The translations under genes and the position numbers were made by a program. Below are positions 1 through 64,000 of a stretch of 64,000 nucleotides of DNA, in pieces (positions within the stretch are counted from its first letter, which is position 1; each line of letters starts with the position of its first letter). The DNA comes from Anaerolineales bacterium (GTDB lineage Bacteria > Chloroflexota > Anaerolineae > Anaerolineales > Villigracilaceae). The DNA is taken from NCBI GenBank assembly GCA_014860745.1, contig JACZJC010000035.1:10354-74353 (forward strand), given 5' to 3'. The notes below the pieces were generated by a model. It had not been told where the DNA came from and made no database searches. It was given only the letters and a program-made list of their open reading frames with translations.

Positions 1-233
1 CAAGTGTGGTGACTTCCATATTTGGAAATGCCAGTTTTGAGGTCCAGGAAGTGATGCGAATGTTGAAAGGCAAGGATGTGCGTCAGGCAAGGTCAGGTCA
101 AATTAGGACTGTGCCTTTTAGGGGAGATTTTCCTGAAAACCTTGAAAAAGAGATGAATTTGCTGCTTTTCAACCTTTGGAATGGCAATCTCGATACAAAT
201 ATTTCCCCGGAAAAACCATGACATTGTTAAGGC

Positions 234-262
234 TTGCACAAAGATTGGAGTAGATTTATACT
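234..262 (+). promoter_or_regulatory. sigma70-type promoter of the ABC transporter operon
   Basis: TTGCAC (234-239) - 17 bp - TATACT (257-262), about 70 nt upstream of the SD-preceded ATG at 334. Confidence 0.6.
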
Positions 263-333
263 TGAAAAGTCGTTCGGCTATGCTGATAAAAGCTAGCCTT
301 TCAAATCTTTACTCTTCTAGAGGAGAAGAAAAA

Positions 334-1380
334 ATGAAAAAGCTGTATTTTGTTATGGCCCTTTTGATCGTCGCTTCGATGATCCTTACGGCCTGCGGCG
401 CTGGTGCTCCATCCGCTGAAGACTGCACGAAGGAAGAAGTGTTCTGCGTTGGCCTCGTAACCGACGTGGGCAAGATCAATGACAAATCCTTCAACCAGTC
501 CGCATGGGAAGGTGTACAGAAGTCCCAGGCTGACGGCGTGGCTGATGTCGTTCAATTTATTGAAACAGCCGATGCCAAGGATTATGCGAAGAATATCGCC
601 CAGTTTGGCGATGCCGGCTACGATGTGATTGTAACCGTGGGCTTCGGTCTCGGTGAAGCAACCGACGCCGCCGCCGCGACCTACCCGAACGTCCGCTTCA
701 TCGGCGTGGATCAGTTCCAGGCTGAGACTGTTGCCGGCGTTTCCGGTTTGAACTTCCCTGAAGACAATGCCGGCTTCCTTGTTGGCGCGCTTGCCGCGGC
801 CATGTCCGAGAGCCACAAGATCGGCGCCGTCTGCGGTACCGATGTGGTTCCTCCCGTTTGGCGTTTTGGTGAAGGCTACAAAGCCGGTGCAGCGTATGCC
901 GATGGCATGAACGGCACAACCACCGAGGTCTTCGTTGTGTACCACAGCGATGTGGGCTTCGACAAGACCTTTACCGATCCTGAATGGGGCGCTCAGACCG
1001 CCAAGTCCATGATGGATCAGGGTGCGGATGCGATCTTCGGTTGTGGTGGTCTCACCGGTAACGGCGCTGTCACAGCCGCCGCCCAAGCTGGCGCCTATGG
1101 CATCGGCGTGGATACCGACCAGTACCTGACCCTGCCGGAAGCCGCTCCCCGTATGCTCTCCAGCGCGATGAAACTCATCACCCCCGGAGTTGCCGACCTG
1201 ATCGCCGCCACCAAAGACGGCTCGATTGCTGACGGCAACGTGTTCGGCGCTGCCGGCTACGCTCCCTTCCACGATCTTGACAGCGAAGTTCCCGCCGAAG
1301 TCAAGGCCATGATGGAAGAGATCAACACTGGCCTGCTTGATGGCTCCATCAAGACCAATGTTCCTCCCGTCAAGCCGTAA
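334..1380 (+). CDS. BMP family (PnrA/TmpC-like) ABC transporter substrate-binding lipoprotein, probably nucleoside
   Basis: Lipobox LTAC; motifs DKSFNQSAWEG, IGVDTDQ; GGAG SD before ATG 334 (ORF track start 181 is an upstream extension). Confidence 0.9.
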   Translation: MKKLYFVMALLIVASMILTACGAGAPSAEDCTKEEVFCVGLVTDVGKINDKSFNQSAWEGVQKSQADGVADVVQFIETADAKDYAKNIAQFGDAGYDVIVTVGFGLGEATDAAAATYPNVRFIGVDQFQAETVAGVSGLNFPEDNAGFLVGALAAAMSESHKIGAVCGTDVVPPVWRFGEGYKAGAAYADGMNGTTTEVFVVYHSDVGFDKTFTDPEWGAQTAKSMMDQGADAIFGCGGLTGNGAVTAAAQAGAYGIGVDTDQYLTLPEAAPRMLSSAMKLITPGVADLIAATKDGSIADGNVFGAAGYAPFHDLDSEVPAEVKAMMEEINTGLLDGSIKTNVPPVKP

Positions 1381-1394
1381 GTTTTTCACGATGT

Positions 1395-1433
1395 AAAAAA
1401 AGGGAAAGAGGCGCAAGTCTCTTTCCCTTTTTT
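1395..1433 (+). terminator. Intrinsic (bidirectional) terminator
   Basis: aaaaaaagggaaagag-gcgcaagt-ctctttccctttttt stem-loop with A and T tracts directly after the stop codon. Confidence 0.8.
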
Positions 1434-1476
1434 GTTTGGTTTAAAATGGTTTTGAGGGGTTCCCAAGCGGCTTGTT

Positions 1477-1485
1477 TGATATAAT
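1477..1485 (+). promoter_or_regulatory. Extended -10 promoter for the permease genes
   Basis: TGATATAAT (TGn-TATAAT) about 35 nt upstream of ATG 1520. Confidence 0.45.
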
Positions 1486-1519
1486 TATCCTACAATTCAA
1501 AGTTCCACTGGAGCGAAGG

Positions 1520-2647
1520 ATGCAATCAGAAAAGCAGTCAAATTCGCTGACACGACAAGTAATCCAATCGATATCAGACGCCAGCCTGGTTCCCTTTTTG
1601 GCAATTCTGACGGCGGTGGTCGTTGGCGGCGTTATCATCGCATTTGTAGGAGGGGATCCCCTCCTTGCTTACCGGGGATTGATCCAAGGCTCGTTCGGCT
1701 CGACGAAAGCCTTGAGTGAAACCGCTGTTTGGGCGACACCATACATTTTTGCCGGGCTGGCGGTTGCGCTGGCGTTCAAAGGCGGCCTGTTCAATATTGG
1801 CGCTGAAGGCCAGCTGGCCGTCGGCGCTGTTGCTTCATCCCTGATCGGCTATGCCCTGCCGGAATGGCTTGGGTATGATTTGCCCGCCATCATTCACCTT
1901 CCTTTGGCAATTATCTTTGGCATTCTGATGGGCGGCTTGTGGGCCGGCATTGTTGGTTGGTTAAAAGCCTACACGGGCGGGCATGAAGTGATCAACACCA
2001 TTATGATGAATTACATTGCCCTGAATACAACCTCCTTCCTGTTGAACGGTGTGATGAAGGATCGAAGCCCGACAAACGTGATCGCTCGCACCCCGTTGAT
2101 CGCGGATAGTGCACGCATCCCGCCCCTTTTCGAGGGATTGCGCGTCCACTGGGGTTTTATTCTCGCTCTTCTGGTCGCCTTCCTGATCTGGTGGTTATTA
2201 AATAAAACGACGCTTGGCTTTCAGATCCGCACGGTGGGGTTGAATCCGGATGCCGCAAAATATGCCGGCATTAATGTAAAGCGGATCATCATCCTGACCA
2301 TGGTGCTTTCCGGTATGCTGGCAGGCATGGCGGGCACCATTGAAGTGACCGGTTTGAATTACCGCCACGAGCTTGGATTTTCGATTGGGTATGGGTACGA
2401 TGCAATTGCGATTGCCCTGCTTGGGAAGTCGCACCCACTCGGGGTTGTGCTGTCCGCCTTCCTGTTCGCAGCGATGCGTAACGGGGCAACCCGCATGCAG
2501 TTCCTTACCCAAATGCCCGTGGACTTGATCTCCATGCTGCAGGCTTTCATCCTGCTCTTCGTGGCAGCGGATGCGATTGTACGTTACATCTATCGCATAA
2601 AATCCAAAGGCGAGCGTGTCGTGCTGACCCGGGGCTGGGGAGGCTAG
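1520..2647 (+). CDS. ABC transporter permease (nucleoside/simple sugar, BPD_transp_2 type)
   Basis: Polytopic; GLFNIGAEGQ, EVINTIMMNY and G.NP.AAKYAGI motifs; GGAG before ATG 1520. Confidence 0.9.
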   Translation: MQSEKQSNSLTRQVIQSISDASLVPFLAILTAVVVGGVIIAFVGGDPLLAYRGLIQGSFGSTKALSETAVWATPYIFAGLAVALAFKGGLFNIGAEGQLAVGAVASSLIGYALPEWLGYDLPAIIHLPLAIIFGILMGGLWAGIVGWLKAYTGGHEVINTIMMNYIALNTTSFLLNGVMKDRSPTNVIARTPLIADSARIPPLFEGLRVHWGFILALLVAFLIWWLLNKTTLGFQIRTVGLNPDAAKYAGINVKRIIILTMVLSGMLAGMAGTIEVTGLNYRHELGFSIGYGYDAIAIALLGKSHPLGVVLSAFLFAAMRNGATRMQFLTQMPVDLISMLQAFILLFVAADAIVRYIYRIKSKGERVVLTRGWGG

Positions 2648-2655
2648 GAGAAAAA

Positions 2656-3768
2656 ATGGACTGGAAACGTTTCGGCTTTATTGCCCTGATTATTATCGTC
2701 CTCTTTGGCACCGTTGTGATGATCGGACAGGTTAAACAGCCGCCCATCCTGATCATTACAAGCATGCTCGCCACCACCATTGCAGTCGCCACCCCGTTGA
2801 CGTTGGGCGCGCTTTCCGGCGTCTATTGCGAACGGGCGGGTGTGGTCAATATCGGCATTGAAGGCATGATGCTCACAGCAGCGTTCTTTGGCTGGCTGGG
2901 TGCAATTTACATGTTCAACGTTTTTGGAAGGGACGCCGGCCTCAGCATTGCCCTCGGCGTATTTTTTGCCATCCTTTCCGGTTTGTTGATGGCTCTGCTT
3001 CATGCGGTGCTTTCGATCACCTTCAAAGTGGACCAGATCATCGGCGGGACTGTGATCAATATCCTCGCGGTCGGGCTGACCGGCTTCCTGAACCGTCAAT
3101 TGTTCTTTGGCAAAGGCAGTGTCTTCGGTGGCTCTGTTCCAGGTTCTCCCGGTGTTTTGCCCACCATTCACATCCCTCTTACTGAGATTTTCACTCCGAT
3201 TTGCGGCGCGTCCGCTTCCTGCCTCCAAAACCTCATCGCCATCAATCGCGTGTTCGACCAAAAACCGATCGCGATCAGTGCCATTCTGCTTGTGTTCTTC
3301 TCTCATTATGTATTGTTCAATACCCGCTGGGGGTTACGCACCCGTGCCGTGGGAGAACATCCCAAAGCGGCAGATACGGTTGGCATCAATGTCGTTAAAA
3401 TGCGTTATTTGAATGTACTTATCGGCGGTATGTTTGCCGGTTTGGCTGGCGCATATTTCACCATAGAATCTGTCCCCTCCTTTGAACCCCTGCTTACGAA
3501 TGGTCGCGGGTTCATATCGCTCGCTGCAATGATTTTCGGAAACTGGACACCCATCGGTGCATGGGCAGCCTCGCTTGTTTTCGGCGCATCGCAGGCATTG
3601 TTGATCAATATGCAAATCTTCCGCGATGTCATCCCCCCGCAATGGTCCTTCCTCCAGGAATCCTATATCGTGGGGCTTACACCGTATATTCTCACCATGT
3701 TCATCCTGACGGGCATTATCGGCAAGACCACGCCGCCTGCTGCTGATGGTGTTCCTTACGAGAAATAG
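2656..3768 (+). CDS. ABC transporter permease (second subunit)
   Basis: ERAGVVNIGIEGMM, RAVGEHP.AADTVGI and GRGFISLAAMIFG motifs. Confidence 0.9.
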   Translation: MDWKRFGFIALIIIVLFGTVVMIGQVKQPPILIITSMLATTIAVATPLTLGALSGVYCERAGVVNIGIEGMMLTAAFFGWLGAIYMFNVFGRDAGLSIALGVFFAILSGLLMALLHAVLSITFKVDQIIGGTVINILAVGLTGFLNRQLFFGKGSVFGGSVPGSPGVLPTIHIPLTEIFTPICGASASCLQNLIAINRVFDQKPIAISAILLVFFSHYVLFNTRWGLRTRAVGEHPKAADTVGINVVKMRYLNVLIGGMFAGLAGAYFTIESVPSFEPLLTNGRGFISLAAMIFGNWTPIGAWAASLVFGASQALLINMQIFRDVIPPQWSFLQESYIVGLTPYILTMFILTGIIGKTTPPAADGVPYEK

Positions 3769-3777
3769 GAGGCGGAC

Positions 3778-5307
3778 ATGACGGAAGCAAATATCGTTTT
3801 GGAAGCAAAAAATATCACCAAGCAATTTCCCGGCGTTCTCGCCAACGACAGGGTCAACTTTGATCTGCGAAAAGGCGAAATCCATGCCCTGCTCGGAGAA
3901 AACGGCGCCGGCAAAAGCACATTGATGAATCTGATCTATGGTTTGCATCTTCCGGATAAGGGCGAGATTTTCGTCAACGGAAAGCCGATTGAGATCAAAT
4001 CTCCCAACGACTCCATCGCGGCTGGCATTGGCATGGTTCACCAGCACTTCATGCTCATCCCCGTCTTTACCGTGGCGGAAAACGTCATGCTTGGCGATGA
4101 AGTAACAAAACGCGGCTCTTTGGACCGTGCCACGGTAGCCGCAAAGATCAATGAAATTTCGAAACAGTACGGTCTCGATGTAGACCCGAATGCGTTGGTC
4201 GGCGACCTGCCGGTAGGATTGCAACAGCGTGTTGAGATTGTTAAAACCCTCTATCGCAACGCAGAGATCGTCATTCTCGACGAGCCCACTGCCGTGCTCA
4301 CACCGCAGGAGGCTGAAGACCTTTTCCGCATCATGCACGACCTGACCGCGCGCGGCGTCTCAATCATTTTCATCACCCACAAACTAAAAGAGGTCCTCGC
4401 CGTCGCAGACCGCATCACCGTCATGCGCGCAGGACATGTTGTCAATACAGTTCCCCCATCGGAAACGAACGAAGCCCAATTAGCTAACATGATGGTGGGG
4501 CGTCAGGTCATCCTGACGGTCGAAAAGAAAGACCACCAAGCTAGTGGGGACATCCTCAAAGTGGAAAACCTCTTCGTGCGGGACCAGCGCGGCTTGGAGA
4601 CGATCCACAACGTTTCCTTCACCGTTCGTGGCGGCGAGATCCTCGGGATTGCAGGCGTACAAGGCAACGGGCAGACTGAACTCTCGGAAGCCATTACCGG
4701 CCTACGGGCAGTTCAAAGCGGAAAAGTGTTAATTGATGAACAAGACCTCACTGACAAATCGCCGCGCTTTATGACAGCGGCCGGACTTGCCCACATCCCC
4801 GAAGACCGCCAGCGGCATGGGCTTGTCCTCTCCTATAGTGTGGCTGATAATATGGCGCTTTGCGATTACTACCGCCCACCCTTCAGCAACCGCGGTGTGA
4901 TTCAACAAAAAGCGCTCGACGAAAATGCGCGCAACCTTATCAGTGCCTTCGATGTCCGCACTCCATCTCCTTTTGTAAACGCGGGGAAACTCTCCGGCGG
5001 CAACCAGCAAAAAGTGATTGTGGCGCGCGAGCTAAGCCGCGAAAATGTAAAACTCGTCATAGCGAATCAGCCCACCCGCGGCCTCGATGTGGGCTCGATT
5101 GAATACATCCACAGCGAGATCATCAAAATGCGCGACCGCGGCGTGGCCGTCCTGCTCATCTCCGCCGAACTTGACGAGATCATGGCGCTCTCCGACCGCA
5201 TTGTCGTCATGTATCGCGGCCAGATCGTCGCCACCGTGGAAACAAAGCAAGCCACCCGCGAACAACTCGGATTATGGATGGCGGGGGCACACGTCGAAAC
5301 AGCGTAG
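3778..5307 (+). CDS. ABC transporter ATP-binding protein with tandem ABC domains (carbohydrate/nucleoside importer)
   Basis: Walker A GENGAGKST, ILDEPT, signature LSGGNQQK, NQPTRGLDVG. Confidence 0.92.
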   Translation: MTEANIVLEAKNITKQFPGVLANDRVNFDLRKGEIHALLGENGAGKSTLMNLIYGLHLPDKGEIFVNGKPIEIKSPNDSIAAGIGMVHQHFMLIPVFTVAENVMLGDEVTKRGSLDRATVAAKINEISKQYGLDVDPNALVGDLPVGLQQRVEIVKTLYRNAEIVILDEPTAVLTPQEAEDLFRIMHDLTARGVSIIFITHKLKEVLAVADRITVMRAGHVVNTVPPSETNEAQLANMMVGRQVILTVEKKDHQASGDILKVENLFVRDQRGLETIHNVSFTVRGGEILGIAGVQGNGQTELSEAITGLRAVQSGKVLIDEQDLTDKSPRFMTAAGLAHIPEDRQRHGLVLSYSVADNMALCDYYRPPFSNRGVIQQKALDENARNLISAFDVRTPSPFVNAGKLSGGNQQKVIVARELSRENVKLVIANQPTRGLDVGSIEYIHSEIIKMRDRGVAVLLISAELDEIMALSDRIVVMYRGQIVATVETKQATREQLGLWMAGAHVETA

Positions 5308-5483
5308 CAAAAAAGCCGTTTCCGGGCGACCCGCTCCGGGCGCGGTTCGAGGCGGCGCTCGAAATTGATTCACCCAAACAGGAGTTTCCGCAACTCCTGT
5401 TTTTGATTCAGGCAGGAAATGCAGGGGATATAGCCGGTCTTAATCTTGCGGTAAAATCATCCCGCTATAAGGAGAAGAATTCC

Positions 5484-6599
5484 ATGAACAATCAAAGCCG
5501 CTTATTCAACCTGATTTTTGTGATGACCCTGTTACTTGGCGCCTGCAATCTGCCCTCCGCCAGCCAGGGTGAAGGCGCAAGCCTCACTGCCGCCGCCCAA
5601 ACTGTGGAAGTTTTGCTCAGCGCCACACCGGCAATTACCAGCACCAATACCCCGCTGCCAGGGCCGACCACGGCTACAAACACTCCTCCGCCATTACTCA
5701 CGAATACGCCGGCGGCAACCGCCACAACAAATTGTAATTTGGCTGAGTTCCGGGGCGATATCACCATCCCGGATGGAACCATCCTGACACCCAACCAGGC
5801 TTTCACCAAGAAGTGGCGCATTAAAAATATCGGCTCTTGTGCATGGAATGGCTACCTGCTTGTATTCGATAGCGGTGATTCCATGAGCGGCCCTGCTTCA
5901 AAAGCGATTGCTGCTGTAAACCCTGGGCAAGAAGTTGACCTCGAAGTAAACCTTACCGCCCCCGCCACGGCCGGCAACTACAAAGGCTACTGGCGAATTG
6001 TCACGAACGGAAATGTGCTTGTCCCGGTGGTGAACGGCCATCAGGGCAAATCCTTTTTTGTGGATATAAAAGTTCAGGCCCCGGCAACGGCCACAAATAC
6101 CCTGCCTCCCGCAATAGCCCAAATAGTTCTCAATGCTGTTGCCAGTGAAAGCGGAACGCTTTATGAACCAGCCGCCGGAGTCCCAAGTACGATCCTGGCG
6201 GGCGATACTTCCAGCAACGATATTGCCCGGGGGTATATGAGCTTCGATATATCCAGCCTGATCGGTAAAACCGTACAAAGCGCATCCCTGGCGCTGGGTA
6301 GTTGCTCCACCATGCAAAATCCGTTTACAAGCCTCTCGGGCATTTGGGTCGGCGAAGTGCAATACCCCTTGCCATTGGACCAGGCTGATTACAATATTGC
6401 TGGTACTGGCATTGTGAACTTGAATGCCATTCCCGCCCCAATCGACGTTAAGACGTATGTGCAGACTCGTATCTCCGAAGGAAAATCACGCTTCCAGATC
6501 CGTCTCCACCCAGCCGGTCCTTCAGACATGGATGGGCAGGCTGACTATATTTCATGCAATGCAGGTTCTGTAACTCTGACGATTACCTATAATCCGTAA
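5484..6599 (+). CDS. Lipoprotein with NBR1-Ig-like (FW) domain and C-terminal beta-sandwich (DNRLRE-like) domain
   Basis: Lipobox LLGAC, T/P-rich linker, FW motif TIPDG..FTKKWRIKNIGSCAW..PGQEV..GNYKGYW; C-terminal RGYMSFDISSL; AAGGAG SD before ATG 5484. Confidence 0.75.
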   Translation: MNNQSRLFNLIFVMTLLLGACNLPSASQGEGASLTAAAQTVEVLLSATPAITSTNTPLPGPTTATNTPPPLLTNTPAATATTNCNLAEFRGDITIPDGTILTPNQAFTKKWRIKNIGSCAWNGYLLVFDSGDSMSGPASKAIAAVNPGQEVDLEVNLTAPATAGNYKGYWRIVTNGNVLVPVVNGHQGKSFFVDIKVQAPATATNTLPPAIAQIVLNAVASESGTLYEPAAGVPSTILAGDTSSNDIARGYMSFDISSLIGKTVQSASLALGSCSTMQNPFTSLSGIWVGEVQYPLPLDQADYNIAGTGIVNLNAIPAPIDVKTYVQTRISEGKSRFQIRLHPAGPSDMDGQADYISCNAGSVTLTITYNP

Positions 6600-6611
6600 A
6601 TTACCCCCCAC

Positions 6612-6649
6612 TAAATGAGAACGCCCGATTCTTCGGGCGTTCTCATTTA
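6612..6649. terminator. Perfect 17-bp stem-loop (terminator-like)
   Basis: taaatgagaacgcccga-ttct-tcgggcgttctcattta. Confidence 0.7.
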
Positions 6650-6685
6650 ACAGTATAATCATTTCCTGTACATGAAAGGAAAAAA

Positions 6686-7648
6686 ATGAATCGATCCATA
6701 AAATATTTACTAATCACCATCCCCGTCATAACATCCCTGCTGATTACATCCTGTGGCGCAGAAACACCCACACAGGATCCAACCATCATCATCCAAACTT
6801 CCGTGGCCGAGACTGTTGCAGCGCAGAACGCGCTCGAACTCCAAAATACCGAGACCCCATCCGCGCCGGCCATTCCCACCAAAACACCCTTTCAGGCATT
6901 AACGCCCTTTACGCCGCCGGCGGCAACCCACACCCCAGCCGGACCTTCCAGTTCATCCAAAGCCGATTGTGCAAAAGCAAGCCTCGTGAGCGAAACCATT
7001 GTGGACGGCACGATCTTCAAACCCGGTGAACAATTCACAAAGACCTGGGAAATTACCAATATCAGTACCTGTGTCTGGGATACCAGCTATAAGATCGTCT
7101 TCTGGGATGGGAATCTCCTGGGCGGCGGTTATGTGTACAACATGCCGCAGGTCACCGGTCCCGGACAGACGGTGCCGGTCTCTCTCATATTAACCGCTCC
7201 ATTGGATGACGGCTATTACCGCTCCGAATGGAAACTGCAAACTCCAGACAATATTAATTACGGCGTTGGATATTTAAATGCCGCCTTCTACACGGAGATC
7301 GAAGTTTCCTCCGCTGAAAAACCCAATTACACTGTCACAAAAGTGGATCTGTATATCGACCGCGAACCGGATTTCGGCTGCGCACCGGCCAACATTATCT
7401 ACACGGCCTACGCCACCTTCACCACCAACGGTCCCCTCGAATTCATCTACCGCTGGGGCCAGCAGGATAGCAACAATGGCGGACCGCAAACCATCAAGAT
7501 GAAATCTGCAGGGACAAAGACGGTAACGCGTGTCTGGAAGTTGGGACGCGCCGCCTCCCAAAACTCAAACCGCTGGTTTTCGATCACGATCCTGGATCCC
7601 TTCTACAGGGAATATCCCCAGGTCGGGTTTACCTTCGTGTGTCCGTAA
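6686..7648 (+). CDS. Lipoprotein with NBR1-Ig-like (FW) domain plus C-terminal Ig-like domain
   Basis: Lipobox LITSC, T/P-rich linker, FW motif DGTIFKPGEQFTKTWEITNISTCVW..YRSEWKL. Confidence 0.75.
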   Translation: MNRSIKYLLITIPVITSLLITSCGAETPTQDPTIIIQTSVAETVAAQNALELQNTETPSAPAIPTKTPFQALTPFTPPAATHTPAGPSSSSKADCAKASLVSETIVDGTIFKPGEQFTKTWEITNISTCVWDTSYKIVFWDGNLLGGGYVYNMPQVTGPGQTVPVSLILTAPLDDGYYRSEWKLQTPDNINYGVGYLNAAFYTEIEVSSAEKPNYTVTKVDLYIDREPDFGCAPANIIYTAYATFTTNGPLEFIYRWGQQDSNNGGPQTIKMKSAGTKTVTRVWKLGRAASQNSNRWFSITILDPFYREYPQVGFTFVCP

Positions 7649-7656
7649 AATAGCAC

Positions 7657-7694
7657 ATAAAAAATGGAGCCAGCGCGCTGGCTCCATTTTTTAT
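7657..7694. terminator. Perfect 38-bp palindrome, bidirectional terminator-like
   Basis: ataaaaaatggagccagcg|cgctggctccattttttat. Confidence 0.75.
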
Positions 7695-7754
7695 TCGGGA
7701 ACTTTCCCCTCTTCCGCTCGTCTTTAATTATTGGAATATGCAGACGGAGGAACC

Positions 7755-9014
7755 ATGTCACCCAAAAAATCAACCGTACTTCTCTCAATCGCCATTGTGC
7801 TGGCCGTTCAACTGGCATGCAATGTGCCGGGCAGTTCGCCGACGCCGGATACCTTTGCCACTTTAAACGGACTCTACACCGCCTCAGCCCAGACCCTCGA
7901 AGCTGCCGGCACGCAAACAGGCTTTACTGCCACCCCGGGCCTGCCGCTGCCAACCGCCACTGTGGGCGGGTTTCTTTCAGCGACGAACACACCCGCTTCC
8001 GGCGGACCAGTTCCGGCCCGGTGTGATGCGGCGCAATTCCTGGGAGATGTCACCTACCCGGATGGAAGTATCGTTCCCCGCAACAATACCTTCATCAAAA
8101 TCTGGCGCATCAAAAATATCGGCACTTGCTCGTGGACGACATCTTATGCGCTCGTCTTCACCGGCGGTGATTCCCTGGGCGGCCCTTCGGCTGTGGCTAT
8201 GCCAGGCACGGTACCCCCCGGCCAGTATATTGAAATCCCTGTCACATTTACCGCGCCAAACAAAGACGGAAGTTACCGGGGTTATTGGAAGTTACGCAAT
8301 GTTTCCGGAGCTTTGTTTGGAATCGGAGCGCAGGCAGATACCGCCTTTTGGGTGGATATTAAAGTGACGGGACCCTCTTTCGTGGCCTATGAGTTTGCGG
8401 ACAATTTCTGCAAAGCGGATTGGGCAAACGCCAACAACTCGCTTCCCTGCCCCGGCACGGACGGCGACTCGAAAGGTTTCGTGCTCAAACTCAATGCCCC
8501 CAAAATGGAGAACGGTATTACCGAAGACGAACCCGGCCTGCTTACCTTCCCGCAGGATAAGAACAACGGCATCATCAGCGGTCAATTTCCCGCCTTCACG
8601 GTGCAATCCGGGGATCGCTTCCGCACCATCGTTAATTGCCAATTCAATGCTACGAAATGCGACGTGGTCTTCCGCCTCGATTATCGGAACAATGGTCAGG
8701 TGAAAACGCTCGCGAGCTGGCATGAAGTGTACGAAGGCAAATACTACCCCGTTGACCTGGACTTAAGCAGGCTGGCTGGGGAAACCGTAAAGTTCATCCT
8801 TGTGGTCACCGCAAACGGCGGCAACAACGGCGATTACGCCATCTGGCTTAACCCGCACATCGTCCGCCAGGGCAACCCGCCCGCCACCCATACTCCGTCG
8901 CTCACCCCAACCCTTACCCTGACTCCGACTGCAACGCTGACGCCAACGACAACCTCCACACCCACTGCTACATCCACCGAAACGCCCACGCCGACAAGTA
9001 CACCCACTCCTTAG
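7755..9014 (+). CDS. Lipoprotein with NBR1-Ig-like (FW) domain, second beta-sandwich (NPCBM-like) domain and T/P tail
   Basis: Lipobox QLAC; DVTYPDG..FIKIWRIKNIGTCSW..YRGYWKL; C-terminal TPTLTLTPTAT tail; GGAGG SD before ATG 7755. Confidence 0.75.
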   Translation: MSPKKSTVLLSIAIVLAVQLACNVPGSSPTPDTFATLNGLYTASAQTLEAAGTQTGFTATPGLPLPTATVGGFLSATNTPASGGPVPARCDAAQFLGDVTYPDGSIVPRNNTFIKIWRIKNIGTCSWTTSYALVFTGGDSLGGPSAVAMPGTVPPGQYIEIPVTFTAPNKDGSYRGYWKLRNVSGALFGIGAQADTAFWVDIKVTGPSFVAYEFADNFCKADWANANNSLPCPGTDGDSKGFVLKLNAPKMENGITEDEPGLLTFPQDKNNGIISGQFPAFTVQSGDRFRTIVNCQFNATKCDVVFRLDYRNNGQVKTLASWHEVYEGKYYPVDLDLSRLAGETVKFILVVTANGGNNGDYAIWLNPHIVRQGNPPATHTPSLTPTLTLTPTATLTPTTTSTPTATSTETPTPTSTPTP

Positions 9015-9031
9015 GTGCGTTATATAATGCC

Positions 9032-9069
9032 CGCGGTCACAAATTGCGGTAGCGCAATTTGTGACCGCG
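9032..9069. repeat. Perfect 17-bp stem-loop with GTAG loop and no U-tract
   Basis: cgcggtcacaaattgcg-gtag-cgcaatttgtgaccgcg; flanked by TATAAT at 9023-9028 and 9075-9080. Confidence 0.7.
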
Positions 9070-9109
9070 ACGGGTATAATAAAGATAACCATTTTTGGAG
9101 GCTATGAAT

Positions 9110-9853
9110 ATGATTTCTCGCAAGTCCATCTGGCTGGTAGGGACTCTATTACTGACCGTAGTTCTGAGTTCATGCAACATGGGAGCGACTCCTCCGCCCA
9201 CCCAGGATGTTGGCGCAATCCAAACGCAGGCTTTCAGCATTGTGATCACACAGGTTGCACTTGACCAGGCACAAACTGCGCAGGCTCTCCCTCCAACAGC
9301 CCTGCCGACAAATACTCCGCAAGCCACTCCCACGCTTGGGTTAATCCCCACCGCTTCGATCTTTGGCACGAACACACCTTTTGCGTTTAACACCCAGCAG
9401 CCCGGCCTGACGCCTTTGGCATTACCCTCCACCGCGCCAACTGTGGGAGCTTATGCTACTATTCAAACATCCAATGGCTGTAACGACGGTTGGGGACCAA
9501 CAAAAGAATCTGATCCATATGATGGCAAGACCATCTTACGCGGCATGGAAACCACAAAAAGCTGGGATATTTACAATTCAGGAACCTGCACCTGGGATGA
9601 AGGGTATTCCTTCACGTTCAGGCCGGAATTTTCCTCCAGCCCGGAAGGGGCGGCCATTGGCTACTATGGCAAGGATGAAGTTATCGGCAAAAACGGCGTT
9701 TTCACCAAGCCCGGAGAAACAAGAACCTTCACAATAAAATTCAAGGTGCCAAGTAAATTGGGTGAATATACGTGGGCTTTTAAACTAAAGGATGATGCAG
9801 GCAACCTTTTTGGCCCACTCGTATTCGTAAAGTTCATCTCCGTGGAACAATAA
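9110..9853 (+). CDS. Lipoprotein with divergent NBR1-Ig-like (FW) domain
   Basis: Lipobox VLSSC, T/P-rich linker, KSWDIYNSGTCTWDEGY..KPGET..GEYTW; GGAGG SD 8 nt before ATG 9110. Confidence 0.7.
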   Translation: MISRKSIWLVGTLLLTVVLSSCNMGATPPPTQDVGAIQTQAFSIVITQVALDQAQTAQALPPTALPTNTPQATPTLGLIPTASIFGTNTPFAFNTQQPGLTPLALPSTAPTVGAYATIQTSNGCNDGWGPTKESDPYDGKTILRGMETTKSWDIYNSGTCTWDEGYSFTFRPEFSSSPEGAAIGYYGKDEVIGKNGVFTKPGETRTFTIKFKVPSKLGEYTWAFKLKDDAGNLFGPLVFVKFISVEQ

Positions 9854-9864
9854 GAGAGGATCCA

Positions 9865-10479
9865 ATGAAAGCTAGAACATCCATCTTCCTGCTGATTGCC
9901 ACGCTTGTTTTATCTGCATGTGCGCCAGCCACGCCCATCGAACCAACCCCTGATGTTCTGGCAATCCGCACCTCGGCTGCCAATACCGTGGTGGCAGAAT
10001 TCACGTTGACTGCCGCCGCGTTCACGCCCACAACCCAGCCGCCCACGGAGACACCCACACCGGAACTCCCAACCGATACGCCCACCGTCGCCTTTGCGAC
10101 AGACCCGACCCAGATCGCACTTGGCACGCCCGGCGTATTATGCGACGACTTCTCCTTCGATAACGCCACGGTGGATGTAACCATTTTGGACGGCACCGCC
10201 ATGACCCCCGGGCAGGAGTTCGTAAAAACCTGGAAGATCAAAAACACCGGCACCTGTGCCTGGGGCGACGGCTACAGCCTTACCTACTCCTATGGTGAAA
10301 AAATGGACGGCCAGCCGGTTCCGCTGGGTACATTGGTGCAGTCCGGGCAGGAAGTGGATATTTCAGTAAACTTCAAAGCGCCAACCGCCATTGGCGAATA
10401 TACGAGCGCCTGGCAAATGACAAATGCCAAAGGTGTACCATTCGGGAAAGTTGTCTTTGTAAAGATCATCGTCAAGTAA
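9865..10479 (+). CDS. Lipoprotein with NBR1-Ig-like (FW) domain
   Basis: Lipobox VLSAC; DVTILDG..PGQEFVKTWKIKNTGTCAW..GEYTSAWQM. Confidence 0.8.
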   Translation: MKARTSIFLLIATLVLSACAPATPIEPTPDVLAIRTSAANTVVAEFTLTAAAFTPTTQPPTETPTPELPTDTPTVAFATDPTQIALGTPGVLCDDFSFDNATVDVTILDGTAMTPGQEFVKTWKIKNTGTCAWGDGYSLTYSYGEKMDGQPVPLGTLVQSGQEVDISVNFKAPTAIGEYTSAWQMTNAKGVPFGKVVFVKIIVK

Positions 10480-10480
10480 G

Positions 10481-11512
10481 TTGATAACGCTCGAACAGGC
10501 CGTCAAGGAAAAAGCGCGCCAGCTGGGATTTATCCTGGCTGGCGTTACTTCTTCCGAGGCTCCCGCGCACTTCAATATCTTTGAAGAATGGCTCAGCCAA
10601 AACAAGCACGGCACAATGCAATATCTCGCTGAAGAACGCAGCCGCATCCGCCGCGCCGACCCGAAACAAATCCTCCCCGAATGTAAATCTATCCTTGTGC
10701 TGGCGATGCCATATCATTCCCCTCTCCCTCTGGGAGAGGGGCCAGGGGTGAGGGTTGCCTCCTACACCCTTGGCGACGACTATCACGACATCATCCCACC
10801 CCGCCTGCGAGAGATCGTTGAATTCATCGAGGAACAGGTTGGGCATCCAATTCCTAACCGTTATTACACCGATACCGGCCCCATCCTCGAACGCGAACTG
10901 GCTCAACGCGCCGGACTAGGATGGATCGGTAAAAATTCCATGCTTATCAACCCACAGGCTGGGTCCACTTTTTTTCTCGCGGAAATTTTGCTCGGCATCG
11001 AACTCGAACCCGATGCACCCTTTCCCACCGACCACTGCGGCACTTGCACACGCTGCCTAGCCGCCTGCCCCACGCAATGCATTTTGCCAGACCGCACACT
11101 AGACGCGCGCCGCTGCATTTCGTACCTCACCATCGAGCTCAAGGATGACATCCCCGAAGAAGTGCGTGAAAAAATGGGTGAATGGATTTTCGGCTGCGAC
11201 ATCTGCCAGCAGGTCTGCCCGTGGAATCGATTCGCACAGCCAGCCTGCGCCGCCTTCGAGCCGAAAATCCCGCTTCCTGTCTTAACCTCGGACCTGCTTC
11301 TGTCATCCGTTGAGTTTAATCAACGCTTCAAGAAAAGCCCCGTCAAACGCGCGAAGCGCCGCGGCTATCTGCGGAATTTATCCGTGGCTGTTGGAAACCG
11401 GGGAAATGAAAACGACCTGCCCCTTCTCGAACAAGCCGCGCAGGATGAAGAGCCGTTGGTCAAAACCCATGCGCAATGGGCTATTAATAAAATTCGTTCG
11501 GAATTGAAATGA
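10481..11512 (+). CDS. queG: tRNA epoxyqueuosine(34) reductase
   Basis: DYH motif, DTGPILERELAQRAGLGWIGKN, ferredoxin motifs CGTCTRCLAACPT and CISYLTIE..GCDICQQVCPWN. Confidence 0.93.
   Translation: MITLEQAVKEKARQLGFILAGVTSSEAPAHFNIFEEWLSQNKHGTMQYLAEERSRIRRADPKQILPECKSILVLAMPYHSPLPLGEGPGVRVASYTLGDDYHDIIPPRLREIVEFIEEQVGHPIPNRYYTDTGPILERELAQRAGLGWIGKNSMLINPQAGSTFFLAEILLGIELEPDAPFPTDHCGTCTRCLAACPTQCILPDRTLDARRCISYLTIELKDDIPEEVREKMGEWIFGCDICQQVCPWNRFAQPACAAFEPKIPLPVLTSDLLLSSVEFNQRFKKSPVKRAKRRGYLRNLSVAVGNRGNENDLPLLEQAAQDEEPLVKTHAQWAINKIRSELK
10718..10755. repeat. Palindromic REP-like element inside queG (encodes SPLPLGEGPGVR)
   Basis: tcccctctccc-tct-gggagagggg hairpin followed by ccaggggtgaggg; same family as 31630-31683. 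Confidence 0.7.
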
Positions 11513-12108
11513 ACAAACTTCTTATCGCCACCAATAACAATGGAAAAGTTCAGGAACTTCAGGAATTATTGAAGGATTTGGGAATCCAGATCATTACCCC
11601 TTCACAGATCAACCTTGAGCTCGAAGTAGTGGAAGATGGCATGGACTACGCCGAGAACGCCGGTAAAAAAGCAGTCGCTTTTGCTGCCGCCAGCGGGCTT
11701 CTCTCGCTCGCCGATGACTCCGGCCTCGAGGTGGATGCTCTCGACGGTGCGCCCGGTCTTTATTCCGCAAGATATTCTCCCCAATCTGGCGCAAACGATT
11801 CGGACCGCCGAAATTTTTTGCTGAAAAATTTACAGGATAAGCCACGTCCATGGAAAGCGCATTTCCACGCGACGGTTGCCATCGCCAGACCGACAAGAGA
11901 AGTGGAATTTGCCGAAGGTAATTGCTTTGGCGAGATCATCCCAGAGGAGCGCGGGACGGGCGGTTTTGGGTACGACCCAATCTTTTTCATCGCGGAATTG
12001 AATCAAACCATGGCAGAGCTGGGCATGGAAGAAAAAAACCACCTCAGCCATCGTGCGCGGGCGGTGATGAATGCAATGCCAACCTTGAAGAAAATGATCG
12101 GGGAGTGA
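11509..12108 (+). CDS. rdgB: Non-canonical purine NTP pyrophosphatase (RdgB/HAM1)
   Basis: ATNN.GK, ADDSGLEVDALDGAPGLYSARY, GFGYDPIF, SHRARA. Confidence 0.95.
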   Translation: MNKLLIATNNNGKVQELQELLKDLGIQIITPSQINLELEVVEDGMDYAENAGKKAVAFAAASGLLSLADDSGLEVDALDGAPGLYSARYSPQSGANDSDRRNFLLKNLQDKPRPWKAHFHATVAIARPTREVEFAEGNCFGEIIPEERGTGGFGYDPIFFIAELNQTMAELGMEEKNHLSHRARAVMNAMPTLKKMIGE

Positions 12109-12137
12109 GGGGAAAAGCCGGGGCGGAGGGAATATCT

Positions 12138-12962
12138 TTAAACAGAATCAACCATCCCTTTGGGAGTGAGGCGCGGTTTTGATCTTTTCCTGCGGGCGGG
12201 CAGGTCATCCAGGAATTTTTTTAGCAGGTTCGCAACTTTATCGGGCTGTTCGAGCATCACCATATGCCCTGCGTTTTCCACAATATGAAATGCGGAACCG
12301 GTTATTCCATCCCGCAGCGATTCGGATAATTTCGGGGGAGCCATTTTATCTTCCGCGCCGCAAAGGATGAGCGTGGGTTTGTTTATTTTTTCGAGCTGAT
12401 CCATCACATCGAATTCGTTGCAGGCGAGGAAATCACCCAGTAAAACAGGCGGACGGGTTTTCAACATATTTTGTTTTGAAAGTTGAACCAGGTTTTGCAT
12501 GGCATTTTCGCTGAAACAATTGGTATTGATTCCATCCACTGCCGACTCGAAGGTATTCGGATTGCCTGCTGATTCAAGAATGGAGGGCGCCACCCTCATC
12601 TTTGGGCCGCATCCCATCAAGACCAGCCCTGATACTTGTTTCGGATATTTCAACGCAAGGGTAAGCGCTATGGCGCCGCCCATGGATATGCCTGCAATAA
12701 CAGCGGTGCGAATCTTCAGGGATTTCATGAAGGCGATCACATCGTCGGCATATTCATCGATCGACTGCCTGCCGCTGCCTTCCGATTTTCCATGCCCGGG
12801 CAGGTCGGGGGCGAAGATGGTTTCCTCGGCCAGCCTGCGAATCTGCGGGGGCCATGATAAATGATTTCCGCCCGCGCCATGGATCAGGATCACAGGCGGT
12901 CGAGTATGGCCGGCGTCTTCCGCCGCATGAGCGAAATAATAAAAACCTGCGGAGGTGGGCAT
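12138..12962 (-). CDS. Alpha/beta fold hydrolase
   Basis: HGAGG oxyanion motif, DLPGHGKS, GISMGG nucleophile elbow, AGHMVMLE. Confidence 0.88.
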   Translation of the reverse strand: MPTSAGFYYFAHAAEDAGHTRPPVILIHGAGGNHLSWPPQIRRLAEETIFAPDLPGHGKSEGSGRQSIDEYADDVIAFMKSLKIRTAVIAGISMGGAIALTLALKYPKQVSGLVLMGCGPKMRVAPSILESAGNPNTFESAVDGINTNCFSENAMQNLVQLSKQNMLKTRPPVLLGDFLACNEFDVMDQLEKINKPTLILCGAEDKMAPPKLSESLRDGITGSAFHIVENAGHMVMLEQPDKVANLLKKFLDDLPARRKRSKPRLTPKGMVDSV

Positions 12963-14728
12963 TATTTGCTTTTTGATTTGGAGTGGCGCGGATGATGCAG
13001 GCGGTCTGCGGCTTCTTCGGTGAGGGGAATGTAGACCTGCACTTTTGTCCCCTTGCCGGGCATCGAATCGATCTGCAGGAGGCCGTTCACCAATTCGGCG
13101 CGTTCGCGCAAGTTGACCATACCCAAACTGCTGTTGACGCGTTTATCATACAATTCGGAAATGGCTTTCACATCGAACCCGACGCCGTTATCCACGATCT
13201 CCAAGAAGATCACCCCGGGTTCGATCTGGCGCAAATTCACGGTGATGGCTTCGGCGGCGGCATGTTTGCGGGCATTGTTCACTGCCTCCTCGATAATATA
13301 AAAGATGACGCCCTGCTTGCCCATTTCGAGCTGGCTGGTCCCGCGTTCGTCGATGTTCACCACAACCCGCTGGGAAAAAGTTTCCATCATTTTATCGGCC
13401 ATGGCCTGCACCGCTGCTTTCAACCCCTGCGATTCAAGGATGAGCGGGCGCAGGGTAAAGAGCATGTGCCGGATCTCCTTCGTGGTGCGGTGGGCAAGCT
13501 CCTCCAGTTTGACAATCTCTTCGGATGCGGATTTTACATCCTTCGACATCATGCGCCGCGTGATGTTCAGGCGCATTGCCATGGCAGCCACCGATTGGGT
13601 GGGGCCGTCGTGCAGGTCGCGCGCCAGTTTCTTGCGCGCTTCCTCATGCACTTCCACCATGCGTTCCTTCTCCTCCACCAGGTCCTGGTACAGGCGCGCA
13701 TTTTGAATGGCGACCACTGCCTGCCTGCCGATAATTTCGAGCAGTTTCAAACGGTCTGAATTAAAATAATCCGGGCTGGGGTGGGCAAATAATAATACGC
13801 CATAGACGTTGAACCCGCTGCGCAAGGGAAAACAATATCCGCTGATGCAGTTTCGGAGGGCGATCACCCGGCCGAGTTCAGGGTCGTAGCCGATGTCTTT
13901 GAAGGTCACCGGATCACCCTCGTCCAGCGCTCTCTTCAGCACGCCTTCCGCCCCGTCGAAGGTGACTCGCATATCCGCGCTGGTAAACCGTCTCGCAGAG
14001 CCGATCCGTAATTTGCCGCCGTTGAAGAGCATCACCGCGCCCACAAGCGGGTCACTGTTCGATTGTTCGGGGTCAGGGTTGAGAGCGGTCGCGCTCATAT
14101 CTAATGCGGAATCCAGGACGCGCTTGTAGCTCAGGGTGGAGGAAAGTGTGGAGGTCAATTCATAAATGGCGCGCAGGCGTTCGTTTTGCATGGCGCGTTT
14201 CTTTTCTTCGGAATCCATCCACAAGGCGCGGTTCTTCCGCATATGCTCCATCATGCGGCGGCCAAGAAAGCCGAAAACAAGACCCGACCCAATAAGTATT
14301 GCAGAGATGAGGATGGCCAGGGAGAGATCCCCCGGGGACGGAAGCCCCACATACAAAACCACGCCGGAAAATAATAACGATACAATCAACGCCCCAAAGA
14401 TCTCGAAATAAATGGCCCCCGTCAGGATTGGCAGCAGTCCCGTCCAAAAGGCGGGGCCGCGCAAACCGCCCTGCACCCAAAAAAATGCCCCCGCCAGGAT
14501 CAAATCCACCGCGATGTTGAGGCGCCTGTGAAAACGAATTCGCAAATTCAAACTCGTCATGGCGGTCATGCCGAGATTCCAGGCGATCATCAAACCCAAA
14601 GGCCAGGTGGAGCGGATATCCAGTTTTTGTCCCAAACCGAGCGATACAATCAGGCCTACCAGCATGATCCATCGCAATGAAATGGCAAACCAGTCTGCCA
14701 TGTAAGGGGTGTCAAATTTCCGCATCAT
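12962..14728 (-). CDS. Membrane-bound GAF-domain sensor histidine kinase (HisKA_3 type)
   Basis: N-terminal TM bundle, GAF, H-box RDLHDG, N-box EAVNNARKHA, DNGVGF, G-box GKGT. Confidence 0.9.
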   Translation of the reverse strand: MMRKFDTPYMADWFAISLRWIMLVGLIVSLGLGQKLDIRSTWPLGLMIAWNLGMTAMTSLNLRIRFHRRLNIAVDLILAGAFFWVQGGLRGPAFWTGLLPILTGAIYFEIFGALIVSLLFSGVVLYVGLPSPGDLSLAILISAILIGSGLVFGFLGRRMMEHMRKNRALWMDSEEKKRAMQNERLRAIYELTSTLSSTLSYKRVLDSALDMSATALNPDPEQSNSDPLVGAVMLFNGGKLRIGSARRFTSADMRVTFDGAEGVLKRALDEGDPVTFKDIGYDPELGRVIALRNCISGYCFPLRSGFNVYGVLLFAHPSPDYFNSDRLKLLEIIGRQAVVAIQNARLYQDLVEEKERMVEVHEEARKKLARDLHDGPTQSVAAMAMRLNITRRMMSKDVKSASEEIVKLEELAHRTTKEIRHMLFTLRPLILESQGLKAAVQAMADKMMETFSQRVVVNIDERGTSQLEMGKQGVIFYIIEEAVNNARKHAAAEAITVNLRQIEPGVIFLEIVDNGVGFDVKAISELYDKRVNSSLGMVNLRERAELVNGLLQIDSMPGKGTKVQVYIPLTEEAADRLHHPRHSKSKSK

Positions 14729-14796
14729 ACCAGCCTATCATATCAAATATGTTCAGGAAGACAATTCGAATGACGTTACAAGTGGATTACACCTTG

Positions 14797-15525
14797 TCAG
14801 ACATCATAACCCATGCGGGATAAATATGGAGAAAGCATCTCTTTTAATGCGTGTTTTTTCTCCTCGTTGTAAAAATCGCGGAAGCGGCCAATCTTGCCTT
14901 TGTAAAAATGGAGACCCTGCTGGGCATCCGAAACGCCTGGGCGATACTGCTCGATCACCTTCTGGACCTCGAACCTGCTCCCGTCCAATTTGAGATGGTT
15001 CACCAGCCGGGCGGATTCCTCTTCGTAATTCGTCAGCAGGTCTTCGTAGCGAGCCACCAGCACATTCTTCTCGTTCATCCACTTCTCCCAAATGCGGACG
15101 TATTCCATCATGAACTCAACACTTTTTTCGAAATCGGAAATGTGTGAGAAGGCGTTGGGACGCCCCTTCACCAGCGCACGCTGGCCAAAGTCATAGGCCG
15201 AGAGCATGGCGTCGCGCGGGTCGCGGTAAATGTATGTGATGCGGAGCAGGCCAAGGGTTAGGAGGAGGCGCGAGGCAGATGTTGGCGCGGCATGAGCTTT
15301 GATCACGAAGGTGTTCCCAAGCAGGGCAGGCAGGGCCACCATCCCCAACCTGCGGGCGGAGAGGACGCCGATATTGCAATTGACTTCGGTGAGTATTTTT
15401 TGCAGGCGGTATTTCTCGCGGATGTCACGCGCATCGACACAGCCTGTGGTTTTCATGAGATCATGGATGAGGTTGTAATGCCAGCCCGAACCCGCGCGCG
15501 GCATACCCACGGAAAGAACGATCAT
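14797..15525 (-). CDS. PAPS-dependent sulfotransferase domain protein
   Basis: 5'-PSB GMPRAGSGW, 3'-PB YIYRDPRDA, RYEDL. Confidence 0.8.
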   Translation of the reverse strand: MIVLSVGMPRAGSGWHYNLIHDLMKTTGCVDARDIREKYRLQKILTEVNCNIGVLSARRLGMVALPALLGNTFVIKAHAAPTSASRLLLTLGLLRITYIYRDPRDAMLSAYDFGQRALVKGRPNAFSHISDFEKSVEFMMEYVRIWEKWMNEKNVLVARYEDLLTNYEEESARLVNHLKLDGSRFEVQKVIEQYRPGVSDAQQGLHFYKGKIGRFRDFYNEEKKHALKEMLSPYLSRMGYDV

Positions 15526-16982
15526 TTGATTTCCTTATGCGATGAAATAGCAGACAGCCCAACCAGTATGCCCGAAACCAGCCAGATATTTGGCGTGGTG
15601 AGCGAATCCTGGGTGAAATTATAAAAGGTGATCCCCAGCCACGCAAATACTCCGGCAGTGGCGGCAAAACGCGCCCAGGTTTCCCCGCGCAGCAAGAGCG
15701 AAAGCGAATCGCCAAGCACAAAAAATTGAAACGCGATGAATAATATCAGACCGAACAAGCCCGTTTCAGCCAGCAGGCGAATGTAGATATTTTTGGGGTT
15801 GGGATACAAACGGTTTTGCGGATTCAATTGTTTCGCAATTTCAGGCACGGTGGTCAACGACCAGTCGGGCAGGTTTTGGTACATGTAAAAGCCGCTCGCT
15901 CCGAGGCCGACTCCGCTGAGCGGATATTCCTCGAAGGCTGCAAGTGCCGCAGTGGAATAGGCGCCCCGCGCGCCCGCGTTGATATCCACCATGTATTCGC
16001 TCAGGTTTTCCGCTTCGATCTGCCACAAACGGCTAAAAAGGCCTTTTTGATTCAGGAAAAGAAATGAACCCGCCAGAGCGCCAACGACTGCGAGAATCAC
16101 ACCCGCACGAAAAAGTCTATCGAAAATTCGCCCGCGAAAGCCGTTGATAAACCAGGTCCACATTGTGCGGGTGACATCCCGCCCAAGAAATAGAAATGTC
16201 AATCCCGCCGCAGCAGCGATGGTCAATATGCCGCCGCGCGAATAGGTGGCTAAAAGCACCAGGAGAGATAATGCCAGCAGGACAGGTTCCAGCCATTTCA
16301 GGCGGGAGACGCGGTAATTCGTCAAAACGGAAGCAAATAAAAACGGGATGAAGATCGTGGCGAGCTGCCCCGCCAGCCAGGCTGGTTCATAGGCCAGGCC
16401 AGAGATGCGGTTTGTACGCACCAGTTCGCGCACCGAAAATGCCAACTGCCAGTGCGTCACCATTTCTTTTTCGAGCAAGCCCGTATAAAACGTGACAGCC
16501 TGCAAACCGCTCCAGGCGATGTCCAAACATAAGCCTGCCAAAATCCATTTGACGGTGAATCGCAAATCGGATTCGTCCCGGTTCATCCATACCGCGCTGA
16601 CGAAGGATGCAAGCCCGATGAGGAGGGTCGCCAATGCGCGGATCGCGCGCCCGAAATATTCCTGCCCGCGCAGGGGAATCGGGTCGATCAGCGCGCCGAA
16701 ACTGGTTGCAAAAACTACAAAGAGGACGAACGCCCCAAGCGCCACGAACGCACGCGCCCAATATAATTTTATTTTTTTACGAAATGCCTGAATTATTAAT
16801 AATGGCAATAACAAGGCCAGGGGATACAAAGCGAGCGGACGGACAAGAGTGCTTTCCCCAAGAAATGGGAACCAGCGAAAGCTGGTGACTGGCAAGGCGA
16901 GCATGGCCGCAGCCCAAAGAATGCGGGGGAGGCTTTGTGGGTCTCTCACCACAGAGAACACAAAGGGCATGGAGTTTTTCAT
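15522..16982 (-). CDS. O-antigen ligase/polymerase family (Wzy_C) membrane protein
   Basis: Polytopic; GLAYEP, TYSRGG, GVGLG and NIYIRLLAETG motifs. Confidence 0.75.
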   Translation of the reverse strand: MKNSMPFVFSVVRDPQSLPRILWAAAMLALPVTSFRWFPFLGESTLVRPLALYPLALLLPLLIIQAFRKKIKLYWARAFVALGAFVLFVVFATSFGALIDPIPLRGQEYFGRAIRALATLLIGLASFVSAVWMNRDESDLRFTVKWILAGLCLDIAWSGLQAVTFYTGLLEKEMVTHWQLAFSVRELVRTNRISGLAYEPAWLAGQLATIFIPFLFASVLTNYRVSRLKWLEPVLLALSLLVLLATYSRGGILTIAAAAGLTFLFLGRDVTRTMWTWFINGFRGRIFDRLFRAGVILAVVGALAGSFLFLNQKGLFSRLWQIEAENLSEYMVDINAGARGAYSTAALAAFEEYPLSGVGLGASGFYMYQNLPDWSLTTVPEIAKQLNPQNRLYPNPKNIYIRLLAETGLFGLILFIAFQFFVLGDSLSLLLRGETWARFAATAGVFAWLGITFYNFTQDSLTTPNIWLVSGILVGLSAISSHKEIK

Positions 16983-17599
16983 TTGTAATTCGTTTTTGGT
17001 TTTACAAACAACACAACAAACACGGACAGCATAAGAAAACCTGTGGAGCCTGCGAGCAAATATCCGCTTAATGGCACACTGCGCGCGGTGGGAAGTTTTC
17101 CAGATTGGGTGACTTCGAGTTTTATGAATTCATTGATATTCCCCGAATCGATTTCCGCTTTCACGCGCTGGACAAATGCCTCCGCCCAGGCGGAGGCTAG
17201 CGATGCGGCGACCTGCGGATCGTTATCATCGGCGTAGAAATGCCAGCCTGCTTCAGCGGGCTGGCTGAGTTGCAATTTCCCATCGCGTAAAACCTCGACC
17301 GGGACAGAAAAATCGGAAGATAATTGGCTCATAATTTCATCGTGCCAGGCAAGCTCTTCCAGTTTGCGGGATTCGCGCTCGAGATAATAGAACTGCTGGC
17401 GGTCAGTGTCCTGCGGCCAGGCCTGTTCAAGGTTGAAATCCACATTGACAGTGGCACGCGCCCGATGCGGCGGCGGAGCGATGAAATAAGCCGCGGCGCC
17501 AAGCAACGCGCCGAGCAATGCGCCAAGCACCCAAAACCGCCATGCTCGCAGCAAGCGGATGAAGTCTTCGAGGGAGGGAGTGGAAAGAATGAAATTCAT
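16979..17599 (-). CDS. Wzz-like chain-length determinant / polysaccharide co-polymerase-like protein
   Basis: Two terminal TM helices flanking a soluble loop; N-terminal pattern L.D..RLL..WR.W; next to the ligase gene. Confidence 0.5.
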   Translation of the reverse strand: MNFILSTPSLEDFIRLLRAWRFWVLGALLGALLGAAAYFIAPPPHRARATVNVDFNLEQAWPQDTDRQQFYYLERESRKLEELAWHDEIMSQLSSDFSVPVEVLRDGKLQLSQPAEAGWHFYADDNDPQVAASLASAWAEAFVQRVKAEIDSGNINEFIKLEVTQSGKLPTARSVPLSGYLLAGSTGFLMLSVFVVLFVKPKTNYK

Positions 17600-17632
17600 G
17601 GTTAGGGTACTTGGTAAATTACGAATTACCAA

Positions 17633-18400
17633 TTATGCATTCCTTTTTATGCGCCACTTCCAGAGCGGGCCGATGATTTTTCTAAGATAGTATTTTGCCA
17701 CAATCAGGGAGAAAAAAACACCGCCGTCACGATAATGCACGCGCAGCATTTCATCCCAGCCGCGCACATCGGCCAGATTGGTTTTGCTCGCGGTGTGGAT
17801 GCGAAAATTCGACCACACCCTGCCCGACAAATATTGGATGGGCGCGCGCGCTGCAATGCGAGTCCACAAGTCGTAATCCATTGCGAAATAGAAAGCTGGG
17901 TCGAGCGGACCCAGCTCCCGCCAATACTTCGCGCGGAAGAACATCGTCTGCTGGGGGATGTGGACGTAGCCCTCGCGCAGACGGCGATAATCGGTCTGCG
18001 CCGATTTGAATTTGCCGATGATCTCATCATTTTCATCGATGAAATTACAGTCGGCATACACCATGGCCGCATCTGGATTTTCAACAAGATATTTCACAGC
18101 TTCATTCACTGCGCCGGGATTGTAGGTGTCGTCGGAATTGATCCATGCGAGGATCTCTCCTTTTGCGCGATCGAATCCCTTGTTGATCGCATCGGTCTGA
18201 CCCTTGTCCTGTTCGCTGACCCACCAGGCGAGTCTACCCTCATATTTTTTGATGATATCCACACTGCCATCGGTCGAGCCGCCATCCACGATGATGTATT
18301 CGATGTTCGGGTACTCCTGCCCGAGCACGGATCGGATTGTCCGTTCAAGGAATTGAGCTTGATTAAAGGATGGGGTAACGATGGAGACGAGGGGGGGCAT
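17633..18400 (-). CDS. Glycosyltransferase family 2
   Basis: [24 protein letters not shown] motifs. Confidence 0.9.
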
Positions 18401-18427
18401 GAGTTATCAGTGGACAGTGGCTGGTAA

Positions 18428-19348
18428 TTACCATTCACTGTCGGAGTAGAAAAGATGCGAAACCGATTCGGTGATCTTGCGGATGCGGCTTACCTCTTGT
18501 GGAGTGAGAATCTGTTTCCAATTATCGAGGCTGGCGCGACTGTCCAGTTTTACGGAATAGGTTTTGTTCCTGGCAAGTTTGGCGGGATTCTCCGAACTGC
18601 TCGAGTTGAGGATTATGTTTTTGACTCTTTCGTCGAAATCCAGGCCAAGGGATTCGTACAAGGTTTTGAAACCGGGCAGCGGGTTCAGGGAGAGGTCTTC
18701 GTGGCGGACGATGTTGAAGTCCGGGAACAATTCCCGGGCGTCATGAACGAAGCGGTGAATCAGCCGCCAGAGCAAGGCCGCCTGGCTGACAACATCCCCG
18801 GAGCGGGTCGATTCCATTTCGGCGCGGTCTTCTTCCAGATGATCGCGCATGAGCAGGGGCTGGTTGAGCAGGTTGTTGAAATCAAAAGGCCAGTTCAAGC
18901 GTTTGAGGCTGCTGACCACCGCGGCGGGATGGCGGATGGAAACGACCACCCGGCAATCCAATTTTTTGGCAAACCAGGGAGCCGAGAAAACCGCGAAGGG
19001 GTCTTTGAGCAGGGCACGCTGGCCGCGCATGGAGCCATTGAAGAAAATGCGAAAATCGCGGCCCATGCGCAGGAAATCCTTGAACGAGCGGACGGATTTT
19101 ATTTCCAGCCAGGTATGGTATTGGAAATCGAGCAGTTCATGAAATGCGGGCAGGTACTCCGATTCGTTTTCGGCGTTGATGTAGGTGTACCAGTATTTAA
19201 CCGGGGCGCGGAACACGCCGGGGCGGTGCAGCACATTCAACGGCTCGCTGACATAGGCGGTATCGGCATCGGCGGCAAGCATTTTGCCGACCCAGGTTGT
19301 GCCGCTGCGGTGCGTACCTGTGACGAGGATGGGACGGAGATTATTCAC
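18428..19348 (-). CDS. Sulfotransferase family protein
   Basis: GTHRSGTTW, LLKDP, RHPAAVVSS, RHEDL. Confidence 0.85.
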   Translation of the reverse strand: MNNLRPILVTGTHRSGTTWVGKMLAADADTAYVSEPLNVLHRPGVFRAPVKYWYTYINAENESEYLPAFHELLDFQYHTWLEIKSVRSFKDFLRMGRDFRIFFNGSMRGQRALLKDPFAVFSAPWFAKKLDCRVVVSIRHPAAVVSSLKRLNWPFDFNNLLNQPLLMRDHLEEDRAEMESTRSGDVVSQAALLWRLIHRFVHDARELFPDFNIVRHEDLSLNPLPGFKTLYESLGLDFDERVKNIILNSSSSENPAKLARNKTYSVKLDSRASLDNWKQILTPQEVSRIRKITESVSHLFYSDSEW

Positions 19349-20822
19349 TCAAGTATTCCAATATATCTTCTTCGAATATGGTGCGGGCGCGGATCGATTC
19401 GACGCCGTAATAATTTGCCGCGCAAACATTCACCCAATGTTCGGGGTTGTTATCGATTTCCTTCACATGGAACACGCCCGAAAAACTGGGAATGACAACC
19501 TCTTTTTCAGCGAGGGCGGCGTGGCGCAAAATATACGCGTTGCGCAGATCCCACAACTCGGCGCGGTGACGATACTCGGAGGCGTTGGCGCTGTACATGT
19601 TCACAGCCGCCCGCAGGGGATAGATGACGGCCAGCGCGGCGAGAAGCACAGCAACAACCCACTGCCAAAGCGCTGGGTTCGTTTTGAACCGAAGGCGGCT
19701 TAATGATAATCCAAATAATGCGCCTTCCAGCATGGCGGCAGCGATGATAAGCGTGCGCGCGAGGAAACGCATCCGTTCGACGGGGAATCCCTGCCCATAG
19801 ACGCTGGGCGAAAAACCAGCCGCGATCAACAGCCAGACCAAAATCGGGAGGAGCAGGACGGCAAAGGGCATCGCTCGTTTTTGACTTTGAGTTAATTCCA
19901 GGGAATTTTCCTGGCGGTGAAGCCAGACCAATAGCAAAGGAATCAGCATGGAGAGGATGGTCGGAAGCGGAAGAGTCCGCAAGGTATCGACGATAAAGAG
20001 ATAGCTGAAGAAAAACGAATTCCCCAGCAGGGTAAAAATATTCAAGGTCTTTTCCTGGGCCACGGTTGCGCTGGCAGGCGAGAGGAGCATGACGACCAGG
20101 CCAAGCAGCGCGCCCGCAAGGGATGCCCCCAGCAAGGCAAGGTATTTTTGTTTGAAAGAAGGTCCTGCAAATAACCAGGCGGCAAGTATCAGCAAAGGCA
20201 GGGCGGTGAGCATGGTGGCTGTGGGCGGTTCGGAAAAACCCGCAATGACAAAGGTTGCGAAAAAGAGGAAGAGATATGTGAACCAGGATGGCGAGCTGGT
20301 TTCGGAGAGCCGCGCCTGCCGCATAAAAAATGCAAAGAGGAAGGAGCCAAATACCAATGGCGCAAAATGGGTCATCATGGACGAGCGCCAGAAAACGGTC
20401 TGAAATAAGTTGGGGGCTTCCAGCATGCTGAAAAAACCAAGCGCCAGACCGAGGAACAAGTCGGTTTGAAAGGACCAGTTAATTTTGAGAAACTTCCGAA
20501 ATTCGCGCGCGCCCCAAACGAGACCGCCAAACCAGAGCACGATCATGCCGGTGATGGTGACCTGCAAATTATTTTCGCCAAGCCGCTCGCTAAAGCCGAC
20601 AAAGAGAATGTTCGAGTAGCGGTTGGCGGAACGCCAGGTGCCCACGGAGTAACGCTCGATCACGGCATTGAAAGGCGAAGAGCTATTGACGCGCACCGCC
20701 TCGCAGTAATCATCCGCAACATAGCGGGAGAACGACCCGAGGTAGGCGATCACAGCAAAATAAGCCAGGGGACCGATAATACTAATTAAAACAGCGAGGT
20801 TCAGCGGTTTTTTCAGATTCAT
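19341..20822 (-). CDS. Polytopic membrane protein, DUF6056/GT-C-like
   Basis: Many TM helices; acidic ADDYC motif after the first TM. Confidence 0.55.
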   Translation of the reverse strand: MNLKKPLNLAVLISIIGPLAYFAVIAYLGSFSRYVADDYCEAVRVNSSSPFNAVIERYSVGTWRSANRYSNILFVGFSERLGENNLQVTITGMIVLWFGGLVWGAREFRKFLKINWSFQTDLFLGLALGFFSMLEAPNLFQTVFWRSSMMTHFAPLVFGSFLFAFFMRQARLSETSSPSWFTYLFLFFATFVIAGFSEPPTATMLTALPLLILAAWLFAGPSFKQKYLALLGASLAGALLGLVVMLLSPASATVAQEKTLNIFTLLGNSFFFSYLFIVDTLRTLPLPTILSMLIPLLLVWLHRQENSLELTQSQKRAMPFAVLLLPILVWLLIAAGFSPSVYGQGFPVERMRFLARTLIIAAAMLEGALFGLSLSRLRFKTNPALWQWVVAVLLAALAVIYPLRAAVNMYSANASEYRHRAELWDLRNAYILRHAALAEKEVVIPSFSGVFHVKEIDNNPEHWVNVCAANYYGVESIRARTIFEEDILEYLSE

Positions 20823-20888
20823 TATTTTGGCAACTCGTTTTATTTTTATTTCCTCAACTGAGTCTGTGAGCTCGCGGCGATAACAGAA

Positions 20889-22463
20889 CTATGGACTGCG
20901 CAGGTCGTAGATCACGTAACCGTCACCTTCGGCAAAAATCGGGAAGGCGGCCAGTTTTTGTTCGAGGAAGGGCTGGCGCTCGAGGTCGGTAAAGTCGGTG
21001 ACTACGAATAAATCTTTTTTGGCGGCAAGCTCGGCGAATTGATTCTCAAAATCGGTTTGCGCGCCGCGCAGATCGTTGTGGTAGAGCTGGTCACCGTAGG
21101 TGGGCCAGGAGGTGATGCTGCGCCAGCCCCAGTAGGCCAGGCGCGAGCCGTAATCCTGCGTGAGACCTGCCAGATTATACCCGTCCACCTTTCGGCTGAT
21201 CTCGGCCCACATCTGCGCTTCGGGGCGGTAGTCCACCGAGTTCATTTGGGTGCGAATGTTCCAGAGAGACATGAAGATTCCAGTAAGCAGTAAACAGTAA
21301 ACAGTGAAGCGAAGCCAGTGAGTTGTGGTAAGTTTGGCGAGTTGTTTGAAAAACAAATCTGCAAGAGGCGCAATGGATAAAGCCGCGATGGGAATCAAGG
21401 GCAGAGAGTAGTAGTCGTGGGTGGAGATGTGATAGTTGAAGTAAATGCCAAAGAGGGCGTACCCAGCCCACAGCGAAAGAATGAAGCGGCGCCCTTTATC
21501 CACAAAGAAAAAGATTCCCAGCAGGGCAAACATCAAAGGGATGCCGCCGATGACGAGGTTGAGCATGTTCACCCATCCAAAGTAATACGATGGATTTAGA
21601 AAATAGGCGGGGATGAAACGTCCGCCGAACTGCTGGCCGAGATAACCCGCGATGAAGACTCCGTAGATGAAGTAGGCCGCGCCGGGCAGGATGCCAAGAA
21701 CGGTCATGACGTAAATTTGGGGCTGTTTCAACACCTCAGGCAGTGACCGACGCCCAAGCAGAAGCGCGCCAACACCGCCGCCGATGATGAAGAAGGCCGC
21801 GACGAATTTGATGAAGATGGCGAAACCGCCGAAGAGACCGGCGAGGATGGCGAAGGACCAACTTTTTAACCACGAAGGGTCACGAAGGGTCACAACGTTT
21901 TGATTCCTTTGTGTTCCTTTGTCTCCTTCGTGGTCGAGAGGTTTGTTTAATGTGTTCGCCCACTCGTAGATTGCCCACCAGAAGAGGATGATGAGCATGA
22001 CCATGAGCGGATCGGGTTGGAAGGAGCGGCTGGCGGTGACGGCATACGGGAGGAAAAGGTAGAAGGCTGTGGCGGCGAGGGCGCCGTCGGTGGAGGTGAG
22101 TCTGCGGGCGAGTAAAAAGAGGAAGACCGCGCCGATGACCCAAAAGGCGGAGGAATAGATGCGCGAGACCCAAAGTTGTTCGCCTGTGAATTTGTAGGTG
22201 AAGGCGACGATGCGTTCGAAGAATTCAGGCTCCACCGAGGCGCGGAATTTCCACTGCTGAATGGCAAAACTGCGCTCGTCGGCTGGGGCATCGGTGAGGG
22301 ATTGGTAGTACATGCCGCGGGCTTTGAGGGCCGAGAGCAATTGCCGCGTGGGGTGAAAATCGAGCGGCAGATCGGTGAGGTCGTACAGGCGGATGGCGAG
22401 GCCGAGGCCAAGGATGAGGATGAGGGCGGCTATCGAGGTGAAAAATGAGGGGCGCTCGTTCAT
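20889..22463 (-). CDS. ArnT/PMT-like (GT39/GT83) GT-C glycosyltransferase, paralog A
   Basis: DFHPTRQ first-loop motif, SRSFQPDPLM, HDYY; clearly paralogous to 30673-32205. Confidence 0.75.
   Translation of the reverse strand: MNERPSFFTSIAALILILGLGLAIRLYDLTDLPLDFHPTRQLLSALKARGMYYQSLTDAPADERSFAIQQWKFRASVEPEFFERIVAFTYKFTGEQLWVSRIYSSAFWVIGAVFLFLLARRLTSTDGALAATAFYLFLPYAVTASRSFQPDPLMVMLIILFWWAIYEWANTLNKPLDHEGDKGTQRNQNVVTLRDPSWLKSWSFAILAGLFGGFAIFIKFVAAFFIIGGGVGALLLGRRSLPEVLKQPQIYVMTVLGILPGAAYFIYGVFIAGYLGQQFGGRFIPAYFLNPSYYFGWVNMLNLVIGGIPLMFALLGIFFFVDKGRRFILSLWAGYALFGIYFNYHISTHDYYSLPLIPIAALSIAPLADLFFKQLAKLTTTHWLRFTVYCLLLTGIFMSLWNIRTQMNSVDYRPEAQMWAEISRKVDGYNLAGLTQDYGSRLAYWGWRSITSWPTYGDQLYHNDLRGAQTDFENQFAELAAKKDLFVVTDFTDLERQPFLEQKLAAFPIFAEGDGYVIYDLRSP
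21869..21934. repeat. 66-bp palindromic repeat inserted in frame in GT paralog A
   Basis: Terminal 10-bp inverted repeat accacgaagg...ccttcgtggt with internal cacgaaggg repeats; length is 22 codons. Confidence 0.7.
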
Positions 22464-22505
22464 GGGAGTGGTTATTGTATCGTGAATGGAGGGAATCGGA
22501 GAATT

Positions 22506-22610
22506 GGAGGTTAGTGATTGGAGATTGGAGAATGGTGATTGGAGATTAGGGATTGGAGATCGGAGATTAGAGATTAGGGATTGGAGATTGGAGATTGGAG
22601 ATTGGTAATT
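22506..22610. repeat. Tandem heptamer tract, 15 degenerate units, consensus GGAGATT
   Basis: Direct reading ggaggtt agtgatt ggagatt ggagaat ... ggagatt ggtaatt. Confidence 0.9.
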
Positions 22611-22634
22611 GAAAGTTAGGGAGAATTTTCTGTG

Positions 22635-22663
22635 TTGACCCTCCCTATGCGAGTGCGTATAAT
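22635..22663 (+). promoter_or_regulatory. Near-consensus sigma70 promoter driving the cassette array (Pc-like)
   Basis: TTGACC (22635-40) - 17 bp - TATAAT (22658-63), about 70 bp upstream of the first GTT core site. Confidence 0.8.
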
Positions 22664-22666
22664 TTG

Positions 22667-22741
22667 CTTATGCGATTTTAAGCTATTGCCGCCATCCATA
22701 AGCACTTATACGGAATGCGGCACTCTAATCCCGTGTTAGCC
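22667..22741 (+). other. attI-like recombination site
   Basis: CTCTAATCCCGTG|TTAGCC aligns with attI1 CCCTAAAACAAAG|TTRRRY, with CTAA at the same distance from G|TT; upstream direct repeats cttatgcg (22667) and cttatacg (22705). Confidence 0.6.
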
Positions 22742-22798
22742 CGTTTCGTTGAACAGATTCATCTCTGCAAACATTAACTCATATGGGAGATAAGTAAA

Positions 22799-23236
22799 AT
22801 GCTTGAAAAAGTAGATTGGTTCAGTTTTGTCTTTGGCGGTGTTGTTATTGCCTTTATTGTAAATATTATTTCCAGCTTTGCGCAGCCAAAAATTGAAACT
22901 TGGCTAGAGAAATATAATGCTAAGCGTCGGAATAAAAATACATCAATTCGGAAGGCTTTCGAAGCGGAAGTACAACGATTATCGGACAATAACCATGAAG
23001 AACTAGTAATAATTCAAACTAGAAATTTCTTCTCCATCTTATATTGTACAAGTATTGTCTTTGTGATGGGATTTCTTATAACAGCAATTATAACTACACA
23101 AAGTGCAACAAAATACTTTCTTTTAGTGGGTGAGTTAATTGCAAGTATATTTTCGATTCTACTAATGCAAAAAGTTAATAAAATCAGTCAGTTATTAAAG
23201 GCTGTCGGCAATCAAAAGAATAGACCAAAGGTCTAA
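22799..23236 (+). CDS. Cassette 1: small membrane protein, unknown function
   Basis: AT-rich ORF with 3 hydrophobic segments lying between attI and attC1. Confidence 0.65.
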   Translation: MLEKVDWFSFVFGGVVIAFIVNIISSFAQPKIETWLEKYNAKRRNKNTSIRKAFEAEVQRLSDNNHEELVIIQTRNFFSILYCTSIVFVMGFLITAIITTQSATKYFLLVGELIASIFSILLMQKVNKISQLLKAVGNQKNRPKV

Positions 23237-23259
23237 ATGTTTCCACCAAATCATGAACG

Positions 23260-23375
23260 GGCTAACACAGCGTGCGGCACGCTTCGCCGCGCTTCGTGTT
23301 CTGCTCCAAGCAGAGTCCACGCCTGCCCCAGCGCCAACGTCCGTAGGGCAAGTCCGCGAACGCAAACTGTTGGGC
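23260..23375 (+). repeat. attC site 1
   Basis: Left box (aacg)ggctaac, right box gttgggc; 116 bp; contains the ctgctc-caagcagagtcc module shared with the other sites. Confidence 0.8.
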
Positions 23376-23410
23376 TGTTCCTTGCATAAATATCTAAAAA
23401 AGGGAAAACG

Positions 23411-24385
23411 ATGTCGCAAAATATTTGTCCATCCTGCAAAAAAGAATTAGTCAACGATTTTCGATTTTGTCCCCATTGTGGATACGACTTGAAAAAGCCA
23501 GTTGTTTGTTCAAACTGCCAATATTCTAATGAAGGCAATTCTAAGTTTTGCCAAGAATGTGGCACGCCTCTCTATTCAACAAGCAATACAAAAGCAGAAA
23601 CAAAGAATGCAGAAGCAGAACCAGAAATCCTCGTAGGAATGGAACCTCCTTCAAAAAATGGAATTACGATTGAATTTCCATTTTCAACCGCACAGTCTTT
23701 TGATTTTGCAGTTGAAGCCGCTAAAAAATTTCCAACCTTTAAGAAATTTGGGCAAGATAAAAAGGCTCTATATCGAATTACCATCCAGCCTAATGAAATG
23801 GAGACTCTCGCAGAATTATTAGAGCATTTAAAAGGCTGGAGAAAAAGAACCGTTTATGTTAATGGGGAAAAAGTAACATGGGATTCTGTTTTTGCTTTTG
23901 GATGGTGTCACGAAAAGAAAAAAGCAAGTTTCAAACCTGAGTTCTATTGTTTTGGCTATGAAAATGAATATCAACTTAATGCTTGGGGTTGTATTCAGGC
24001 TAATTTATCGTTTACGGAAAATGCTCAATGGTTTTGTTGGGGAAAATGGCTGAGCGATAAAGGCGATTGGAAGTTTGACAAAGAACGTATTTTTCACGAA
24101 TTACAAAAGACGCTGTATCAATATAGGTTTTGTCCTGCATTACGCCCCGAACTAATTCAGGATGTTCTCAATGCGCTTCCAGATGTAGTAAATCCAACAA
24201 AAGATAAAAACTGGAAATTCGTTGAGAGATGGGGTGAAGAAAATTCTCCTGGTCTAACCGTGACTGTAAATCGTTTTGGCTTCAATGAAAAAGTTGTGAT
24301 GAAAGGCGTTTCGCCGAATGGGCAAGGCGCAATAAAAGAAATGGCAAAGCGCATGAAATTTCCGTTATCATATATAGGTAGATAA
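23411..24385 (+). CDS. Cassette 2: double zinc-ribbon protein with unknown C-terminal domain
   Basis: CPSC..CPHC and CSNC..CQEC zinc-ribbon pairs; AAAGGG SD. Confidence 0.75.
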   Translation: MSQNICPSCKKELVNDFRFCPHCGYDLKKPVVCSNCQYSNEGNSKFCQECGTPLYSTSNTKAETKNAEAEPEILVGMEPPSKNGITIEFPFSTAQSFDFAVEAAKKFPTFKKFGQDKKALYRITIQPNEMETLAELLEHLKGWRKRTVYVNGEKVTWDSVFAFGWCHEKKKASFKPEFYCFGYENEYQLNAWGCIQANLSFTENAQWFCWGKWLSDKGDWKFDKERIFHELQKTLYQYRFCPALRPELIQDVLNALPDVVNPTKDKNWKFVERWGEENSPGLTVTVNRFGFNEKVVMKGVSPNGQGAIKEMAKRMKFPLSYIGR

Positions 24386-24393
24386 AAAACACA

Positions 24394-24553
24394 GCCTAAC
24401 AAAGCGTGTACCCCGTCATCGCGCTGCGTGTGGTACGCTTCGCAGTCAAGAATTTCGCGCAACGTGGCTTCGAGTTTTTTTCTGCTCACAAGCAGAGTCC
24501 CCTCTCCAGCGCCACAGCCCGTAGGGCAAGTCCGCGGACGCAAACCGTTAGGC
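24394..24553 (+). repeat. attC site 2
   Basis: gcctaac ... gttaggc, 160 bp, shared internal modules. Confidence 0.8.
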
Positions 24554-24603
24554 AACCCGTCTTGATATAATAATACTCATCAAATTGAATGGTAGGAAAT
24601 GCA

Positions 24604-24882
24604 ATGCCAATCAAAGTTAGTGTATCTAATCAAACAGCCCATTTCCTTGACATGGTATTTACGTTAGGGTTGGGAATCGTCAGTTTGTATATCTCCATTT
24701 TTGTTGCCTCAGCCACTCGGCAAGAATCAGTATTCCTTGTTTTAGCAAGCATTGTTCACTTTTATTTTTTCAAAAAAGCCTTCCAGAATGAAGTAAACCT
24801 TTGGAGTTGGTCATTACCTACTATAATTTGGGCTATCCCTGCTTATTATTCTATTTGGATGATTATCAAATATCTTTTGTAA
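24604..24882 (+). CDS. Cassette 3: small membrane protein
   Basis: Three hydrophobic helices; AGGA SD before ATG 24604 (alternative start 24589). Confidence 0.6.
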   Translation: MPIKVSVSNQTAHFLDMVFTLGLGIVSLYISIFVASATRQESVFLVLASIVHFYFFKKAFQNEVNLWSWSLPTIIWAIPAYYSIWMIIKYLL

Positions 24883-25090
24883 GTAGTTCTCGGCTTGCCT
24901 TTTTTCTGTATAGTACTAGTAAAAGTAGTAAGTTACCTTTTTTCAGCTGGCGTTTTGGTTAGTATATAAAATTCCCGTGTTCAGCAAGCGTTTCAGTTGG
25001 CCATATTTTTTGGATTTTGGTAATAACAAAGTCGCGGGTAAAATCCAGTCTAGTTTGCGGTGTTGTCTTTTTTCTGCCAGCGGGCTGGTT

Positions 25091-25257
25091 GCCTACCAAA
25101 GCGTGCACCTCGTCTTCGCGGCGTGCAGCACCTACGGCAAACAGTTTTTTGGCTTCGAGTTTTCTCTGCTCCCAAGCAGAGTCCAAGCCCCAGCGCCAAA
25201 GTCCCGTAGGGCAAATCCATGATAGCAATACCCCTTCGGGGCACAAGCCCGTTGGGT
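25091..25257 (+). repeat. attC site 3 (left box mutated AAC to ACC)
   Basis: gcctacc ... gttgggt, 167 bp. Confidence 0.75.
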
Positions 25258-25308
25258 GGCTGGCACCGAAGTGCAAAAACCATCTTCAATCAAAGTAGGT
25301 AATCGAAA

Positions 25309-25803
25309 ATGATTTACTTTATTCGTGGCAAAGAAAGCGGCAATATCAAGATTGGCTTTTCGATTAACCCTGATAAGCGTAAATCTAATTTGCAAACAGC
25401 CCATTACGAAGAACTTGAGTTTATCGGGATTATGAATGGTTCTTTGGATGATGAAGCAAGAATAAAGAAGATGTTTTCAGAATTCAATATTCGGGGTGAA
25501 TGGTATCGCCCAGTTCGAGAAGTAATGGATTATGTAAAAAAGAATGCCAACAAGCCAAAAATGAATATTGTTTCGAGTCTTGGAAACGATGAATACAGAA
25601 TCATACTTGCTGAACCCATTAAATACACAATGAATTTTTTCCTTTTGGCAGGTACTCACAATATGAGAGTTTTGAGTGATAAAGAATTAGAAATGGTATT
25701 TGGTATTGAAGGAAAAAAGAAAGTTTTATTGAGTTGGCTAGAAAGTCTTCAAGTTGTCACCAAAGAAGCGATGGATGAGTTTGAATCATTGATGACGGAC
25801 TAG
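25309..25803 (+). CDS. Cassette 4: GIY-YIG superfamily nuclease (T5orf172/MUG113-like)
   Basis: N-terminal IYFI..IKIGFS.NP.KR..LQT..E.....F....RGEW pattern. Confidence 0.75.
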   Translation: MIYFIRGKESGNIKIGFSINPDKRKSNLQTAHYEELEFIGIMNGSLDDEARIKKMFSEFNIRGEWYRPVREVMDYVKKNANKPKMNIVSSLGNDEYRIILAEPIKYTMNFFLLAGTHNMRVLSDKELEMVFGIEGKKKVLLSWLESLQVVTKEAMDEFESLMTD

Positions 25804-25928
25804 CATTTTGTTTTACAGTTTTTGGGAAGATTATTTTTTGTCCTTGCCAAAGGTCAAGGTAAATGTAATAATTTTGTCAAAATGGCGGTGTCGTTTTTTT
25901 TAGCCAGCGAGTCTTGCAGTCAAACGCC

Positions 25929-26069
25929 GCCCAACAAAGCGGCATCCCGTCTTCGTTTCGTGTCAAGCATTTCGCGAAAGGTGGTTTCGAGTTTTTTCTG
26001 CTCCCAAGCAGAGTCCATGCCCGAGTGTCAAAGCCTCCTTGAGGGGATGATATCGCAAGCCCGTTGGGC
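25929..26069 (+). repeat. attC site 4
   Basis: gcccaac ... gttgggc, 141 bp. Confidence 0.8.
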
Positions 26070-26105
26070 TGCAAAACAATATCTGTAAGTGAAAGGAAGA
26101 TAATC

Positions 26106-26516
26106 ATGAATATGAAACGCGTAGCAGCATTTATATATGCAATTGTTTCCACAGGCGTCGTTGCCTTTCAAATCGCATTGGCGGCTGGCGCACCTTTGGG
26201 TGCGTATGCGATGGGGGGTGCTTTTCCAGGTCAGTTTCCACCCGCACTTCGCATCGCAGCACTCGTCCAAGCGGCATTGCTTGTTGGAATGGTTTTTGTT
26301 GTGTTGGCCCGGGCAGGGCTCATCTTACCTGGTTGGTCGCGAGTGACACGTTGGCTCGTCTGGTTCGTCGTGGCGTTTGCCGCGTTGAGTTTATTCCTCA
26401 ATTTAATTACACCAAGTGCAAGTGAGCGAGCCATTTGGGCGCCCACAGCACTGCTCTTGCTGTTAAGCAGTGCTGTAGTGGCTTTCAGTAAATCTACAGA
26501 ACCCCCTGCTCGATAA
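26106..26516 (+). CDS. Cassette 5a: four-helix membrane protein
   Basis: Hydrophobic ORF with GAP.G..AMGG..PG motif; GAAAGGA SD before ATG 26106. Confidence 0.7.
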   Translation: MNMKRVAAFIYAIVSTGVVAFQIALAAGAPLGAYAMGGAFPGQFPPALRIAALVQAALLVGMVFVVLARAGLILPGWSRVTRWLVWFVVAFAALSLFLNLITPSASERAIWAPTALLLLLSSAVVAFSKSTEPPAR

Positions 26517-26580
26517 CGCATGCAGCGCGCATCATTCGCCCAAAATTAAATTTCGGGCGAATGATCAAGGAGTAAAAGCC

Positions 26581-27201
26581 ATGACAATCAGTAAATGGGC
26601 TGGGGTTGCATCGTTTTTACTAGCAGTGTCATTTGTTGTTGCACCATTGATCTACCTAACTGGAAATTTGCGAGATACCCTTGGCGTATTTACATATAAT
26701 CTGGCAGATTTTCTTTATGGCCCAGTTGTATCAGCCAGTCTAATCACTGTGGTCTATGTGCTTCGTGAACGCATCGGCGAGAGTGCGTTTCGGCGCATGG
26801 ACCTGGCGCTCCTGGCGGCTGTCCTTTCAGCAGCAGGCATGGCGGCAGTCGCTTTTATCCGTGCATCTAATCGCCACTACCATTTGATACATCCTGAGCT
26901 GCATTTGGAAAACTCTACAACTGTCCTCATCGTTTGGACTACGCTTGTGACAGGCGTGAACGCGATCGGATTTCATTTTCTAGGATGGACGTTTGTGTTA
27001 CTTGGCTCAGCCAGCTGGACATCTCGCCTCTTTCCCCGCCCGTTAAATGTATTGTATTTTCTAGCAGGTGTCTCGTCCCTGTTTGTTTATCTGTTTCCAG
27101 AACTCGAAGGATTTGTTTTATTGCTTGGCACTATAATAGGTGTCTGGCAGGGTATTTTGCTCTGGAATCATGACACCTTCCAATACGCAAAAGCAGGCTG
27201 A
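26581..27201 (+). CDS. Cassette 5b: polytopic membrane protein (DUF4386-like)
   Basis: About six TM helices; AAGGAG SD; stop codon overlaps the attC5 left box. Confidence 0.7.
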   Translation: MTISKWAGVASFLLAVSFVVAPLIYLTGNLRDTLGVFTYNLADFLYGPVVSASLITVVYVLRERIGESAFRRMDLALLAAVLSAAGMAAVAFIRASNRHYHLIHPELHLENSTTVLIVWTTLVTGVNAIGFHFLGWTFVLLGSASWTSRLFPRPLNVLYFLAGVSSLFVYLFPELEGFVLLLGTIIGVWQGILLWNHDTFQYAKAG

Positions 27202-27325
27202 CACAGCGTGCAGCCCGTCTTCGCTTCGCTCCGCGCCCTTGCAGGATGCTGCCTGCCGCTGGTGACTTCCCCTTCGCTGCGGGGATGATATCGCAATACC
27301 CCTTCGGGGCACAAGCCCGTTGGGC
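27196..27325 (+). repeat. attC site 5 (degenerate left box GGCTGAC)
   Basis: ggctgacacagcgtgc (compare attC1 ggctaacacagcgtgc) ... gcccgttgggc; 130 bp. Confidence 0.7.
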
Positions 27326-27371
27326 AGTTCCTTGCATAAAAACCATCCATTTTGAATAGAAAATCATTTTC

Positions 27372-28010
27372 ATGGCATTAATCATTTTCGACTTTGACGG
27401 CGTTCTTGCGGATACTCTTAATGACTTAATTCAGTTTGGACAGGAAGTTTGTGACGAATTAGGTATAAAACACGCGGTAAATAAAGATGACCTGAGCAAT
27501 CTTGAGATTATGTCCTTCGCAACATTTGGGCGGGCGTGCGAAGTCCCTGAACATCTTGTGGATGAATTTGTCCAAAGGTGCTTGAAACGTTTCGCCGAAA
27601 AGGAATCCCCGCCTGCCATTTTCAATGGGTTGAGCGATATTGTCAGAAATTTTGCCATTAAGAACAAGCTTGCCATTATCACAACCAATTCATCGCAAAA
27701 TGTAAATGCTTTTCTTATCGAACACGGTCTGGATGAATGTATTCATGCAGTGTTCGGAATCGATATTCCTGGTTCCAAGGCACAGAAAATATCGATCGCA
27801 CGGGATCAGTTTTCAGCGGATTCAGAGCGGGAATCGGTGTTTATGATTGGCGATTCGTTAAGTGATGTTCTTGCAGCAAAAGAAGCGTCAGTTACCAGCA
27901 TTGCAGTTACATGGGGGCATCAGAGTTTGGAACATTTACTTCGCGGTGATCCCGATTATGTGGTTCATTATCCGCTGGATCTTATTGAGGTGATTGAAAG
28001 AACAGCATAA
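27372..28010 (+). CDS. Cassette 6: HAD family hydrolase (phosphoglycolate phosphatase-like)
   Basis: DFDGVLAD motif I, TTN motif II, IGDS..D motif IV. Confidence 0.88.
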   Translation: MALIIFDFDGVLADTLNDLIQFGQEVCDELGIKHAVNKDDLSNLEIMSFATFGRACEVPEHLVDEFVQRCLKRFAEKESPPAIFNGLSDIVRNFAIKNKLAIITTNSSQNVNAFLIEHGLDECIHAVFGIDIPGSKAQKISIARDQFSADSERESVFMIGDSLSDVLAAKEASVTSIAVTWGHQSLEHLLRGDPDYVVHYPLDLIEVIERTA

Positions 28011-28057
28011 GAGAGGCGTCTTTTCACTTGTCATGGCACTATATGAAAAACCGCCAA

Positions 28058-28210
28058 ACAAATCACCCTGGGCAATCGGCAGGATAATGCAGCCTTCCGA
28101 AACCATGCCGGGACGCACATGCCTTCTGCCATGAAGTGGTATATTACATATAAGAATCGTATCCCCCTCCCGCTCCCCTGCGAGGCAGATATCGCAAACG
28201 GACGAGCCGC
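28058..28210 (+). repeat. Degenerate attC remnant
   Basis: aaccgccaaacaaa resembles the expected left box (aactgcccaac); gatatcgcaa module at the 3' end; no intact GTT box. Confidence 0.35.
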
Positions 28211-28233
28211 ATAATTAGAATGGATGAACTTTC

Positions 28234-29100
28234 ATGAAGAAAACAGACCTTGTTTCACTGATCGTCTTTCCTTTTTTGATATTCGTAGGGGCTCTCTTTG
28301 CCTATTCAGGAAGCCGGGGAGGGAGCTCGGTTTATGGGCTTCCCCTATTTGCATGGTTGGTGGGGCTGACCTTTCTGATCCAATGGCTGGTCTTTATCCC
28401 AGCCTTTCTACTGCAAACCGAAAAATTTTTCGATCTAACGGGCAGTCTCACGTATATTTCCGTGACAATTATTGCGGTATTTTTCAGTGCAGGCATTAAT
28501 GGAAGATCCATCCTCCTGGCTTTCCTTGTGGTGGTCTGGGCAATCCGCCTGGGAACGTTTCTATTCACCCGAATCAGAAAAGCAGGAAAGGATGATCGGT
28601 TTGATGAGATAAAGCCTTCCTTTATCCGCTTCCTAAATGTTTGGACCATCCAGGGCTTGTGGGTAGCATTGACAATGGGCGCTGCATTGGCCGCCATTAC
28701 TGCCGCCTACCGAAAAGATTTGGATTGGTTCGCCGTCATCGGCTTCGTGGTATGGATTTTTGGATTTGCCATTGAGGTCGCAGCCGACTCTCAAAAAAGT
28801 CGCTTCAACGCAAACCCGGAAAACAAGGGAAAGTTTATCCGAACAGGGCTATGGTCACGATCCCGCCACCCCAACTACTTTGGTGAGATCGTCCTCTGGG
28901 TTGGCATTGCGGTTATCGCATTCCCCGTCCTGCAAGGCTGGCAGTGGGTCACCCTGATTTCCCCGGTTTTTGTCGCACTGCTTATCACCCGGGTAAGTGG
29001 AGTTCCCCAGCTTGAAACCAAGGCGGATAAAAAATGGGGCGGGCAGGAAGATTATGAGGCCTATAAGAAGAGAACGCCTGTACTGATTCCCCGATTGTGA
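28234..29100 (+). CDS. DUF1295 / steroid 5-alpha-reductase-like membrane protein (distal cassette)
   Basis: WAIRLG.FLF.RI, GLWSRSRHPNYFGE motif. Confidence 0.85.
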   Translation: MKKTDLVSLIVFPFLIFVGALFAYSGSRGGSSVYGLPLFAWLVGLTFLIQWLVFIPAFLLQTEKFFDLTGSLTYISVTIIAVFFSAGINGRSILLAFLVVVWAIRLGTFLFTRIRKAGKDDRFDEIKPSFIRFLNVWTIQGLWVALTMGAALAAITAAYRKDLDWFAVIGFVVWIFGFAIEVAADSQKSRFNANPENKGKFIRTGLWSRSRHPNYFGEIVLWVGIAVIAFPVLQGWQWVTLISPVFVALLITRVSGVPQLETKADKKWGGQEDYEAYKKRTPVLIPRL

Positions 29101-29248
29101 TTCCAATCGAAAGCGGCATGCAGCAGAGGGGGGCAACCGCAATGACCAATCATTGTCCACGCCCATTTGGTTGTCGAATGCCGGGTAAATCTTCTCGAAA
29201 TTCAAAAATAGATGGAACTTCCCACCCAGGAAAGGAACTGTACCATCC

Positions 29249-29632
29249 ATGAGTCCAGCGTCCATGTCACGATTGGAATCAGCGACCCGTATTGTCCTTG
29301 AATTCAATGAAGCCTTCAACCGCCACGATGTGGCAGGGATGATGCATTTGATGAGCGACAACTGCATCTTCCAGAACACTTCCCCAGCTCCCGACGGCAC
29401 GGCCTACGCGGGGAAGGAAGCGGTCACACAGTTTTGGGAAGACTTCTTCCGCGAGTCGCCGCAAGCCCGCATCGAGATCGAGGAAATCTTCGGCTTTGGG
29501 AATCGGTGCGTGATGCGCTGGACCTATAAATGGGTGGACGCGGCGGGGCAAAATGGACATGTGCGGGGAGTTGATATATTCCAGATTCGGGACGGGCTGA
29601 TCTATGAAAAGTTGTCCTACGTTAAGGGTTAA
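29249..29632 (+). CDS. SnoaL/NTF2-like family protein (distal cassette)
   Basis: F.EAFNRHDV pattern, G..AV..FW, RGVDIF.IRDG.I.EK. Confidence 0.8.
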   Translation: MSPASMSRLESATRIVLEFNEAFNRHDVAGMMHLMSDNCIFQNTSPAPDGTAYAGKEAVTQFWEDFFRESPQARIEIEEIFGFGNRCVMRWTYKWVDAAGQNGHVRGVDIFQIRDGLIYEKLSYVKG

Positions 29633-29639
29633 TCTATCT

Positions 29640-30569
29640 TTACTTTTTATATTGGTTCGCCCTGTCCTTTAAGACCACTTCCCTCAATTTCTCCAGACCC
29701 ATTAGATTCAAAACAGCAGAAATAATAATATTCATCCGCGCCAGAGCTGTTGGCGGGTGGATGAGAAGCGCGCGCCCCCATGCGGAAAGTGCTTTTGAAG
29801 GCTGGCCGCCGTCGAGCAGGTAACGCGCATCCACGCGGTGGGCTGAGGCGCGCGCGCGGCGGTTCACTTTTGAAAGCATAGGCACAAGATTATCATCTTG
29901 TGAAATCGTTTCTAAAATTTTGAAGGCTTCGCGGCCAAATTCAGCGGCCTTGGCGCGGTTCTTGGCCTCGGGATGGTAGCGCGCCGCAGACCAGGTCTGG
30001 TCCACGTGCAAAATTTTTCCATGCCGGGCGATTTGAATCCACAAAAGGTGGTCGAGGAGAAAATGGAATGATGAATCGAGCCCATTTGTTTTTTGCAGGG
30101 CAGAGCGGCGCATAAATACGGCGGGCTGACCGATGATCTGAAAACACAACAAATCTTCGAGGGTCAATGGTTTGTAATTCAGGGTATTGAAAGTTTGGCC
30201 ATTCTCATCCACAGCGAGCATGTTTCCATAAACCAATACCACATCGGGGTTTTCATCAAAGATTTTCACCGCCGCGCTGACCGTTCCGGGGAGATAATAA
30301 TCATCCGAATTGAGCCAGGCCACAATTTCGCCAGAGGCGCGGGCAAAGCCTTTGTTGATCGCGTCCGCCTGCCCGCGGTCTTGTTCTGAAACCCAATACG
30401 CCAATTTACTTTCGTATTTTTTTATGATGTCTACACAGCCATCGGTGGAAGCGCCGTCCACAATGATGTATTCGACGCGCGGATAATCCTGATTCAAAAC
30501 AGACAGGATCGTCTGCTCGAGATAGGCGGATTGATTGTACGAAGGGGTGATGATGGAAACGAAGGTCAT
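29640..30569 (-). CDS. Glycosyltransferase family 2
   Basis: VSIITPSYNQ, VDGASTDG, WLNSDD; the longer ORF-track N-terminus reads through a repeat. Confidence 0.88.
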   Translation of the reverse strand: MTFVSIITPSYNQSAYLEQTILSVLNQDYPRVEYIIVDGASTDGCVDIIKKYESKLAYWVSEQDRGQADAINKGFARASGEIVAWLNSDDYYLPGTVSAAVKIFDENPDVVLVYGNMLAVDENGQTFNTLNYKPLTLEDLLCFQIIGQPAVFMRRSALQKTNGLDSSFHFLLDHLLWIQIARHGKILHVDQTWSAARYHPEAKNRAKAAEFGREAFKILETISQDDNLVPMLSKVNRRARASAHRVDARYLLDGGQPSKALSAWGRALLIHPPTALARMNIIISAVLNLMGLEKLREVVLKDRANQYKK

Positions 30570-30578
30570 AATTATTTT

Positions 30579-30668
30579 ATGTCGTTGCGAGGGCGCTCTT
30601 GTTCTTCGCCCGAAGCAATCCCCTGTTGCGAGAAGATTGCTTCGGGACGAACACCCTCGCAATGACAT
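30579..30668. repeat. Palindromic repeat, GTCATTGCGAG...GAAGCAATC...GATTGCTTC...CTCGCAATGAC family, copy 1
   Basis: Terminal IR atgtcgttgcgaggg/ccctcgcaatgacat and inner IR ccgaagcaatc/gattgcttcgg. Confidence 0.85.
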
Positions 30669-30672
30669 GCAA

Positions 30673-32205
30673 TTATTTTCTCAGATCATACAATACATAC
30701 CCATCGCCTTGCGCGGCAATCGGGTATCCATCCAAAATTTCTTTCAAGTCGGGCTGTTTATCCAGCTGACCAAAGGCCGTCACCAGGAAATAATCCATGC
30801 CTTCGGTCAGTTCCATAAATTTTTCAGCGTTATTTTTACCTGGGTTGCGCGCCTCGCTCAGTCCCGTCGCCAGCGGCCAAAGACTTACCCTGCGCCAGCC
30901 ATACATCATCAAACGGTAGCCATAATCCTGCGTCAGCGCCATCACATTTCCATCGGAAGGAATCACCCCGCCCACTTCGCTCCAAAACGCAGGCTCATGT
31001 CGAAAACTTTCCGCGATTAAAACCGACCGCGACACATAAGCCTGATAACCGATCACAGCCACAGTCAACGCGATAAAGCCCACGCGTCCGACTCCGCTGT
31101 TAGCTGCCACACTTTCAACAAGCGGATTCAACACCACGGCCAATCCCAGCGCAATGATGGGAATCAGTTGAATATGGTAGTAACTGTGCGTGTACATCTG
31201 AAAGGGCAACGTCAACCCGTACAGCAAATAGCCGATCCACAAACTGACCAGCAGCCAGCGCATGCGCGGACTGGCGATCAGCGCGCCAGCAATGCTCAGG
31301 AAGATGATCGTCAGCCCGAAAAGAGTCCCGAGGAAGGCCAGCCATTTGGTATAAAAATCCGTGCTGGCGATGAGGTTGATGAGCGCCACAGTCCATGAGA
31401 AAAAATATTCGGTGGAGCGGCCCTGGTTGAGAAGAACATAATAAACCGCCGCAGGCAAAACCATGATGACGATCATCGTCCACACTTGTTTTGATTTCCA
31501 GAAATTCTTTCCAAGCGTGAAGAGCACCAGGGCGATTGCAGCCGAACCGACGAAGAAGGCAATGACGATCTTTACGAACGTCGCCAGCCCTAGGAAAACC
31601 CCGGCGAGGATGGCCCAGCGCCAACTTGACCTCACCCCCGACCCCTCTACCCTAGCGGGCACACGTCCTAAAAGGAGAGGGGAGCAAGATTCACTCCAGC
31701 GATAAAGAAAATAAATACCGACGACAAAAGCGGATGTCATCAACGGGTCAGGCTGAAAAGAGCGGCTGGCCTGCACCGAAAACGGCAGGATAAGATAATA
31801 GGCCAGCGCGATCAACGCCGCCCACGGAGAGGTTTCGCGGCGCATCAAATCAAACAAAGCAACACCTGCCGCGAGCCAGAAGAGAGTCACCCACACTCGG
31901 GCGGCGGCAATGTTCTCGCCTGTGATGAGGTAGGTGTAAGCAACAATCGATTCAATGACAGGCGGTTCATACTTCCCGACTGAACGCGCAAACGATGCTG
32001 CCAGGTTGCGTTGTTCCGTGGTTGCGGATGGCAGGATGGAATAATAAATATCCCGCGCCACCAGTGAATTGCGGAGCTGGCGCGAAGGATGAAAATCCAG
32101 CGGAGGGTCGGTAATATCGAGCATTCGCAGAAATCCGCCCAGGGCGAGGAGAAGGATGAAGCTGATGAACCAGCTGCGAGTTTGAGGTTGAAGCGGATTT
32201 TTCAT
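30673..32205 (-). CDS. ArnT/PMT-like GT-C glycosyltransferase, paralog B
   Basis: DFHPSRQ, SRSFQPDPLM, HSYY; paralog of 20889-22463. Confidence 0.75.
   Translation of the reverse strand: MKNPLQPQTRSWFISFILLLALGGFLRMLDITDPPLDFHPSRQLRNSLVARDIYYSILPSATTEQRNLAASFARSVGKYEPPVIESIVAYTYLITGENIAAARVWVTLFWLAAGVALFDLMRRETSPWAALIALAYYLILPFSVQASRSFQPDPLMTSAFVVGIYFLYRWSESCSPLLLGRVPARVEGSGVRSSWRWAILAGVFLGLATFVKIVIAFFVGSAAIALVLFTLGKNFWKSKQVWTMIVIMVLPAAVYYVLLNQGRSTEYFFSWTVALINLIASTDFYTKWLAFLGTLFGLTIIFLSIAGALIASPRMRWLLVSLWIGYLLYGLTLPFQMYTHSYYHIQLIPIIALGLAVVLNPLVESVAANSGVGRVGFIALTVAVIGYQAYVSRSVLIAESFRHEPAFWSEVGGVIPSDGNVMALTQDYGYRLMMYGWRRVSLWPLATGLSEARNPGKNNAEKFMELTEGMDYFLVTAFGQLDKQPDLKEILDGYPIAAQGDGYVLYDLRK
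31630..31683. repeat. 54-bp REP-like element inserted in frame in GT paralog B
   Basis: cctcacccccgacccctctaccc...ggagagggga matches the reverse complement of the queG element; encodes SPLLLGRVPARVEGSGVR. Confidence 0.7.
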
Positions 32206-32231
32206 AAGGGGATGAATCAAAACATTAAACG

Positions 32232-33050
32232 TTATTTGAAGAGGGAATTGTAGTCCACTTTGGGGAAGACGGTCAGTTTCCCGCCGATGGTCGCATCCAC
32301 GATCTCGCGGCCCGCCTTGCGATAGGCTTCGCGCGCCATGATGTAACCGACTTCGGAAGTGTCGAGATCAGGTAATTGCCAGCGGACGCCCTTGCCAAAA
32401 TAATTGGGCGAAACATGGTTGGGGTCATCGCCTTCCGAGACGACGATTTTATTCGCCTCGCCTTTGGATGTGAAATTATGATCGACGCCGATGAGGACGG
32501 CCTTTTCAAAGCCCATGTGATAGGCAAGTTGAAGCGCAAAGGTAGTGACGGTGGCTCCCTCCCAAACGCGTCCTGTTACCGTTTTGGAAAATCGCGGACC
32601 GGTATAGGAGGTGTAGATAAAGATTGGCAATTGGGTAACTGGCAATTGAGCTGAGAAGTAGCGGCGCGAACGCCATGCCAAAAATTTTGGTATTGGAAGC
32701 GCGAGGATATCGTCGGCGAATTGCTCAATGACGAGATCGTTGATGGAGCAAAAATAAGTGGTGGTAAAACCGAGTTCGGGGAAAAGAAGATAGAAGCGGT
32801 TCATGCCGAACGTGAATTCGTTCTTGAGTTTGGCGAGGTCCGTTTGTTTGAGGCTGGGGCCGTTGCCGATGATGAAGGCACGTTCGCCTTTGTGAATATC
32901 TTTTAACGCGGCAAGGCGGCGAATACTTTCACGCCGCCAGGGATGCAGGTATGCGGCTGGCAATTGAGGCAGACGCCGAATGGCATCATTCGTGTTGCGG
33001 GCAAGGTTCCAGAGCGGGGCGGGAATTACAGATTTGAGGGATCGTTTCAT
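32232..33050 (-). CDS. DUF115/Maf-like protein, candidate nonulosonic acid transferase
   Basis: AFIIGNGPSL motif, TFGMNR, LAYHMGF..VLIGVDH. Confidence 0.7.
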   Translation of the reverse strand: MKRSLKSVIPAPLWNLARNTNDAIRRLPQLPAAYLHPWRRESIRRLAALKDIHKGERAFIIGNGPSLKQTDLAKLKNEFTFGMNRFYLLFPELGFTTTYFCSINDLVIEQFADDILALPIPKFLAWRSRRYFSAQLPVTQLPIFIYTSYTGPRFSKTVTGRVWEGATVTTFALQLAYHMGFEKAVLIGVDHNFTSKGEANKIVVSEGDDPNHVSPNYFGKGVRWQLPDLDTSEVGYIMAREAYRKAGREIVDATIGGKLTVFPKVDYNSLFK

Positions 33051-33051
33051 G

Positions 33052-33423
33052 TCAGTTGAAATATATTTTTCTTAGAGAGATCAACACCCACAGGATGATC
33101 CCATCGATGATCAGCGCGGTGATGTAAAGAGGTTCAGGAACGCCGGTAAATGCCAGGGCGATATTCAAGACAACCACGACAAGCGCAAAAATATACGTCC
33201 ACTTCTCTTTTTGAGCCAGCATCTTTCCGCCAAGGAACATGGCAGTCACATTCACCAGCAGGAAGATACCAACCAGCAGCGTGGAGAGTCCATTGTTATC
33301 GAGCAGCATTTCCACAAGAATACCTGCAGAAATGACCAGCCAAAGCACGGCATTCATATAAAAAAGGACACGCGCAATGTTTCCGCGCTGCGCAAAGATT
33401 ACCTTTTCCCTTTGTTTTCTCAT
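33052..33423 (-). CDS. Small membrane protein (four TM helices)
   Basis: Hydrophobic ORF coupled to its neighbours by overlapping start/stop codons. Confidence 0.6.
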   Translation of the reverse strand: MRKQREKVIFAQRGNIARVLFYMNAVLWLVISAGILVEMLLDNNGLSTLLVGIFLLVNVTAMFLGGKMLAQKEKWTYIFALVVVVLNIALAFTGVPEPLYITALIIDGIILWVLISLRKIYFN

Positions 33424-34175
33424 TCGGTGCTCAGCCTCGCCGTTGCGCCGCCATCCACGATCATGGCCTGCCCGGTCATAAAAGAGGATTGTTCGTTGTC
33501 CGCAAGGAAATAAATCGCATGCGCGATCTCTCCAGGGGTCCCCACCCGCCCGTTGACTGTTTTTCGGGCAAGGTTATCGAGCCGTTCCTGCATGTCGCCC
33601 TGGCCTACATGCCCGCGCCCAAGACCAGCGCGCAGCATCGGCGTATCCACAGCCCCGGGCAGAATGGCATTGACGCGGATGTTGTCGGGCGCGAATTCAA
33701 TCGCCATGGCACGAGTCAACGCGAGCAGTCCGCCTTTCGATGCGGCATACGCGGCGATGTTGGCGGAGGTCTGCACGGCATGGACGGAGGACACATTCAC
33801 GATTGCTCCGCCGCTTCCCGCCTTCAACAATGGATGAGCCAATTTGACGCCGAGAAATACTGAACGCAGGTTGGCCGCCATGACGGCATCCCATTCCTCG
33901 ACAGTGGTTTGCACGAGCGGTTTGGCAACCTGCAATGCGGCATTGTTGACAAGCGCATCCAATGACTCGGTGAAGGCCTGGGCTTTTCCAAAGATGGCTT
34001 GCATATCTTCGGGCCGCGAGATATCGGATTGAATGAAGAGGCCGTTATTAGGAAAGCCCTCCCCAAACTCGGACCGGTCCACGCCGATGACGCGCCAGCC
34101 TTTTTCAGCAAAGAGGGCAACGGAGGCGCGGCCAATGCCGCCTGCCGCACCAGTGATGAGAATTGTTTTTGTCAT
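33420..34175 (-). CDS. SDR family NAD(P)-dependent oxidoreductase
   Basis: TGAAGGIG, NNAA, YAASKGG (YxxxK). Confidence 0.9.
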   Translation of the reverse strand: MTKTILITGAAGGIGRASVALFAEKGWRVIGVDRSEFGEGFPNNGLFIQSDISRPEDMQAIFGKAQAFTESLDALVNNAALQVAKPLVQTTVEEWDAVMAANLRSVFLGVKLAHPLLKAGSGGAIVNVSSVHAVQTSANIAAYAASKGGLLALTRAMAIEFAPDNIRVNAILPGAVDTPMLRAGLGRGHVGQGDMQERLDNLARKTVNGRVGTPGEIAHAIYFLADNEQSSFMTGQAMIVDGGATARLSTE

Positions 34176-34185
34176 AGGGTATATA

Positions 34186-34719
34186 TTTTAGTACACGGAT
34201 TCACACGGGACGCCCGGAAAAGGCTTAATGGTTACGGATTGGAGTTTAACCAGGACAATGATCCTTTTCGAGGATTGTCGTATATTTTACGTCGAAATTC
34301 GGCCTCACGACCAAAGTTCAACAAAAGGCCAACTTCAATCTCTGTCGCCTTAAAATAATTGAGTAATTGAGCCTCGTGAGCGTCAATAAGTTTATCAACC
34401 GATTTCAGTTCAAGCAAAACCAGGCCGTTCACGATCAAATCTGCCTTGTACTCTCCAACCATCCTGCCGTGATAATAAACATCAATATCCTTTTGTCTCG
34501 CTACCACAAGTCCCATTTCAAGCAGCAAAACTTCCAACGCCCCTTCATACACCTTCTCAGAAAAACCAAAGCCCAATTCCTTTTGGACTTGAAAGAATGC
34601 ACCAAGAATTTTACCTGTCAATTCGGAATGACGGCCCTCAAATTTCTTTTTCATCTCCATTCCACACCTCCGTCCATTAAAGAATTTTCCGTGTCATCCG
34701 TAAATTCCGTGTACCAAAA
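34186..34719. mobile_element. Inverted-repeat-bracketed single-gene insert (GxxExxY)
   Basis: Left arm 34186-34238 and right arm 34669-34719 are imperfect reverse complements; outer 14 nt match 13/14. Confidence 0.6.
34232..34660 (-). CDS. GxxExxY family protein (PD-(D/E)xK nuclease-like)
   Basis: GFSEKVY motif; ADLIV..VLLELKSV; LLLNFG. Confidence 0.9.
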   Translation of the reverse strand: MEMKKKFEGRHSELTGKILGAFFQVQKELGFGFSEKVYEGALEVLLLEMGLVVARQKDIDVYYHGRMVGEYKADLIVNGLVLLELKSVDKLIDAHEAQLLNYFKATEIEVGLLLNFGREAEFRRKIYDNPRKGSLSWLNSNP

Positions 34720-36300
34720 CTACCGAGCATTCAAACGAAATATGATGCAGGGTTCAATTGCAGTCTCGACATGATAGTTTTCAAAAACAAAGGAAAAAAC
34801 CTTCTCCATGCCGGGTTGAATGTACATTTTCTTTTTCAGGCCGGGGATCGAATATTGCTCTTCGCGTATTGTAGGGTCTAGCGAAGGGATGGCATCCACC
34901 GAGCGGGAGCAATCCAGGATCATTTCCGGGCGGCTGGTGGTCAGGTCTTCGATGTAGGTGGATTCGATTTTATCGGTCAACGAGCCTTCCAGAAAGAGCG
35001 GATAATACAAATACTTGACGGGCGAAGTCCGCCCCGCCATGAAACTGACGCCCATCTCCGGGTACCACGTCAGCACAAGGTCGTCAGGCCGGGTGTTTTC
35101 GCGAACATAAGCGGAGAGCGGATCAACATACGTCATTGCGCCTGAGCGCATGAAAAGCTGGCGGAGGGTTTGTCCATACCGCAGGCCCGATGATGGAAAA
35201 ACGGCCAACAGCGCGACGATCATCACCAATGAAACATATGCGCCCAACCCGTCACTCCACCCTTCCAGGGAGGATATTTTGAAGGTCACCTGCCAGAACT
35301 CTGCAAATAGGAAGGCGCAGTATACAGCAACCGCCAAAACCCAGCTGATGTAGTAATGGGTAAAGTTCCTGCCGGAGAGATTGCTCAAGAGGATCTCAAT
35401 GGGGAACCAGATCAAAAGGAAGGTTTCAAAGACCGATAACTTTCTCTGCATGAAACTGATCAACGCCCGCAGGACAAGAACGAACCACGCAAACAACGTG
35501 AACCAGCCATACCATGACAGGCCATACTTTCCAAAACCGCCGAACAGGTCCTGCCATTCTCTCGCCTTCGCCGCGGAATATGAAAAATTAAAAACGATCG
35601 AGGCATCGATCATATCCCCTGCGCCGCCAAGCAATGCAAAATACAAAGTCCACAAGAGGAGCGGGAGTGCAAATCCCGCAAGGGTTGCAAGAACCGTTCT
35701 CGATGCCACCATAATATTTCGCTTGAACGCATGAAACAAAAAGACCGCGCCAAGGATCGCAAACAGCCCGCCGATGTTATTGGCGCGGAAGGTAAAACTG
35801 ACCCCAAACAGCGCGCCGATCCAAAAAAACTTCCAATAATTTCGGTCGGCCTCTTCCATGGAAAGGAAAAGATAAAGCCCCGCCGCATTGAAGAGCAGCG
35901 CATATTCCTCGGTGTAATTTCCGTAGCCCAGGGCGAAGCGCAGGCCAAGCCCGGCTATCGTCACGCCGAATAACGCCGCGCCAATACCCCATTGCTTTTT
36001 AAGAACACGATACAAAAGCAGGAATGCCCCAAAGATACAAACAAACTCAACCAACCAGACTCCCCAGCGCGACCCGCCTCCTAGCCACAGTCCCAGCGCG
36101 TTGATGTAAAAAATAGCCGGGCCCTTCGAATCCCAGAAATCCTGGTAGGGAATCTTTCCATCCAAAATCTGGCCGCCCGCATACAAAAAGAAGCCGCCGT
36201 CCCGCGCGGGTTTATCGAAGGACGGATTGCCCAGGTCCAACACAAGAGCAGTTAGTACGAACAAAAAAATATATGGAAGCGTGAAACGGATTTTAGACAT
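34720..36300 (-). CDS. GT-C-like (PMT/ArnT family) polytopic glycosyltransferase
   Basis: RDGG.F.Y.G..I..G..PY.D.WDSKGP first-loop motif; many TM helices. Confidence 0.75.
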   Translation of the reverse strand: MSKIRFTLPYIFLFVLTALVLDLGNPSFDKPARDGGFFLYAGGQILDGKIPYQDFWDSKGPAIFYINALGLWLGGGSRWGVWLVEFVCIFGAFLLLYRVLKKQWGIGAALFGVTIAGLGLRFALGYGNYTEEYALLFNAAGLYLFLSMEEADRNYWKFFWIGALFGVSFTFRANNIGGLFAILGAVFLFHAFKRNIMVASRTVLATLAGFALPLLLWTLYFALLGGAGDMIDASIVFNFSYSAAKAREWQDLFGGFGKYGLSWYGWFTLFAWFVLVLRALISFMQRKLSVFETFLLIWFPIEILLSNLSGRNFTHYYISWVLAVAVYCAFLFAEFWQVTFKISSLEGWSDGLGAYVSLVMIVALLAVFPSSGLRYGQTLRQLFMRSGAMTYVDPLSAYVRENTRPDDLVLTWYPEMGVSFMAGRTSPVKYLYYPLFLEGSLTDKIESTYIEDLTTSRPEMILDCSRSVDAIPSLDPTIREEQYSIPGLKKKMYIQPGMEKVFSFVFENYHVETAIEPCIIFRLNAR

Positions 36301-37255
36301 TATCCCTCAATCCTTTCGAATCGATCCCCAACCCATCAAGCAAATTTCGGATCGTGTTCCAGTGGATTCGCTCCCAGGCCGCCGGGCTGGAATTGGAATT
36401 ATGCGGGGCAAGCATCACGTTTTCCATCTTCAACAAGGGACTATCCTTCGGCAGCGGCTCCACCTCGAAGACATCCAATGCCGCACCTCCCACCTGACCT
36501 GAACGGAGCGCTGCGACGAGGGCATTTTCCTCCACGATGGGTCCGCGCGCAGTGTTGATGAGAATCGCGGAAGGCTTCATCTGCGCGAGAGTTTTGGCAT
36601 TGATGAGATGATAGGAAGTGGGATTCAAATCGCAGTTCACAGAGACAAAATCGGACTTCGCTAAAAGAGTTTCGAGATTCGTCATTTCGATTCCAGATTC
36701 GGAAATAAAGACATGGTCGATGTCGATGATGTCTGTGCCGAGGACTTTCATGCCGAAGGCTTTTGCGCGGCGGGTCACCGCCTTACCGATATTGCCAACG
36801 CCGATGATTCCCAGCGTGCACTCACTTAATGCCCTGCCGGGGATTTTCTCCCACTTTCCTTTTTTCATCTCCCTGTCCATCCATGGGCCTCTTCGTGCAA
36901 AGGCCAGCATGTAGCCGAGAACTGTGTCGGCAACGGGGGTGGTGAAAGCATTCGGCGTTCGGGCGAGAATGATTTTTAACCGGGAACAGGTTTCAGCATG
37001 GATTGAATCGACCCCTGTCCCCCATTTGGAGATGACTTTCAAACGCGGCGAACAGGCCTCCAGCACGCGCTCGGTGTAGCGGTCGTCCCCGCAAATGGCT
37101 CCGTCGAATTTGCCCGCGTACTCGAGCAGATCATCCTCTTCCATGCGCTCCCGCACATTGGGGACGATCAGGTCGATCCCATATTTTTCAAAAACAGGTT
37201 TGAAACGATCCAAAAATGGAATCATGTAGGGGGCGGTCATCAGGACAGTTGGCAT
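36293..37255 (-). CDS. D-isomer-specific 2-hydroxyacid dehydrogenase (phosphoglycerate dehydrogenase-like)
   Basis: GIIGVGNIG, INTARG, AALDVFEVEP, LAPH. Confidence 0.88.
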   Translation of the reverse strand: MPTVLMTAPYMIPFLDRFKPVFEKYGIDLIVPNVRERMEEDDLLEYAGKFDGAICGDDRYTERVLEACSPRLKVISKWGTGVDSIHAETCSRLKIILARTPNAFTTPVADTVLGYMLAFARRGPWMDREMKKGKWEKIPGRALSECTLGIIGVGNIGKAVTRRAKAFGMKVLGTDIIDIDHVFISESGIEMTNLETLLAKSDFVSVNCDLNPTSYHLINAKTLAQMKPSAILINTARGPIVEENALVAALRSGQVGGAALDVFEVEPLPKDSPLLKMENVMLAPHNSNSSPAAWERIHWNTIRNLLDGLGIDSKGLRDNV

Positions 37256-37319
37256 TTTATGTGACTCGTTGAAATGAAAATTTTATTATTCACCTTACGC
37301 AAATTTTCCTGCGTTGACC

Positions 37320-37380
37320 GTAGGGGCGACCCGCCGAGTGAAATTAAAATACCCGACAGACCTTGAAGGGTCGCCCCTGC
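37320..37380. repeat. GTAG-type REP element (ggggcgaccc family), copy 1
   Basis: gtaggggcgaccc...gggtcgcccctgc. Confidence 0.75.
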
Positions 37381-37457
37381 TGCGTAAAGTGGGTTATTTA
37401 ATGAAGGTAATTGTATCACCGGGAATGCGCGCCTAAAAAGTGGGGTATGATTCGCAA

Positions 37458-38639
37458 ATGCAAAAAACAAACGGGAAAATTAAAAACACGCTGACCCCGG
37501 GACAACTGCGGGTCTTTCATGTCATTGCATCGATCCTTGCGTTCGCGCTGATCGGCTCCCTGTTCGCGCTTCTCTTCGGAAATTTTGTAAAACCGAGAAT
37601 GGATTTTTACAACGAGTTGTGGGGGCCCGCTTATTTGCTGGTGCATGGGCAAAGCCCGTACGATACCTCCAGCCTGAATTCAAACCTGCCGGCAGCCTGG
37701 TTCCCGATGGCGATCGGATTCTTCTTCCCGCTGGGATGGCTTTCGGAACATCCTGCCCAGCAGGTCTGGTTTATTTTCAGCCTCGTTGAATTGTGCGCGG
37801 TTATTTTTATCGCGCAGGGAACCGGGCGCACCTTATACAGCTCGGCAGCGCTGGCCATGCTCTGCCTTTTTTTCCCCTCCACGCTTTACCACTTCTACAT
37901 CGGGCAAATTTCCATTACCGTTACTTTATGTTTGATCCTGGCCATACACTTGATACAAAATGACAGGCATTGGCTTGCGTCATTTTTTGTGGCGCTCGCG
38001 TTTACAAAACCGCACCTGGCATTCCTTGCCGCGCTGGGTTTTAGTTTTCATTATTATCGGCACGGAAAATGGAAAGGCATGACCGCATTCTGGGGCAGGA
38101 CTCTCATTTGGGCGTTTACATTATGCCTGCCGCTTTTTATCGCCTTCCCAAACTGGATACCGGATGCGCTGCATGCCATGACCCAAAACCCGATCTGGTC
38201 GTATCCCTCGCTGTTCGTTCTTTTCGAAAGATTTTTTGAGAAGTGGGGCTATCTGCTGTGGATTTTTACATCCTTGATCACCATCTGGATCAATCAATCC
38301 TTGTGGAAAAAATTCCAGCCGATTCATGCAACCTACTGGAGCCTGGCTCTCGCGCCGCTTGTCTCACCTTATGTTGGCAGCTGGGACTTTGTGATTCTCC
38401 TCCCTTTGTTGACATGGACCTTCGTCAGCATCGACTGGAAGCGAAAAATCATCCTCATCCTATTCTACGCCGCTGCATGGATTCAGATGGCGCAGATCCA
38501 AAAGCTGGAGGTCAGCCACAACCATTATTTCTGGTGGGTGCCGCTTTGGTTCCTCGGCCTATCCGCCCTGCTGACGAATTGGAAGGCAGTTGAACCTATA
38601 CACAGGGGCGACCCGCCCAGCGGAAGCCAAGTTGTCTGA
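37458..38639 (+). CDS. GT87 (DUF2029) family membrane glycosyltransferase
   Basis: DF..LW.PA..L..G.SPY, GQ, KPH motifs; probable leaderless start (TATGAT 6 nt before ATG 37458). Confidence 0.75.
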   Translation: MQKTNGKIKNTLTPGQLRVFHVIASILAFALIGSLFALLFGNFVKPRMDFYNELWGPAYLLVHGQSPYDTSSLNSNLPAAWFPMAIGFFFPLGWLSEHPAQQVWFIFSLVELCAVIFIAQGTGRTLYSSAALAMLCLFFPSTLYHFYIGQISITVTLCLILAIHLIQNDRHWLASFFVALAFTKPHLAFLAALGFSFHYYRHGKWKGMTAFWGRTLIWAFTLCLPLFIAFPNWIPDALHAMTQNPIWSYPSLFVLFERFFEKWGYLLWIFTSLITIWINQSLWKKFQPIHATYWSLALAPLVSPYVGSWDFVILLPLLTWTFVSIDWKRKIILILFYAAAWIQMAQIQKLEVSHNHYFWWVPLWFLGLSALLTNWKAVEPIHRGDPPSGSQVV

Positions 38640-38660
38640 TAAAACATGAAGGGTCGCCCC
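38603..38660. repeat. GTAG-type REP element (ggggcgaccc family), copy 2, containing the GT87 stop codon
   Basis: caggggcgacccgcc...tgaagggtcgcccc, same orientation as copy 1. Confidence 0.75.
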
Positions 38661-38926
38661 AAGGTCCTCCTGTCAACATCGATATAGACTATTCTGTTGG
38701 TCACCTTGCTGTCCGCCCCCGCATAGTAGCCATAAAGCATTTCGCGGGGACCCCTATCCATAAAATCTTGCGCGCTATATTTCTTTTCAGTCAAATTTTG
38801 TAAGAGATAGTTTTTGTACAATCGCACCAGCCCAATCCCACCTGTGGCAAGAAATCCCCACACCAAACCACCCACAATAAATCCTATCACCACGAACCAG
38901 ATCAGTACTTTTTTAAATCTCTTCAC
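38661..38926 (-). pseudogene. AT-rich membrane-anchored protein fragment, probably 3'-truncated at the REP element
   Basis: GTG start, N-terminal TM helix; the frame runs into the REP and overlaps the opposite-strand gene. Confidence 0.3.
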
Positions 38927-38975
38927 AACTCCACGATATCACAAATCAAAAACGTTTCAAAGTAACAACAAAATG

Positions 38976-39977
38976 TTAATCATTAGCAGCGACATTCCTC
39001 GCATACAAATATCTAGCCGTTCTACCGTCCTTATCCATGAAGCAAATATATCCTTCAGACGATGGCTGAACTGATTTACTAGATTCTCCAGGAAGGTAAT
39101 AACTTACAACAAGTCCTTCTTTCCCATTTCCTGTAGCTAAGTATAAAGCGGAAGCAGAACCAGTTTGATAGCCTGGCATTTCTTCACTTATCATTCTCAT
39201 TAGACGTCCGAACGCACTGTGTGCAGTATCACGATCAACTGGGACACCTCCACTAAACTCCACCAATTTGCCAACACTCAATAACACGCTTTGGCCGTTT
39301 TCATCCACCATCTTGCTCCAATCCCACACAATCTCAGTATTTCCCATTTCAGCTATTTCTATACTCGGGTCATTTGCATCTTGGAGGACTAGTTTGCCAT
39401 CTTTATACACCCATTGAGTATCGCCCGCCTCAAACCCATATGTTTCGGGGTTATTGCGCCCTGTCCAGTCCAATTTCTCTTTGTAGTTTAAATCGTCTGG
39501 CGGCACCAGCCTATCCACTCGCTGTCCATCGGATTTATCCGTGTCACTCTCATCAAATTCAAGCCCCACCCCATTTGGCAAGCGGAGCAGCGCCTCGACC
39601 CACTCGCCGTCATCATTTAGCTCGTAGCCATCCACCTGTACGCCGTCCGGACCTAGGTGCACCGCACTGGGATCAACTACTACATCTTCACCGTTCACAT
39701 CAATTGTCATCACGCCTTTGGGATCGACTTGAAGTCCTGGGACTGAAACTCCGCCGTCCTGTACTGTTCCATCAGTCATGAGCGTAAATCGCTCGCCCGA
39801 GGCGGCGATGGATTCTTGCAATGCGATAAATTGTGGATGCAGAGTTGGCGTGGGAATCACCGTCGCTGTGGGCGGCAAGGTGACAGTCACCTCCGAGGTG
39901 ACTGTCACCTGTGAGGAGCAAGCCGCGAGCATGGTTGAAGAAGCAAAACAAAAAAGCAGCAGGAATATTTTTTTCAT
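38976..39977 (-). CDS. Hypothetical lipoprotein with T/P linker and AT-rich C-terminal half
   Basis: Lipobox LAAC, TVTLPPTATVIPTPT linker; GGAG SD before ATG 39977. Confidence 0.7.
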   Translation of the reverse strand: MKKIFLLLFCFASSTMLAACSSQVTVTSEVTVTLPPTATVIPTPTLHPQFIALQESIAASGERFTLMTDGTVQDGGVSVPGLQVDPKGVMTIDVNGEDVVVDPSAVHLGPDGVQVDGYELNDDGEWVEALLRLPNGVGLEFDESDTDKSDGQRVDRLVPPDDLNYKEKLDWTGRNNPETYGFEAGDTQWVYKDGKLVLQDANDPSIEIAEMGNTEIVWDWSKMVDENGQSVLLSVGKLVEFSGGVPVDRDTAHSAFGRLMRMISEEMPGYQTGSASALYLATGNGKEGLVVSYYLPGESSKSVQPSSEGYICFMDKDGRTARYLYARNVAAND

Positions 39978-40031
39978 GGCAAACTCCAATAGGCTTTATC
40001 GAAAATAATATGCCAACACCGTCCCGAAGGC

Positions 40032-40077
40032 GTTGTCCTGAGCGTGTCGAAGGGGTTGTCCTGAGCGTGTCGAAGGG
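40032..40077. repeat. Tandem duplication of a 23-bp repeat unit
   Basis: gttgtcctgagcgtgtcgaaggg x2; 21 nt of it recur at 41757-41777 with one mismatch. Confidence 0.85.
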
Positions 40078-40152
40078 GTTGCCGTCATGCTCTCAACCTT
40101 CTCGAATTAAACCTCACCGCACTGGCGCGCGGCGCAAGTGTCGGGACGCTTA

Positions 40153-41688
40153 TCACTTCCCGCAAGTAATGGGCATCTCTTTAAAATCGTACAAATTGGG
40201 GACGGGCGAGAAATAACTTTTATCTTCCAGCATTTCATAATCGCCGCCGAAATACGAGTTGAATATCAACCGAAATGTGTTGACGGGTGTAATGGTCGGA
40301 TACAGTTCATCTTCATGTCCGGGCAAATAATACGCATTGAAGATCCACATGCGGCGGTCCTTGGGCTGCATCCATGCGCCGTGGTCACCTTGAAGCACGA
40401 TCACAGGCGGCGTATCGGATTCAGTCAGAATCGTATCGATGGCTTCCAGTATTTTCGTATTCAAAAACGTCAATTGCCCGGTATACCCTCTTTGATAATC
40501 GTCATAGGGATATTCCCGTTGCTCATTCCAGAAATCGGGCGGGTAGTTCGGGTTCCCCTCCGCATCGAACACGAAGGGCGGATGCGGCGAGATCAAATGG
40601 ATGTATGAAAACTGCGGGCCGGGCATATTTGCAAGCTCGTCCATGCTGTCGAACACATTGTTGAAGCGGTCGCGGAAACTTTGTCCCATCACCGCATCGG
40701 GATCCACCCAGCCCCATTCCTGCGCATAGCGCGCGAGGGTGGTCCGCAAGAAGAGACCTTCGAACTCGGTCAGCCCTGAACTGAAAGGCGGAGGGGTGAT
40801 GAAATGATCGGCATCCTCCAATTCATTCCACGCGAAACCTGTCGCATAATTGACCGTCTCATAGCCCAGGATCTCGAAATTATGACGGACAGCGCTGTGC
40901 TTGAGCGAATTCCACAACGTCCGCCGCGCGGTGCTTTCAGGCTTGAATTCATCGTCCAGTTCGGGGAGATACATCATGTTCAAGGAGGAGGCCAGGGAAA
41001 TTTCCGTCCGCACATAATTGCTCTGGCTGCATCCCGCAACATAAAATCCGCGTTCCTCCAAAGCTTTTATAAACTCAGAGTTATCGTAATCGTATACCGT
41101 CCTAAGGAAATCTTCGCGGGCATACGAATCAAGGATGATGTAATACACGTCCGGCGGATTCTGCGGCAGGGTCAGATCGTCCTGCACGGGAGCATTGTCA
41201 GCGCCCAACGCCTGTACGCCTCGCGGCTCACTCTCGAGCAGGATCTGCCCCACAGACATGACCAGCAGCGCAAGCGTGATCGTATTAAATGTCGTCGTGG
41301 AGGCAGCAAACGCCGCTTTTGAGCGCAGCACCCAGAGGAGGGAAAAAACGAAAAGAACGATCCATCCCATTGCAAGCCAGAGCGTGTAATTCGCGCCGGG
41401 GTATTTTTCATCGATGGCAATATAGATATGCCCATAGCTGAAGAACAATGCCAGCCATATCGTGGTCAGCAGCGCGGATTTATACACCTGCCGCATCACC
41501 AGCCAGACCAGAAAATATAGTATCCCGCCGAACACAACCGACACAAACAGGGAGCGTATCCCCGCCGAAAGCAGAACCTGCCCCACATTTGTGGAAAGCA
41601 GAGCCAGCGCCGGGTAGGCGCTGATGGCAATGGGATACCACGGAATATTAAACACACCCGCAGTTACTTTTTTCATAAAACTTATCAT
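40153..41688 (-). CDS. Membrane-anchored alkaline-phosphatase-superfamily (sulfatase/LtaS-like) protein
   Basis: N-terminal TM bundle; YYIILDSY, S.Y..T..SL.S.LN, HLISPHPPF, QGDHG. Confidence 0.7.
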   Translation of the reverse strand: MISFMKKVTAGVFNIPWYPIAISAYPALALLSTNVGQVLLSAGIRSLFVSVVFGGILYFLVWLVMRQVYKSALLTTIWLALFFSYGHIYIAIDEKYPGANYTLWLAMGWIVLFVFSLLWVLRSKAAFAASTTTFNTITLALLVMSVGQILLESEPRGVQALGADNAPVQDDLTLPQNPPDVYYIILDSYAREDFLRTVYDYDNSEFIKALEERGFYVAGCSQSNYVRTEISLASSLNMMYLPELDDEFKPESTARRTLWNSLKHSAVRHNFEILGYETVNYATGFAWNELEDADHFITPPPFSSGLTEFEGLFLRTTLARYAQEWGWVDPDAVMGQSFRDRFNNVFDSMDELANMPGPQFSYIHLISPHPPFVFDAEGNPNYPPDFWNEQREYPYDDYQRGYTGQLTFLNTKILEAIDTILTESDTPPVIVLQGDHGAWMQPKDRRMWIFNAYYLPGHEDELYPTITPVNTFRLIFNSYFGGDYEMLEDKSYFSPVPNLYDFKEMPITCGK

Positions 41689-41722
41689 GTCCTTATTGGT
41701 AAATGATCACTCGCTCCAATTT

Positions 41723-41836
41723 ATGTCGTTGCGAGGAGGGTGTACTTCCCGACGCCTGTCCTGAGCTTGTCGAAGGGAAGCAATCTCCTCTTCCGAACGG
41801 GGGATTGCTTCGGGAAGATCACCCTCGCAATGACAT
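41723..41836. repeat. GTCATTGCGAG family palindrome, copy 2, with a nested second repeat
   Basis: atgtcgttgcgagg...cctcgcaatgacat; nested tgtcctgagcttgtcgaaggg at 41757-41777. Confidence 0.85.
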
Positions 41837-41851
41837 ATGCGCGCTGGGAAA

Positions 41852-43891
41852 TCACTCGCAAACTTTCTTCTCGATAAAATCCTTCACTTCATCCTTCAGC
41901 GTTTCCTTCTTCATAAAGTCCGTCATAATTTCACAAGCCTGCAACCCCACATACTTATCCACGGTCACCAGTTTTGTGGTGCTGCGCAACTTCTCCATGT
42001 CGGCGGTCATGGCAAACGCCTGCAGGAAGGGCATCCACTCCAAACCGTCATTGGGGTAATAGCCATTCTCCAGCGCCTCCTTCAACATGCGCGGAATCGC
42101 GTCCCATTCGCCACGCTGGCGGGCCAGGTCCGCTTTTTGGTAGGTGTAGCACCAGCCGCGTTCAGGCTCTTTGCCAAAGACCAGCTCCGGCGGAGTCTGA
42201 GGCGGCCCATCCACCGCCACGCGATCCAATCCGGAGAACGGCGCAATCAGCTTCAAGCGATAGTCGTCATAGGGCGATACTTCAGGCAGGTCGCCGTCGA
42301 TGAATCGCACGCATCCATTCGGGCTGGATTGAATGATCACAAGAACATTATCGAAATCGCGCTCGAGATAATTTCCGCGGCGCAGCGGAGTTTCCAACCC
42401 GCCGTTCGTGGTGATATTCAACACCGCATCATCCGTCAAAATGGAGGAAGGCAGTTTTATTCGAACGGGATTGTTCGCCTGCTTTTCAGGATAATAAATT
42501 AAATTCGCGGGTCCCCAAATAAAATAATCTTCGCCCAGCGAACCGCCCGGGTACGAAACGATCAACGTCACGCCTTCTTCGATCATCGGCGCGCGCCACG
42601 CCGCCTGCCACCAAAAATTTCGTGTGGCGGCAGTTTCATTCACATAGCGGATCGTATTCCCGTAGTGGGTCGTCACGGCAATCGCTGCAAAAATAGAAAG
42701 CACTGTAATCTGCACAACCCGCGCAGAAATATTTTCGATGATCAACATCAAAAGCAACACCGCACCCACAGAAGCGATCAATGTATAGCGCGAATAATCG
42801 GGCAGGGTGACGTGGCGATTCACAAAGATGACCGGGAGCAGTCCGCCGACGATACCGACCAGGCCGAGCACCAATGCCTCCCGCCTCATTCCCCGCTCTG
42901 AACCTGCCTGCGTTTCAGCATCATTCTCCCCCATCTGACGCATTCCCAAAACCACAAGCAAAGCTGCCAGCGCCGCCCACCCGAACGCAGACATGATATC
43001 GCGCAGGCGCAGGGGAAAGGCCAGCACGTACATCGGGAGTCCCCACGCCACCAACGTCACACTGAAAAAATCCTGGATCAAATAATTCAACCACCACAGC
43101 GCGGTCAATGGATCGGAAAACAACTGCGAGAACTGCAATCCAATATCCGTGGCCCTGCGCTCGGACTCAAAAAAGAACAAACGCCAGACGAGAAATCCAG
43201 CGGCAATGCTAAAAAACGGAATACCGGCAGATACTGCTCTGACAGTTTTTTGACGGAAGGATTCAGCCTGCGGCCTCCACATCAAAACAAAAATGCAGGC
43301 GAAGCGAAAGGCCTCGATGCCAATGAAATATTCCATCTGGCTCAGGTAAGCCCAGCCCACCAGGATCGAACCCGCCATGAACAAGATGCGCGGCGTCCGC
43401 TCCGCAGTGAAGAGCGATTTAACCGTCAACGCAACCGAAAGGAGCGCAAGGAACAAGCCAAGGATGTGAGATTGGTAATCGATGGCATTGGGCTGGGAGA
43501 GAAAGCCGGGGTAAACGGTGAACAAAAGCGCGGCGGCAAGGGTGGAAAATTTCTTTGCAGGCCAAAGCAGCCGCAGGGTCCAAAACAGACAGACCCCGCC
43601 CAAAAAGCGGAACAGGAAGGCGCTCAAGTTATAGGGCAAGGGGTCGAACCCAAACATGGAAAACAGGGGAATCATCGCAAAGGCGCGGCCGGGGCGGTCG
43701 ATGGCAAAAATCTCGTGGAAGAAACCAGGCTCTTTCACCTGCATGTCGTACATCAGATACCAATCATCGTTGAGATACCCCAGGTCTTTGACCAAAGGCA
43801 GGTATGCAATAGCAGAGACGATGAGAATCAGCAGGACGCCCTGCCAGAAAGGGGTGAGTTTATTTTTGGGAGTCAGCATTTTGTGTACCAT
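41852..43891 (-). CDS. GT-C-like polytopic membrane protein (paralog of 60166-62202); start uncertain (43879/43891/43915)
   Basis: GYLNDDWY first-loop motif, DRP, YPGFLSQPNAIDY, EDYF.WGPANLIY. Confidence 0.7.
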   Translation of the reverse strand: MVHKMLTPKNKLTPFWQGVLLILIVSAIAYLPLVKDLGYLNDDWYLMYDMQVKEPGFFHEIFAIDRPGRAFAMIPLFSMFGFDPLPYNLSAFLFRFLGGVCLFWTLRLLWPAKKFSTLAAALLFTVYPGFLSQPNAIDYQSHILGLFLALLSVALTVKSLFTAERTPRILFMAGSILVGWAYLSQMEYFIGIEAFRFACIFVLMWRPQAESFRQKTVRAVSAGIPFFSIAAGFLVWRLFFFESERRATDIGLQFSQLFSDPLTALWWLNYLIQDFFSVTLVAWGLPMYVLAFPLRLRDIMSAFGWAALAALLVVLGMRQMGENDAETQAGSERGMRREALVLGLVGIVGGLLPVIFVNRHVTLPDYSRYTLIASVGAVLLLMLIIENISARVVQITVLSIFAAIAVTTHYGNTIRYVNETAATRNFWWQAAWRAPMIEEGVTLIVSYPGGSLGEDYFIWGPANLIYYPEKQANNPVRIKLPSSILTDDAVLNITTNGGLETPLRRGNYLERDFDNVLVIIQSSPNGCVRFIDGDLPEVSPYDDYRLKLIAPFSGLDRVAVDGPPQTPPELVFGKEPERGWCYTYQKADLARQRGEWDAIPRMLKEALENGYYPNDGLEWMPFLQAFAMTADMEKLRSTTKLVTVDKYVGLQACEIMTDFMKKETLKDEVKDFIEKKVCE

Positions 43892-43909
43892 GGCACTTTT
43901 GTTGCGCAT

Positions 43910-43929
43910 GTGCAAGATAAATCTTGCAC
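43910..43929. repeat. Short palindrome (REP-like)
   Basis: gtgcaagat-aa-atcttgcac followed by tac, at the gene junction. Confidence 0.5.
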
Positions 43930-44591
43930 TACTTCCTTTTCCTCATCAAAAAATCTGTAATTTCGAAATCCAACTCTTCGTCGATATCCCAGGCTTCCGC
44001 TGCATCGACCTCTAACATCAGGGGCTTGTCGCCGATGCGGTGATGTTTTCGCGCCAGATTCTCGCGGGTGAAAATGTAGAGGCAGGAATTTTCTTCGTAG
44101 ACGGGCGGCAGGTCTTGGGTCTGGATCAATTCCAGCGGATTGTGATTGATGGCGCGTCCGTCCTGAAAATACAACCGCGTTTGCAGGCGGGTGACGGAGA
44201 AAAGAGAGTCGTAGGCTGGGTAATGGGTAAACAGGGATTGGATGGCGCGTGAGATGGTATCGGCTTTCAACAGCGGATTCGTGCTGTGAGTCTGCAAATA
44301 GAATTCCGCGTTTACCTGGGCGGTGTCGTGCAGGAGGATCTCGTTCATCGGCACATCGTCGGCGCGGAGATGCTCGGGGCGTTGGATCAGCTTCACAGCG
44401 GGAAAGAGGCGGCGCACGCCTTCCATCACCGGCTCGGAGTCGGTATCCACCATCACCAATTCGATCTCGGGCACGGCTAACAGAGTCTCGATGATATGTT
44501 GAAAAAGGGGTTTGCCCGCAAGCGGGCGGAAGTTTTTTCCGGGCACGCGCTGGCTGTGGTGGCGCATGGGGACAAGGGCGGCAAGTTTCAT
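43929..44591 (-). CDS. Acylneuraminate cytidylyltransferase family protein (second copy)
   Basis: VPMR.HS.RVPGKN.R.LAGKPL, DTDS, LQTHSTNP, DID. Confidence 0.88.
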   Translation of the reverse strand: MKLAALVPMRHHSQRVPGKNFRPLAGKPLFQHIIETLLAVPEIELVMVDTDSEPVMEGVRRLFPAVKLIQRPEHLRADDVPMNEILLHDTAQVNAEFYLQTHSTNPLLKADTISRAIQSLFTHYPAYDSLFSVTRLQTRLYFQDGRAINHNPLELIQTQDLPPVYEENSCLYIFTRENLARKHHRIGDKPLMLEVDAAEAWDIDEELDFEITDFLMRKRK

Positions 44592-44613
44592 TTAGGTTGC
44601 TCTCAGCGGCGTC

Positions 44614-44637
44614 CTCGCCGCCGGGGACGGCGGCGAG
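44614..44637. repeat. GC-rich stem-loop (REP-like)
   Basis: ctcgccgcc-ggggac-ggcggcgag. Confidence 0.45.
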
Positions 44638-44687
44638 AGCACGGGATATGATGCCCCCTATTTTATACCCTTAATGGGCACTACGTC

Positions 44688-45512
44688 TTACAACGTCAGG
44701 GACATCTGCCACTGCGAAAGCGTTTCGGGCATCATGCCGACCTGCTCGAAGATGAATCCCATTTCTTCGGGATAGATGGGCGAGACATGCCAGATTTTGT
44801 TTGGGTATTTTGCGAAGAGCGAACGCAGCAGAACGCCGCTGAGACCTGCTCCGCGCGACCGCGCCTTGACCAGCACCGAGGAGATTGATATGTCGGTCGC
44901 ATCGGGGTTACTGATGAGGCAGTAGGCGTCATTAAGGCGGAAGGCGCGCGATGGAGGAGTATGCTGCATGATGGTCGTTCCGGAGAGCTGCCAGGGCAGG
45001 TCTTTGATGCCATGATAGGTGACCTGCCTTGCCAGATCACGGATATCGATTTCTTCCAAATCATGCGCGGAATCTGCCTGCGGATTTTCGAGTTTGTATC
45101 CCACCAGCCTGCGGATTTTTTGGAAGCCGACTTTTTCGTATAACTTCACGCCCGCTGTATTCTGCTCGATGACTTCGAGAACCATCTCCTTTTCGCCGCG
45201 CGCTTTGGCTTCTTCGATGAGATTTTGCATTGCCCAGGTGCCCGCGCCACCACTGCGGGAATTTGACACAATGCCCATTGCCGCGAGACGGCTCGTCCAA
45301 CCGCGGCGGGCGATGAAGCCAATGCCGATCGGCTCTTCGTCCTTCACAAGCACGCGGCTGGAGCTTAGGTCGATGCCATCGCGGCGAAGCATGGTGATCA
45401 TGACCGCTTCTGTGATGTGGATAGGAACAAAATATCCTTCAAAGCCGCGGGTCATTAAGTCCGCGAGAAAGGAGATGGAATATTCAGAGGCGGGTTTTAG
45501 GGAAAGGGTCAT
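44688..45512 (-). CDS. GNAT family N-acetyltransferase (tandem GNAT folds)
   Basis: MGIV...R.GG.G, LEVIEQN..GVKLYEKVGF, V...RSRGAG. Confidence 0.85.
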   Translation of the reverse strand: MTLSLKPASEYSISFLADLMTRGFEGYFVPIHITEAVMITMLRRDGIDLSSSRVLVKDEEPIGIGFIARRGWTSRLAAMGIVSNSRSGGAGTWAMQNLIEEAKARGEKEMVLEVIEQNTAGVKLYEKVGFQKIRRLVGYKLENPQADSAHDLEEIDIRDLARQVTYHGIKDLPWQLSGTTIMQHTPPSRAFRLNDAYCLISNPDATDISISSVLVKARSRGAGLSGVLLRSLFAKYPNKIWHVSPIYPEEMGFIFEQVGMMPETLSQWQMSLTL

Positions 45513-46077
45513 AGGGAGTAGGTAATGGTGAATAGTGAATAGGGGGTGATGGGTTAGGAGTCTTCGGATGGAGTTTGAGACATGAGGTCTTCAGTGAGAT
45601 ATTCGGTGGGTATTTCTCGGATGGCGTAATTGGCTCCGGGTTCTTTTTCGCCTCGCTTTGAACGTTTCAGATAGGCAATGTATCCGTTTATGATTCGAAT
45701 CAATTCTTCAATCTGATTTTTCAGTCGGCTGAAAAGTTCATCAGGAATATACTGCAAGTTATAAGCTAGAACAAGGTGAGTGTATGTTTCTGTGAGCGAA
45801 CCACGAGCAATGTAACAAAAACGGACATTATCTTGATAATAAAACCTTCCATGTCCTTCAGCGATATTCGCAGAGACACTTTGGGCAGTGCGTCGGATCT
45901 GTTGATTGAGGTGCCATTTCTCTTCGGCAGGCAAGGAGGGTAAAACTTCCCTGTAAACGACAAGAACAAAAGCCCGTGATTTTTTCCAAGCTTCCAACGT
46001 TTCCAATCCTTGAATATTGTCGCTGCTCACGACACCTCCACTATTTCCCATTCACTATACCCTATTCACCATTCCCC
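45513..46077. mobile_element. Heptamer-repeat inverted arms bracketing the four-helix bundle gene
   Basis: aatggtgaatag (45524-35) and ctattcaccatt (46062-73) are exact reverse complements within degenerate heptamer runs. Confidence 0.55.
45554..46030 (-). CDS. Four-helix bundle protein (23S rRNA intervening-sequence protein family)
   Basis: L.AWKKS..F...Y, P.EE...L..QIRR.A.SV.ANIAEG, IARGSL.E; GGAGG then GTG at 46030. Confidence 0.9.
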   Translation of the reverse strand: MSSDNIQGLETLEAWKKSRAFVLVVYREVLPSLPAEEKWHLNQQIRRTAQSVSANIAEGHGRFYYQDNVRFCYIARGSLTETYTHLVLAYNLQYIPDELFSRLKNQIEELIRIINGYIAYLKRSKRGEKEPGANYAIREIPTEYLTEDLMSQTPSEDS

Positions 46078-47006
46078 GAATTATACCGAATCGGCTCCAC
46101 TTCCCTCTTCTCATCTTCCTTCCTCTTTCTTTCCCTCGCGTAATAAAACGTCTCCCGCAATTGCGGCGTGACGAGGCTCGTTTCGCGGTGTCCCATTCGC
46201 GTTCCATGAAATTGCATGAAGCGGAACCAGAAAATCGAAACGAAGTTTTTCAATAAAACCTGCTCGCGGGCGGCGTGCCAGAGGTCGCTCAGGATATTGG
46301 TGATGGTCAGGCGCAGGAAATCGTATAGATTGAAATGCGCTTCGGGGTAGATCTTCCGCAACGCCATCGCTTCACGCCGATAGCGGTTATATACGCCGCG
46401 CGGTGTTTCGTTGTGGACGTGAACGATCTCAGCCTCGGCCACATAGGCAATGGCATGTCCCTGCTCTTTGGCCCACTTCGCCCAGGCAAGGTCTTCCAGC
46501 CCGGTCAATGTTTCGTCGTAATTATTTTTCTCCCACAAACTTTTGCGGATGGCGGCGTTGGCATTATTGCAAAATGCCGTCTCCTGGTTTGTCTTGCCCG
46601 CATCGGGATACCACTGGTGAAAGACCTGCTGTTCGGAAAATTTTGCGAACTCGGGTCCGCGCTGCTTGCCATAGGCGAGGGCAACGTTGTCATCTTGAAA
46701 TGGACGGAGCAGCGTCTCCAGCCAATCGGGATAGACGGGATAGACATGCGCGCTGGCGATGACGATAAACTCTCGCCTCGCTTCCTTAATCCCGAAGTTG
46801 AGCGAACGACCGAAAGTGAATTCTTCGGGACGGATGTGGACGATCCGCGCGTCATACGATTCGGCGACGGCGGCAGTTGCGTCGGTGGAACCCGAGTCGA
46901 CGAGGATGATCTCCACATCCTGGATCGTCTGCTGTCTGATTCCTTCGAGCAGGCGTCCGATGTGTTGAGCTTCGTTATAGGCGCGGATGACAATGGAGCA
47001 GTTCAT
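46062..47006 (-). CDS. Glycosyltransferase family 2 (rhamnosyltransferase-like)
   Basis: SIVIRAYNE, VDSGSTD, F.FGRSLN.G, SAH, LED..WA. Confidence 0.88.
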   Translation of the reverse strand: MNCSIVIRAYNEAQHIGRLLEGIRQQTIQDVEIILVDSGSTDATAAVAESYDARIVHIRPEEFTFGRSLNFGIKEARREFIVIASAHVYPVYPDWLETLLRPFQDDNVALAYGKQRGPEFAKFSEQQVFHQWYPDAGKTNQETAFCNNANAAIRKSLWEKNNYDETLTGLEDLAWAKWAKEQGHAIAYVAEAEIVHVHNETPRGVYNRYRREAMALRKIYPEAHFNLYDFLRLTITNILSDLWHAAREQVLLKNFVSIFWFRFMQFHGTRMGHRETSLVTPQLRETFYYARERKRKEDEKREVEPIRYNSGNGE

Positions 47007-47007
47007 A

Positions 47008-47051
47008 ATTGGTAATTGGGGATTGGTAATTACCATTTACCAATTACCAAT
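47008..47051. repeat. Inverted heptamer repeat (attggta/taccaat)
   Basis: attggtaattggggattggtaat-taccatttaccaattaccaat; contains the stop codon of the upstream sulfotransferase. Confidence 0.7.
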
Positions 47052-47892
47052 CTCCGTCCTTCTCATACCCCAACCTCACCAGCAAATCACCCGCAACTTC
47101 CTTGAATATCTTTTTATGTTCCTCGGTAAAGTACTTCTTCCATTCGCCGGTTTTGCCGGAGCGGAAGGTCGGGGATTTTGTCGGGTTGATGGAGGATTCG
47201 AGGGAATTTAGAATCAGTTGTCGGGTAGCGGGAAGCGGGGTGCGGGCGAGGAGGTGGTCCATGATCCTCGTTAGAGTCGCGGCGCGGTCGTGGATCAAAT
47301 CTTCGAAGTGGATTGTCAAAATCTCAGGACGGTCGAGCCAGCCGAGATAGGGTTCGAAGCGGGCGGCGACATCAGGAAATTCGATGTCGGCTTCCGGCCT
47401 TCCCAAAATGCTGACGGTAAGGCGGGCGTTGAAATCGGGCAGGGATTTGTAATAACCATGATGCACGTGGCGCGCCTCCATGTCGGTGACGTAGAACACA
47501 TGTGAGACGACGACATCGCGCGGGTCGCGGAAGATGAAGTACGGCACGAATTCAGGCTTGCATACGCGGACGACGGCTTCCGGCCGCGCAAAAAGATGCG
47601 CGGAGGCAACGTCACGCGGACGAAGCGAAACAAGCCAGGCCAAGGCCTGCTCGGGACTGCGTTTGGCTCCGCTTTCACCTTCGTATTCGGCATAGAAGGA
47701 ATGCAGGCGTTTTGCAAACGGAGCGATGTTTGAAAAACCGAGCAGAATTTGGTCAAGCAGATGCGTGCCGCTTTTGGGGAAGGAGATGCCGAGCAGGATT
47801 GGCAGCTCGGCAGGCTGGGAAATGAACCGCAGGCGCTGGATCAGTTTTTCGGTTTGATAGAGAACCGTACGGAGGAGGGAACGGATTTTCAT
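47044..47892 (-). CDS. Sulfotransferase domain protein
   Basis: SFPKSGTHLL, FRDPRDVVVS, FEDL, FRSGKTGEW. Confidence 0.88.
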   Translation of the reverse strand: MKIRSLLRTVLYQTEKLIQRLRFISQPAELPILLGISFPKSGTHLLDQILLGFSNIAPFAKRLHSFYAEYEGESGAKRSPEQALAWLVSLRPRDVASAHLFARPEAVVRVCKPEFVPYFIFRDPRDVVVSHVFYVTDMEARHVHHGYYKSLPDFNARLTVSILGRPEADIEFPDVAARFEPYLGWLDRPEILTIHFEDLIHDRAATLTRIMDHLLARTPLPATRQLILNSLESSINPTKSPTFRSGKTGEWKKYFTEEHKKIFKEVAGDLLVRLGYEKDGDW

Positions 47893-48030
47893 GGAAGGAT
47901 TTTTACTCGCACAAGTATTGCACAATTATAAAGCAGACCGTTACACATTCACAAAAGGTGAAAATTCGTCATTGAATTTCAAGAGGATAAGATTTATACT
48001 TTCTATCAAGAAAATCATACGAATGCAGGT

Positions 48031-50181
48031 ATGGAAAGGACCTCCGTGCAAAAAGCCGCACCTCTTCCAAAAGGGGTAAACTCTTCGCACTTCAACAAGA
48101 GTTTTGTCAGTAACATACTCAATGCGCTTCCTGCGAATATTGCCGTTCTCAATGCCGACGGCATCATTATCTCGGTCAATGAATCGTGGAAGTCTTTCGC
48201 CAGGAACAATAATAGTCCAAACAGTATCGACTATATCGGATGGAATTATTTAGGGGTTTGTGAAAAGGCGCTTCAGGATGAAGGGGATGAATTTGCGAAG
48301 ACCGCCTATCAGGGCTGTCTCGATCTATTAGATGGGAAATCGGAGTCTTTTACGCTTGAATATCCCTGCCATTCGCCGGATGAAAAACGATGGTTTTCCG
48401 CACAGGGAACCCGCTTTACCGAAAAAGGCGCTGTGTACATTGTCATTGTGCATGAAAATATCACAGCGCGAAAACTTGTCGAGCTGGACCGCCAATACAG
48501 CAATGAGATCTATCAATTGATCTTCAACAACAGCATGGACGCAATCCTGTTGACTGCGCCGGAGGGCAGGATCCTGGCGGCGAACCCGGCCACCTGCCTC
48601 ATGTTCGGCATGACAGAGGATGAAATCCGTGCCGCGGGCCGAAACGGCTTGATGGACATCACCGATCCACGACTGGCTGAAGGGTTGCAGGAAAGAGATC
48701 AGACAGGAAAATTCCACGGGGAACTCACCGGGCTGCACAAGGATGGAACGAAATTCCCCATCGAATTGACCTCCTCTTTGTTCACAGACCATGATGGAAA
48801 ACTGTTGACAAGCATCATCATCCGCGACCTGACCACGCGGAAACAGGCAGAGATCGAATTAGCGGAGAGTTACGAGCGCTTTCACCGCCTGGCCGGCAGC
48901 CATCCCGACACGGTCTACACGTTGAATTTGGAAGAAAGGCGGGTGACCTATTTCAACCGCGATTCCTTTCTCGGCTATGACCGCGGCGAGTTATCAAGAC
49001 CCAACTCGATACAAGATCAGATCCACATAGAAGATGCCGCGGCTGTCACCAAATATTCGAATGATTTTTTTCTCGGGAAAGCGAATGGCAGCCTGGAATA
49101 CCGCGTAAAAAACAAGAACGGACAATGGGAGTGGGTGGACAGTCGAAAAATCGTTCTTTCGAGCAACCCCGATGGCACACCAAAGGAAATCATGGTTGTC
49201 CTGCGGGTGATCACAGACCGCAAGCAGGCCGTGGAACAGCTGGAATATCATTCCCAGATCCTTGCGAACCTGAACGATATTGTGATCGGTACAGATGAGA
49301 ATTTCAGAATCAAGTATTGGAACCCCGCCGCAGAAAGGGTATTTGGCTGGAAGTATGCCGAAGTCATCGGAAAATCCGTTACCAAAGTTTTACGGACCGA
49401 GTTTGTCAAAGAAGATTATGAGGACTCCGTGAAGGCCGTTATGGACACCGGCATATGGCAGGGTGAAGTCATCCAATACACAAAGGATAATAGACCAATA
49501 TCCATCTCCGCGAACATCCATGCCCAAAAAGACGCCGCGGGGAGGATATTTGGGTTTATCTCCGCAAACCGCGATATTACCCGGGAAAAACTGACACAGC
49601 AGAAGCTTGCGGACACCTACAAATTGCTGGAACAGAAGAATCGCGAACTGGAAGAGGCCATTGAACGAGAACAGGTTTTAGCCCGCACCGATGGGTTAAC
49701 CGGGGTAGGTAATACCCGCCAATTCTTCGAAATTGCCGCCTACGAATTCGCAATGGCCGAACGCTACCTGCTTCCGCTCGCTGTTATGTTATTCGACATC
49801 GACAAATTCAAGGGAGTCAACGACAAAATGGGGCATCAGATCGGCGATCAGGTGCTCAAAAACATAGCAGCCATCGCCAAACACCGCCTGCGCGAAACCG
49901 ACATCCTTGCCCGCTATGGCGGCGAGGAGTTCATCGTCCTGCTGCCAAACACAACCTCGAAGGACGCGCACGTGGTCGCAGAAGATATCCGTTCTTATAT
50001 CGCCGGATACGAAATGAAAAGCGACAAAGGGACCGTGCAGGTCACCATCAGTGTCGGCATCGCAGAATTTCTGGCGGGAAAAGACAGCCTCGAAGGGCTT
50101 ATCCACCGGGCGGATATGGCCTTATATAAAGCCAAGGAACTGGGAAGGAACCGGACCGTCACCTTGTCGGCTTCGAAATAA
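48031..50181 (+). CDS. Multi-PAS diguanylate cyclase
   Basis: Four PAS/PAC-like repeats; C-terminal DIDKFK.VND..GH..GD and ARYGGEEF. Confidence 0.92.
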   Translation: MERTSVQKAAPLPKGVNSSHFNKSFVSNILNALPANIAVLNADGIIISVNESWKSFARNNNSPNSIDYIGWNYLGVCEKALQDEGDEFAKTAYQGCLDLLDGKSESFTLEYPCHSPDEKRWFSAQGTRFTEKGAVYIVIVHENITARKLVELDRQYSNEIYQLIFNNSMDAILLTAPEGRILAANPATCLMFGMTEDEIRAAGRNGLMDITDPRLAEGLQERDQTGKFHGELTGLHKDGTKFPIELTSSLFTDHDGKLLTSIIIRDLTTRKQAEIELAESYERFHRLAGSHPDTVYTLNLEERRVTYFNRDSFLGYDRGELSRPNSIQDQIHIEDAAAVTKYSNDFFLGKANGSLEYRVKNKNGQWEWVDSRKIVLSSNPDGTPKEIMVVLRVITDRKQAVEQLEYHSQILANLNDIVIGTDENFRIKYWNPAAERVFGWKYAEVIGKSVTKVLRTEFVKEDYEDSVKAVMDTGIWQGEVIQYTKDNRPISISANIHAQKDAAGRIFGFISANRDITREKLTQQKLADTYKLLEQKNRELEEAIEREQVLARTDGLTGVGNTRQFFEIAAYEFAMAERYLLPLAVMLFDIDKFKGVNDKMGHQIGDQVLKNIAAIAKHRLRETDILARYGGEEFIVLLPNTTSKDAHVVAEDIRSYIAGYEMKSDKGTVQVTISVGIAEFLAGKDSLEGLIHRADMALYKAKELGRNRTVTLSASK

Positions 50182-50228
50182 CACTCCACTAACAACCAGA
50201 CTGTTATCCTCAATAGTACAATTGCGCC

Positions 50229-50816
50229 ATGACCATCTTCAACACCCCCATCCTCAGCTGGATATTTCATCACCTCGCAAAATACCTCATGCGATTCGCA
50301 GGCTGGCGCGTCGATGGAACCCTGCCCGACCTCCCAAAATATATTTTGATCGGCGCGCCTCACACTTCGAACTGGGATTTCGTTCTCTTTCTCGGGGTAA
50401 TCTTTACGCTGAGGGCAAACGTCAAGTTCATGGGCAAGGCGGAGTTGTTCCGCAGCCCGTTTGGCTGGTTCTTTTACTGGTGCGGCGGCGTACCCGTGGA
50501 CCGCAAAAAACCGCAAGGACTTGTGGAGCAAATGGTGGAATCCTGCAACAAATCGGAGCGGTTCGTTCTGACCATCGCCCCGGAGGGTACGCGTCACCAC
50601 GTCAACGAATGGAAGATGGGTTTTTATCACATTGCCAATACCGCCGGTATTCCGCTGGTGATGGCTATCGTGGACGGCACACAAAGGGCGGTACGTGTAG
50701 GGCAGGTCTTTCAGCCCACCGGGAATATGAATGCGGATATCAAAGAGGTCAAGGCTTTCTTTTCAGGAGTGAAAGGGGTCAATCCAAGAAGGAAATATAT
50801 TAAGCTGGAGGATTAA
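50229..50816 (+). CDS. Lysophospholipid acyltransferase (PlsC family)
   Basis: APHTSNWD (HxxxxD), PEGTR. Confidence 0.88.
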   Translation: MTIFNTPILSWIFHHLAKYLMRFAGWRVDGTLPDLPKYILIGAPHTSNWDFVLFLGVIFTLRANVKFMGKAELFRSPFGWFFYWCGGVPVDRKKPQGLVEQMVESCNKSERFVLTIAPEGTRHHVNEWKMGFYHIANTAGIPLVMAIVDGTQRAVRVGQVFQPTGNMNADIKEVKAFFSGVKGVNPRRKYIKLED

Positions 50817-50853
50817 GATTTTCGAGCGGACACGTTGTTGATTTCGAGGAAGA

Positions 50854-52503
50854 TTATTCCTTCAACAAAAAATCTCCACCCTCCAACACCCCGCTCAAAA
50901 TTACTTTTAAAGATTCCGACCTCGCCAACTCCTCCAGCTCGAACGGCTTCAATCTCGCCTGTGTCGTACGGACGGACGGCTCAAGAAACTCCCCAAACGG
51001 CAAAGACGTTCTGAACAACTGATAATATAAAAATCTGCGCGCATTGCGTTTGAACTCAAGCGGGACATCAAGCGAATCAGCCGCTAAAAATTCTTTCATC
51101 TTTCTTCTTACATCTTTAATCGTCTGCGGAAAGAACACCGTGGGATATTGCGTGAAGCGCGCCTTGCCCGCGCATAGCACCGCCGCGCCCATGATCGAAG
51201 CTTCCAAACCAATCGTCGAGTTATAGACCATCACGAACTTCGATTTCTGTATCAGCTCATACGAACTCAACGATTCGCGCGGACTCACAAACACAACATT
51301 CGCCTCTTTATCCACACCGCGGCTTGCCACCCAACCCTCCACAGTCTCACGGCTGGATTTTCTCACCCGCAATTCATCCGGATGCGCGCGGATGACAAAC
51401 AGCGTTTCAGGGTGTGAGCGGATTTCCTCCAGCACCAGATCCAGCCAATCGAACATATCTTCAAAAACCGTATTTGCATGAGGCTGGCTGGTATCGAAGA
51501 TGACGTTGGTAAAGATGGGCACGATCTGTTTGAAACCCGCGGCCTTTTTCAAAAACGACTCGTCGAGTCCCTTCATGTCCGCCCAAAATCTGATGCCCGC
51601 CATCGTGAAGTCCCCTTGAAAACGCTTTGCAAGATAGGCATCCAGTTTGGCGTTTTGTTCGGTGTTCATTTCAAACTCATCAGGGATGCGGATCGGGTAG
51701 GCCGTTGCCTCGCCATCTGTGAAATAGGCGCTGGCTGGCTGCAATCCCACTTCATGCGTGATGACTCGCAGTCCGCGTTTTTGGGCGACCCAGCGCGCCG
51801 TCGCTTCGGGGAAGAATTGTCCGTTGAAGACCACCACCGCGCGCGGATTCGTCTCATCCAGAAATTTCGAAAACTTCTGCGCCACATTCCACGCGGATAG
51901 GATATATTCCCGCAAAAGATAACGGGTGTTTTCGTCATCATTCAAATGGTGGATGCGCAGGACCCATCGCAAGCCGGGCAGGCATAATGCACCGAGGGGG
52001 ATTGTCTGCCATTCAAAAGTCATCAGGTCTTGCAAAGAAAGTTGCGAGAGGCAAGATGCGAGTTGCAGGTCAGATTGAAAATCAAACCAATTTATATGAG
52101 ACGTAGTAGCGACTTCAGTCGCCTCTTTGTGATAACGACTGAAGTCGTTACTACGCAATCCCGTGTAAAGCGTCTTCGATTGATAGACACACGATTTGCA
52201 TGGCATCTCCTTATGCGGATCACCCCGATTCGTCCCAAGCACACAATGACTCATGCCAGAGTTACACGCGAAATACACCACAGGGATTCCCTGCAAACGG
52301 AACGCCCACGAAGCCAGCAGGTGAAACCCGCTATTCCATGAAAGATCGTCGATCCCCGTGGAAGCTTTGAAGAAGACCACTGGCGCACCGTTAGACTGCG
52401 GCTCTTTGCGGGAAACTTCCCTCGCGATAGATGCAATCTTGAGATTATTGAACCTGCGGACGAGTCCGCGCTTGATGCGTTGGGTGAAGAATTCCTTTAT
52501 CAT
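50854..52503 (-). CDS. Capsule polysaccharide synthesis/modification protein (KpsS-like), candidate CMP-sugar transferase
   Basis: IRAHPDE, YNSTIGLEA motifs; located beside the NeuA/NeuB genes. Confidence 0.65.
   Translation of the reverse strand: MIKEFFTQRIKRGLVRRFNNLKIASIAREVSRKEPQSNGAPVVFFKASTGIDDLSWNSGFHLLASWAFRLQGIPVVYFACNSGMSHCVLGTNRGDPHKEMPCKSCVYQSKTLYTGLRSNDFSRYHKEATEVATTSHINWFDFQSDLQLASCLSQLSLQDLMTFEWQTIPLGALCLPGLRWVLRIHHLNDDENTRYLLREYILSAWNVAQKFSKFLDETNPRAVVVFNGQFFPEATARWVAQKRGLRVITHEVGLQPASAYFTDGEATAYPIRIPDEFEMNTEQNAKLDAYLAKRFQGDFTMAGIRFWADMKGLDESFLKKAAGFKQIVPIFTNVIFDTSQPHANTVFEDMFDWLDLVLEEIRSHPETLFVIRAHPDELRVRKSSRETVEGWVASRGVDKEANVVFVSPRESLSSYELIQKSKFVMVYNSTIGLEASIMGAAVLCAGKARFTQYPTVFFPQTIKDVRRKMKEFLAADSLDVPLEFKRNARRFLYYQLFRTSLPFGEFLEPSVRTTQARLKPFELEELARSESLKVILSGVLEGGDFLLKE
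52102..52155. repeat. 54-bp GTAG-type REP inserted in frame in the KpsS-like gene
   Basis: cgtagtagcgacttcagtcg - 14 nt - cgactgaagtcgttactacg (20-bp stem, one G-T pair); 18 codons RSNDFSRYHKEATEVATT. Confidence 0.8.
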
Positions 52504-52512
52504 ATGGATCAC

Positions 52513-52632
52513 ATGTCATTGCGAGCGATCTTCGCGAAGCAATCTCCAGTTTGACGAACAAACATCATCGAAGGATTTTTTAGCGTTTCTTGGATATTGC
52601 TTCGTCGCAACAAACGCTCCCCGCAAAGGCAT
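52513..52632. repeat. GTCATTGCGAG family palindrome, copy 3 (degenerate)
   Basis: atgtcattgcgag..gaagcaatc..atattgcttcg..ccgcaaaggcat. Confidence 0.7.
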
Positions 52633-53486
52633 TACCAATTATTATTGTTTTCATAACCAAGTTTAATTAATAAATCGCCAGCCACATCCTTGAACAACTT
52701 CTTATGGTCATCGGTGAAATGTTCCTTCCACCCGCCTGTTTTCCCCGAGCGGAAGGTTCGACTTTTCCTCGGCTGAATGGCCTCTGCCAAAACAGATAAT
52801 GCCTTTTCGCGGGGAGTTGGGATTTTGTAGCCGGTCTTTTCCACTTTATCGAGCATGGCAAGCAGGGTTGCATCGCGGTTGTTGATGAGGTCCTCGAAGC
52901 GCAGGCACATCACGTCCTTTTGTTCCAGCCATTGGAAGACGCCTTCGTATCTTTGCTTCACGCTGACCATCTTCAAACCGTCTTTGTCTATGCCAGTGAT
53001 GGCAACATTCAAGCGCGCGCCAAAATCAGGCAGGGAGTTGTAATAGGCGTGCATGCCGTGCTCTTCGTGCATATCGGTCGCGAAGAATACCTGCGAGGCG
53101 AGCATATCTCTCGGGTCACGGTAAATAAAATAGTTGACGCGCCCAGCCGAGGTTAAGAAAGAGGCGTTCTCCTTTGTCGCATCCACATAGCCCCAGCCAA
53201 TGACTCCGTTTGGCACGCGCTTCAAGTCATCGAGTATTTCTTCTTTCGTCTTTCTTCTTCCATTTTTTTCAATCGTCCGAATCGGGTCGCCATCGACATA
53301 ACGATAGGGCATGATTCCGGTGAAGCCGTTGAGAATTTGCAGTAAAAGATGCGAGCCGCTCTTGGGCTTGGAATTGCCGAAGATGGGCGGCGCTTCATCG
53401 AAGGAAAACCGCTTCCAGCGTAAAATGGCTTGGGCGGTTTTGCCTGCGGGGCGCAACGTGCGGCGGAGTTTTTGGGTAATATCCAT
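52632..53486 (-). CDS. Sulfotransferase domain protein (paralog of 47044-47892)
   Basis: SKPKSGSHLL, YRDPRD, RFEDL, FRSGKTGGW. Confidence 0.88.
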   Translation of the reverse strand: MDITQKLRRTLRPAGKTAQAILRWKRFSFDEAPPIFGNSKPKSGSHLLLQILNGFTGIMPYRYVDGDPIRTIEKNGRRKTKEEILDDLKRVPNGVIGWGYVDATKENASFLTSAGRVNYFIYRDPRDMLASQVFFATDMHEEHGMHAYYNSLPDFGARLNVAITGIDKDGLKMVSVKQRYEGVFQWLEQKDVMCLRFEDLINNRDATLLAMLDKVEKTGYKIPTPREKALSVLAEAIQPRKSRTFRSGKTGGWKEHFTDDHKKLFKDVAGDLLIKLGYENNNNW

Positions 53487-53496
53487 ATCATTTATC

Positions 53497-53556
53497 GTAG
53501 GGGCACAGCGAGTTTATCAAATATTGACGTCATTGATCGTCCCGCTGTGCCCTTAC
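53497..53556. repeat. GTAG-type REP element
   Basis: gtaggggcacagcg...cgctgtgcccttac. Confidence 0.7.
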
Positions 53557-53558
53557 AT

Positions 53559-54440
53559 TTATTCGTTCACCACGCGGCGGAGTTTTTTCATCGAACCTTT
53601 TTCGGATTCGTATACTTTTTTCACGCCATCGCCAAGCGCAGCTTCGGTGACGCGGATGTATTTCACGAGTCTTTCAAATCCACCAGGCTCCACAGAGGCC
53701 GCCTGGTCGCTGCCCCACATGGCGCGGTCGAGTGTGATGTGACGTTCGATGGATGTGGCGCCAAGCGCAATGGCAACCGCAGACGGTACGAGCCCAACCT
53801 CGTGACCCGAATAACCGATCGGATTGTCTGGAAATTCTTTGCGAAGTGTTTCGATCATTTTGAGGTTCAACTCTTCAGGCTCACACGGATAGGTGCTGGT
53901 GCAATGCATGATGACAAGGTTCTTCCCGCCGACGGCATTCACGCCCTTGTGAATTTGCTGCATGGTGGACATGCCTGTAGATATGATGACCGGCTTGCCT
54001 GTTTTGCGAACGTACTTCAACAGGTTATGGTCCGTCAGCGATGCCGAAGGGACTTTGTATGCGGGCGTATCGAATTTCTCCATGAAATCCACGGAAGGCT
54101 CATCCCAAACGGAAACCATCCAATCGATTTTTCTCTCCTTACAATATCGGTCGATCTCGCGGTATTGTTGCTCGTTGAATTCAACCTTATGGCGATAATC
54201 CAAATAGGTAATATAACCCCAGGGCGTTTCGCGCATTTGTTTTTGCTGTTCGAGCGGAGTGGAAACTTCAGGCGTGCGCTTTTGGAATTTCACTGCATCC
54301 GCGCCTGCGTGCACTGCCGCATCGATGATTTTCTTCGCAGTCTCAAGATCGCCGTTATGGTTGATGCCGATCTCCGCGATCACATAGGCGGGATGGCCGT
54401 CGCCCATCATTCGCTTTCCAAATTTTATCTCTCGAGCCAT
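53559..54440 (-). CDS. neuB: N-acetylneuraminate/nonulosonate synthase, short form without C-terminal SAF domain
   Basis: IAEIGINHNG, AVKFQKR, K.PS, ISTGMS, MHCTSTYP, GYSGHE, IERHITLD. Confidence 0.88.
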   Translation of the reverse strand: MAREIKFGKRMMGDGHPAYVIAEIGINHNGDLETAKKIIDAAVHAGADAVKFQKRTPEVSTPLEQQKQMRETPWGYITYLDYRHKVEFNEQQYREIDRYCKERKIDWMVSVWDEPSVDFMEKFDTPAYKVPSASLTDHNLLKYVRKTGKPVIISTGMSTMQQIHKGVNAVGGKNLVIMHCTSTYPCEPEELNLKMIETLRKEFPDNPIGYSGHEVGLVPSAVAIALGATSIERHITLDRAMWGSDQAASVEPGGFERLVKYIRVTEAALGDGVKKVYESEKGSMKKLRRVVNE

Positions 54441-54461
54441 TTATTTTTCTCCTGTGGATTG

Positions 54462-54490
54462 CGTAAGGGACGTTCTCCAACGTCCCTGCG
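54462..54490. repeat. Short REP-like hairpin
   Basis: cgta-agggacgtt-ctcc-aacgtccct-gcg. Confidence 0.55.
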
Positions 54491-54506
54491 CGTTTGAGAA
54501 CGCACA

Positions 54507-55730
54507 CTACGCAGAAAGATTTTTCAACACTATTTCGCACAATTCACGGATCGCTCCATGACCGCCTGTTTTCGTCAACACAAAATCCGCCGCGCGGATA
54601 ACCTCGGGATAGGCATCCGCCACCGCCACAGACCAGCCCGCGATCTCAAAACAGGGCAGGTCGTTGAGGTCATTGCCAATATAAACGACGGTCTCCGCTT
54701 TGACATTTTTCTGCTCGAGGACTTCGCGCATCACCCTGCCTTTGTCCTGCATGCCAATCCCATGCATTGCCTCCACCCCCATCTTTTTCGCGCGCGCCAT
54801 CACAACAGGATTCGGCTCCGAGGAGAGAATCATCACCTCGATGCCTTTCTCGCGCAGGGTTTTGATGTGCATGCTGTCACTGCGTGAAGCGGAGACGGTT
54901 TCCTTGCCGTTCTCATCGGTCAGCACAAGATTATTTGTCACCACGCCGTCGAAATCGCAGATGATCATTTTGATGGCCTCGGGCATGGGGCGGCGGGGAT
55001 TCCCCGGCGAGACCATTTCCAAGCCGCTGTAGACCAGCGCTTCGTACTTCGCCCAATCGGCGAGGGTGTCGATATCCACCGTGTACTTCGGGTCGATCAC
55101 CAGCGGATAGATGACATTGCCGGTCAATGAATTTTTCCGCGTGATGGTGGAAACGCGAATCGCATCGATATGACCCGTCTGCCAGTAGACAGGCGGCAGA
55201 ATCTGGCGCGGCGCGTTATATGGTTCTGGAAGCCCTTCAACCTCAAGCAATGGGTTTAATGGTTTTCCTTCTCCGTTGAAGCGCCACATTTTGAAGGGGT
55301 TTTGCCCGGCAGGCACAACGCCGCGCACACAATCGGCGTCATCGTGGTTTAGAAGTATTCGAATCGCATCATCCACCATCGTCTTCGGGCGGATGGGAGA
55401 GGTGGGCCGTAATTGCACCACAACCTCGGGGTGGTAGCCTTCCATGTCTTCGAGCCATTTAAGAGCGTGTTCAAAGACAGGCAGGTCGGTTGTATGATCC
55501 TGTGCAAGTTCGGAAGGCCGCAGGAAGGGAGTCTCTGCTCCCCATTCTTGAGCAACCGTCATAATCTCCTCATCATCCGTCGAGACAATTATCCGCGTCA
55601 CCAGGCTGGATCGTTTCGCCGCGGCGATGCTCCATGCGATGAGCGGATAACCCGCGAAACTGCGGATATTCTTGTGCGGTATTCCTTTCGAGCCGCCTCG
55701 AGCAGGGATGAGTGCAAGGATTTCAGTCAT
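54507..55730 (-). CDS. neuA: CMP-nonulosonate synthetase fused to a KdsC-like HAD phosphatase
   Basis: IPARGGSKGIP.KN, STDD, LRPTSP, DIDT; C-terminal CDFDGV and GNDLND HAD motifs. Confidence 0.85.
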   Translation of the reverse strand: MTEILALIPARGGSKGIPHKNIRSFAGYPLIAWSIAAAKRSSLVTRIIVSTDDEEIMTVAQEWGAETPFLRPSELAQDHTTDLPVFEHALKWLEDMEGYHPEVVVQLRPTSPIRPKTMVDDAIRILLNHDDADCVRGVVPAGQNPFKMWRFNGEGKPLNPLLEVEGLPEPYNAPRQILPPVYWQTGHIDAIRVSTITRKNSLTGNVIYPLVIDPKYTVDIDTLADWAKYEALVYSGLEMVSPGNPRRPMPEAIKMIICDFDGVVTNNLVLTDENGKETVSASRSDSMHIKTLREKGIEVMILSSEPNPVVMARAKKMGVEAMHGIGMQDKGRVMREVLEQKNVKAETVVYIGNDLNDLPCFEIAGWSVAVADAYPEVIRAADFVLTKTGGHGAIRELCEIVLKNLSA

Positions 55731-55737
55731 AATTGGA

Positions 55738-55786
55738 AATGGACAATGGACGAACGACCATGATCAATGGTCTATCGTCTATGGTC
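55738..55786. repeat. Inverted degenerate heptamer repeat
   Basis: atggacaatggacgaacgaccat...atggtctatcgtctatggtc. Confidence 0.55.
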
Positions 55787-55790
55787 GAAT

Positions 55791-56618
55791 CTACCACGCC
55801 GTCCACCCTCCATCCACAATGACATTATTGCCGGTCATGTAGGAGGATGCGTCGGAGGCGAGGAAGAGCAGGGCTCCGTTCATCTCGTCTTTTTTCGCCA
55901 TACGTCCGAGGATGGTCTTGGCGGAATAATTTTTAACGAAATATTCTTCGTGGTTGTTGAAGACACCGCCGGGTGTGAGCGCGTTCACACGGATCTCCGT
56001 CCCGGCATAATAAGCGGCCAGATATTTGGTAAAACCCATCACGCCGGCTTTGGTCACCGTGTAATAAACGGGTTTGTAGGCCACACGTTTGCCGTCTTTG
56101 ATATAGATCTTCTGGTCGGGGCCGTTCAGCCCATAGGTGGAACAGATGTTGATGATGCTGCCTTTTTTGCCCTGCTCGATCATTTGTTTGACGCAGGCCT
56201 GCGTGGTGAGGAACATCCCGGTCAGGTTGACGTTTAGCGCGGCGTTCCAGTCGCTGAGCGGATAATCTTCGAAAGCGCCGGGGGCGATTCCTTTTGCGGC
56301 GGCATCGGGGTCAAATTTTGGGTCGAGGGCGGCTGAATTGACGAGAATGTCGAGGCGGCCAAACTGCTTGACGGTTTCAGCGGCCAGTTCGCGGGTCGAT
56401 TCGAGGCGGGTGACATCGAGGGGAAAAGCAAGCGCTGAATAACCGAAGTCAGTGAGACGAGAGGCTGTCTTCGAGGCAAGTTCCATATTCAGGTCGGCGG
56501 CAACCACAGCCGCACCGGCTTCGGCGAGCGATTTGCAAAATTCGAATCCCAACTGTCCGCCCCCGCCGGTGACAACGGCAACGCGGTCTTTTAGATTGAA
56601 CTTATCAAGAACGGTCAT
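55791..56618 (-). CDS. SDR family oxidoreductase
   Basis: TGGGGQLG, VNSAA, YTVTKAG (YxxxK), NALTPGG. Confidence 0.9.
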   Translation of the reverse strand: MTVLDKFNLKDRVAVVTGGGGQLGFEFCKSLAEAGAAVVAADLNMELASKTASRLTDFGYSALAFPLDVTRLESTRELAAETVKQFGRLDILVNSAALDPKFDPDAAAKGIAPGAFEDYPLSDWNAALNVNLTGMFLTTQACVKQMIEQGKKGSIINICSTYGLNGPDQKIYIKDGKRVAYKPVYYTVTKAGVMGFTKYLAAYYAGTEIRVNALTPGGVFNNHEEYFVKNYSAKTILGRMAKKDEMNGALLFLASDASSYMTGNNVIVDGGWTAW

Positions 56619-56630
56619 TATTTTCTCCTG

Positions 56631-58190
56631 CTACGGAAAGGCTGTGTAGATTTTATCGCCGCGCGTATCATGAGCAAGATAGAGGCCGTCGGCGAGTTGA
56701 ATATAAATGGATTGGACATCTTCAGACTCGGAGCCGAATTTGAATAAGGCAAGGACAGCGTTTCCCGAAAGGACATCCTGTTTGAGGGCAGCAACGCCCT
56801 CTTCGTATCCTCCACGCTGTAGGCCGGTGACGGGATCCACGAGGTCTGGAAGCACATAGCCGGGACGGTCAGTATAGAGGTAAACGGGGCCAGATTGATT
56901 GCTGTAAATTCGAGTACCTTCGGGAAGCGCGCGCAAAAACGCCATGGCTTCAGAATCGAACCATACAAATGATGCATATCCCTGCCCGCCCTTGCGGAGC
57001 TGGGCAACGGCGAGGGACATATCATAAACGGAAAGCGCAATAACGGATATTGTGATGCCCGCCGCCAACCCCCGCCAGAGAACGGCGCGTTTCTGCCAAA
57101 GCCAAAAAATAAACAAGACGAGCAGGATCAGTAACGAAACGTAGATGGGTGAATTGATGCGCGGCTTGAATTTGGTGCTGGCATCGAACAAGAGCATGGA
57201 AGAAATAATGGAGGCAAAGTAACCGAAAATATATAACGCGCTCGTAAAGGACAGGATCTCCGGCGTTTCGAAAGAAGGTTGAAGGAATTTCTTCAAGCCT
57301 TTGCGGGCAACCCAAATAAGCAAAACCAGCGCAATGGCAGAAAGAATAATGAGGAATAGATTTGGGACTTTGATCAACATCCGCCGCCACGCCTCAACCG
57401 GGACGAGAAATTCGGAAAAATTATAAATTCCGATCTGAATGTTCTCCGCGGTGAGCGGATGATAGACCAGCGTGCGGTTGGTGGCATTATCCGCTGCAAG
57501 TTTGTTGCGGACTGCCCAGGCAGCGATCCACGGCAAGGCGGAGGCGATGAATATCAGCGAGCGGGACAGGCGGGAACGCCATGTTTCGCGCAATAGAATC
57601 AAAGCGACAAGAAATGTAGCAAGCAGGGCCAGCCCTGCATAGCGGGTGAGGTAGGCCATACCCACGAAACAGCCGGTGAGGATCAGCCAGCGTTTACTTT
57701 GGCTTTTAAAGTAATAATCAAAAAGAAGAAATGAAACAAGGCTGAAAAAGATATAAAGCGGCTCGCTCATTGCCGCAGTGTGGATGCGAAACAGCGAAGC
57801 GTTAACTAAAAACAACAAAGCCAGCAGGATGCCGGCCAGCTTTGATTTGGTCATCCGCCAGCCAATGCAGCCGAGTAAAAATATGTTTGCGCCAAAAAGC
57901 AGGGAATTTACAAAGCGTGTTCCGCGTAATGGGTCCAGACCGCTGAAGCCGACGAGTGCAAGGAGTGACGAAAAAGCGGGCGGAAAGTGAGTGACGGGTT
58001 TGTTGGAAGCCAGCCAGATGGCGTGATAGCCATTTCCGTTCAAGAGGCTGCGCGCGCCGGCGATATAGGCGATCGAGTCATCGGAGAGGCCAAGGCCTTG
58101 AGGAGTTGCATCCAGGATGAGAAATGTCCCCAGTCCAGCGAGCAGGCCGAGGATCAAGATTGTGGCGAGAAGCGATTGGCGGGGGGTCAT
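56631..58190 (-). CDS. GT-C-like (ArnT/PMT family) membrane glycosyltransferase
   Basis: SDDSIAY first-loop motif, HFPP, MSEPL, LTRYAG. Confidence 0.7.
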   Translation of the reverse strand: MTPRQSLLATILILGLLAGLGTFLILDATPQGLGLSDDSIAYIAGARSLLNGNGYHAIWLASNKPVTHFPPAFSSLLALVGFSGLDPLRGTRFVNSLLFGANIFLLGCIGWRMTKSKLAGILLALLFLVNASLFRIHTAAMSEPLYIFFSLVSFLLFDYYFKSQSKRWLILTGCFVGMAYLTRYAGLALLATFLVALILLRETWRSRLSRSLIFIASALPWIAAWAVRNKLAADNATNRTLVYHPLTAENIQIGIYNFSEFLVPVEAWRRMLIKVPNLFLIILSAIALVLLIWVARKGLKKFLQPSFETPEILSFTSALYIFGYFASIISSMLLFDASTKFKPRINSPIYVSLLILLVLFIFWLWQKRAVLWRGLAAGITISVIALSVYDMSLAVAQLRKGGQGYASFVWFDSEAMAFLRALPEGTRIYSNQSGPVYLYTDRPGYVLPDLVDPVTGLQRGGYEEGVAALKQDVLSGNAVLALFKFGSESEDVQSIYIQLADGLYLAHDTRGDKIYTAFP

Positions 58191-58198
58191 AAGAAAAG

Positions 58199-58300
58199 TA
58201 TTGTCATTGTGAGCCGCGCACCTCATGGCAGGCGGCGAAGCAATCTCCTCTACTGTGCGGAGATTGCTTCGGTCGAATTTGCTCCCTCGCAATGACAATA
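58199..58300. repeat. GTCATTGCGAG family palindrome, copy 4
   Basis: tattgtcattgtgag...gaagcaatctcc..ggagattgcttc...ctcgcaatgacaata. Confidence 0.85.
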
Positions 58301-58307
58301 ATTCTAA

Positions 58308-60035
58308 CTAATTTACAGGTAAAAGATAGCCCTGCTCTTCGAGGAATTTCACGATGATGTGGGCGTTGTCTTCGGGAGAGGCTCCAAAGCCTTTGAGGGT
58401 GATCTCAGGGTTAATGGGGGGCTCGTAGGGATCATCCACGCCGGTGAAGCCCATGGGTTTCCCGTCCTGCATGGCCTGACGCGCCTTGGCATACAAGCCT
58501 TTCACGTCGCGTTGTTCACATACTTCAACAGGGGTATCCATGTAAATTTCGATGAAATTCTCACCGACCATCTTGCGAGCTTCAGCGCGTGTGGCACGAT
58601 AGGGACTGATGGCCGCGCAGACTGCCGCGCCGCCCGCATGGACAATTTCACCGGCCACAAAACCGATGCGGATGATGTTGGTATCGCGGTCTTCCTTGCT
58701 AAAGCCAAGACCTTTGGAAAGATGCGTGCGGACAACGTCACCATCAAGGATGGCGGTTTCACGTCCGCGCTCGAGGAGTAGGGTGGTGAGCACCTGTGTA
58801 GTGGCCGATTTGCCGGAGCCGCTCAGGCCGGTGAACCAGATGCAAAATCCCTGCTTGTGGCGCGGCGGATACATCTCGCGTAAAATTTCGGCTGTCTCGG
58901 GGCGGGTGAACCATTCGGGGAGAAGCCTGCCCTTGGCAAGATATTCATCGCGGACCTGTGTACCGGAGATATTGGCGGTCTTCGCGCCCTTTGGAACATC
59001 CTTCTCTTCCACATAACGGTCTTCATCGGGAAGATAGACAAGCATCTCGAACGGAACCATCTTGACGCCGATCTCGGCTTCGTACTGCTTCATGATCTCC
59101 TGCGCATCATACGGACCGTAGAACGGCTTGCCCGTGGAATCATTTCCCGGCCCTGCGTGATCCCGGCCGACAACAAAATGATTCGCGCCATGGTTGCGGC
59201 GGATGATGGCATGAAGCACAGCTTCCTTGGGGCCAGCCATGCGCATGGCCAGCGGCAGCAGGCTGAGCATGGTGTTTTTCTTGTCGTAGTAGTTATCGAC
59301 CAATGCTTTGTAAGTACGGACGCGCGTGTAATGATCGACATCACCAGGCTTGGTCATACCCACCACAGGATGAACAATGAGCGAGCCTTTCACCTCGGCG
59401 GCGGCGCGTTTTGTCAATTCTTCATGAATGCGATGGAGTGGGTTGCGGGTCTGGAAAGCAACCACATTGTCATGCCCCATTTCTTCGAGCCTTGCGCGCA
59501 CCTGAGCAGGCGTGAAGCGCAGGTTTACGAAATCATAATACTTGGGCAGGTTCACAACCTTCATTGGCCCTGAAATGCAGACCTTGCCCCAGCGTCCCAT
59601 TTCGGAAACCATGGGGTGTTTTGAATCGGTGGAGCCGTACGCAAGCGTGGCTTCGGTATCGGCGTCCCAATGATAGACCTCTTCGAGAGTCATCACAGCG
59701 ATCAGTTCAAAATTCGCATTGCGCAGCGCCAGCTCCTCGCCGACGGTCGGCAGTTCCTTCGGGTCAGCCGTCAGGGTGATGGGAAGTGGGAAGAGGGTCC
59801 CATCCGCAAGGCGCATTTCTTTCAGCACCCGCTCGTAGTCTGCTTTGCCCATGAATGTCTTCAGGGGCGAAAAACCACCGGTAGCGATCAATTCCAGGTC
59901 GCACAGGTTGCGCATGGTGATCTTAATGGCGGGTAGTTGCCCGGCGCGCGCCAGTAATTCTTCGCGTTCCTTGCCTTCCACAACCAGATTCACCAGCTTT
60001 CCACCGTAGGGTGGGATCAATTTTGCTTTTGCCAT
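58308..60035 (-). CDS. sat: Bifunctional sulfate adenylyltransferase / adenylylsulfate kinase (PAPS synthase)
   Basis: AFQTRNPLHRIH, VGRDHAGPG, then APS kinase WFTGLSGSGKS, LDGDVVR, DVKGLY; GGAG SD before ATG 60035. Confidence 0.95.
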   Translation of the reverse strand: MAKAKLIPPYGGKLVNLVVEGKEREELLARAGQLPAIKITMRNLCDLELIATGGFSPLKTFMGKADYERVLKEMRLADGTLFPLPITLTADPKELPTVGEELALRNANFELIAVMTLEEVYHWDADTEATLAYGSTDSKHPMVSEMGRWGKVCISGPMKVVNLPKYYDFVNLRFTPAQVRARLEEMGHDNVVAFQTRNPLHRIHEELTKRAAAEVKGSLIVHPVVGMTKPGDVDHYTRVRTYKALVDNYYDKKNTMLSLLPLAMRMAGPKEAVLHAIIRRNHGANHFVVGRDHAGPGNDSTGKPFYGPYDAQEIMKQYEAEIGVKMVPFEMLVYLPDEDRYVEEKDVPKGAKTANISGTQVRDEYLAKGRLLPEWFTRPETAEILREMYPPRHKQGFCIWFTGLSGSGKSATTQVLTTLLLERGRETAILDGDVVRTHLSKGLGFSKEDRDTNIIRIGFVAGEIVHAGGAAVCAAISPYRATRAEARKMVGENFIEIYMDTPVEVCEQRDVKGLYAKARQAMQDGKPMGFTGVDDPYEPPINPEITLKGFGASPEDNAHIIVKFLEEQGYLLPVN

Positions 60036-60115
60036 TTCGTTACTCCGTTGAGGGTTAAGACTTTTGAAATTTGCGAGATTTCGAAAATCGGGTTTGACAC
60101 AAGCGCAAATTATAC

Positions 60116-60142
60116 TCCAAAATTCATCGGCTGAATTTTGGA
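60116..60142. terminator. Stem-loop between the GT-C gene and sat
   Basis: tccaaaattca-tcggc-tgaattttgga; immediately followed on the minus strand by TATAAT (60116-60111). Confidence 0.5.
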
Positions 60143-60165
60143 GTATCTCAGCCGCTCGTCCCGCA

Positions 60166-62202
60166 TTATTCGATGCAAAAGAGTTGATTGACTTCCTTTT
60201 CAACAGCTGGGTCGAGCGGCATGGCCGTCAGCGTGTGACAGGCTTGTTGCAGGGCTGGCAGGTCTGAGGTCATATGAGAAGCGATCTCGTTGAGGCGGGC
60301 AATGTCACCCGAAGATGCGTAGGCTTGCAGGAATGGCATCCATTCGATCTGATCCCTTGCAAAATAACCCCGCGAGATGGCTTCTTCTCCCAACCGAAGC
60401 ACTTCATCCCAATCCCCTAATTGGCGGGCATACGAAGCCTTCTCATAAAAATAGCACCACTCCTTTGGCGGCTCGGAACCAAAGGGAATTTCGGGCGGAA
60501 CCTGGAAGGGAACGTTCAACGAGATTTGGTCCGCCTCGGAAAAAGGCGCAATGGCGGAAATGCGCGAATCTTCGAACGAGGATAATTCAATCTGATGCAG
60601 GTCGATCACTTGAACGCATGAGAAGTGGCGCGGCTGGGAAAGAATTAAAATATTGCGGTAATTTGGATAGGTGCGAATACTACGGCGGTTGGAATAATCC
60701 TGCGGCTCGCGCGCCAGCACTTTTTCGACGGTTTCCTCGTTCAACACCAATGCATACAGTGCGGGCTGCACATATTTTTCATGATCTGATTCAGGATGAT
60801 AAATCAGGTTGGCGGGTCCCCATGTAAAATAATCTTCTTCGACCGCCACCAGATACCGCGTAATAAATGTTGCACCCGGCCCGATCTGGGGAATGCGCCA
60901 GCTCACCTGCCACCAAAAATTTCGCGTGGCCTCGGTCTCGCTGGCTTTCACAAATCCGTTGGCATAATGAGTCAGCGATGCGGAAACGATCAGGATCCCA
61001 AAAAGAATATTTCGCAGCCGCAGGCTGGAAATAAAACTCAACAACAGCGGCCATAACATCGCCGCGCCCACGGATGCGATCAACGTGTATCTCGAATAAT
61101 TTTTGAAATCGACGCTGCGCCCGACTAAAATGACAGGAAGCAGCCCAACGATGATCGCTCCCAAGCCGACCCATAGCGCCTCCCGCCTCCACATGGACCC
61201 GATACCTGATTCTGTTTCCCCGGGCTTTTGGCCAAACCTGGAAAATATCCACAACAAAAGCAGAATAGATAAGGCAATTCCAAAACCCGCCAGCCATTGC
61301 TGGCTGCCAAACCCCCCGCTCGAACGGCGGAACGGTACCCACCAGGCACGGAAAAGCACATCCGTGAAATCATTGAAGAGGGCAGAAGAATATTTGAGAA
61401 TAAAGGTCAGGGGTTCTGCGCGCAGATCGGTCAATTGCAGATCTACGTCCGTTGCGCCCCTCTCGCTTTCGAAATAAAAAAGTCTCCACACCAAAAACAC
61501 GCCGGGAATCAAAGCAGCCGGAAGCGAATATTGAATGAACTTGACGGTCTTCTTCCATAATGTTTCATTCAAACGCAAAGCCAGAAGAAATAAACAAGCG
61601 AAGCGGAAAAATTCAAGGCCGATATACCATTCGATCTGGCTGAGACAAAACCAGCCAAGCAAAATCGAAGCGAGATAAAGCAAGGCTTTGCGCATCCACA
61701 CATTGGATTGAACCGCCAGAAGCGTCAATCCAATGGAAAGCATCCCGCCTGCCAGCCCGGCCATGTGACAAAGATAATCAATCGCATTCGGCTGGGATAA
61801 AAAGCCCGGATAGAGCAAAAACAAAAGCGACATCCAAAGCGTAGTTCGGCGATTCTGCGGCCAGAGCATGCGAAGAATCCACAAAAAGGACAGCCCACCG
61901 ATCAACCGGAACAGGAACGCGCTCAGGTTGTAGTACAACGGATCCGCGCCAAAAAGAGTGTAGGCAGGAATCATCACCAGCGCGCGCAAAGGACGGTCTA
62001 TGGCAAAAATATCCCAGAATACCGAGGAGCCCTTCGCGCCCGCAGAAAACATCAAATACCAGTCATCATTGAAATAGCCGAATTTGGGCACAAATGGCAG
62101 GTATACGAGAGCCGAAACCAGAGAGAGCAGGAGGATCGAAAGTAAAAATTCAAAACGCTTCGTCGTTGCTTCAACTTTCATAACAGGGTTTTCCTCAGCC
62201 AT
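60166..62202 (-). CDS. GT-C-like polytopic membrane protein (paralog of 41852-43891; alternative start 62181)
   Basis: GYFNDDWY, DRP, YPGFLSQPNAIDY, EDYF.WGPANLIY. Confidence 0.72.
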   Translation of the reverse strand: MAEENPVMKVEATTKRFEFLLSILLLSLVSALVYLPFVPKFGYFNDDWYLMFSAGAKGSSVFWDIFAIDRPLRALVMIPAYTLFGADPLYYNLSAFLFRLIGGLSFLWILRMLWPQNRRTTLWMSLLFLLYPGFLSQPNAIDYLCHMAGLAGGMLSIGLTLLAVQSNVWMRKALLYLASILLGWFCLSQIEWYIGLEFFRFACLFLLALRLNETLWKKTVKFIQYSLPAALIPGVFLVWRLFYFESERGATDVDLQLTDLRAEPLTFILKYSSALFNDFTDVLFRAWWVPFRRSSGGFGSQQWLAGFGIALSILLLLWIFSRFGQKPGETESGIGSMWRREALWVGLGAIIVGLLPVILVGRSVDFKNYSRYTLIASVGAAMLWPLLLSFISSLRLRNILFGILIVSASLTHYANGFVKASETEATRNFWWQVSWRIPQIGPGATFITRYLVAVEEDYFTWGPANLIYHPESDHEKYVQPALYALVLNEETVEKVLAREPQDYSNRRSIRTYPNYRNILILSQPRHFSCVQVIDLHQIELSSFEDSRISAIAPFSEADQISLNVPFQVPPEIPFGSEPPKEWCYFYEKASYARQLGDWDEVLRLGEEAISRGYFARDQIEWMPFLQAYASSGDIARLNEIASHMTSDLPALQQACHTLTAMPLDPAVEKEVNQLFCIE

Positions 62203-63916
62203 TCATGAACCAATTTGCGCCGTACAAGTTGATCAATATGCTCAAAATGACAAGCGCTATAAAAGGCCAGGGAGTCTTTTTCCCAAGAGCCACTGACAGC
62301 AATGCGGTCAGAGGCACAAGCGCATCCAGAATATATCGATAACCGAACTGGTCTCTGCCAGTGTTGTGATACAGGATCAGCAAAAGAAAATTGCACAGCA
62401 CAGCCGCCCACGCACCCAAAATCCACCACTTTTTTTCATACCGGCGAAACAGGTATATTAATGGCGGGGTGGTCAGAAAAATGCTCATCCCTGCGCCGGA
62501 CGGAAGAATCGGCCACTGGCCGCCCGATTGGATTTTCGGCAAATACAAGAACATCACCTGAAGGTTTTTAGGGATGTAATATGTGGAAAACAAGCCGTGA
62601 GTTTTCGCGTTTTGGACGATGGCGGGGTCTCCATCGATGGTGATGTATCCAAAATCGAGATAATTATCAAAACGTGCATGGTTATACAGGAGCAATCCCA
62701 ACACAGCGATCAGGATCGGAAGCGCGGATTTTAACGACCAGACAAACATCCCTTTAAGATCGACCGTCCGCCCTTCCTCCTTCATGATCTGCATGGCAAT
62801 CGCAAAAACAAAAGGCCAGGACATCAAACCGTTCGGGCGCGCGCACACCGCCATGCCAATGAAGATTCCAATGAGCCACGGTGACCATGACCGAAGGGAG
62901 GCAAATACAGCCAGGGCTAAAAAGGTGACAGTGAGGATCTGGCTGACAAACCAAAAACGGCCGCTGATGCCCACCCACAGATGCGGGGTTCCAAAGGCAA
63001 ATAGCAAAACCAGCCACAGGATGCTGGTACGCGGCAGTTTGATCCACTGACGGATAACAAGCTGATTCAAAACCAGGAACACAAGCACGGCGTTGACCGC
63101 GCTGAATAACATCGAAAAATCAGCCGTGCTGATATTCCCCCCGCCAACGAGATACGCCATGGGCATCATAAGGACGGCGGCAAGCGGCGGGCTGGGAACG
63201 TACCAATTCCCATTGTAAAAAGTCAGGTCATGGGTATTGTTTTGCGGGGGAGCGCTCAAGTACAGCCTGCCGCGCAAAAACTCGTCGGCAAGCAAATTCC
63301 AGTAGGAATATTTTATTTTGTTCACCCAGCCGATCCATGCCGCAAAATGCTCATAAAAAAAGAAGGTGAACAAAAAGATACCCGCAACCAGCAGGCCTTG
63401 GTCCAGTTTTTGGACGAACACTTCCCCGCGCAGCCGCTCGGCATAAAGCAATCTAAACAAAACGATCAACAGGGAGCTGCACAGGAATAACCATGCAACC
63501 AGATCGAGCAATCGTAAACGGATCGGTTCAAGAAAAACCAACGAAACGGGAATGGGCGGGATGGTGAGCAATAACAGCATCCCTGTTGTCACCATTGAAG
63601 CATAAAGAATCGCAAGGACCAGCGATAACTTCCCGGAAATCAAAAGCCCCAGTTTTTCTTCAAACCGATTCTGCCAACCCCGCCTTTTCCTCGAAAATAT
63701 ATATGTCAATCCGATATTTGCCAATAAAAGGCACAAAAACAAAAATGCCATCACAAAGCGGATGCGCGACAAACCCAGAAAAAACTGCGCTTCCGTTTCC
63801 GACGGCGGATAAACGAAGGTGGCAAATAAAATCACCCCGGCAATTGCCATGGCGGCAAAAAAACTTGTGACGGTTTTCCGCCGATTTTTCAGGGGTATTT
63901 TAAATAATTCAACCAT
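62195..63916 (-). CDS. GT-C-like polytopic membrane protein
   Basis: Y..LA..FL.G.L, DL..Y.G..Y.P.PP pattern, many TM helices, QFGYRY. Confidence 0.7.
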   Translation of the reverse strand: MVELFKIPLKNRRKTVTSFFAAMAIAGVILFATFVYPPSETEAQFFLGLSRIRFVMAFLFLCLLLANIGLTYIFSRKRRGWQNRFEEKLGLLISGKLSLVLAILYASMVTTGMLLLLTIPPIPVSLVFLEPIRLRLLDLVAWLFLCSSLLIVLFRLLYAERLRGEVFVQKLDQGLLVAGIFLFTFFFYEHFAAWIGWVNKIKYSYWNLLADEFLRGRLYLSAPPQNNTHDLTFYNGNWYVPSPPLAAVLMMPMAYLVGGGNISTADFSMLFSAVNAVLVFLVLNQLVIRQWIKLPRTSILWLVLLFAFGTPHLWVGISGRFWFVSQILTVTFLALAVFASLRSWSPWLIGIFIGMAVCARPNGLMSWPFVFAIAMQIMKEEGRTVDLKGMFVWSLKSALPILIAVLGLLLYNHARFDNYLDFGYITIDGDPAIVQNAKTHGLFSTYYIPKNLQVMFLYLPKIQSGGQWPILPSGAGMSIFLTTPPLIYLFRRYEKKWWILGAWAAVLCNFLLLILYHNTGRDQFGYRYILDALVPLTALLSVALGKKTPWPFIALVILSILINLYGANWFMNG

Positions 63917-64000
63917 CGTTCACCTAGATAAGTTCAACGATCTGCCCCGTTTTGTTGGACGTGTGAATCGCATCCACCAATCTCTGCACGCGGACGCCAT

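Follow-up and report, generated by a model that had tools for sequence, protein, structure and literature searches.

Known bacterial gene clusters for sulfated capsules combine PAPS genes, sulfotransferases and kpsSC (PMC11766843). Nonulosonate routes that begin with phosphorylated sugars require a phosphatase step, which is not needed in the classical bacterial NeuB pathways (PMC6200933). Granular-sludge EPS contains both KDN and sulfated glycoconjugates, the producers of which are not known (PMC10483923). Here we describe a locus of a Villigracilis-like Anaerolineales bacterium (Chloroflexota) of bioreactor origin in which genes for sulfation and for nonulosonate (NulO) synthesis are interleaved; we found no paper describing this locus in the literature. 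Judged from its gene content, it is fairly likely to be a lineage-conserved cell-envelope glycoconjugate locus, the glycan of which would bear sulfate esters as well as a KDN/Neu-type nonulosonic acid.

Organization and conservation of the locus

Gene families were assigned with Pfam and NCBIfam profiles to the ~60 open reading frames of the window, the entire 64-kb stretch of DNA that was analysed (Table 1). The PAPS synthase, four sulfotransferases, NeuB, NeuA-HAD, KpsS-like and GT2 genes of the preliminary description were all recovered at or next to the positions it had assigned, and its end coordinate, 60035, is exactly the ATG with which the PAPS synthase gene starts. The nearest relatives are Anaerolineales metagenome-assembled genomes, Ca. 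Villigracilis among them, which supports the proposed identity of the host as a filament type of Chloroflexota.

The genes from 63916 to 50854 lie on one strand with gaps of at most ~130 nt. The 45 kb region is not a single unbroken operon, as the other strand carries a low-GC island, the GT87 gene and an acyltransferase gene paired with one for a PAS-GGDEF protein. The GC content of the island is 0.41-0.48 versus 0.52-0.55 for its flanks, and its open reading frames are trailed by repeated intergenic modules of roughly 100-150 nt. In contrast, Ca. V. saccharophilus has a single opposite-strand PMT_2 gene at this position. No flippase, initiating transferase, exporter or LCP ligase was found within the window.

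Table 1 Features of the locus in order of position.
Feature	Position	Strand	Basis and remarks
Sulfotransferase ST1	14797..15525	-	PF00685, 43.8 bits; left end of locus
Wzy_C-family membrane protein (polymerase, ligase or O-oligosaccharyltransferase type)	15522..16982	-	PF04932, 57.1 bits (cut-off 31.7)
Two-TM protein, possible chain-length regulator (Wzz-like)	16979..17632	-	PF02706, below cut-off
GT2 glycosyltransferase GT2a	17633..18400	-	PF00535, 107.6 bits
Sulfotransferase ST2 (Sulfotransfer_3 type)	18428..19348	-	PF13469, 53.6 bits
GT-C, DUF6056/GT_STM0557_N family	19341..20822	-	PF19528, 65.6 bits
GT-C (PMT_2)	20889..22463	-	PF13231, 42.3 bits
Low-GC cassette island	22635..29632	+	Interrupts locus, ~7 kb; outside glycan machinery
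GT2 glycosyltransferase GT2b	29640..30668	-	PF00535, 113.7 bits
GT-C (PMT/PMT_2)	30673..32220	-	PF02366, 45.1 bits; MptE-PMT-GT2 order conserved
MptE-like/DUF115 protein, candidate second CMP-sugar-acid transferase	32232..33050	-	PF01973, 48.6 bits (cut-off 34.6)
Small 4-TM membrane protein	33052..33423	-	GtrA-like by topology only; no family match
SDR oxidoreductase (SDR1)	33420..34175	-	PF13561, 189.9 bits
GT-C (PMT_2)	34720..36300	-	PF13231, 41.2 bits; 8 TM segments
D-2-hydroxyacid dehydrogenase (2HADH; PGDH/glyoxylate-reductase-like)	36293..37255	-	PF02826, 211.7 bits
GT87-like GT-C	37440..38639	+	PF09594, 45.6 bits; absent from compact V. saccharophilus locus
Membrane protein with weak sulfatase/alkaline-phosphatase-fold domain	40153..41688	-	LtaS/EptA-like architecture
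GT-C with C-terminal domain (g41852)	41852..43915	-	No Pfam match; 8 TM segments
Second CTP_transf_3 cytidylyltransferase (CTPt3)	43929..44591	-	PF02348, 99 bits
GNAT acetyltransferase	44688..45512	-	PF00583, 43.9 bits; conserved beside CTPt3
GT2 glycosyltransferase GT2c	46062..47036	-	PF00535, 88.3 bits; after ST3 in relatives
Sulfotransferase ST3 (ST4 paralogue)	47044..47925	-	PF00685, 41.9 bits
PlsC-type acyltransferase	50229..50816	+	PF01553, 52.9 bits; divergent from KpsS-like gene
KpsS/KpsC-like GT-B transferase, candidate CMP-sugar-acid transferase	50854..52512	-	PF05159, 30.5 bits (cut-off 20)
Sulfotransferase ST4	52632..53486	-	PF00685, 32.3 bits; between NeuB and KpsS-like gene
NeuB-family nonulosonate synthase	53559..54440	-	PF03102, 270 bits; without SAF/AFP domain
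CMP-nonulosonate synthetase + KdsC-type HAD phosphatase fusion (NeuA/HAD)	54507..55730	-	PF02348 plus PF08282
SDR oxidoreductase paired with CMP-synthetase	55791..56618	-	PF13561, 162.8 bits
GT-C (PMT/PMT_2-like), core member	56631..58298	-	PF02366, 34.2 bits; 8 TM segments
Bifunctional ATP sulfurylase/APS kinase (PAPS synthase, PAPSS; fused Sat/CysC)	58308..60035	-	NF004040; PF01747+PF01583+PF14306
GT-C with C-terminal domain (g60166)	60166..62202	-	Upstream of PAPSS; fold match
12-TM membrane protein (g62195)	62195..63916	-	No Pfam/NCBIfam match; first gene of co-directional run

The core order PAPSS–GT-C–SDR–NeuA/HAD–NeuB–sulfotransferase–KpsS-like is kept across about 55-65 related species genomes, counted over species-representative genomes and only for loci with enough flank. 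This conservation places the clustering far beyond chance, and it partly reflects shared descent because most relatives belong to one family-level clade. In Ca. V. saccharophilus the entire neighbourhood is collinear within about 31 kb. Core-adjacent sulfotransferase genes are limited to one well-supported 67-row clade, and PAPSS reaches further, into a sister clade of five rows. In the outgroups the NulO genes occur with neither PAPSS nor sulfotransferases, which makes sulfation a clade-specific add-on. The expression evidence consists of short metatranscriptome contigs from relatives.

Nonulosonate genes and candidate acid-sugar transferases

NeuB matches positions 2-278 of the 329-position TIGR03569 model and was found in 65 of 65 close relatives; its metal-binding His motifs are invariant (70-78 orthologues). 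The NeuA/HAD fusion scores 154 bits against PseF, 116 against KdsC and 91 against KDN-9-P phosphatase, all under the cut-offs, and matches PDB entry 3mmz with 135 bits. Its HAD motifs, DFDGV.T / S / K / GND.ND, do not vary among 78 orthologues. The paired SDR (best NCBIfam match PRK09186, 189 bits, under cut-off) adjoins NeuA/HAD in 71 of 72 loci, that of Thermanaerothrix included. None of NeuB, the two cytidylyltransferases and the HAD domain reaches its curated equivalog cut-off, so that the profiles give no sugar identity. The fusion of the CMP-synthetase to a KdsC-type phosphatase implies a 9-phosphorylated intermediate and hence a KDN/Neu-type acid, not Pse/Leg. Together with a NeuB that has no SAF domain and the lack of genes for amino sugars, this fusion points to a 9-phosphate route, and the sialic-acid-like sugar is probably of the KDN type. 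As amino-sugar genes are lacking, the simplest route would lead from Man-6-P to KDN.

The KpsS-like gene is kept in 37 of 40 relatives. Its product scores 36 bits against the BFO_1060 family, under the cut-off, and the AF2 model (pLDDT 84) has a GT-B fold for which KpsC gave the best target-normalised TM score, 0.46-0.54, among the matches listed. The AHPDE (HP motif) and NSTIGxEA sequences are invariant in orthologues; residues 120-137 form an in-frame palindromic insert. The gene previously called Maf/DUF115-like does belong to the DUF115/MptE family, but its product is a short protein of 272 aa and not a full Maf; it has weak PDB matches to the Cst-II sialyltransferase (E about 0.01).

CTPt3 (65.8 bits against PseF, under cut-off) is grouped with 2HADH, SDR1 and MptE in L080, L107 and L116, and in L117 these genes are fragmented; in L076 and L115 the group is present and MptE is not visible. 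CTPt3 is followed by 2HADH in relatives, which also conserve the order 2HADH-SDR1-MptE. 2HADH lies under the cut-off for all NCBIfam equivalogs. Given the GNAT gene, the acid may also be N-acetylated. V. saccharophilus has an 84-aa open reading frame at the position of the small 4-TM gene, an acyltransferase gene in the same position as the PlsC-type one, and an orthologue of the sulfatase-fold membrane protein (PF00884, E=7e-5, 22.7 bits, under cut-off) that adjoins CTPt3.

Sulfation genes

The PAPS synthase scores 826 bits against NF004040 (cut-off 669) and is present in every close relative with sufficient flank (55/55). All four sulfotransferases score over the Pfam cut-offs, and none has a TM segment. 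ST1, ST3 and ST4 carry PKSGS/T-type, RDPRD...S and RSGKxGxWK-type PAPS motifs; those of ST2 are HRSGTTW and RHP...SS. ST4 was found in 55 of 57 relatives and ST3 in 37 of 44 with enough flank; ST3 adjoins GT2c in every long locus. ST2 has orthologues at 60-76 % identity in L084-L096 and V. saccharophilus. Those of ST1 (74-85 %) occur in L084, L085, L087 and L094; at this position in V. saccharophilus no sulfotransferase was called, and there is a 143-aa open reading frame without a Pfam match.

Glycosyltransferases and membrane enzymes

GT-C membrane transferases, about ten in number, are the commonest enzyme class; six were assigned by Pfam, g60166 by fold, g41852 by homology (43 % identical to g60166) and g62195 by its 12-TM topology only. 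The core GT-C is present in 58/59 relatives, and g62195 has orthologues in 6. The GT-C at 20889..22463 is conserved in metagenome contigs with the left module (ST1-WzyC-Wzz-GT2a-ST2-GT-Cs). The AF2 model of g60166 (pLDDT 79) has GT-C proteins as its top PDB fold matches (STT3, ArnT, PglB and Pmt4), with E down to 1.5e-5 and TM scores of about 0.3. D46 D47 W48 and N428 F429 Q432 are invariant, and W430 and W431 nearly so (NFWWQ).

The proposed ligase/Wzz pair stood in its Wzy_C half. The Wzz half fell short of the PF02706 cut-off (E=0.0027, 18.4 bits versus 25.5), although TM segments at 33-54 and 188-212 fit the co-polymerase two-TM topology; the V. saccharophilus orthologue also gives a faint Wzz match. 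A glycosaminoglycan- or mucin-like polymer, as once envisaged, is not borne out: no UDP-sugar dehydrogenase, glycosaminoglycan synthase or amino-sugar pathway was found among the ~60 open reading frames scanned, uronate genes are absent, and GT-C transferases dominate instead.

Proposed pathway and alternative readings

The Sat/CysC fusion supplies PAPS, as its equivalog-level match shows. Domain architecture suggests that the SAF-less NeuB joins PEP to a hexose 6-phosphate, after which the fusion protein would strip the 9-phosphate with its KdsC-type domain and form the CMP-sugar with its N-terminal one; the paired SDR may alter the precursor or the product. The KpsS/C-like GT-B and short MptE/DUF115 enzymes are candidates for transferring CMP-activated acid sugars, one of which may derive from the second cassette of cytidylyltransferase, 2-hydroxyacid dehydrogenase and SDR. 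The GT2 enzymes would lengthen the glycan, and the four soluble, signal-less sulfotransferases presumably sulfate it during growth at the cytoplasmic side, PAPS being available there. Outside the membrane, the Wzy_C protein, the Wzz-like protein and the GT-C enzymes could subsequently polymerise the glycan, attach it or decorate it. Its final carrier, which may be a wall polymer, a protein or a lipid, is not encoded within the window. The interleaved and co-conserved sulfation and nonulosonate genes fit one glycoconjugate bearing both groups, as the preliminary description proposed; that both sit on the same molecule we infer, co-location being no proof.

Two or more products seem rather unlikely. 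The left module would then make a sulfated Wzy-type polymer and the right part a separate nonulosonate glycoconjugate, unsulfated or separately sulfated, the two being neighbours because envelope-glycan genes pile up. The modules are not always adjacent, since in the L094 metagenome contig no homologue of any window gene occurs within 10 kb upstream of the PMT2a orthologue; the compact L115 locus stops at a histidine kinase without the left module, and the 7-kb island separates the modules in the window. However, the NulO part itself contains ST4 and ST3, which ties at least this part to sulfation, and the modules lie side by side in collinear order in V. saccharophilus and are interleaved in L116, where ST2-GT2a come directly after GT2b (GT2b-ST2-GT2a). 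It is still less probable that the sulfation genes serve elsewhere, with Sat/CysC as the housekeeping enzyme of sulfate activation, the sulfotransferases acting on lipids or small molecules, e.g. sulfolipids, and the glycan unsulfated. PAPSS could also work in sulfur assimilation, the role assigned to sat/cysH/sir in these genomes, where genes for assimilatory sulfate reduction are reported to be widespread (PMC10746286); the locus includes a PlsC-type acyltransferase, neither NCBIfam nor PDB gave an acceptor-level sulfotransferase assignment, and in the clade L066-L073 PAPSS lies beside NeuA/HAD with neither NeuB nor a sulfotransferase nearby. Against this, the order in which the four sulfotransferase genes are interspersed among glycosyltransferase genes is conserved, and the known sulfated-capsule clusters are likewise built from PAPS genes, sulfotransferases and kpsSC (PMC11766843). 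Of seven distant ST4 homologues that were examined, four are found in glycan loci as neighbours of NeuB or cytidylyltransferase genes, and among these four only L111 has an independent architecture; the other three are not near NulO genes. One homologue (37-38 %) is directly upstream of a SAF-containing NeuB, with a CTP_transf_3 gene nearby, in an ABC-transporter locus of different organisation.

A protein glycosylation system in place of a free polysaccharide has perhaps the better claim to attention, though we regard it as doubtful. A lipid-linked, sulfated, NulO-capped oligosaccharide would be moved en bloc to an S-layer, sheath, pilin or lipoprotein target by Wzy_C (PglL-like) or the OST-like GT-C paralogues, and PMT-type GT-Cs would add more O-linked sugars. 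The g60166 model is significantly similar only to STT3, PglB, AglB, ArnT and Pmt4, with the invariant acidic pair D46 D47 in the first loop and NFWWQ just past the last TM helix; four genes match PMT/PMT_2, and flagellin NulO transferases are among the members of the MptE-like family. The locus also encodes a lipoprotein whose linker is Thr/Val/Pro-rich (38976-39989), but its gene is missing from the compact V. saccharophilus locus. The low TM scores of g60166 weigh on the other side, as do the activity of GT-C enzymes on lipids and polysaccharides too and the Wzz-like protein, which suggests polymer length control; no target protein was identified, and no flagellar genes were found in the window.

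A cell-envelope glycoconjugate carrying both sulfate and a nonulosonic acid is the reading we retain. The locus is a plausible candidate for the genetic origin of the slime, sulfated and bearing sialic acids, that chemical analysis has detected in wastewater sludge, and its PAPS genes, sulfotransferases and KpsS/C-like transferase follow the same logic as the sulfated-capsule clusters of other bacteria.

Conservation of the locus

The locus stands up as real, and its conservation is strong. The genes from 63916 down to 50854 run in one direction, no gap between them exceeding about 130 nt, and ORF listing together with family scans recovered every gene class named in the preliminary description (including NeuB, the NeuA-HAD fusion, the Capsule_synth-like protein and three GT2s), Wzz being the one weak assignment. 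Species-representative genomes contain 80 relatives of NeuA/HAD at 59-89% identity, whose titles are nearly all Anaerolineales/Chloroflexota, with two Bacteroidota. Among them are Ca. Villigracilis saccharophilus, affinis, vicinus and propinquus, CFX2, CFX6, OLB14 and the cultured Thermanaerothrix. Two bioreactor metagenomes contain the window DNA completely.

Among relatives with a NeuA/HAD at least 72% identical, and with loci of insufficient flank left out of the count, the neighbours of NeuA/HAD are retained as follows: the PAPS synthase (PAPSS) in 55/55, NeuB in 65/65, the SDR in 62/63, a GT-C gene termed PMTd in 58/59, the sulfotransferase ST4 in 55/57 and the KpsS-like gene in 37/40. 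On a 358-kb contig of Ca. V. saccharophilus the complete neighbourhood is collinear over ~31 kb, in the order PAPSS-GT-C-SDR-NeuA/HAD-NeuB-ST4-KpsS-like-(acyltransferase)-ST3-GT2-GNAT-cytidylyltransferase-sulfatase-fold protein-2HADH-SDR-MptE-GT-C-GT2-(one opposite-strand GT-C)-GT-C-DUF6056-ST2-GT2-Wzz-like-Wzy_C. Beyond this arrangement, the window carries ST1, a PAS-GGDEF gene, further GT-C genes, two small genes of selfish appearance and, on the plus strand, a low-GC island of 7 kb. In the related locus L116, GT2b is followed directly by ST2-GT2a, and L094 carries the left module (ST1, Wzy_C, Wzz-like, GT2a, ST2 and GT-C genes) with no right part nearby; adjacency of the left and right parts is therefore frequent, not obligatory.

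Metatranscriptome contigs from sludge and biofilm assemblies (X26, X27 and X29) contain only scattered 190-350-nt pieces of many locus genes at 95-99% identity, at most a weak indication that relatives transcribe them; X18 and X25, labelled METAGENOMIC, were left out as RNA evidence. Promoter and terminator sites in the window are no more numerous than in shuffled sequence, and an Rfam scan of it found nothing.

Features of the locus and its surroundings, in window positions
Position	Strand	Feature	Observations
5274-10479		Five tandem genes	Each with an N-terminal TM/signal segment and an N_BRCA1_IG Ig-like domain; array flanked by a Bmp-type ABC transporter and QueG/Ham1
14797		ST1, sulfotransferase	43.8 bits, over Pfam cut-off
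18428		ST2, sulfotransferase	53.6 bits, over Pfam cut-off
22489-22625		Tandem heptamer array	ATTGGAG-like units, between the PMT_2 gene start and the cassette island
22635-29632	+	Island	GC 0.41-0.48; small unrelated genes (zinc-ribbon, MUG113/T5orf172, HAD, DUF1295, SnoaL)
~23260-23390, 24387-24553, 25091-25257, 25922-26069, 27189-27340		Repeat modules	Related, 100-150 nt, one after each island gene
32232-33050	-	MptE-like/DUF115 protein	PF01973, 48.6 bits vs cut-off 34.6; 272 aa
34232-34660		PD-(D/E)XK_3 gene	Inserted between glycan genes
38976-39989		Predicted lipoprotein	Signal ending LAAC; Thr/Val/Pro-rich linker; no family match
41852-43915	-	g41852, GT-C paralogue	Top structural matches, shared with g60166: oligosaccharyltransferases STT3, PglB, AglB
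45554-46051		23S-rRNA-IVP four-helix-bundle gene	Inserted between glycan genes
47044		ST3, sulfotransferase	41.9 bits, over Pfam cut-off
48031-50181		PAS-PAS-GGDEF diguanylate cyclase	Opposite strand, in the interval from ST3 to the KpsS-like gene
50854-52512	-	KpsS-like protein	PF05159, 30.5 bits vs cut-off 20
52102-52155		Near-perfect palindrome, 54 nt	In frame; KpsS-like residues 120-137, a surface loop (model pLDDT below 50)
52632		ST4, sulfotransferase	32.3 bits, over Pfam cut-off
53559-54440	-	NeuB	PF03102 TIM-barrel domain, 270 bits
54507-55730	-	NeuA/HAD fusion	CTP_transf_3 + KdsC/C0-type HAD
55791-56618		SDR paired with NeuA/HAD	Top NCBIfam model PRK09186
58308-60035	-	PAPSS, Sat/CysC fusion	NF004040, 826 bits vs cut-off 669
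60166-62202	-	g60166, GT-C paralogue	As g41852; both with invariant NFWWQ just past the last TM helix, its position recalling the WWDxG motif

Sulfate activation and sulfotransferases

PAPSS is a full-length, equivalog-level match with PUA-like (PF14306), ATP-sulfurylase (PF01747) and APS-kinase (PF01583) domains, and its true ATG at 60035 coincides with the end coordinate first assigned to it. Sulfotransferases were defined by a PF00685/PF13469 score above the gathering cut-off together with the 5'-PSB (PKxGT/S) and 3'-PB (RDPRD..S) motifs. All four proposed from the sequence were confirmed, and the PAPS-binding motifs PKSGS/T, RDPRD..S and RSGKxGxWK could be read in the sulfotransferase sequences; those of ST4 are kept in 57 orthologues. 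None of the four has a TM segment or an NCBIfam match. PDB sequence matches, marginal for ST4, are weak, C-terminal only and to cytosolic SULTs, so that neither database assigns an acceptor class (glycan, lipid or small molecule).

ST4 has 3054 relatives at E ≤ 0.001 among 1.84 billion representative proteins, 86 of them at E ≤ 1e-30. Genomic context was inspected for seven distant relatives (26-42% identity), which bear on the idea that the family is invariably linked to nonulosonic acid (NulO) genes. One (P0273, 38%) lies directly upstream of a SAF-containing NeuB, with a cytidylyltransferase nearby, in a Wzm/Wzt ABC-transporter locus that has another gene organisation, and three (L115, L116 and L117) belong to diverged versions of the window's own glycan locus. 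The remaining 3/7 occur in glycan loci devoid of NulO genes, which rules out an invariable link; the association is recurrent, not universal. In L117 (ENA ERZ25039603 contig_14870), where the locus has diverged, a PIG-L::sulfotransferase fusion occupies the ST3 position, and NeuA/HAD, NeuB, 2HADH and MptE are in fragments, which probably represent long-read frameshift errors rather than decay.

The sugar-acid pathway

The GYSGHE and ERH motifs of the window NeuB are invariant and align with the metal-binding His motifs of N. meningitidis NeuB. With 293 aa, the protein corresponds to positions 2-278 of the 329 in TIGR03569 and is devoid of the C-terminal SAF/antifreeze-like domain; its close homologues, all among the matches listed, are likewise ~293 aa. 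It scores below the equivalog cut-offs of both NeuB (TIGR03569, 266 vs 399.65) and PseI (TIGR03586, 217 vs 340), and the matches listed comprise only relatives at least 87% identical; synthases of reference for KDN, Neu, Leg or Pse are not among them.

The CMP-synthetase-phosphatase domain order of NeuA/HAD is also that of vertebrate CMP-sialic acid synthetase. Across 78 orthologues the HAD motifs (DFDGV.T, S, K and GND.ND) do not vary, hence the domain is being selected for its enzyme function. It reaches 106.7 bits against TIGR01670 (cut-off 106.95), 91 against the KDN-9-P phosphatase model NF058599 (cut-off 180) and 116 against KdsC PRK09484 (cut-off 208). Its closest solved relative is 3mmz (135 bits), a Streptomyces protein.

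Which acid is made can be narrowed from this gene content. Precursors of Pse and Leg are 6-deoxy sugars, hence no 9-phosphate is possible. A Pse/Leg-type acid was rejected because such precursors are incompatible with the 9-phosphate implied by the fused phosphatase and because dehydratase and aminotransferase genes are missing; neither these nor a 2-epimerase gene occurs in the window or the V. saccharophilus locus. A phosphatase is required in pathways that set out from phosphorylated hexoses and dispensable in classical bacterial NeuB routes (PMC6200933). Given the phosphatase fusion, the rejection of Pse/Leg and the absence of the three gene types, the simplest reading would be a KDN route, Man-6-P -> KDN-9-P -> KDN -> CMP-KDN; the lack of amino-sugar genes at the locus speaks indirectly for Man-6-P as the putative substrate. 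The GNAT gene and the always-paired SDR would leave room for a modified acid. The top model for this SDR is of the 'flagellin modification protein A' type, which pairs with ptmB in Campylobacter.

Transferases and membrane enzymes

The KpsS-like protein matches KpsC in sequence at E=0.038 and scores 36 against the BFO_1060 family (cut-off 200). Its AlphaFold-type model (pLDDT 84) has a GT-B fold; among the matches listed KpsC gives the highest target-normalised TM (0.46-0.54), but E-values are better for generic GT-B epimerases. The orthologues keep AHPDE and NSTIGxEA without variation, a pattern that would fit the CMP-sugar-binding HP motif, and the protein is a reasonable candidate for a CMP-acid transferase. 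The loop that holds the palindrome spans 0 to ~22 residues among 24 orthologues and is therefore an insert hot spot. Metagenome contigs break exactly at both palindrome coordinates, 52102 and 52155.

Two assignments of the preliminary description stood in part. Its Maf/DUF115-like transferase has the MptE-like domain; a full-length Maf architecture is absent from the 272-aa protein, flagellar genes are absent among the window ORFs, and the PDB sequence search gave marginal matches only. In the ligase/Wzz pair, the Wzy/ligase-type membrane protein is secure (PF04932, 57.1 bits vs 31.7), whereas the Wzz-like protein is sub-threshold (18.4 vs 25.5 bits), though with the two-TM topology expected of Wzz. 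The three GT2 genes match NCBIfam models far under cut-off, and the Wzy_C protein, the Wzz-like protein and most GT-C proteins have no NCBIfam match. No scanned window ORF matches a Polysacc_synt/MurJ-type flippase, Bac_transf or Glycos_transf_4.

The abundance of GT-C membrane transferases had not been stressed before. Six have Pfam matches (four PMT/PMT_2, one DUF6056/GT_STM0557_N and one GT87). Two further paralogues, g41852 and g60166, are 43% identical and have no Pfam family. GT-C structures (STT3, PglB, ArnT and Pmt4-type) are all that the AlphaFold model of g60166 matches at E below 1e-3, and the acidic pair D46 D47 in the first external loop of this protein is invariant. The two proteins may represent an undescribed OST-like family. 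A 12-TM protein encoded at 62195-63916 has no family assignment.

Inserted and flanking genes

The island looks like an integrase-less cassette array, at the site of a single GT-C gene in V. saccharophilus. The PD-(D/E)XK_3 and IVP genes have the look of small mobile or selfish elements; only some relatives possess the IVP gene, at varying positions between ST3, GT2c and GNAT. At the site of the PAS-PAS-GGDEF gene, a homologue (53%) is found only in L005 among the loci fetched, and V. saccharophilus has an unassigned gene of 541 aa instead; the diguanylate cyclase may place the locus under strain-specific control by c-di-GMP. The compact V. saccharophilus locus lacks the lipoprotein gene, whose product could be a glycosylation substrate. 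The five N_BRCA1_IG-domain gene products may be surface proteins.

Origin of the sulfation module within the lineage

The NeuA/HAD tree divides in three. In a clade of 67 rows (support 99/92), sulfotransferase and NeuB adjacency holds wherever flanks suffice, and its sister clade has PAPSS-GT-C-SDR-NeuA/HAD only. The outgroup (Thermanaerothrix, within 10 kb, and the loci L076 and L080) has no PAPSS or sulfotransferase at the locus. L076 and L080 both carry SDR-NeuA/HAD-NeuB-KpsS-like-cytidylyltransferase-2HADH-SDR, L080 additionally with GT2c and MptE, which ties the second cassette (cytidylyltransferase, 2HADH, SDR1 and MptE) to the NeuB core. An outgroup with sugar-acid genes but neither PAPSS nor sulfotransferases marks the sulfation module as an add-on that was grafted onto an older sugar-acid system.

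Predicted product and significance

The polymer had been suggested to be glycosaminoglycan- or mucin-like. The ~60 window ORFs and the annotation of the V. saccharophilus locus include no UDP-sugar dehydrogenase, GAG-type synthase or amino-sugar pathway, and with uronate and GAG-synthase genes absent a GAG-like polymer was rejected, and the analogy finds no support. From its genes, the locus is best read as putative machinery for an envelope glycoconjugate bearing sulfate and a KDN-type nonulosonate. A narrower and rather unlikely proposal is that ST4 and ST3 form a bacterial sulfotransferase family acting on a nonulosonic acid or on a residue capped by one, so that Villigracilaceae, which rank with the most abundant filaments of activated sludge worldwide, would display O-sulfated KDN-type sugars. 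A further layer may be that the two OST-like GT-C paralogues, with their invariant NFWWQ motif, transfer this glycan en bloc to proteins. To our knowledge, sulfated sialic-acid-type sugars have been reported from animals only. If true, this proposal would name a producer and genes for the sludge-granule EPS described as 'sulfated and sialylated'.

The EPS of granular and activated sludge contains KDN and Pse/Leg as well as sulfated glycoconjugates, whose producers and sulfotransferase genes, according to the authors, could not be found (PMC10483923). Treatment plants around the world have Villigracilis-type Anaerolineales among their most abundant Chloroflexota (PMC10746286). In the literature that was searched, no paper connects Anaerolineales, Villigracilis included, with nonulosonic acids or glycan sulfation. 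The conserved PAPS/sulfotransferase and KDN-type locus is a concrete genetic candidate for this chemistry, and NeuB, the HAD-CMP synthetase, ST3/ST4 and the KpsS-like protein form an enzyme set for in vitro work. Outgroup relatives without the sulfation module offer a natural comparison that could reveal the contribution of sulfation, for example charge, sialidase resistance or floc cohesion.

Comparison with known systems

None of the Cobetia/Vibrio capsules, the Bacteroides/Prymnesium KDN route and teichulosonic acid combines the elements of the window locus. The Bacteroides thetaiotaomicron BT1713-BT1715 and Prymnesium parvum KDN route shares the NeuB-family synthase, the KdsC/C0-type HAD phosphatase and the CTP_transf_3 CMP-synthetase, and likewise needs no UDP-GlcNAc 2-epimerase or amino-sugar enzymes (PMC6200933). 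In contrast to that route, the window phosphatase is fused to the CMP-synthetase, NeuB is SAF-less and an SDR is an obligatory partner; the HAD domain, with its predicted substrate, stays below the cut-off for KDN-9-P phosphatase (91 vs 180 bits).

Transferases of the Maf/BFO_1060 type, known from flagellin and Tannerella S-layer glycosylation, share the MptE-like/DUF115 domain and a weak BFO_1060 match beside NeuB/NeuA. They differ in that the window MptE-like protein has 272 aa, the BFO_1060 score is 36 vs 200, a flagellin or S-layer gene is not nearby and the acid is unlikely to be Pse/Leg.

The sulfated capsules of Cobetia marina KMM 1449 and Vibrio sp. KMM 8419 share PAPS genes, polysaccharide sulfotransferases and KpsS/C-type ulosonic-acid transferases in one locus (PMC11766843, PMC11641403). 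Those clusters are for group 2/3 capsules of Gram-negative bacteria and include a KpsMT/ED ABC exporter, CysDN/CysC and CysQ, with Kdo as the lipid-linker primer (PMC11766843, PMC11641403), whereas the window has a Sat/CysC fusion, a NeuB-type pathway, Wzy_C with a Wzz-like protein, many GT-C proteins and no exporter. Streptomyces teichulosonic acid, for which sulfate is unreported, is a phosphate-free anionic wall glycopolymer (Kdn-Gal) of a filamentous Gram-positive (monoderm) bacterium (PMC11481543, PMC7831098) and would be a possible analogue of the predicted product; the window is without an LCP ligase.

Follow-up and report, generated by a model that had tools for sequence, protein, structure and literature searches.

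The window analysed here (the whole 64,000-nt stretch of Anaerolineales DNA) carries on its minus strand two paralogous glycosyltransferase genes, each with a different hairpin repeat read in frame within the same inter-helix loop, and additional hairpin repeats are present in and between genes elsewhere in the window. The features on which the following text relies are:

10716-10755, plus strand: second B-type copy, in frame in queG (10481-11512), SPLPLGEGPGVRV
20889-22463, minus strand: paralog A, 524-aa GT39/PMT_2-type GT-C glycosyltransferase with an A-type insert, ORF intact
21855-21959, minus strand: TM4-TM5 loop codons of A (35 aa, ANTLNKPLDHEGDKGTQRNQNVVTLRDPSWLKSWS), taken from the ortholog loop table
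21860-21943, no strand assigned: A-type hairpin repeat, delimited by inverted repeat and fold (core 21866-21937; the 66 nt originally predicted are 21869-21934)
30570-30677, no strand assigned: intergenic nested hairpin repeat in the gap from the B stop codon to the likely GT2 start (~30567)
30673-32205, minus strand: paralog B, 510-aa GT39 (PMT/PMT_2) GT-C glycosyltransferase, ORF intact
31618-31695, minus strand: TM4-TM5 loop codons of B (26 aa, SESCSPLLLGRVPARVEGSGVRSSWR)
31630-31683, no strand assigned: B-type repeat of 54 nt, delimited by fold, family matches and comparison with strain L201
52102-52155, minus strand: in-frame hairpin in a PF05159 capsule-biosynthesis-like gene (50854-52512), RSNDFSRYHKEATEVATTS, with 20-nt arms that are 95% complementary

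Profile matches above the curated threshold place both host genes in the GT39/PMT_2 family (Pfam PMT_2, cut-off 26.1: 42.3 bits, E 1.2e-10 for A and 44.4 bits for B, the latter also matching Pfam PMT with 45.1 bits), and the two ORFs and their inserted peptides read exactly as the original prediction had given them. Paralog B starts with the ATG at 32205 (the listed ORF begins with the TTG at 32220), and its exact 510-aa product is already on record. The two proteins share 35% identity (BLASTP, E 1e-90), both inserts falling in one alignment gap (residues ~170-198 of A and ~176-198 of B). Orthologs of A were recovered from Anaerolineales MAGs at 66-86% identity, and those of B at 75-97%. The AF2 model of A displays a polytopic GT-C-like fold (~11 TM helices followed by a C-terminal alpha/beta domain), for which the top Foldseek matches were STT3 and ArnT (probability 1.0, with low TM-scores of 0.33-0.42); searching PDB sequences with a profile of the orthologs returned no match and no residue-by-residue anchor on ArnT. 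GT-C enzymes use a lipid-phosphate sugar donor, and their hallmark is a set of acidic residues conserved within their first extracytoplasmic loop. In the ortholog alignment D28, D31 and H37, immediately following TM1, are invariant, as are K219 and H349-D350-Y351-Y352 further along, and alternate loops are rich in Arg/Lys.

Mapped on the predicted structure, the insert of A was found, as anticipated, in an inter-helix loop; this loop is disordered (residues 177-192) and flanked by helices 152-173 and 196-218, i.e. between TM4 and TM5, and no residue of this loop is conserved. Considering the AF2 model (pLDDT 67, moderate confidence) together with the invariant residues and the positive-inside rule, the loop would be cytoplasmic and situated on the face opposite the GT-C active site. 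Since a loop so placed is also disordered, the suggestion that the repeats diversify surface-glycan enzymes appears unlikely and is left unsupported. Comparison of orthologs shows an ancestral loop of 7-8 residues, which many of them still possess. These empty-site alleles, to be expected from the original prediction, were present in both paralogs (A: 50 of the 120 closest homologs and 36 of 79 species-representative genomes; B: 25 of 121 and 8 of 35), and deep A clades share with the B empties (SEEQTWK) the form xxxQTW[K/G]. Relative to them the inserts, both in frame, stop-free and between the same two helices, bring a net gain of ~27 aa in A and ~19 aa in B. We infer that they are translated, as the ORFs are intact and under purifying selection; the RNA runs contained only fragments of related strains, with no RNA contig across the insert.

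The A element is an inverted repeat over its whole length, and the predicted 66-nt palindrome (21869-21934) indeed has perfectly complementary 10-nt ends (ACCACGAAGG/CCTTCGTGGT). Each arm is built of three CAC-R-AAGG units, the consensus being (T)TAACCAC-R-AAGG x3 ... CCTT-Y-GTG x3 GGTTAA, and the hairpin folds with -37.3 kcal/mol (z -5.8) on the plus strand and -28.2 kcal/mol (z -4.1) on the gene strand. An antisense-RNA reading of its G:U asymmetry was discarded in favour of a simpler cause, namely that CCTTCGTG encodes Arg/Ser where CCTTTGTG would code for Cys/Leu. As a strict regular expression for the family proved too narrow (only 5 loop matches), it was replaced by a covariance model (R1) built from 25 metagenome copies, all of them outside any GT-C gene. 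R1 matched window positions 21866-21937 with 58.2 bits on the plus strand (E ~1e-12) and 52.1 bits on the minus strand, and it also recovered the TAK-type and GCGAAG-type ortholog loops, which shows that the A insert belongs to a larger superfamily (hereafter the A-type superfamily). The B element had no R1 match, and the two inserts, as had been proposed, stem from unrelated families.

A-type repeats are very widespread (at least 120 stretches in JGI metagenomes), and among the metagenome matches listed, 80 of 124 copies were situated outside long ORFs and 0 of 120 loci encoded a homolog of GT-C A or B. Within 1.4 Mb of Anaerolineales loci all 16 non-loop copies of the superfamily were intergenic or at gene ends, and A-type arm copies with different flanks occurred in the source bioreactor metagenome as well as in others. 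The source assembly harbours no second A element at >=85% likeness (it is single-copy in run X1), and the 64-kb window no second A-type copy. Rfam gave no match to the window at gathering thresholds and only sub-threshold miRNA-like hairpin matches on ten metagenome loci, while full-text literature searches on the repeat sequences and encoded peptides found nothing relevant. The elements of the window and L018 are 86% identical, and their flanks 59% (47% at third codon positions). Local hopping from a copy just upstream of gene A was ruled out for the genomes examined, as the copy upstream and the copy in the loop of any one genome represent different variants.

The B insert conforms only in part to the palindrome predicted for it: it forms an imperfect hairpin with a tail, and there is no complementarity between its two ends. 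The 12-nt tail (31630-31641, CCTCACCCCCGA, complement of GGGGGTGAGG) represents half of the family's outer palindrome and is followed by arms at 31642-31651 and 31674-31682 with a 22-nt hairpin loop. The family itself consists of an inner hairpin (CCCCTCTCC/GGAGAGGGG) and outer arms (CCTCACCCC/GGGGTGAGG); the window copy has an imperfect inner stem (7+2 bp) and an enlarged loop. As inner hairpin and outer arm are common to copies elsewhere, intergenic ones included (L075:18600-18660, L016:210-250 and L063:5060-5120), the comparison establishes the insert as a family member. Elsewhere in the window, a 19-mer taken from the B element is matched once at <=3 mismatches (10735-10753; 0.01 expected), within the copy in queG, and the queG ortholog of L011 carries the same kind of insert in the same place; further genic copies exist in related loci. 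Strain L201 shares 97.2% identity over the whole of gene B, and its element has the same right arm and tail as the window copy, with the left ~45 nt replaced and an 18-nt indel, so that the two left halves differ; the hairpin loop of the window copy is 18 nt longer than in the closest strain. Judged by this alignment, the left half of the window copy is a recent alteration, which demonstrates turnover at the level of strains.

The original idea of a permissive hotspot is strongly upheld, and to an extent beyond what was then in view, as at least six repeat types occupy the TM4-TM5 loop among A and B orthologs, in a patchy distribution across the tree. Sister taxa differ from one another (A-type in the window versus B-type in L001 and an empty loop in L004; L065 occupied versus L068 empty), the copies lie in both orientations and in all three reading phases, and tandem or nested arrangements are found in L055, L044, L042/L059, L043_B and the B gene of the window. 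The loop is the only indel-rich site in proteins A and B, and the 25 neighbouring gene families contain only minor other such sites. Between close empty and occupied alleles the loop is replaced and not simply interrupted, so that insertion points and target-site duplications are undefinable, and no recent insertion flanked by a clean target-site duplication came to light. Two outcomes had been named beforehand as speaking against repeat insertion, namely that all orthologs are filled and diverge at codon level, and that the DNA is unlike intergenic repeats. The old B-type peptide does show codon-level divergence; however, empty alleles exist, and the inserts match dispersed, mostly intergenic families. 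As both parts of this test fail, the first interpretation stands.

The inserts differ in how they evolve. For A/TAK inserts dN/dS amounts to 0.59-0.78 (0.09-0.13 in their flanks), with differences spread evenly over codon positions, and by this measure the A-superfamily inserts are almost neutral as protein, even though their stems are nonetheless kept. The old B-type insert of most paralog B orthologs (dN/dS 0.20; pS 0.66, with 0.72 in the flank) is, on its substitution pattern, now evolving like ordinary coding sequence.

We consider it probable that each insert is a read-through copy of a small, interspersed palindromic repeat, that the two repeat families are unrelated, and that both copies occupy one unconstrained and recurrently hit loop. 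Both families normally reside between genes in Anaerolineales (the A family also occurs in many other environmental bacteria), and each copy lies in the sole unconstrained loop of a GT39/PMT_2-type enzyme, the 7-8-residue TM4-TM5 turn. As all frames of the repeat arms are free of stop codons, the addition of any number of nucleotides divisible by three would merely lengthen a disordered loop and leave the enzyme working. Across the order, and in both paralogs, elements have been gained, exchanged, nested and lost many times. Less certainly, the loop would be hit far beyond what tolerance alone allows, with a resident palindrome probably attracting insertion or gene conversion. We tentatively extend this reading, as a set of three propositions of which the conjunction is possible and not likely: that the loop acts as a 'landing pad', where a resident palindrome receives, or is converted by, small hairpin repeats from several families; that one ancient insertion in the ancestor of the paralogs gave rise to a self-perpetuating hot spot; and that ongoing exchange among the copies in the genome, or else selection acting on the hairpin in the mRNA, keeps resident stems intact.

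Tolerance could also act alone, with repeats inserting at random (without site preference or attraction by palindromes) and being retained very long at the most tolerant site, an account that we regard as rather unlikely. It agrees with a loop that is disordered in the model and free of conserved residues, with a paralog B occupancy mostly due to one old, vertically inherited insert, and with the repeats found in other tolerant loops (queG, the PF05159 protein, a GT2). The counts are nevertheless hard to reconcile with it: about half of both families' copies in the 1.4 Mb (21 of 34 B-type hairpins and 15 of 31 A-superfamily copies, numbers inflated by shared ancestry) fall within TM4-TM5 loops that make up <1% of the searched sequence, and the loop comparisons reveal at least 12 independent events in a ~24-nt target, against approximately one copy per 90-175 kb elsewhere. 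Moreover, a third PMT_2 paralog and the DUF6056 families (polytopic and from the same cluster) have no such site, and neither nested and tandem copies nor a strain-level replacement limited to the element itself would follow from tolerance.

The kept stems raise the question of a function as nucleic acid, in which an mRNA, DNA or antisense hairpin at the TM4/TM5 boundary would be useful (e.g., for translational pausing or mRNA stability); we hold this to be improbable. In six TAK-type orthologs stem positions, third codon positions included, differ at 0.10-0.11 (~0.35 at third positions of the flanks), and the unpaired unit centres at 0.57 whatever their codon position; the synonymous divergence of A/TAK inserts is about half that of their flanks, with the dN/dS given above being near 1, and hairpin z-scores go down to -6 to -9. 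The structure tested was, however, derived from the same six sequences, and an identical conservation is expected of young copies or of homogenisation by gene conversion. Further arguments against such a function are the 36 of 79 A and 8 of 35 B orthologs that lack any insert, the free decay of the B-type hairpin in paralog B (third-position divergence 0.61), the equivalence of unrelated sequences and of both orientations, and the lack of an Rfam family match.

Adaptive diversification of the proteins, with peptides selected for the regulation, partners or specificity of glycan enzymes, seems to us very improbable. Most hot spots seen so far belong to genes of glycan biosynthesis (two GT-C, a GT2 and the PF05159 protein), a bias that is a sampling effect as the loci were chosen around the glycan cluster, and queG carries a repeat too. 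The moderate constraint on the old B-type peptide of paralog B (dN/dS 0.20) would accord with selection, while the near-neutral, evenly distributed changes of A/TAK inserts, a disordered and presumably cytoplasmic location remote from the active site, and peptides that are whatever a repeat encodes in the frame of its landing do not. That the inserts are assembly errors or belong to decaying genes is effectively refuted, for although metagenome assemblies are the origin of these sequences, two independent runs yielded contigs with identical sequence, 6 of 6 cluster members at >=94% identity (from several sources) have the same insert, and the ORFs are intact with flank dN/dS of 0.05-0.13.

Palindromic repeats read in frame within proteins have been described mainly in Rickettsia, and the parallel drawn by the original prediction holds, inasmuch as a palindromic repeat lies in frame in a functional gene of which insert-less orthologs exist. 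According to PMC10969869, Rickettsia palindromic elements (RPEs; Ogata et al. 2000) are ~100-150 bp long, confined to Rickettsia and endowed with a conserved peptide per family; they resemble our repeats in being dispersed palindromes in frame in unrelated genes, read through as an extra peptide at fold-compatible positions of the host protein, with orthologs free of the insert. The elements described here are shorter (40-85 bp), reside in a Chloroflexota host and use all three phases and both orientations, and a single loop of the two paralogs sees recurrent turnover of several unrelated families; a limited literature search brought up no RPE hot spot of this multi-family kind. Since size (54-84 nt) and host (Chloroflexota) differ, we describe the inserts as working like RPEs and not as members. 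With REP/REPIN-RAYT systems they share short imperfect palindromes that are mostly extragenic and often just after genes, tandem or nested clusters, and related variants across many genomes; REPs are by definition extragenic and bear a GTAG or CGTC tag at the 5' end of the palindrome (PMC3116915, PMC3733652). This tag is absent from both A-type ends (AACCAC...GTGGTT, consensus TTAACCAC...GTGGTTAA) and B-type ends (CCCTCACCCC...GGGGTGAGGG), and our repeats differ further in having (A-type) arms of three ~10-nt units and about half of their copies inside a coding loop. REP/REPIN systems are also associated with a RAYT (IS200/IS605-like) gene in the same genome; the sequence compared here comprised 64 kb of the source genome and ~20-kb stretches from relatives. 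Elhai et al. 2008 reportedly dealt with small dispersed repeats of cyanobacteria without a known transposase. Those are likewise very small, intergenic, in frame within genes and nested in one another, but they appear to have other sequences and belong to another phylum; to our knowledge, a hot spot in one loop across paralogs and orthologs has not been described for them. Intragenic ERIC/MITE elements of enterobacteria and Anabaena (Delihas 2007; Wolk 2010) are, according to PMC10969869, small, IS-derived inverted-repeat elements with terminal inverted repeats, target-site duplications and open frames able to fuse in frame with host genes; here we saw no parent IS and no definable target-site duplication.

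The finding extends in-frame palindromic repeats to free-living Chloroflexota and adds two features: one loop is reused by repeats of unrelated families, throughout an order and in both paralogs, and turnover can be seen even where strains share 97% identity in gene B. The loop provides a natural assay site for the mobility mechanism of metagenome-abundant hairpin repeats without an Rfam entry, and if the landing-pad proposal were true, it would offer a defined, repeatedly used natural target for studying how widespread, transposase-less hairpin repeats move. The series from near-neutral inserts to the older B-type ones (dN/dS 0.2) is a clear illustration of the passage from selfish DNA to ordinary protein sequence.

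The PF05159 loop is, in its orthologs, a further multi-repeat hot spot, and length variation annotated at this loop and at TM4-TM5 reflects repeat turnover, not a difference in functional domains. Such repeats also occur between the genes of the cluster, as at 30570-30677, next to a long GT2 ORF whose Pfam GT2 match begins at residue 38. The sister-strain contig ends at this same intergenic repeat, contigs tending to break at repeat positions.

A bioreactor metagenome yielded the source organism, an Anaerolineales bacterium (Chloroflexota) close to 'Candidatus Villigracilis'; its two glycosyltransferase paralogs (GT39/PMT_2-type GT-C genes, here A and B) are housed in one glycan-biosynthesis cluster. 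Both ORFs and their insert peptides were reproduced exactly as the original prediction had written them, and the BLASTP alignment of the proteins (35% identity) places the extra segments of both in one shared gap (the TM4-TM5 loop), as had been claimed.

18428-36300: glycan-biosynthesis cluster; other members are a sulfotransferase, a DUF6056 membrane protein, a double-zinc-ribbon protein, GT2, an MptE-like protein, SDR and a third PMT_2 protein (34720-36300)
20889-22463, minus strand: paralog A, 524-aa ORF, Pfam PMT_2 above threshold
21860-21943: reach of the A-type hairpin; the A insert contains a palindrome of 66 nt whose 10-nt ends pair perfectly
30673-32220, minus strand: paralog B as listed ORF; the true start codon, ATG, lies at 32205 (510 aa); Pfam PMT_2 above threshold, PMT also matched
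31642-31651 and 31674-31682: arms of the B-type insert, an imperfect hairpin with a 12-nt tail

Both inserts had been described as palindromic, which stands for A, whereas B, with its imperfect hairpin and tail, is not a simple palindrome. The A hairpin folds at -37.3 kcal/mol on the plus strand (z -5.8 versus shuffles) and at -28.2 kcal/mol on the gene strand (z -4.1). Its family was encountered in more than 120 stretches of JGI metagenomes (a lower bound, from a degenerate-pattern scan), with the consensus TTAACCAC-n-AAGG-a-CACGAAGG-nn-CACGAAGG, loop, CCTTCGTG-..-CCTTCGTG-n-CCTT-n-GTGGTTAA; among the matches listed, the majority lie outside long ORFs and none of the loci encodes an A or B homolog. 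A covariance model trained solely on 25 such metagenome copies recovered the A insert (58.2 bits, E about 1e-12) and also matched two other insert types of orthologs (TAK and GCGAAG); the three types constitute one superfamily. The B element was not matched by this model, thus the two inserts belong to unrelated families, in agreement with the original prediction. For the A-type repeat, Rfam holds no family and a literature search found no paper naming it.

In its full form the B-type repeat is one palindrome nested in another, CCCTCACCCC-nn-CCCCTCTCCC-loop-GGGAGAGGGG-nn-GGGGTGAGGG (present in L019 and L075, two loci of related genomes), and half-forms are common. Further copies are intergenic, form the 3' ends of genes (e.g., L055, L080) or lie in frame in other genes of relatives (an 828-aa ORF of L075, queG of L011), and one is found in queG of the window.

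10716-10755, plus strand: second B-type copy, in frame in queG (10481-11512), peptide SPLPLGEGPGVRV
L075:18600-18660, L016:210-250, L063:5060-5120: intergenic B-type copies in related genomes

The queG copy occupies a variable loop just ahead of the conserved YxLGDDYH motif; the B-type insert of L011 is found in the same loop, and in other orthologs its place is taken by unrelated stretches about as long, some of them resembling a decayed copy (L022, PISKEQSPGPV).

The history of the TM4-TM5 loop was followed in 80 loci of species-representative genomes, many of them with both paralogs, and in the 120 protein homologs closest to each paralog. Empty-site alleles were found for both: the loop measures 7-8 residues in many homologs (e.g., ADEPTSYK, SEEQTWK), and since the form xxxQTW[K/G] is found both in the deep clades of A and in B alleles with no insert, the short loop is ancestral and the inserts are derived. 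Loops were occupied in 70 and empty in 50 of the A homologs, and occupied in 96 and empty in 25 of the closest B homologs. A orthologs contained A-type, TAK-type and other GCGAAG-variant inserts, B-type inserts in both orientations, GGRV/SEERIETT and LTYGGRVDGG types and decayed remnants, while B orthologs contained B-type and YGVQELAP...SDSK-type inserts; most inserts retain hairpin folding (z as low as -9.5). Insert types are spread very patchily over an ortholog tree from which the loop was left out: close to the A-type window copy, L001 and L002 carry the B type, L003 the A type and L004 an empty loop, L065 is occupied versus an empty L068, and the A-type copy of L018 sits amid TAK-type relatives. 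The superfamily is met in each of the three reading phases and the B type in either orientation, so that many insertion events must have been independent (in A alone, we estimate a dozen or more). Copies also stand in tandem (L055) or nested (L044, L042/L059, L043_B).

Turnover of the loop is still ongoing. The sister strain L201 (97.2% identity over gene B) shares with the window an identical right arm and tail of the B element, and differs in the left ~45 nt by ~10 positions and an 18-nt indel; within the B protein cluster at >=96% identity two loop alleles coexist (510 aa versus 503/504 aa products). The A insert is fixed in 6/6 members at >=94% identity, which differ from one another in amino acids chiefly at the loop, and the ends of related-strain contigs in other runs fall at the loop.

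Recurrent indels were seen at no other position of the A or B protein. Among 25 neighbour families with >=8 members (from 1,164 clustered ORFs of 81 sources) only minor further sites were met, a single case and one in the GT2 family adjoining gene A (e.g., L042, L014, L003), where 8/95 members vary in frame and the DNA of some inserts resembles a hairpin (z -4.5 and -6.0). None of 17 orthologs of the third PMT_2 paralog had an insert in the loop, and no such insert site was seen in the cluster's DUF6056 membrane proteins. Within the 1.4 Mb searched, A/B loops make up <1% of the sequence and held 21/34 B-type hairpins and 15/31 superfamily copies (uncorrected for shared ancestry), still a large excess. 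Outside the loops all superfamily copies (16/16) were intergenic or at gene ends, several of them directly upstream of gene A (variants CACAGAG, CACGAAT and CACAAAGG); the window has no superfamily copy in that spacer.

L016:9850-9921, L043:9842-9914, L071:9907-9974, L049:5750-5825, L080:9818-9885: superfamily copies of related genomes, each in the short spacer immediately before the start codon of the gene A ortholog
50854-52512, minus strand: PF05159 capsule-biosynthesis-like gene with an in-frame hairpin (20-nt arms) at 52102-52155, peptide RSNDFSRYHKEATEVATTS

Across 120 orthologs the PF05159 loop (QSKTLYxG...NWF) shows at least 5 different repeat-like fillings (RSNDFSR..EVATTS, ETFERSNVQTS, SSKVERQKS, QVHRYTGT, KTLESDS..) and nested ATDPQG/ATAPVLTDGV additions, and is a second multi-repeat hot spot. 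As the PF05159 and queG loops also bear repeats, in-frame repeats are a habit of these genomes and not the peculiarity of one gene.

The best-supported account is one of read-through, in which small palindromic repeats free of stop codons in all frames would be translated through in the enzymes' one unconstrained loop. This loop has turned into a recurrent hot spot, and a palindrome already in place would attract further insertion or gene conversion; such attraction is suggested by the nested and tandem copies, by the swap between near-identical strains that affects only the element and by clades in which one family has taken the place of another. The closest rival, tolerance only, accounts for the survival of inserts, but not alone for the fact that about half of the sampled copies are in the loop. 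The permissive hotspot of the original prediction is borne out by the many insert types and independent events at one loop.

A second rival places the function in the mRNA hairpin. In A/TAK inserts dN/dS is 0.59-0.78 (versus 0.09-0.13 in flanks), differences are spread evenly over codon positions and synonymous divergence is about half of the flank value; the elements of the window and L018 are 86% identical, versus 59% in flanks and 47% at flank third codon positions. In the TAK inserts of six orthologs the stems stay conserved, third codon positions included (0.11), and the unpaired unit centres vary irrespective of codon position (0.57), the structure having been derived from the same six sequences. 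This pattern fits selection on the hairpin, and equally young or homogenised copies. The TAK inserts (L013, L015, L017, L029, L032, L036) are built of a ~10-nt unit, GC-N-AAG / CTT-N-GC, with the central base free on both arms and the stem bases around it fixed even at synonymous sites; the same position varies metagenome-wide, and may reflect a protein-binding register, CpG-related mutation or exchange among family variants. In paralog B orthologs the B-type insert (pS 0.66 versus 0.72 in flanks, dN/dS 0.20, variation concentrated at third positions) is old and by now behaves as ordinary coding sequence.

Adaptive peptide diversification, which the original prediction had raised for surface-glycan enzymes, is argued against by the predicted location of the loop. 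In the AF2 model (mean pLDDT 67; best structural matches STT3 and ArnT) the insert, flanked by helices 152-173 and 196-218, is disordered (residues 177-192 have pLDDT <50). With the N-terminus set inside the cell, a count of the helices, together with conserved motifs (an invariant acidic motif directly after TM1, D28, D31, H37; on the alternate face, the invariant K219 and H349-D350-Y351-Y352) and short Arg/Lys-rich loops (residues 120-124, 237-247, 320-326, 379-382), predicts a cytoplasmic TM4-TM5 loop, opposite the catalytic face. An artefact, the last rival, is practically refuted by the intact ORFs and by the A insert shared among all six cluster members.

In their nesting and in having no known transposase, the elements described here resemble the small dispersed repeats of cyanobacteria. 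Concerning MITEs, neither target-site duplication nor parent IS is demonstrable. The GTAG/CGTC tag carried by REPs is absent (PMC3733652). The proposed parallel with Rickettsia palindromic elements holds for behaviour (PMC10969869), while size, host and reading-frame behaviour differ and the present elements are not members. The novelty lies in the phylum, in a hairpin family that is widespread yet had not been described, and in a multi-family hot spot common to two paralogs and an order of bacteria.

A nested intergenic hairpin (30570-30677; GTCATTGCGAGGG...CCCTCGCAACGAC around GAAGCAATC...GATTGCTTC) lies between the paralog B stop and the probable GT2 start near 30567, and is open in frame, so that the listed GT2 ORF is probably ~33 codons too long; the L201 contig ends at it. 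Further strong intergenic inverted repeats (7657-7694, 9032-9069, 6612-6649, 47008-47051, 53497-53556, 41736-41826) could represent terminators or members of other repeat families; among them are perfect palindromes with 17-19-nt arms and, at a gene junction, one rich in ATTGGTAA.

Follow-up and report, generated by a model that had tools for sequence, protein, structure and literature searches.

The window, that is, the whole 64-kb stretch of DNA analysed here, carries at 22.6-29.6 kb, as read from its sequence, a sigma-70-like site, a GTT core and nine ORFs on the plus strand, lying between two glycosyltransferase genes of the minus strand. The divergent neighbour (20889-22463), rightly described as a glycosyltransferase in the first-pass annotation, belongs to the PMT_2 family (Pfam PF13231) and is a conserved anchor gene with orthologs in 27 Anaerolineales loci (57-86% amino acid identity); in relatives it marks the site of intI. 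At the other end, a convergent GT2-family glycosyltransferase gene (29640-30668) closes the array and constitutes the conserved distal boundary of the hotspot, its orthologs adjoining a variable gap in L124-L132 (L numbers designate loci and contigs other than the window). Next to the PMT_2 gene, in place of the presumably deleted intI, lies a spacer (22464-22634) with a (GGAGATT)x15 tandem repeat at 22498-22605 (period 7, 15.3 copies by TRF), to which the spacer of the relative L121 can be aligned only up to about position 22549. From about 0.53 in the flanks, the GC content drops to 0.38-0.41 at 23-26 kb.

The array consists of six cassettes followed by two distal ORFs, all on the plus strand. 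Cassette 1 (22736-23369) encodes a protein of 145 aa without a Pfam family (ORF 22799-23236) and ends in an eroded attC1 (23260-23375). Cassette 2 (23370-24547) encodes a protein of 324 aa with an N-terminal double zinc ribbon (ORF 23411-24385; Pfam DZR/Zn_Ribbon_1) and carries attC2 (24394-24553), and in Cassette 3 (24548-25251) an ORF of 97 aa (24589-24882) is accompanied by a 200-nt non-coding stretch and attC3 (25091-25257). Cassette 4 (25252-26063) codes for 164 aa with a MUG113/T5orf172-type domain (ORF 25309-25803; Pfam PF13455) and ends in attC4 (25929-26069). Cassette 5 (26064-27319) contains two ORFs, 26106-26516 (136 aa) and 26581-27201 (206 aa), hydrophobic by reading, with a palindrome of 17-bp arms between them, and attC5 (27196-27325). 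Cassette 6 (27320-28215) encodes a HAD-family hydrolase (27372-28010; Pfam HAD_2) and keeps an attC remnant at about 28046-28215; its start recurs in L082 behind an attC end, with 85.6% nucleotide and 91% amino acid identity. The distal ORFs (28216-29632), assigned by Pfam to DUF1295 (28234-29100) and to a SnoaL-like family (29249-29632), have no recognisable attC and are probably old cassettes. SnoaL homologs also stand at the distal array ends of L011, L046 and L035; a role as conserved platform-end gene was ruled out, since the neighbours differ in each genome. None of the nine cassette proteins was matched in a PADLOC scan. The earlier count of eight AT-rich ORFs has to be corrected to nine, of which only the first four are clearly AT-rich, and their separation by attC-like palindromes holds for five repeats plus remnants but not between the fifth and sixth ORFs, where no such repeat is found.

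The five repeats, attC1 to attC5, measure 116, 160, 167, 141 and 130 nt, in agreement with the 116-167 bp first reported, and fall into common repeat families. They were scored with a covariance model (CM) built from 90 sites of the Anaerolineales attC family outside the window, whose structure is real: the proportion of paired cells is 83.7% and drops to 29-39% when the partners are slid, and double-sided changes number 247, shuffles giving 119 ± 8. The window repeats, all of them plus-strand matches, scored 30.8, 22.5 (partial), 38 (partial), 47.6 and 15.4 bits. No other credible match occurs in the 64 kb; three of the five are full-length and two partial, that of attC2 covering the central part only, and their homology to the family has E values from 1.6e-10 to 0.03 (3e-6 for attC1, 0.03 for attC5). 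Canonical sites, untrained ones included, score 110-152 bits against 15-48 in the window. Bottom-strand arm pairs number 0, 8, 0, 0 and 0 in attC1 to attC5, against a median of 24 (IQR 18-28, n = 78 canonical sites); the stem with one bulged base in the bottom-strand fold of canonical attC is missing from the window sites, and the inner helices of attC4 are marked non-canonical in the CM alignment. The first-pass annotation had expected its spacers to score with attC models and to fold as bottom-strand hairpins; scores were obtained, weak as they are, but the hairpin fold was not. Of the terminal boxes, R'' (RYYYAAC) and R' (GTTRRRY), both are preserved in attC2 and attC4; R'' of attC1 reads GGCTAAC, and the near-invariant AAC of R'' is mutated to ACC in attC3 (GCCTACC) and to GAC in attC5 (GGCTGAC). 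In the attC6 remnant of Cassette 6, seen in two repeat families, the R' core GTT is replaced by GGA and no CM match was obtained; a further weak remnant lies at about 29136-29170. RNAalifold on the 90-site alignment recovered 7 pairs only, and the explicitly specified attC structure was tested instead. The window sites share derived modules, which could mean that they are an unusual variant rather than the product of random decay; a functional subfamily was discarded, as the modules occur elsewhere only in copies without one end (L023, L050, L036).

Upstream of the cassettes, TTGACC-N17-TATAAT (22635-22663, plus strand) matches the sigma-70 consensus at 11 of 12 positions and is the top site of a region in which promoter-like sites are not enriched overall (16 observed against 11.9 ± 3.3 expected). 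Assuming sigma-70-like promoter rules in Chloroflexota, it is predicted to be the Pc promoter reading into the cassettes. Both hexamers are identical in the window, L119 and L226, and a positional equivalent, TTGCCC-N17-TATAAT, adjoins intI in 11 platforms. Downstream, the motif CTCTAATCCCGTG|TTAGCC (22723-22741, core G at 22735) forms part of a putative, eroded attI remnant, ACTTATAC...CACTCTAATCCCGT G|TTAGCC (22704-22741, plus strand), with the crossover between 22735 and 22736, which can be aligned column for column with the attI core of L119. From 11 intI-adjacent platforms we derived the attI clade consensus TTATACAGC-N-CTGTATAAAC-NN-TA|GTTRGGC, which adjoins 11 of the 15 IntIs at least 74% identical to that of L121 and 3 of 30 more distant ones. 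The L119 core, AGCATAAACACTAGTTCGGC, agrees with this consensus found beside genuine intI genes, and the window core has kept about 12 of the 19 positions, with GT in place of the TA immediately before G|TT and with CTCTAATC in place of the proximal CTGTATAA half-site. The Pc-attI segment of the window (22626-22756) aligned to the intI-less L119 allele with z = 17.6, compared with z = 5.8 for L119-L121 and z = 6.9 for L121-L123; a direct window-L121 alignment of the spacer/attI region stayed at noise level, and the homology of the window to the attI region of its relatives emerged only via L119 and L123. Window and L119 are identical at 46 of 60 positions (77%) in the promoter half and at about 53% in the attI half; for comparison, the four-fold degenerate sites of PMT_2 show 67.6% identity. 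With a profile of genuine intI-adjacent attI sites neither the window nor L119 was matched (the window at E ≤ 1), and the identity of the window site as attI thus rests on positional homology through L119. A second attI-like stretch (24973-25007) was marginal, 10 of 300 shuffles being equally good, and was rejected. The proposal that the platform kept Pc and attI is supported as homology, the putative attI surviving in an eroded state.

What the platform did not keep is the integrase. In agreement with the earlier reading that no tyrosine recombinase is encoded on either side, tblastn with seven probes (IntI1, XerD and the IntI of L078, L079, L121, L148 and L151) found none in the 64 kb, the part of the genome covered here (best E about 0.7), so that the array is flanked by IntI-free spans of more than 22 kb and more than 34 kb. 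Neither tblastn nor blastn found an intI remnant in the 335-bp spacer upstream of PMT_2. In L121/L146, L122 and L151, by contrast, a full-length integron integrase lies directly upstream of the same PMT_2 gene, and these IntI proteins pass TIGR02249 with 409-454 bits (cutoff 265); intI is absent from this site in the window, L119/L226 and L123. In a tree of the flanks L121, which has intI, is the sister of L119, which lacks it, the window is their outgroup, and L122, again with intI, is far away. Therefore, intI was present in the ancestor and has been lost on more than one occasion. The suspected loss of intI is thus shown by orthology, and the intI-bearing orthologous loci support the interpretation of the array in the window as a Pc-attI platform with its integrase gene deleted. 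No IntI could be traced to the sequencing runs behind the window; three candidate proteins stemmed from different runs.

Taken as a class assignment, a cluster of attC sites lacking integron-integrase (CALIN; Cury et al. 2016, PMC4889954) requires at least two attC clustered on one strand and no integron integrase nearby; the window holds five plus-strand matches to the family covariance model at 23.2-27.3 kb and no IntI in 64 kb. IntegronFinder clusters features within 4 kb, and 10 kb on each side were searched for pseudogenes in that study (Cury et al. 2016, PMC4889954). A complete integron requires an adjacent intI (TIGR02249, or PF00589 plus the IntI-specific insertion), an attI with a G|TT insertion and Pc upstream of attI; the window lacks the adjacent intI, and its predicted promoter occupies the position of Pc. 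We consider it likely that what is preserved here is a sedentary chromosomal integron in a degenerate state, now a CALIN, of an uncultured Villigracilis-like bacterium of the Anaerolineales (Chloroflexota), frozen and decaying, with cassettes inherited as chromosomal DNA. The ancestor would have been a complete integron between the two glycosyltransferase genes, in which intI pointed the same way as PMT_2, Pc and attI occupied the intergenic region next to intI, and the cassettes ran on the opposite strand. A clean deletion would then have removed intI in the window lineage, leaving Pc and attI behind because Pc sits between intI and attI and not inside intI. Since then the array would have been passed on as ordinary chromosomal DNA, Pc probably still transcribing at least the proximal cassettes, and attI and attC apparently no longer being maintained. 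Since the arm complementarity needed for the bottom-strand hairpin is lost, the array is most likely frozen. The comparisons show that the attC sites are homologous to the family, that intI once stood at this site and is now missing from the 64 kb, that Pc-attI is homologous to L119, and that attI and attC are eroded; we infer that the promoter is active, that the array no longer recombines and that the steps took place in this order.

The first-pass annotation had left the choice between a frozen platform and one served in trans; we rate the former as more likely for the window, given its eroded attI and attC, the evidence for service in trans being confined to a sister lineage. That the platform in the window is still a live capture and expression site, using an integrase encoded elsewhere in the same genome, seems unlikely to us, even though half of the CALINs lie in genomes encoding IntI (Cury et al. 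2016, PMC4889954) and the window shares no cassette with L119, L121 or L123. Its attI core is degraded, arm pairing is lost in all five attC sites, and no reordered junctions were seen, the cassette order being identical in the two sequencing runs in which the organism occurs. In the sister lineage, different cassettes after the same attI, as proposed for comparison in the earlier annotation, were indeed found: L119 and L226 share an intI-deletion allele (about 120 nt nearly identical), followed exactly after the attI GTT by unrelated first cassettes, and a scan for the pattern of this allele returned, among genomes, the contig of L119 alone, plus one metagenome contig, L226. This swap at GTT makes service in trans plausible in the clade, although it could also be due to homologous recombination that transferred the deletion allele to a different array. 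A different contig of the L119 MAG, L148, carries an intact intI together with a canonical attI, but it is 1.2 kb long and the binning of such short contigs is unreliable. Strong attI heads without intI in the 2-4 kb upstream recur in L044 (E 2e-18), L010 (2e-16), L123 (5e-16) and L047. Because of these three observations, we tentatively suggest that in Villigracilis-like Anaerolineales intI-less Pc-attI platforms may possibly stay working satellites, one integrase elsewhere serving several attI-headed arrays, with the window as an old, fading example.

Two other origins carry much less weight than the frozen integron favoured here. Rearrangement that splits a cluster off from an integron elsewhere and insertion of cassettes at a secondary site are documented CALIN routes (Cury et al. 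2016, PMC4889954), but that the window cluster never had a local integrase is highly improbable: three relatives, belonging to two distant branches, have intI at exactly the same position and in the same orientation, the Pc-attI segment at the head of the array is homologous to the region next to intI, and no IS-like gene flanks the array, as judged from ORF lists and Pfam. A non-integron origin, with REP-like or terminator palindromes between horizontally acquired genes, could appeal to the folding of individual window repeats, which on both strands is no better than that of shuffled sequence, for which reason family covariation was used instead. It is effectively refuted by that covariation and by intI orthology: the window repeats are homologous to a strongly covarying family that adjoins bona fide intI genes, their R'' and R' boxes are correctly placed and oriented, and the HAD cassette also occurs in a different genome, preceded there by an attC end.

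As a probable decayed integron, the array in the window resembles CALINs in that its cassettes are mostly of unknown function and in its origin by integrase loss, a route proposed for CALINs (Cury et al. 2016, PMC4889954). It differs from them in that the loss is shown by intI-bearing orthologous loci, whereas 95% of the CALINs of Cury et al. are without a recognisable pseudogene (PMC4889954); in that its Pc-attI head is retained and, with the attI of this IntI clade now defined, recognisable; and in attC sites too eroded to fold. The ilvD chromosomal integron of Xanthomonas (bioRxiv 10.1101/2025.06.18.660453) is likewise an ancestral platform at a fixed locus, with progressive loss of integrase activity and lineage-specific arrays then vertically inherited; there, however, intI was truncated or inactivated in place, whereas in the window it was, on our reading, cleanly deleted, in Chloroflexota and beside a PMT_2 glycosyltransferase gene in a glycan locus. 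The sedentary chromosomal integrons of related Anaerolineales (L121/L146, L151, L078, L079) share with the window the attC family, attI type and promoter position, L121 and L151 also the same chromosomal site, but the window lacks their intI, distal TTATACAGC/GCTGTATAA inverted repeat, attI GC hairpin and high-scoring attC.

Taken alone, the array in the window would be ordinary, a fossil integron whose cassettes have turned into resident genes, and a clear example of how an integrase-less cluster originates. Together with its relatives it would form a phylogenetically ordered series for the origin of CALINs in a poorly studied phylum, from an intact platform (L121, L151, L122) through recent intI loss with intact attI and attC (L119, L226, L123) to old loss with a conserved promoter and eroded attI and attC (the window). 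The attI search of IntegronFinder is impossible in most integrons, since their attI site is unknown. For one Chloroflexota IntI clade the comparison provides an attI and Pc consensus of practical use, which allows orphan arrays to be recognised by their heads and the use of orphan attI sites in trans to be addressed.

The array occupies a 7.2-kb block bounded by two minus-strand glycosyltransferase genes, one of the PMT_2 family (20889-22463) and one of GT2 (29640-30668). The block holds nine plus-strand ORFs; the first-pass annotation, which had recognized the array, had counted eight. Against a GC content of about 0.53 in the flanks, 23-26 kb has 0.38-0.41, and the distal part of the block returns to 0.46-0.52. 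At its head lie a plus-strand Pc-like promoter, TTGACC-N17-TATAAT (22635-22663; 11/12, the top promoter-like match of a region in which such sites overall are not enriched), and a plus-strand attI-like motif, ...CTCTAATCCCGTG|TTAGCC, with its core G at 22735. The ORFs encode two small proteins of 145 and 97 aa that had no match in the family search, a double-zinc-ribbon protein (324 aa), a MUG113/T5orf172-domain protein (164 aa), two hydrophobic proteins (ORF5 and ORF6), a HAD hydrolase, a DUF1295 protein and a SnoaL-like protein, and PADLOC defence models gave zero matches to the array proteins. Since no attC lies between them, ORF5 and ORF6 seem to form a single cassette of two genes with a hairpin inside it; a near-perfect palindrome separates the pair at 26531-26565 (17-nt arms, 1-nt loop). 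The SnoaL-like gene (29249-29632) has homologs with 71-74% amino acid identity in arrays of three other genomes, L011 (3767-4147), L046 (3699-4079) and L035 (3-353), which like it lie just past the last detectable attC, with different neighbours each time. Between the PMT_2 start codon and Pc stands a tandem repeat, (GGAGATT)x15.3, at 22498-22605; comparable runs of heptamers are present elsewhere between genes in the related genomes L141, L031, L119 and L121, and in L119 the intI deletion junction adjoins one.

A tblastn search of the 64 kb with IntI1 and XerD (sequences that served as probes only) and later with real IntIs of related loci yielded nothing better than E ~0.7, in agreement with the earlier claim that the array lacks a tyrosine recombinase. 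PMT_2 orthologs were found in 27 Anaerolineales genomes, with a syntenic glycan locus. In L122, L151 and L121/L146, the last with a PMT_2 86% identical to that of the window, the gene of a full-length integron integrase immediately precedes PMT_2 and shares its strand, and the Pc-attI region and cassettes run away from it on the opposite strand. These IntIs pass the NCBIfam model TIGR02249 'integron integrase' at 409-454 bits (cutoff 265), and their genes occupy the exact orthologous spot, which supports the proposed loss of intI. A tree of six concatenated flank proteins joined L119 with L121 (92.6%) and the window with both (85%), and placed L122 and L123 on distant branches. L121, L122 and L151 carry intI, and L119, the window and L123 lack it; the ancestor therefore had intI at the PMT_2 site, and the gene was lost more than once. 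In the L125-L130 clade the equivalent gap is filled by conserved resident genes and the integron is absent. Two side observations concern L121. A terminator-like inverted repeat between its PMT_2 and intI (5030-5100) has 80-82% matches on both strands at 52103-52160 of the window, which suggests a dispersed REP-like palindromic element. The first cassette of this intact integron (230-3380, minus strand) is unusually large, about 3.2 kb with two genes, and by reading of the translated sequence only it resembles a DNA methyltransferase paired with a specificity subunit.

The attI/Pc architecture of this IntI clade was derived from 11 platforms with adjacent intI. The intI start codon is followed by TTTC-TTGCCC-N17-TATAAT, about 20 nt further by an inverted repeat (TTATACAGC...GCTGTATAA), then by a GC hairpin and the attI core, a second TTATACAGC-N-CTGTATAAAC-NN-TA|GTTRGGC. 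This core adjoins 11 of the 15 IntIs at least 74% identical to that of L121 but only 3 of 30 more distant ones, and is therefore clade-specific, as expected of attI. By reading, the sequence after the attI GTT of L121 recurs behind the following attC, and this pins down the crossover point. The homology of positions 22626-22756 of the window with L119's intI-less allele is unambiguous: the local score is 57, where shuffles give 15.2 +/- 2.4 (z = 17.6). The Pc-attI alignments of L119 with L121 (z = 5.8), L121 with L123 (z = 6.9) and the window with L123 (z = 5.4) were also significant; direct alignment of the window with L121 was not significant against shuffles. The L119 core, AGCATAAACACTAGTTCGGC, retains about 15 of 17 specified consensus positions, and the window core aligned with it, CACTCTAATCCCGTGTTAGCC, only about 12 of 19. 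A profile made solely from genuine attI sites matched three intI-less arrays, L044, L010 and L123, with E values of 1e-16 to 1e-18, and left both the window and L119 unmatched at E<=1. Counted from the printed alignment, the promoter halves of the window and L119 are 77% identical (46/60), with both hexamers unchanged, and the attI halves about 53%; for comparison, PMT_2 shows 67.6% identity at its four-fold degenerate sites, and a control intergenic region was unalignable. Pc looks maintained, and attI is drifting on the window's branch. The earlier view that both were kept is supported as homology, with the qualification that the attI core is eroded. A second stretch resembling an attI remnant (TCCCGTGTTCAGCAAGCGTTTCAGTTG) lies at 24973-25007, in the non-coding part of cassette 3, and is barely above chance, with 10 of 300 shuffles equally good.

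Five plus-strand intergenic repeats (23260-23375, 24394-24553, 25091-25257, 25929-26069 and 27196-27325) share an initial RYYYAAC-like box, a final GTTRRRY and internal blocks, and two more remnants lie after the HAD and DUF1295 genes. Among species-representative genomes the core TGCTCNCAAGCAGAGTCC occurs at more than 116 loci, almost exclusively in MAGs of Anaerolineales or Chloroflexota, and from these loci 90 full-length sites were drawn, those of the window being left out. The architecture tested on them comprised R''/R', L''/L' with a 3x2 internal loop and a one-base bulge in the 5' arm, and a terminal hairpin. In this sample 83.7% of cells were paired, against 29-39% with slid partners, and both-sided changes were found in 247 cells, a number that none of 500 shuffles reached (119 +/- 8), so the canonical attC structure of the family is strongly supported. 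Run across the whole window with filters off, the covariance model of the family, R1, gave credible matches only at the five proposed sites (30.8, 22.5 (partial), 38 (partial), 47.6 and 15.4 bits, all on the plus strand), and because of this the first-pass reading of the spacers as attC-like is right as homology. In some attC sites conservation continues for about 45 nt upstream of R'' (GGTGTCTTTTTT.AGCCAGCGAGTCTT...; window 25055-25090 and 25883-25928, L079 1263-1300 and 3721-3766), and the conserved unit there exceeds a canonical attC in length. Two window cassettes (23369-23390 and 27319-27340) share a 22-nt leader, GTTGGGC(T/A)GTTCCTTGCATAAA, which continues past R', and the start GTTGGGCAGTTCCT follows R' in arrays of several other genomes as well. 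A 58-nt element is 100% identical between L119 (7981-8038) and the metagenome contig L226 (1018-1075, reverse complement), beginning directly after a CTAAC box in both; the cassette contexts otherwise differ.

The attC sites of the window are eroded. Canonical sites score 110-152 bits, untrained ones included (L121 101-244, L119 8097-8240, L123 3585-3719), and the best window site 47.6. Folded as bottom strands, canonical sites form a long L stem with one bulged base, and the window sites lack such a stem: the bottom-strand hairpins with extrahelical bases expected of them were not found, the pairs between the two 45-nt arms numbering 0, 8, 0, 0 and 0, against a median of 24 in canonical sites (IQR 18-28, n=78). 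The near-invariant AAC of R'' is substituted in attC3 and attC5, and in the remnant after the HAD gene the GTT core is replaced by GGA. Inserted modules common to the window sites have relatives in L023, L050 and L036, each copy missing one end, and we read the module-bearing sites as defective variants and not a working subfamily. Among the other intI-less arrays, L123 has scores that drop from proximal to distal (110, 79 and 30 bits), and the sole attC of L119 scores 134 bits.

The array is best read as a CALIN to which a sedentary chromosomal integron gave rise when intI was deleted; Pc and the eroded attI remained, as Pc is situated outside intI in this clade. The earlier interpretation, a platform that lost intI and is either frozen or served in trans, is supported, and in the window the array is probably frozen. 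Its cassette order is identical in SRR12686319 and SRR12686320, both sequencing runs containing the organism. Service in trans by an IntI encoded elsewhere seems unlikely here. A search for an IntI from these runs found none, the three candidate proteins coming from other runs. Such an origin lies within a known pattern of integrase or activity loss. Cury et al. (2016; PMC4889954) defined CALINs, reported integrons in Chloroflexi, proposed integrase loss as one origin of CALINs, found no nearby intI pseudogene for 95% of them, and pointed out that in most integrons attI, being unknown, is out of reach of searches. In Xanthomonas, the ilvD integron was described as an ancestral platform whose activity was progressively lost (bioRxiv 10.1101/2025.06.18.660453).

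In sister lineages, scanning for the pattern of the intI-less allele brought up a single metagenome contig, L226, which is 90.8% identical to L119 over PMT_2 and Pc-attI and has the deletion junction in common with it. The two part exactly after the attI GTT (...ACTAGTT|CGGCG versus ...ATTAGTT|AGGTT), and their first cassettes are unrelated, with a 167-aa ORF in L226 and a 471-aa ORF in L119. The MAG of L119 also includes L148, a contig of 1.2 kb that carries a canonical attI and an intact intI (90% identity to the L121 intI); it has nothing in common with the L119 junction. Arrays headed by a strong attI without intI in the 2-4 kb available upstream, located with the clade attI/Pc profile, were found in L044 (3797-3902), L010 (5083-5194), L047 (5130-5169) and L123 (4584-4702), and such arrays seem recurrent in Anaerolineales. 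Because of the L119/L226 divergence, the intI of L148 and these recurrent arrays together, cassette exchange at orphan attI sites within the clade is plausible. Alternatively, homologous recombination may have carried the deletion allele onto another array, and L148 may owe its place in the MAG of L119 to mis-binning. Useful by-products of this work are a consensus that defines attI and Pc in one IntI clade of Chloroflexota, and a hint that orphan attI sites may remain in use in sister lineages.
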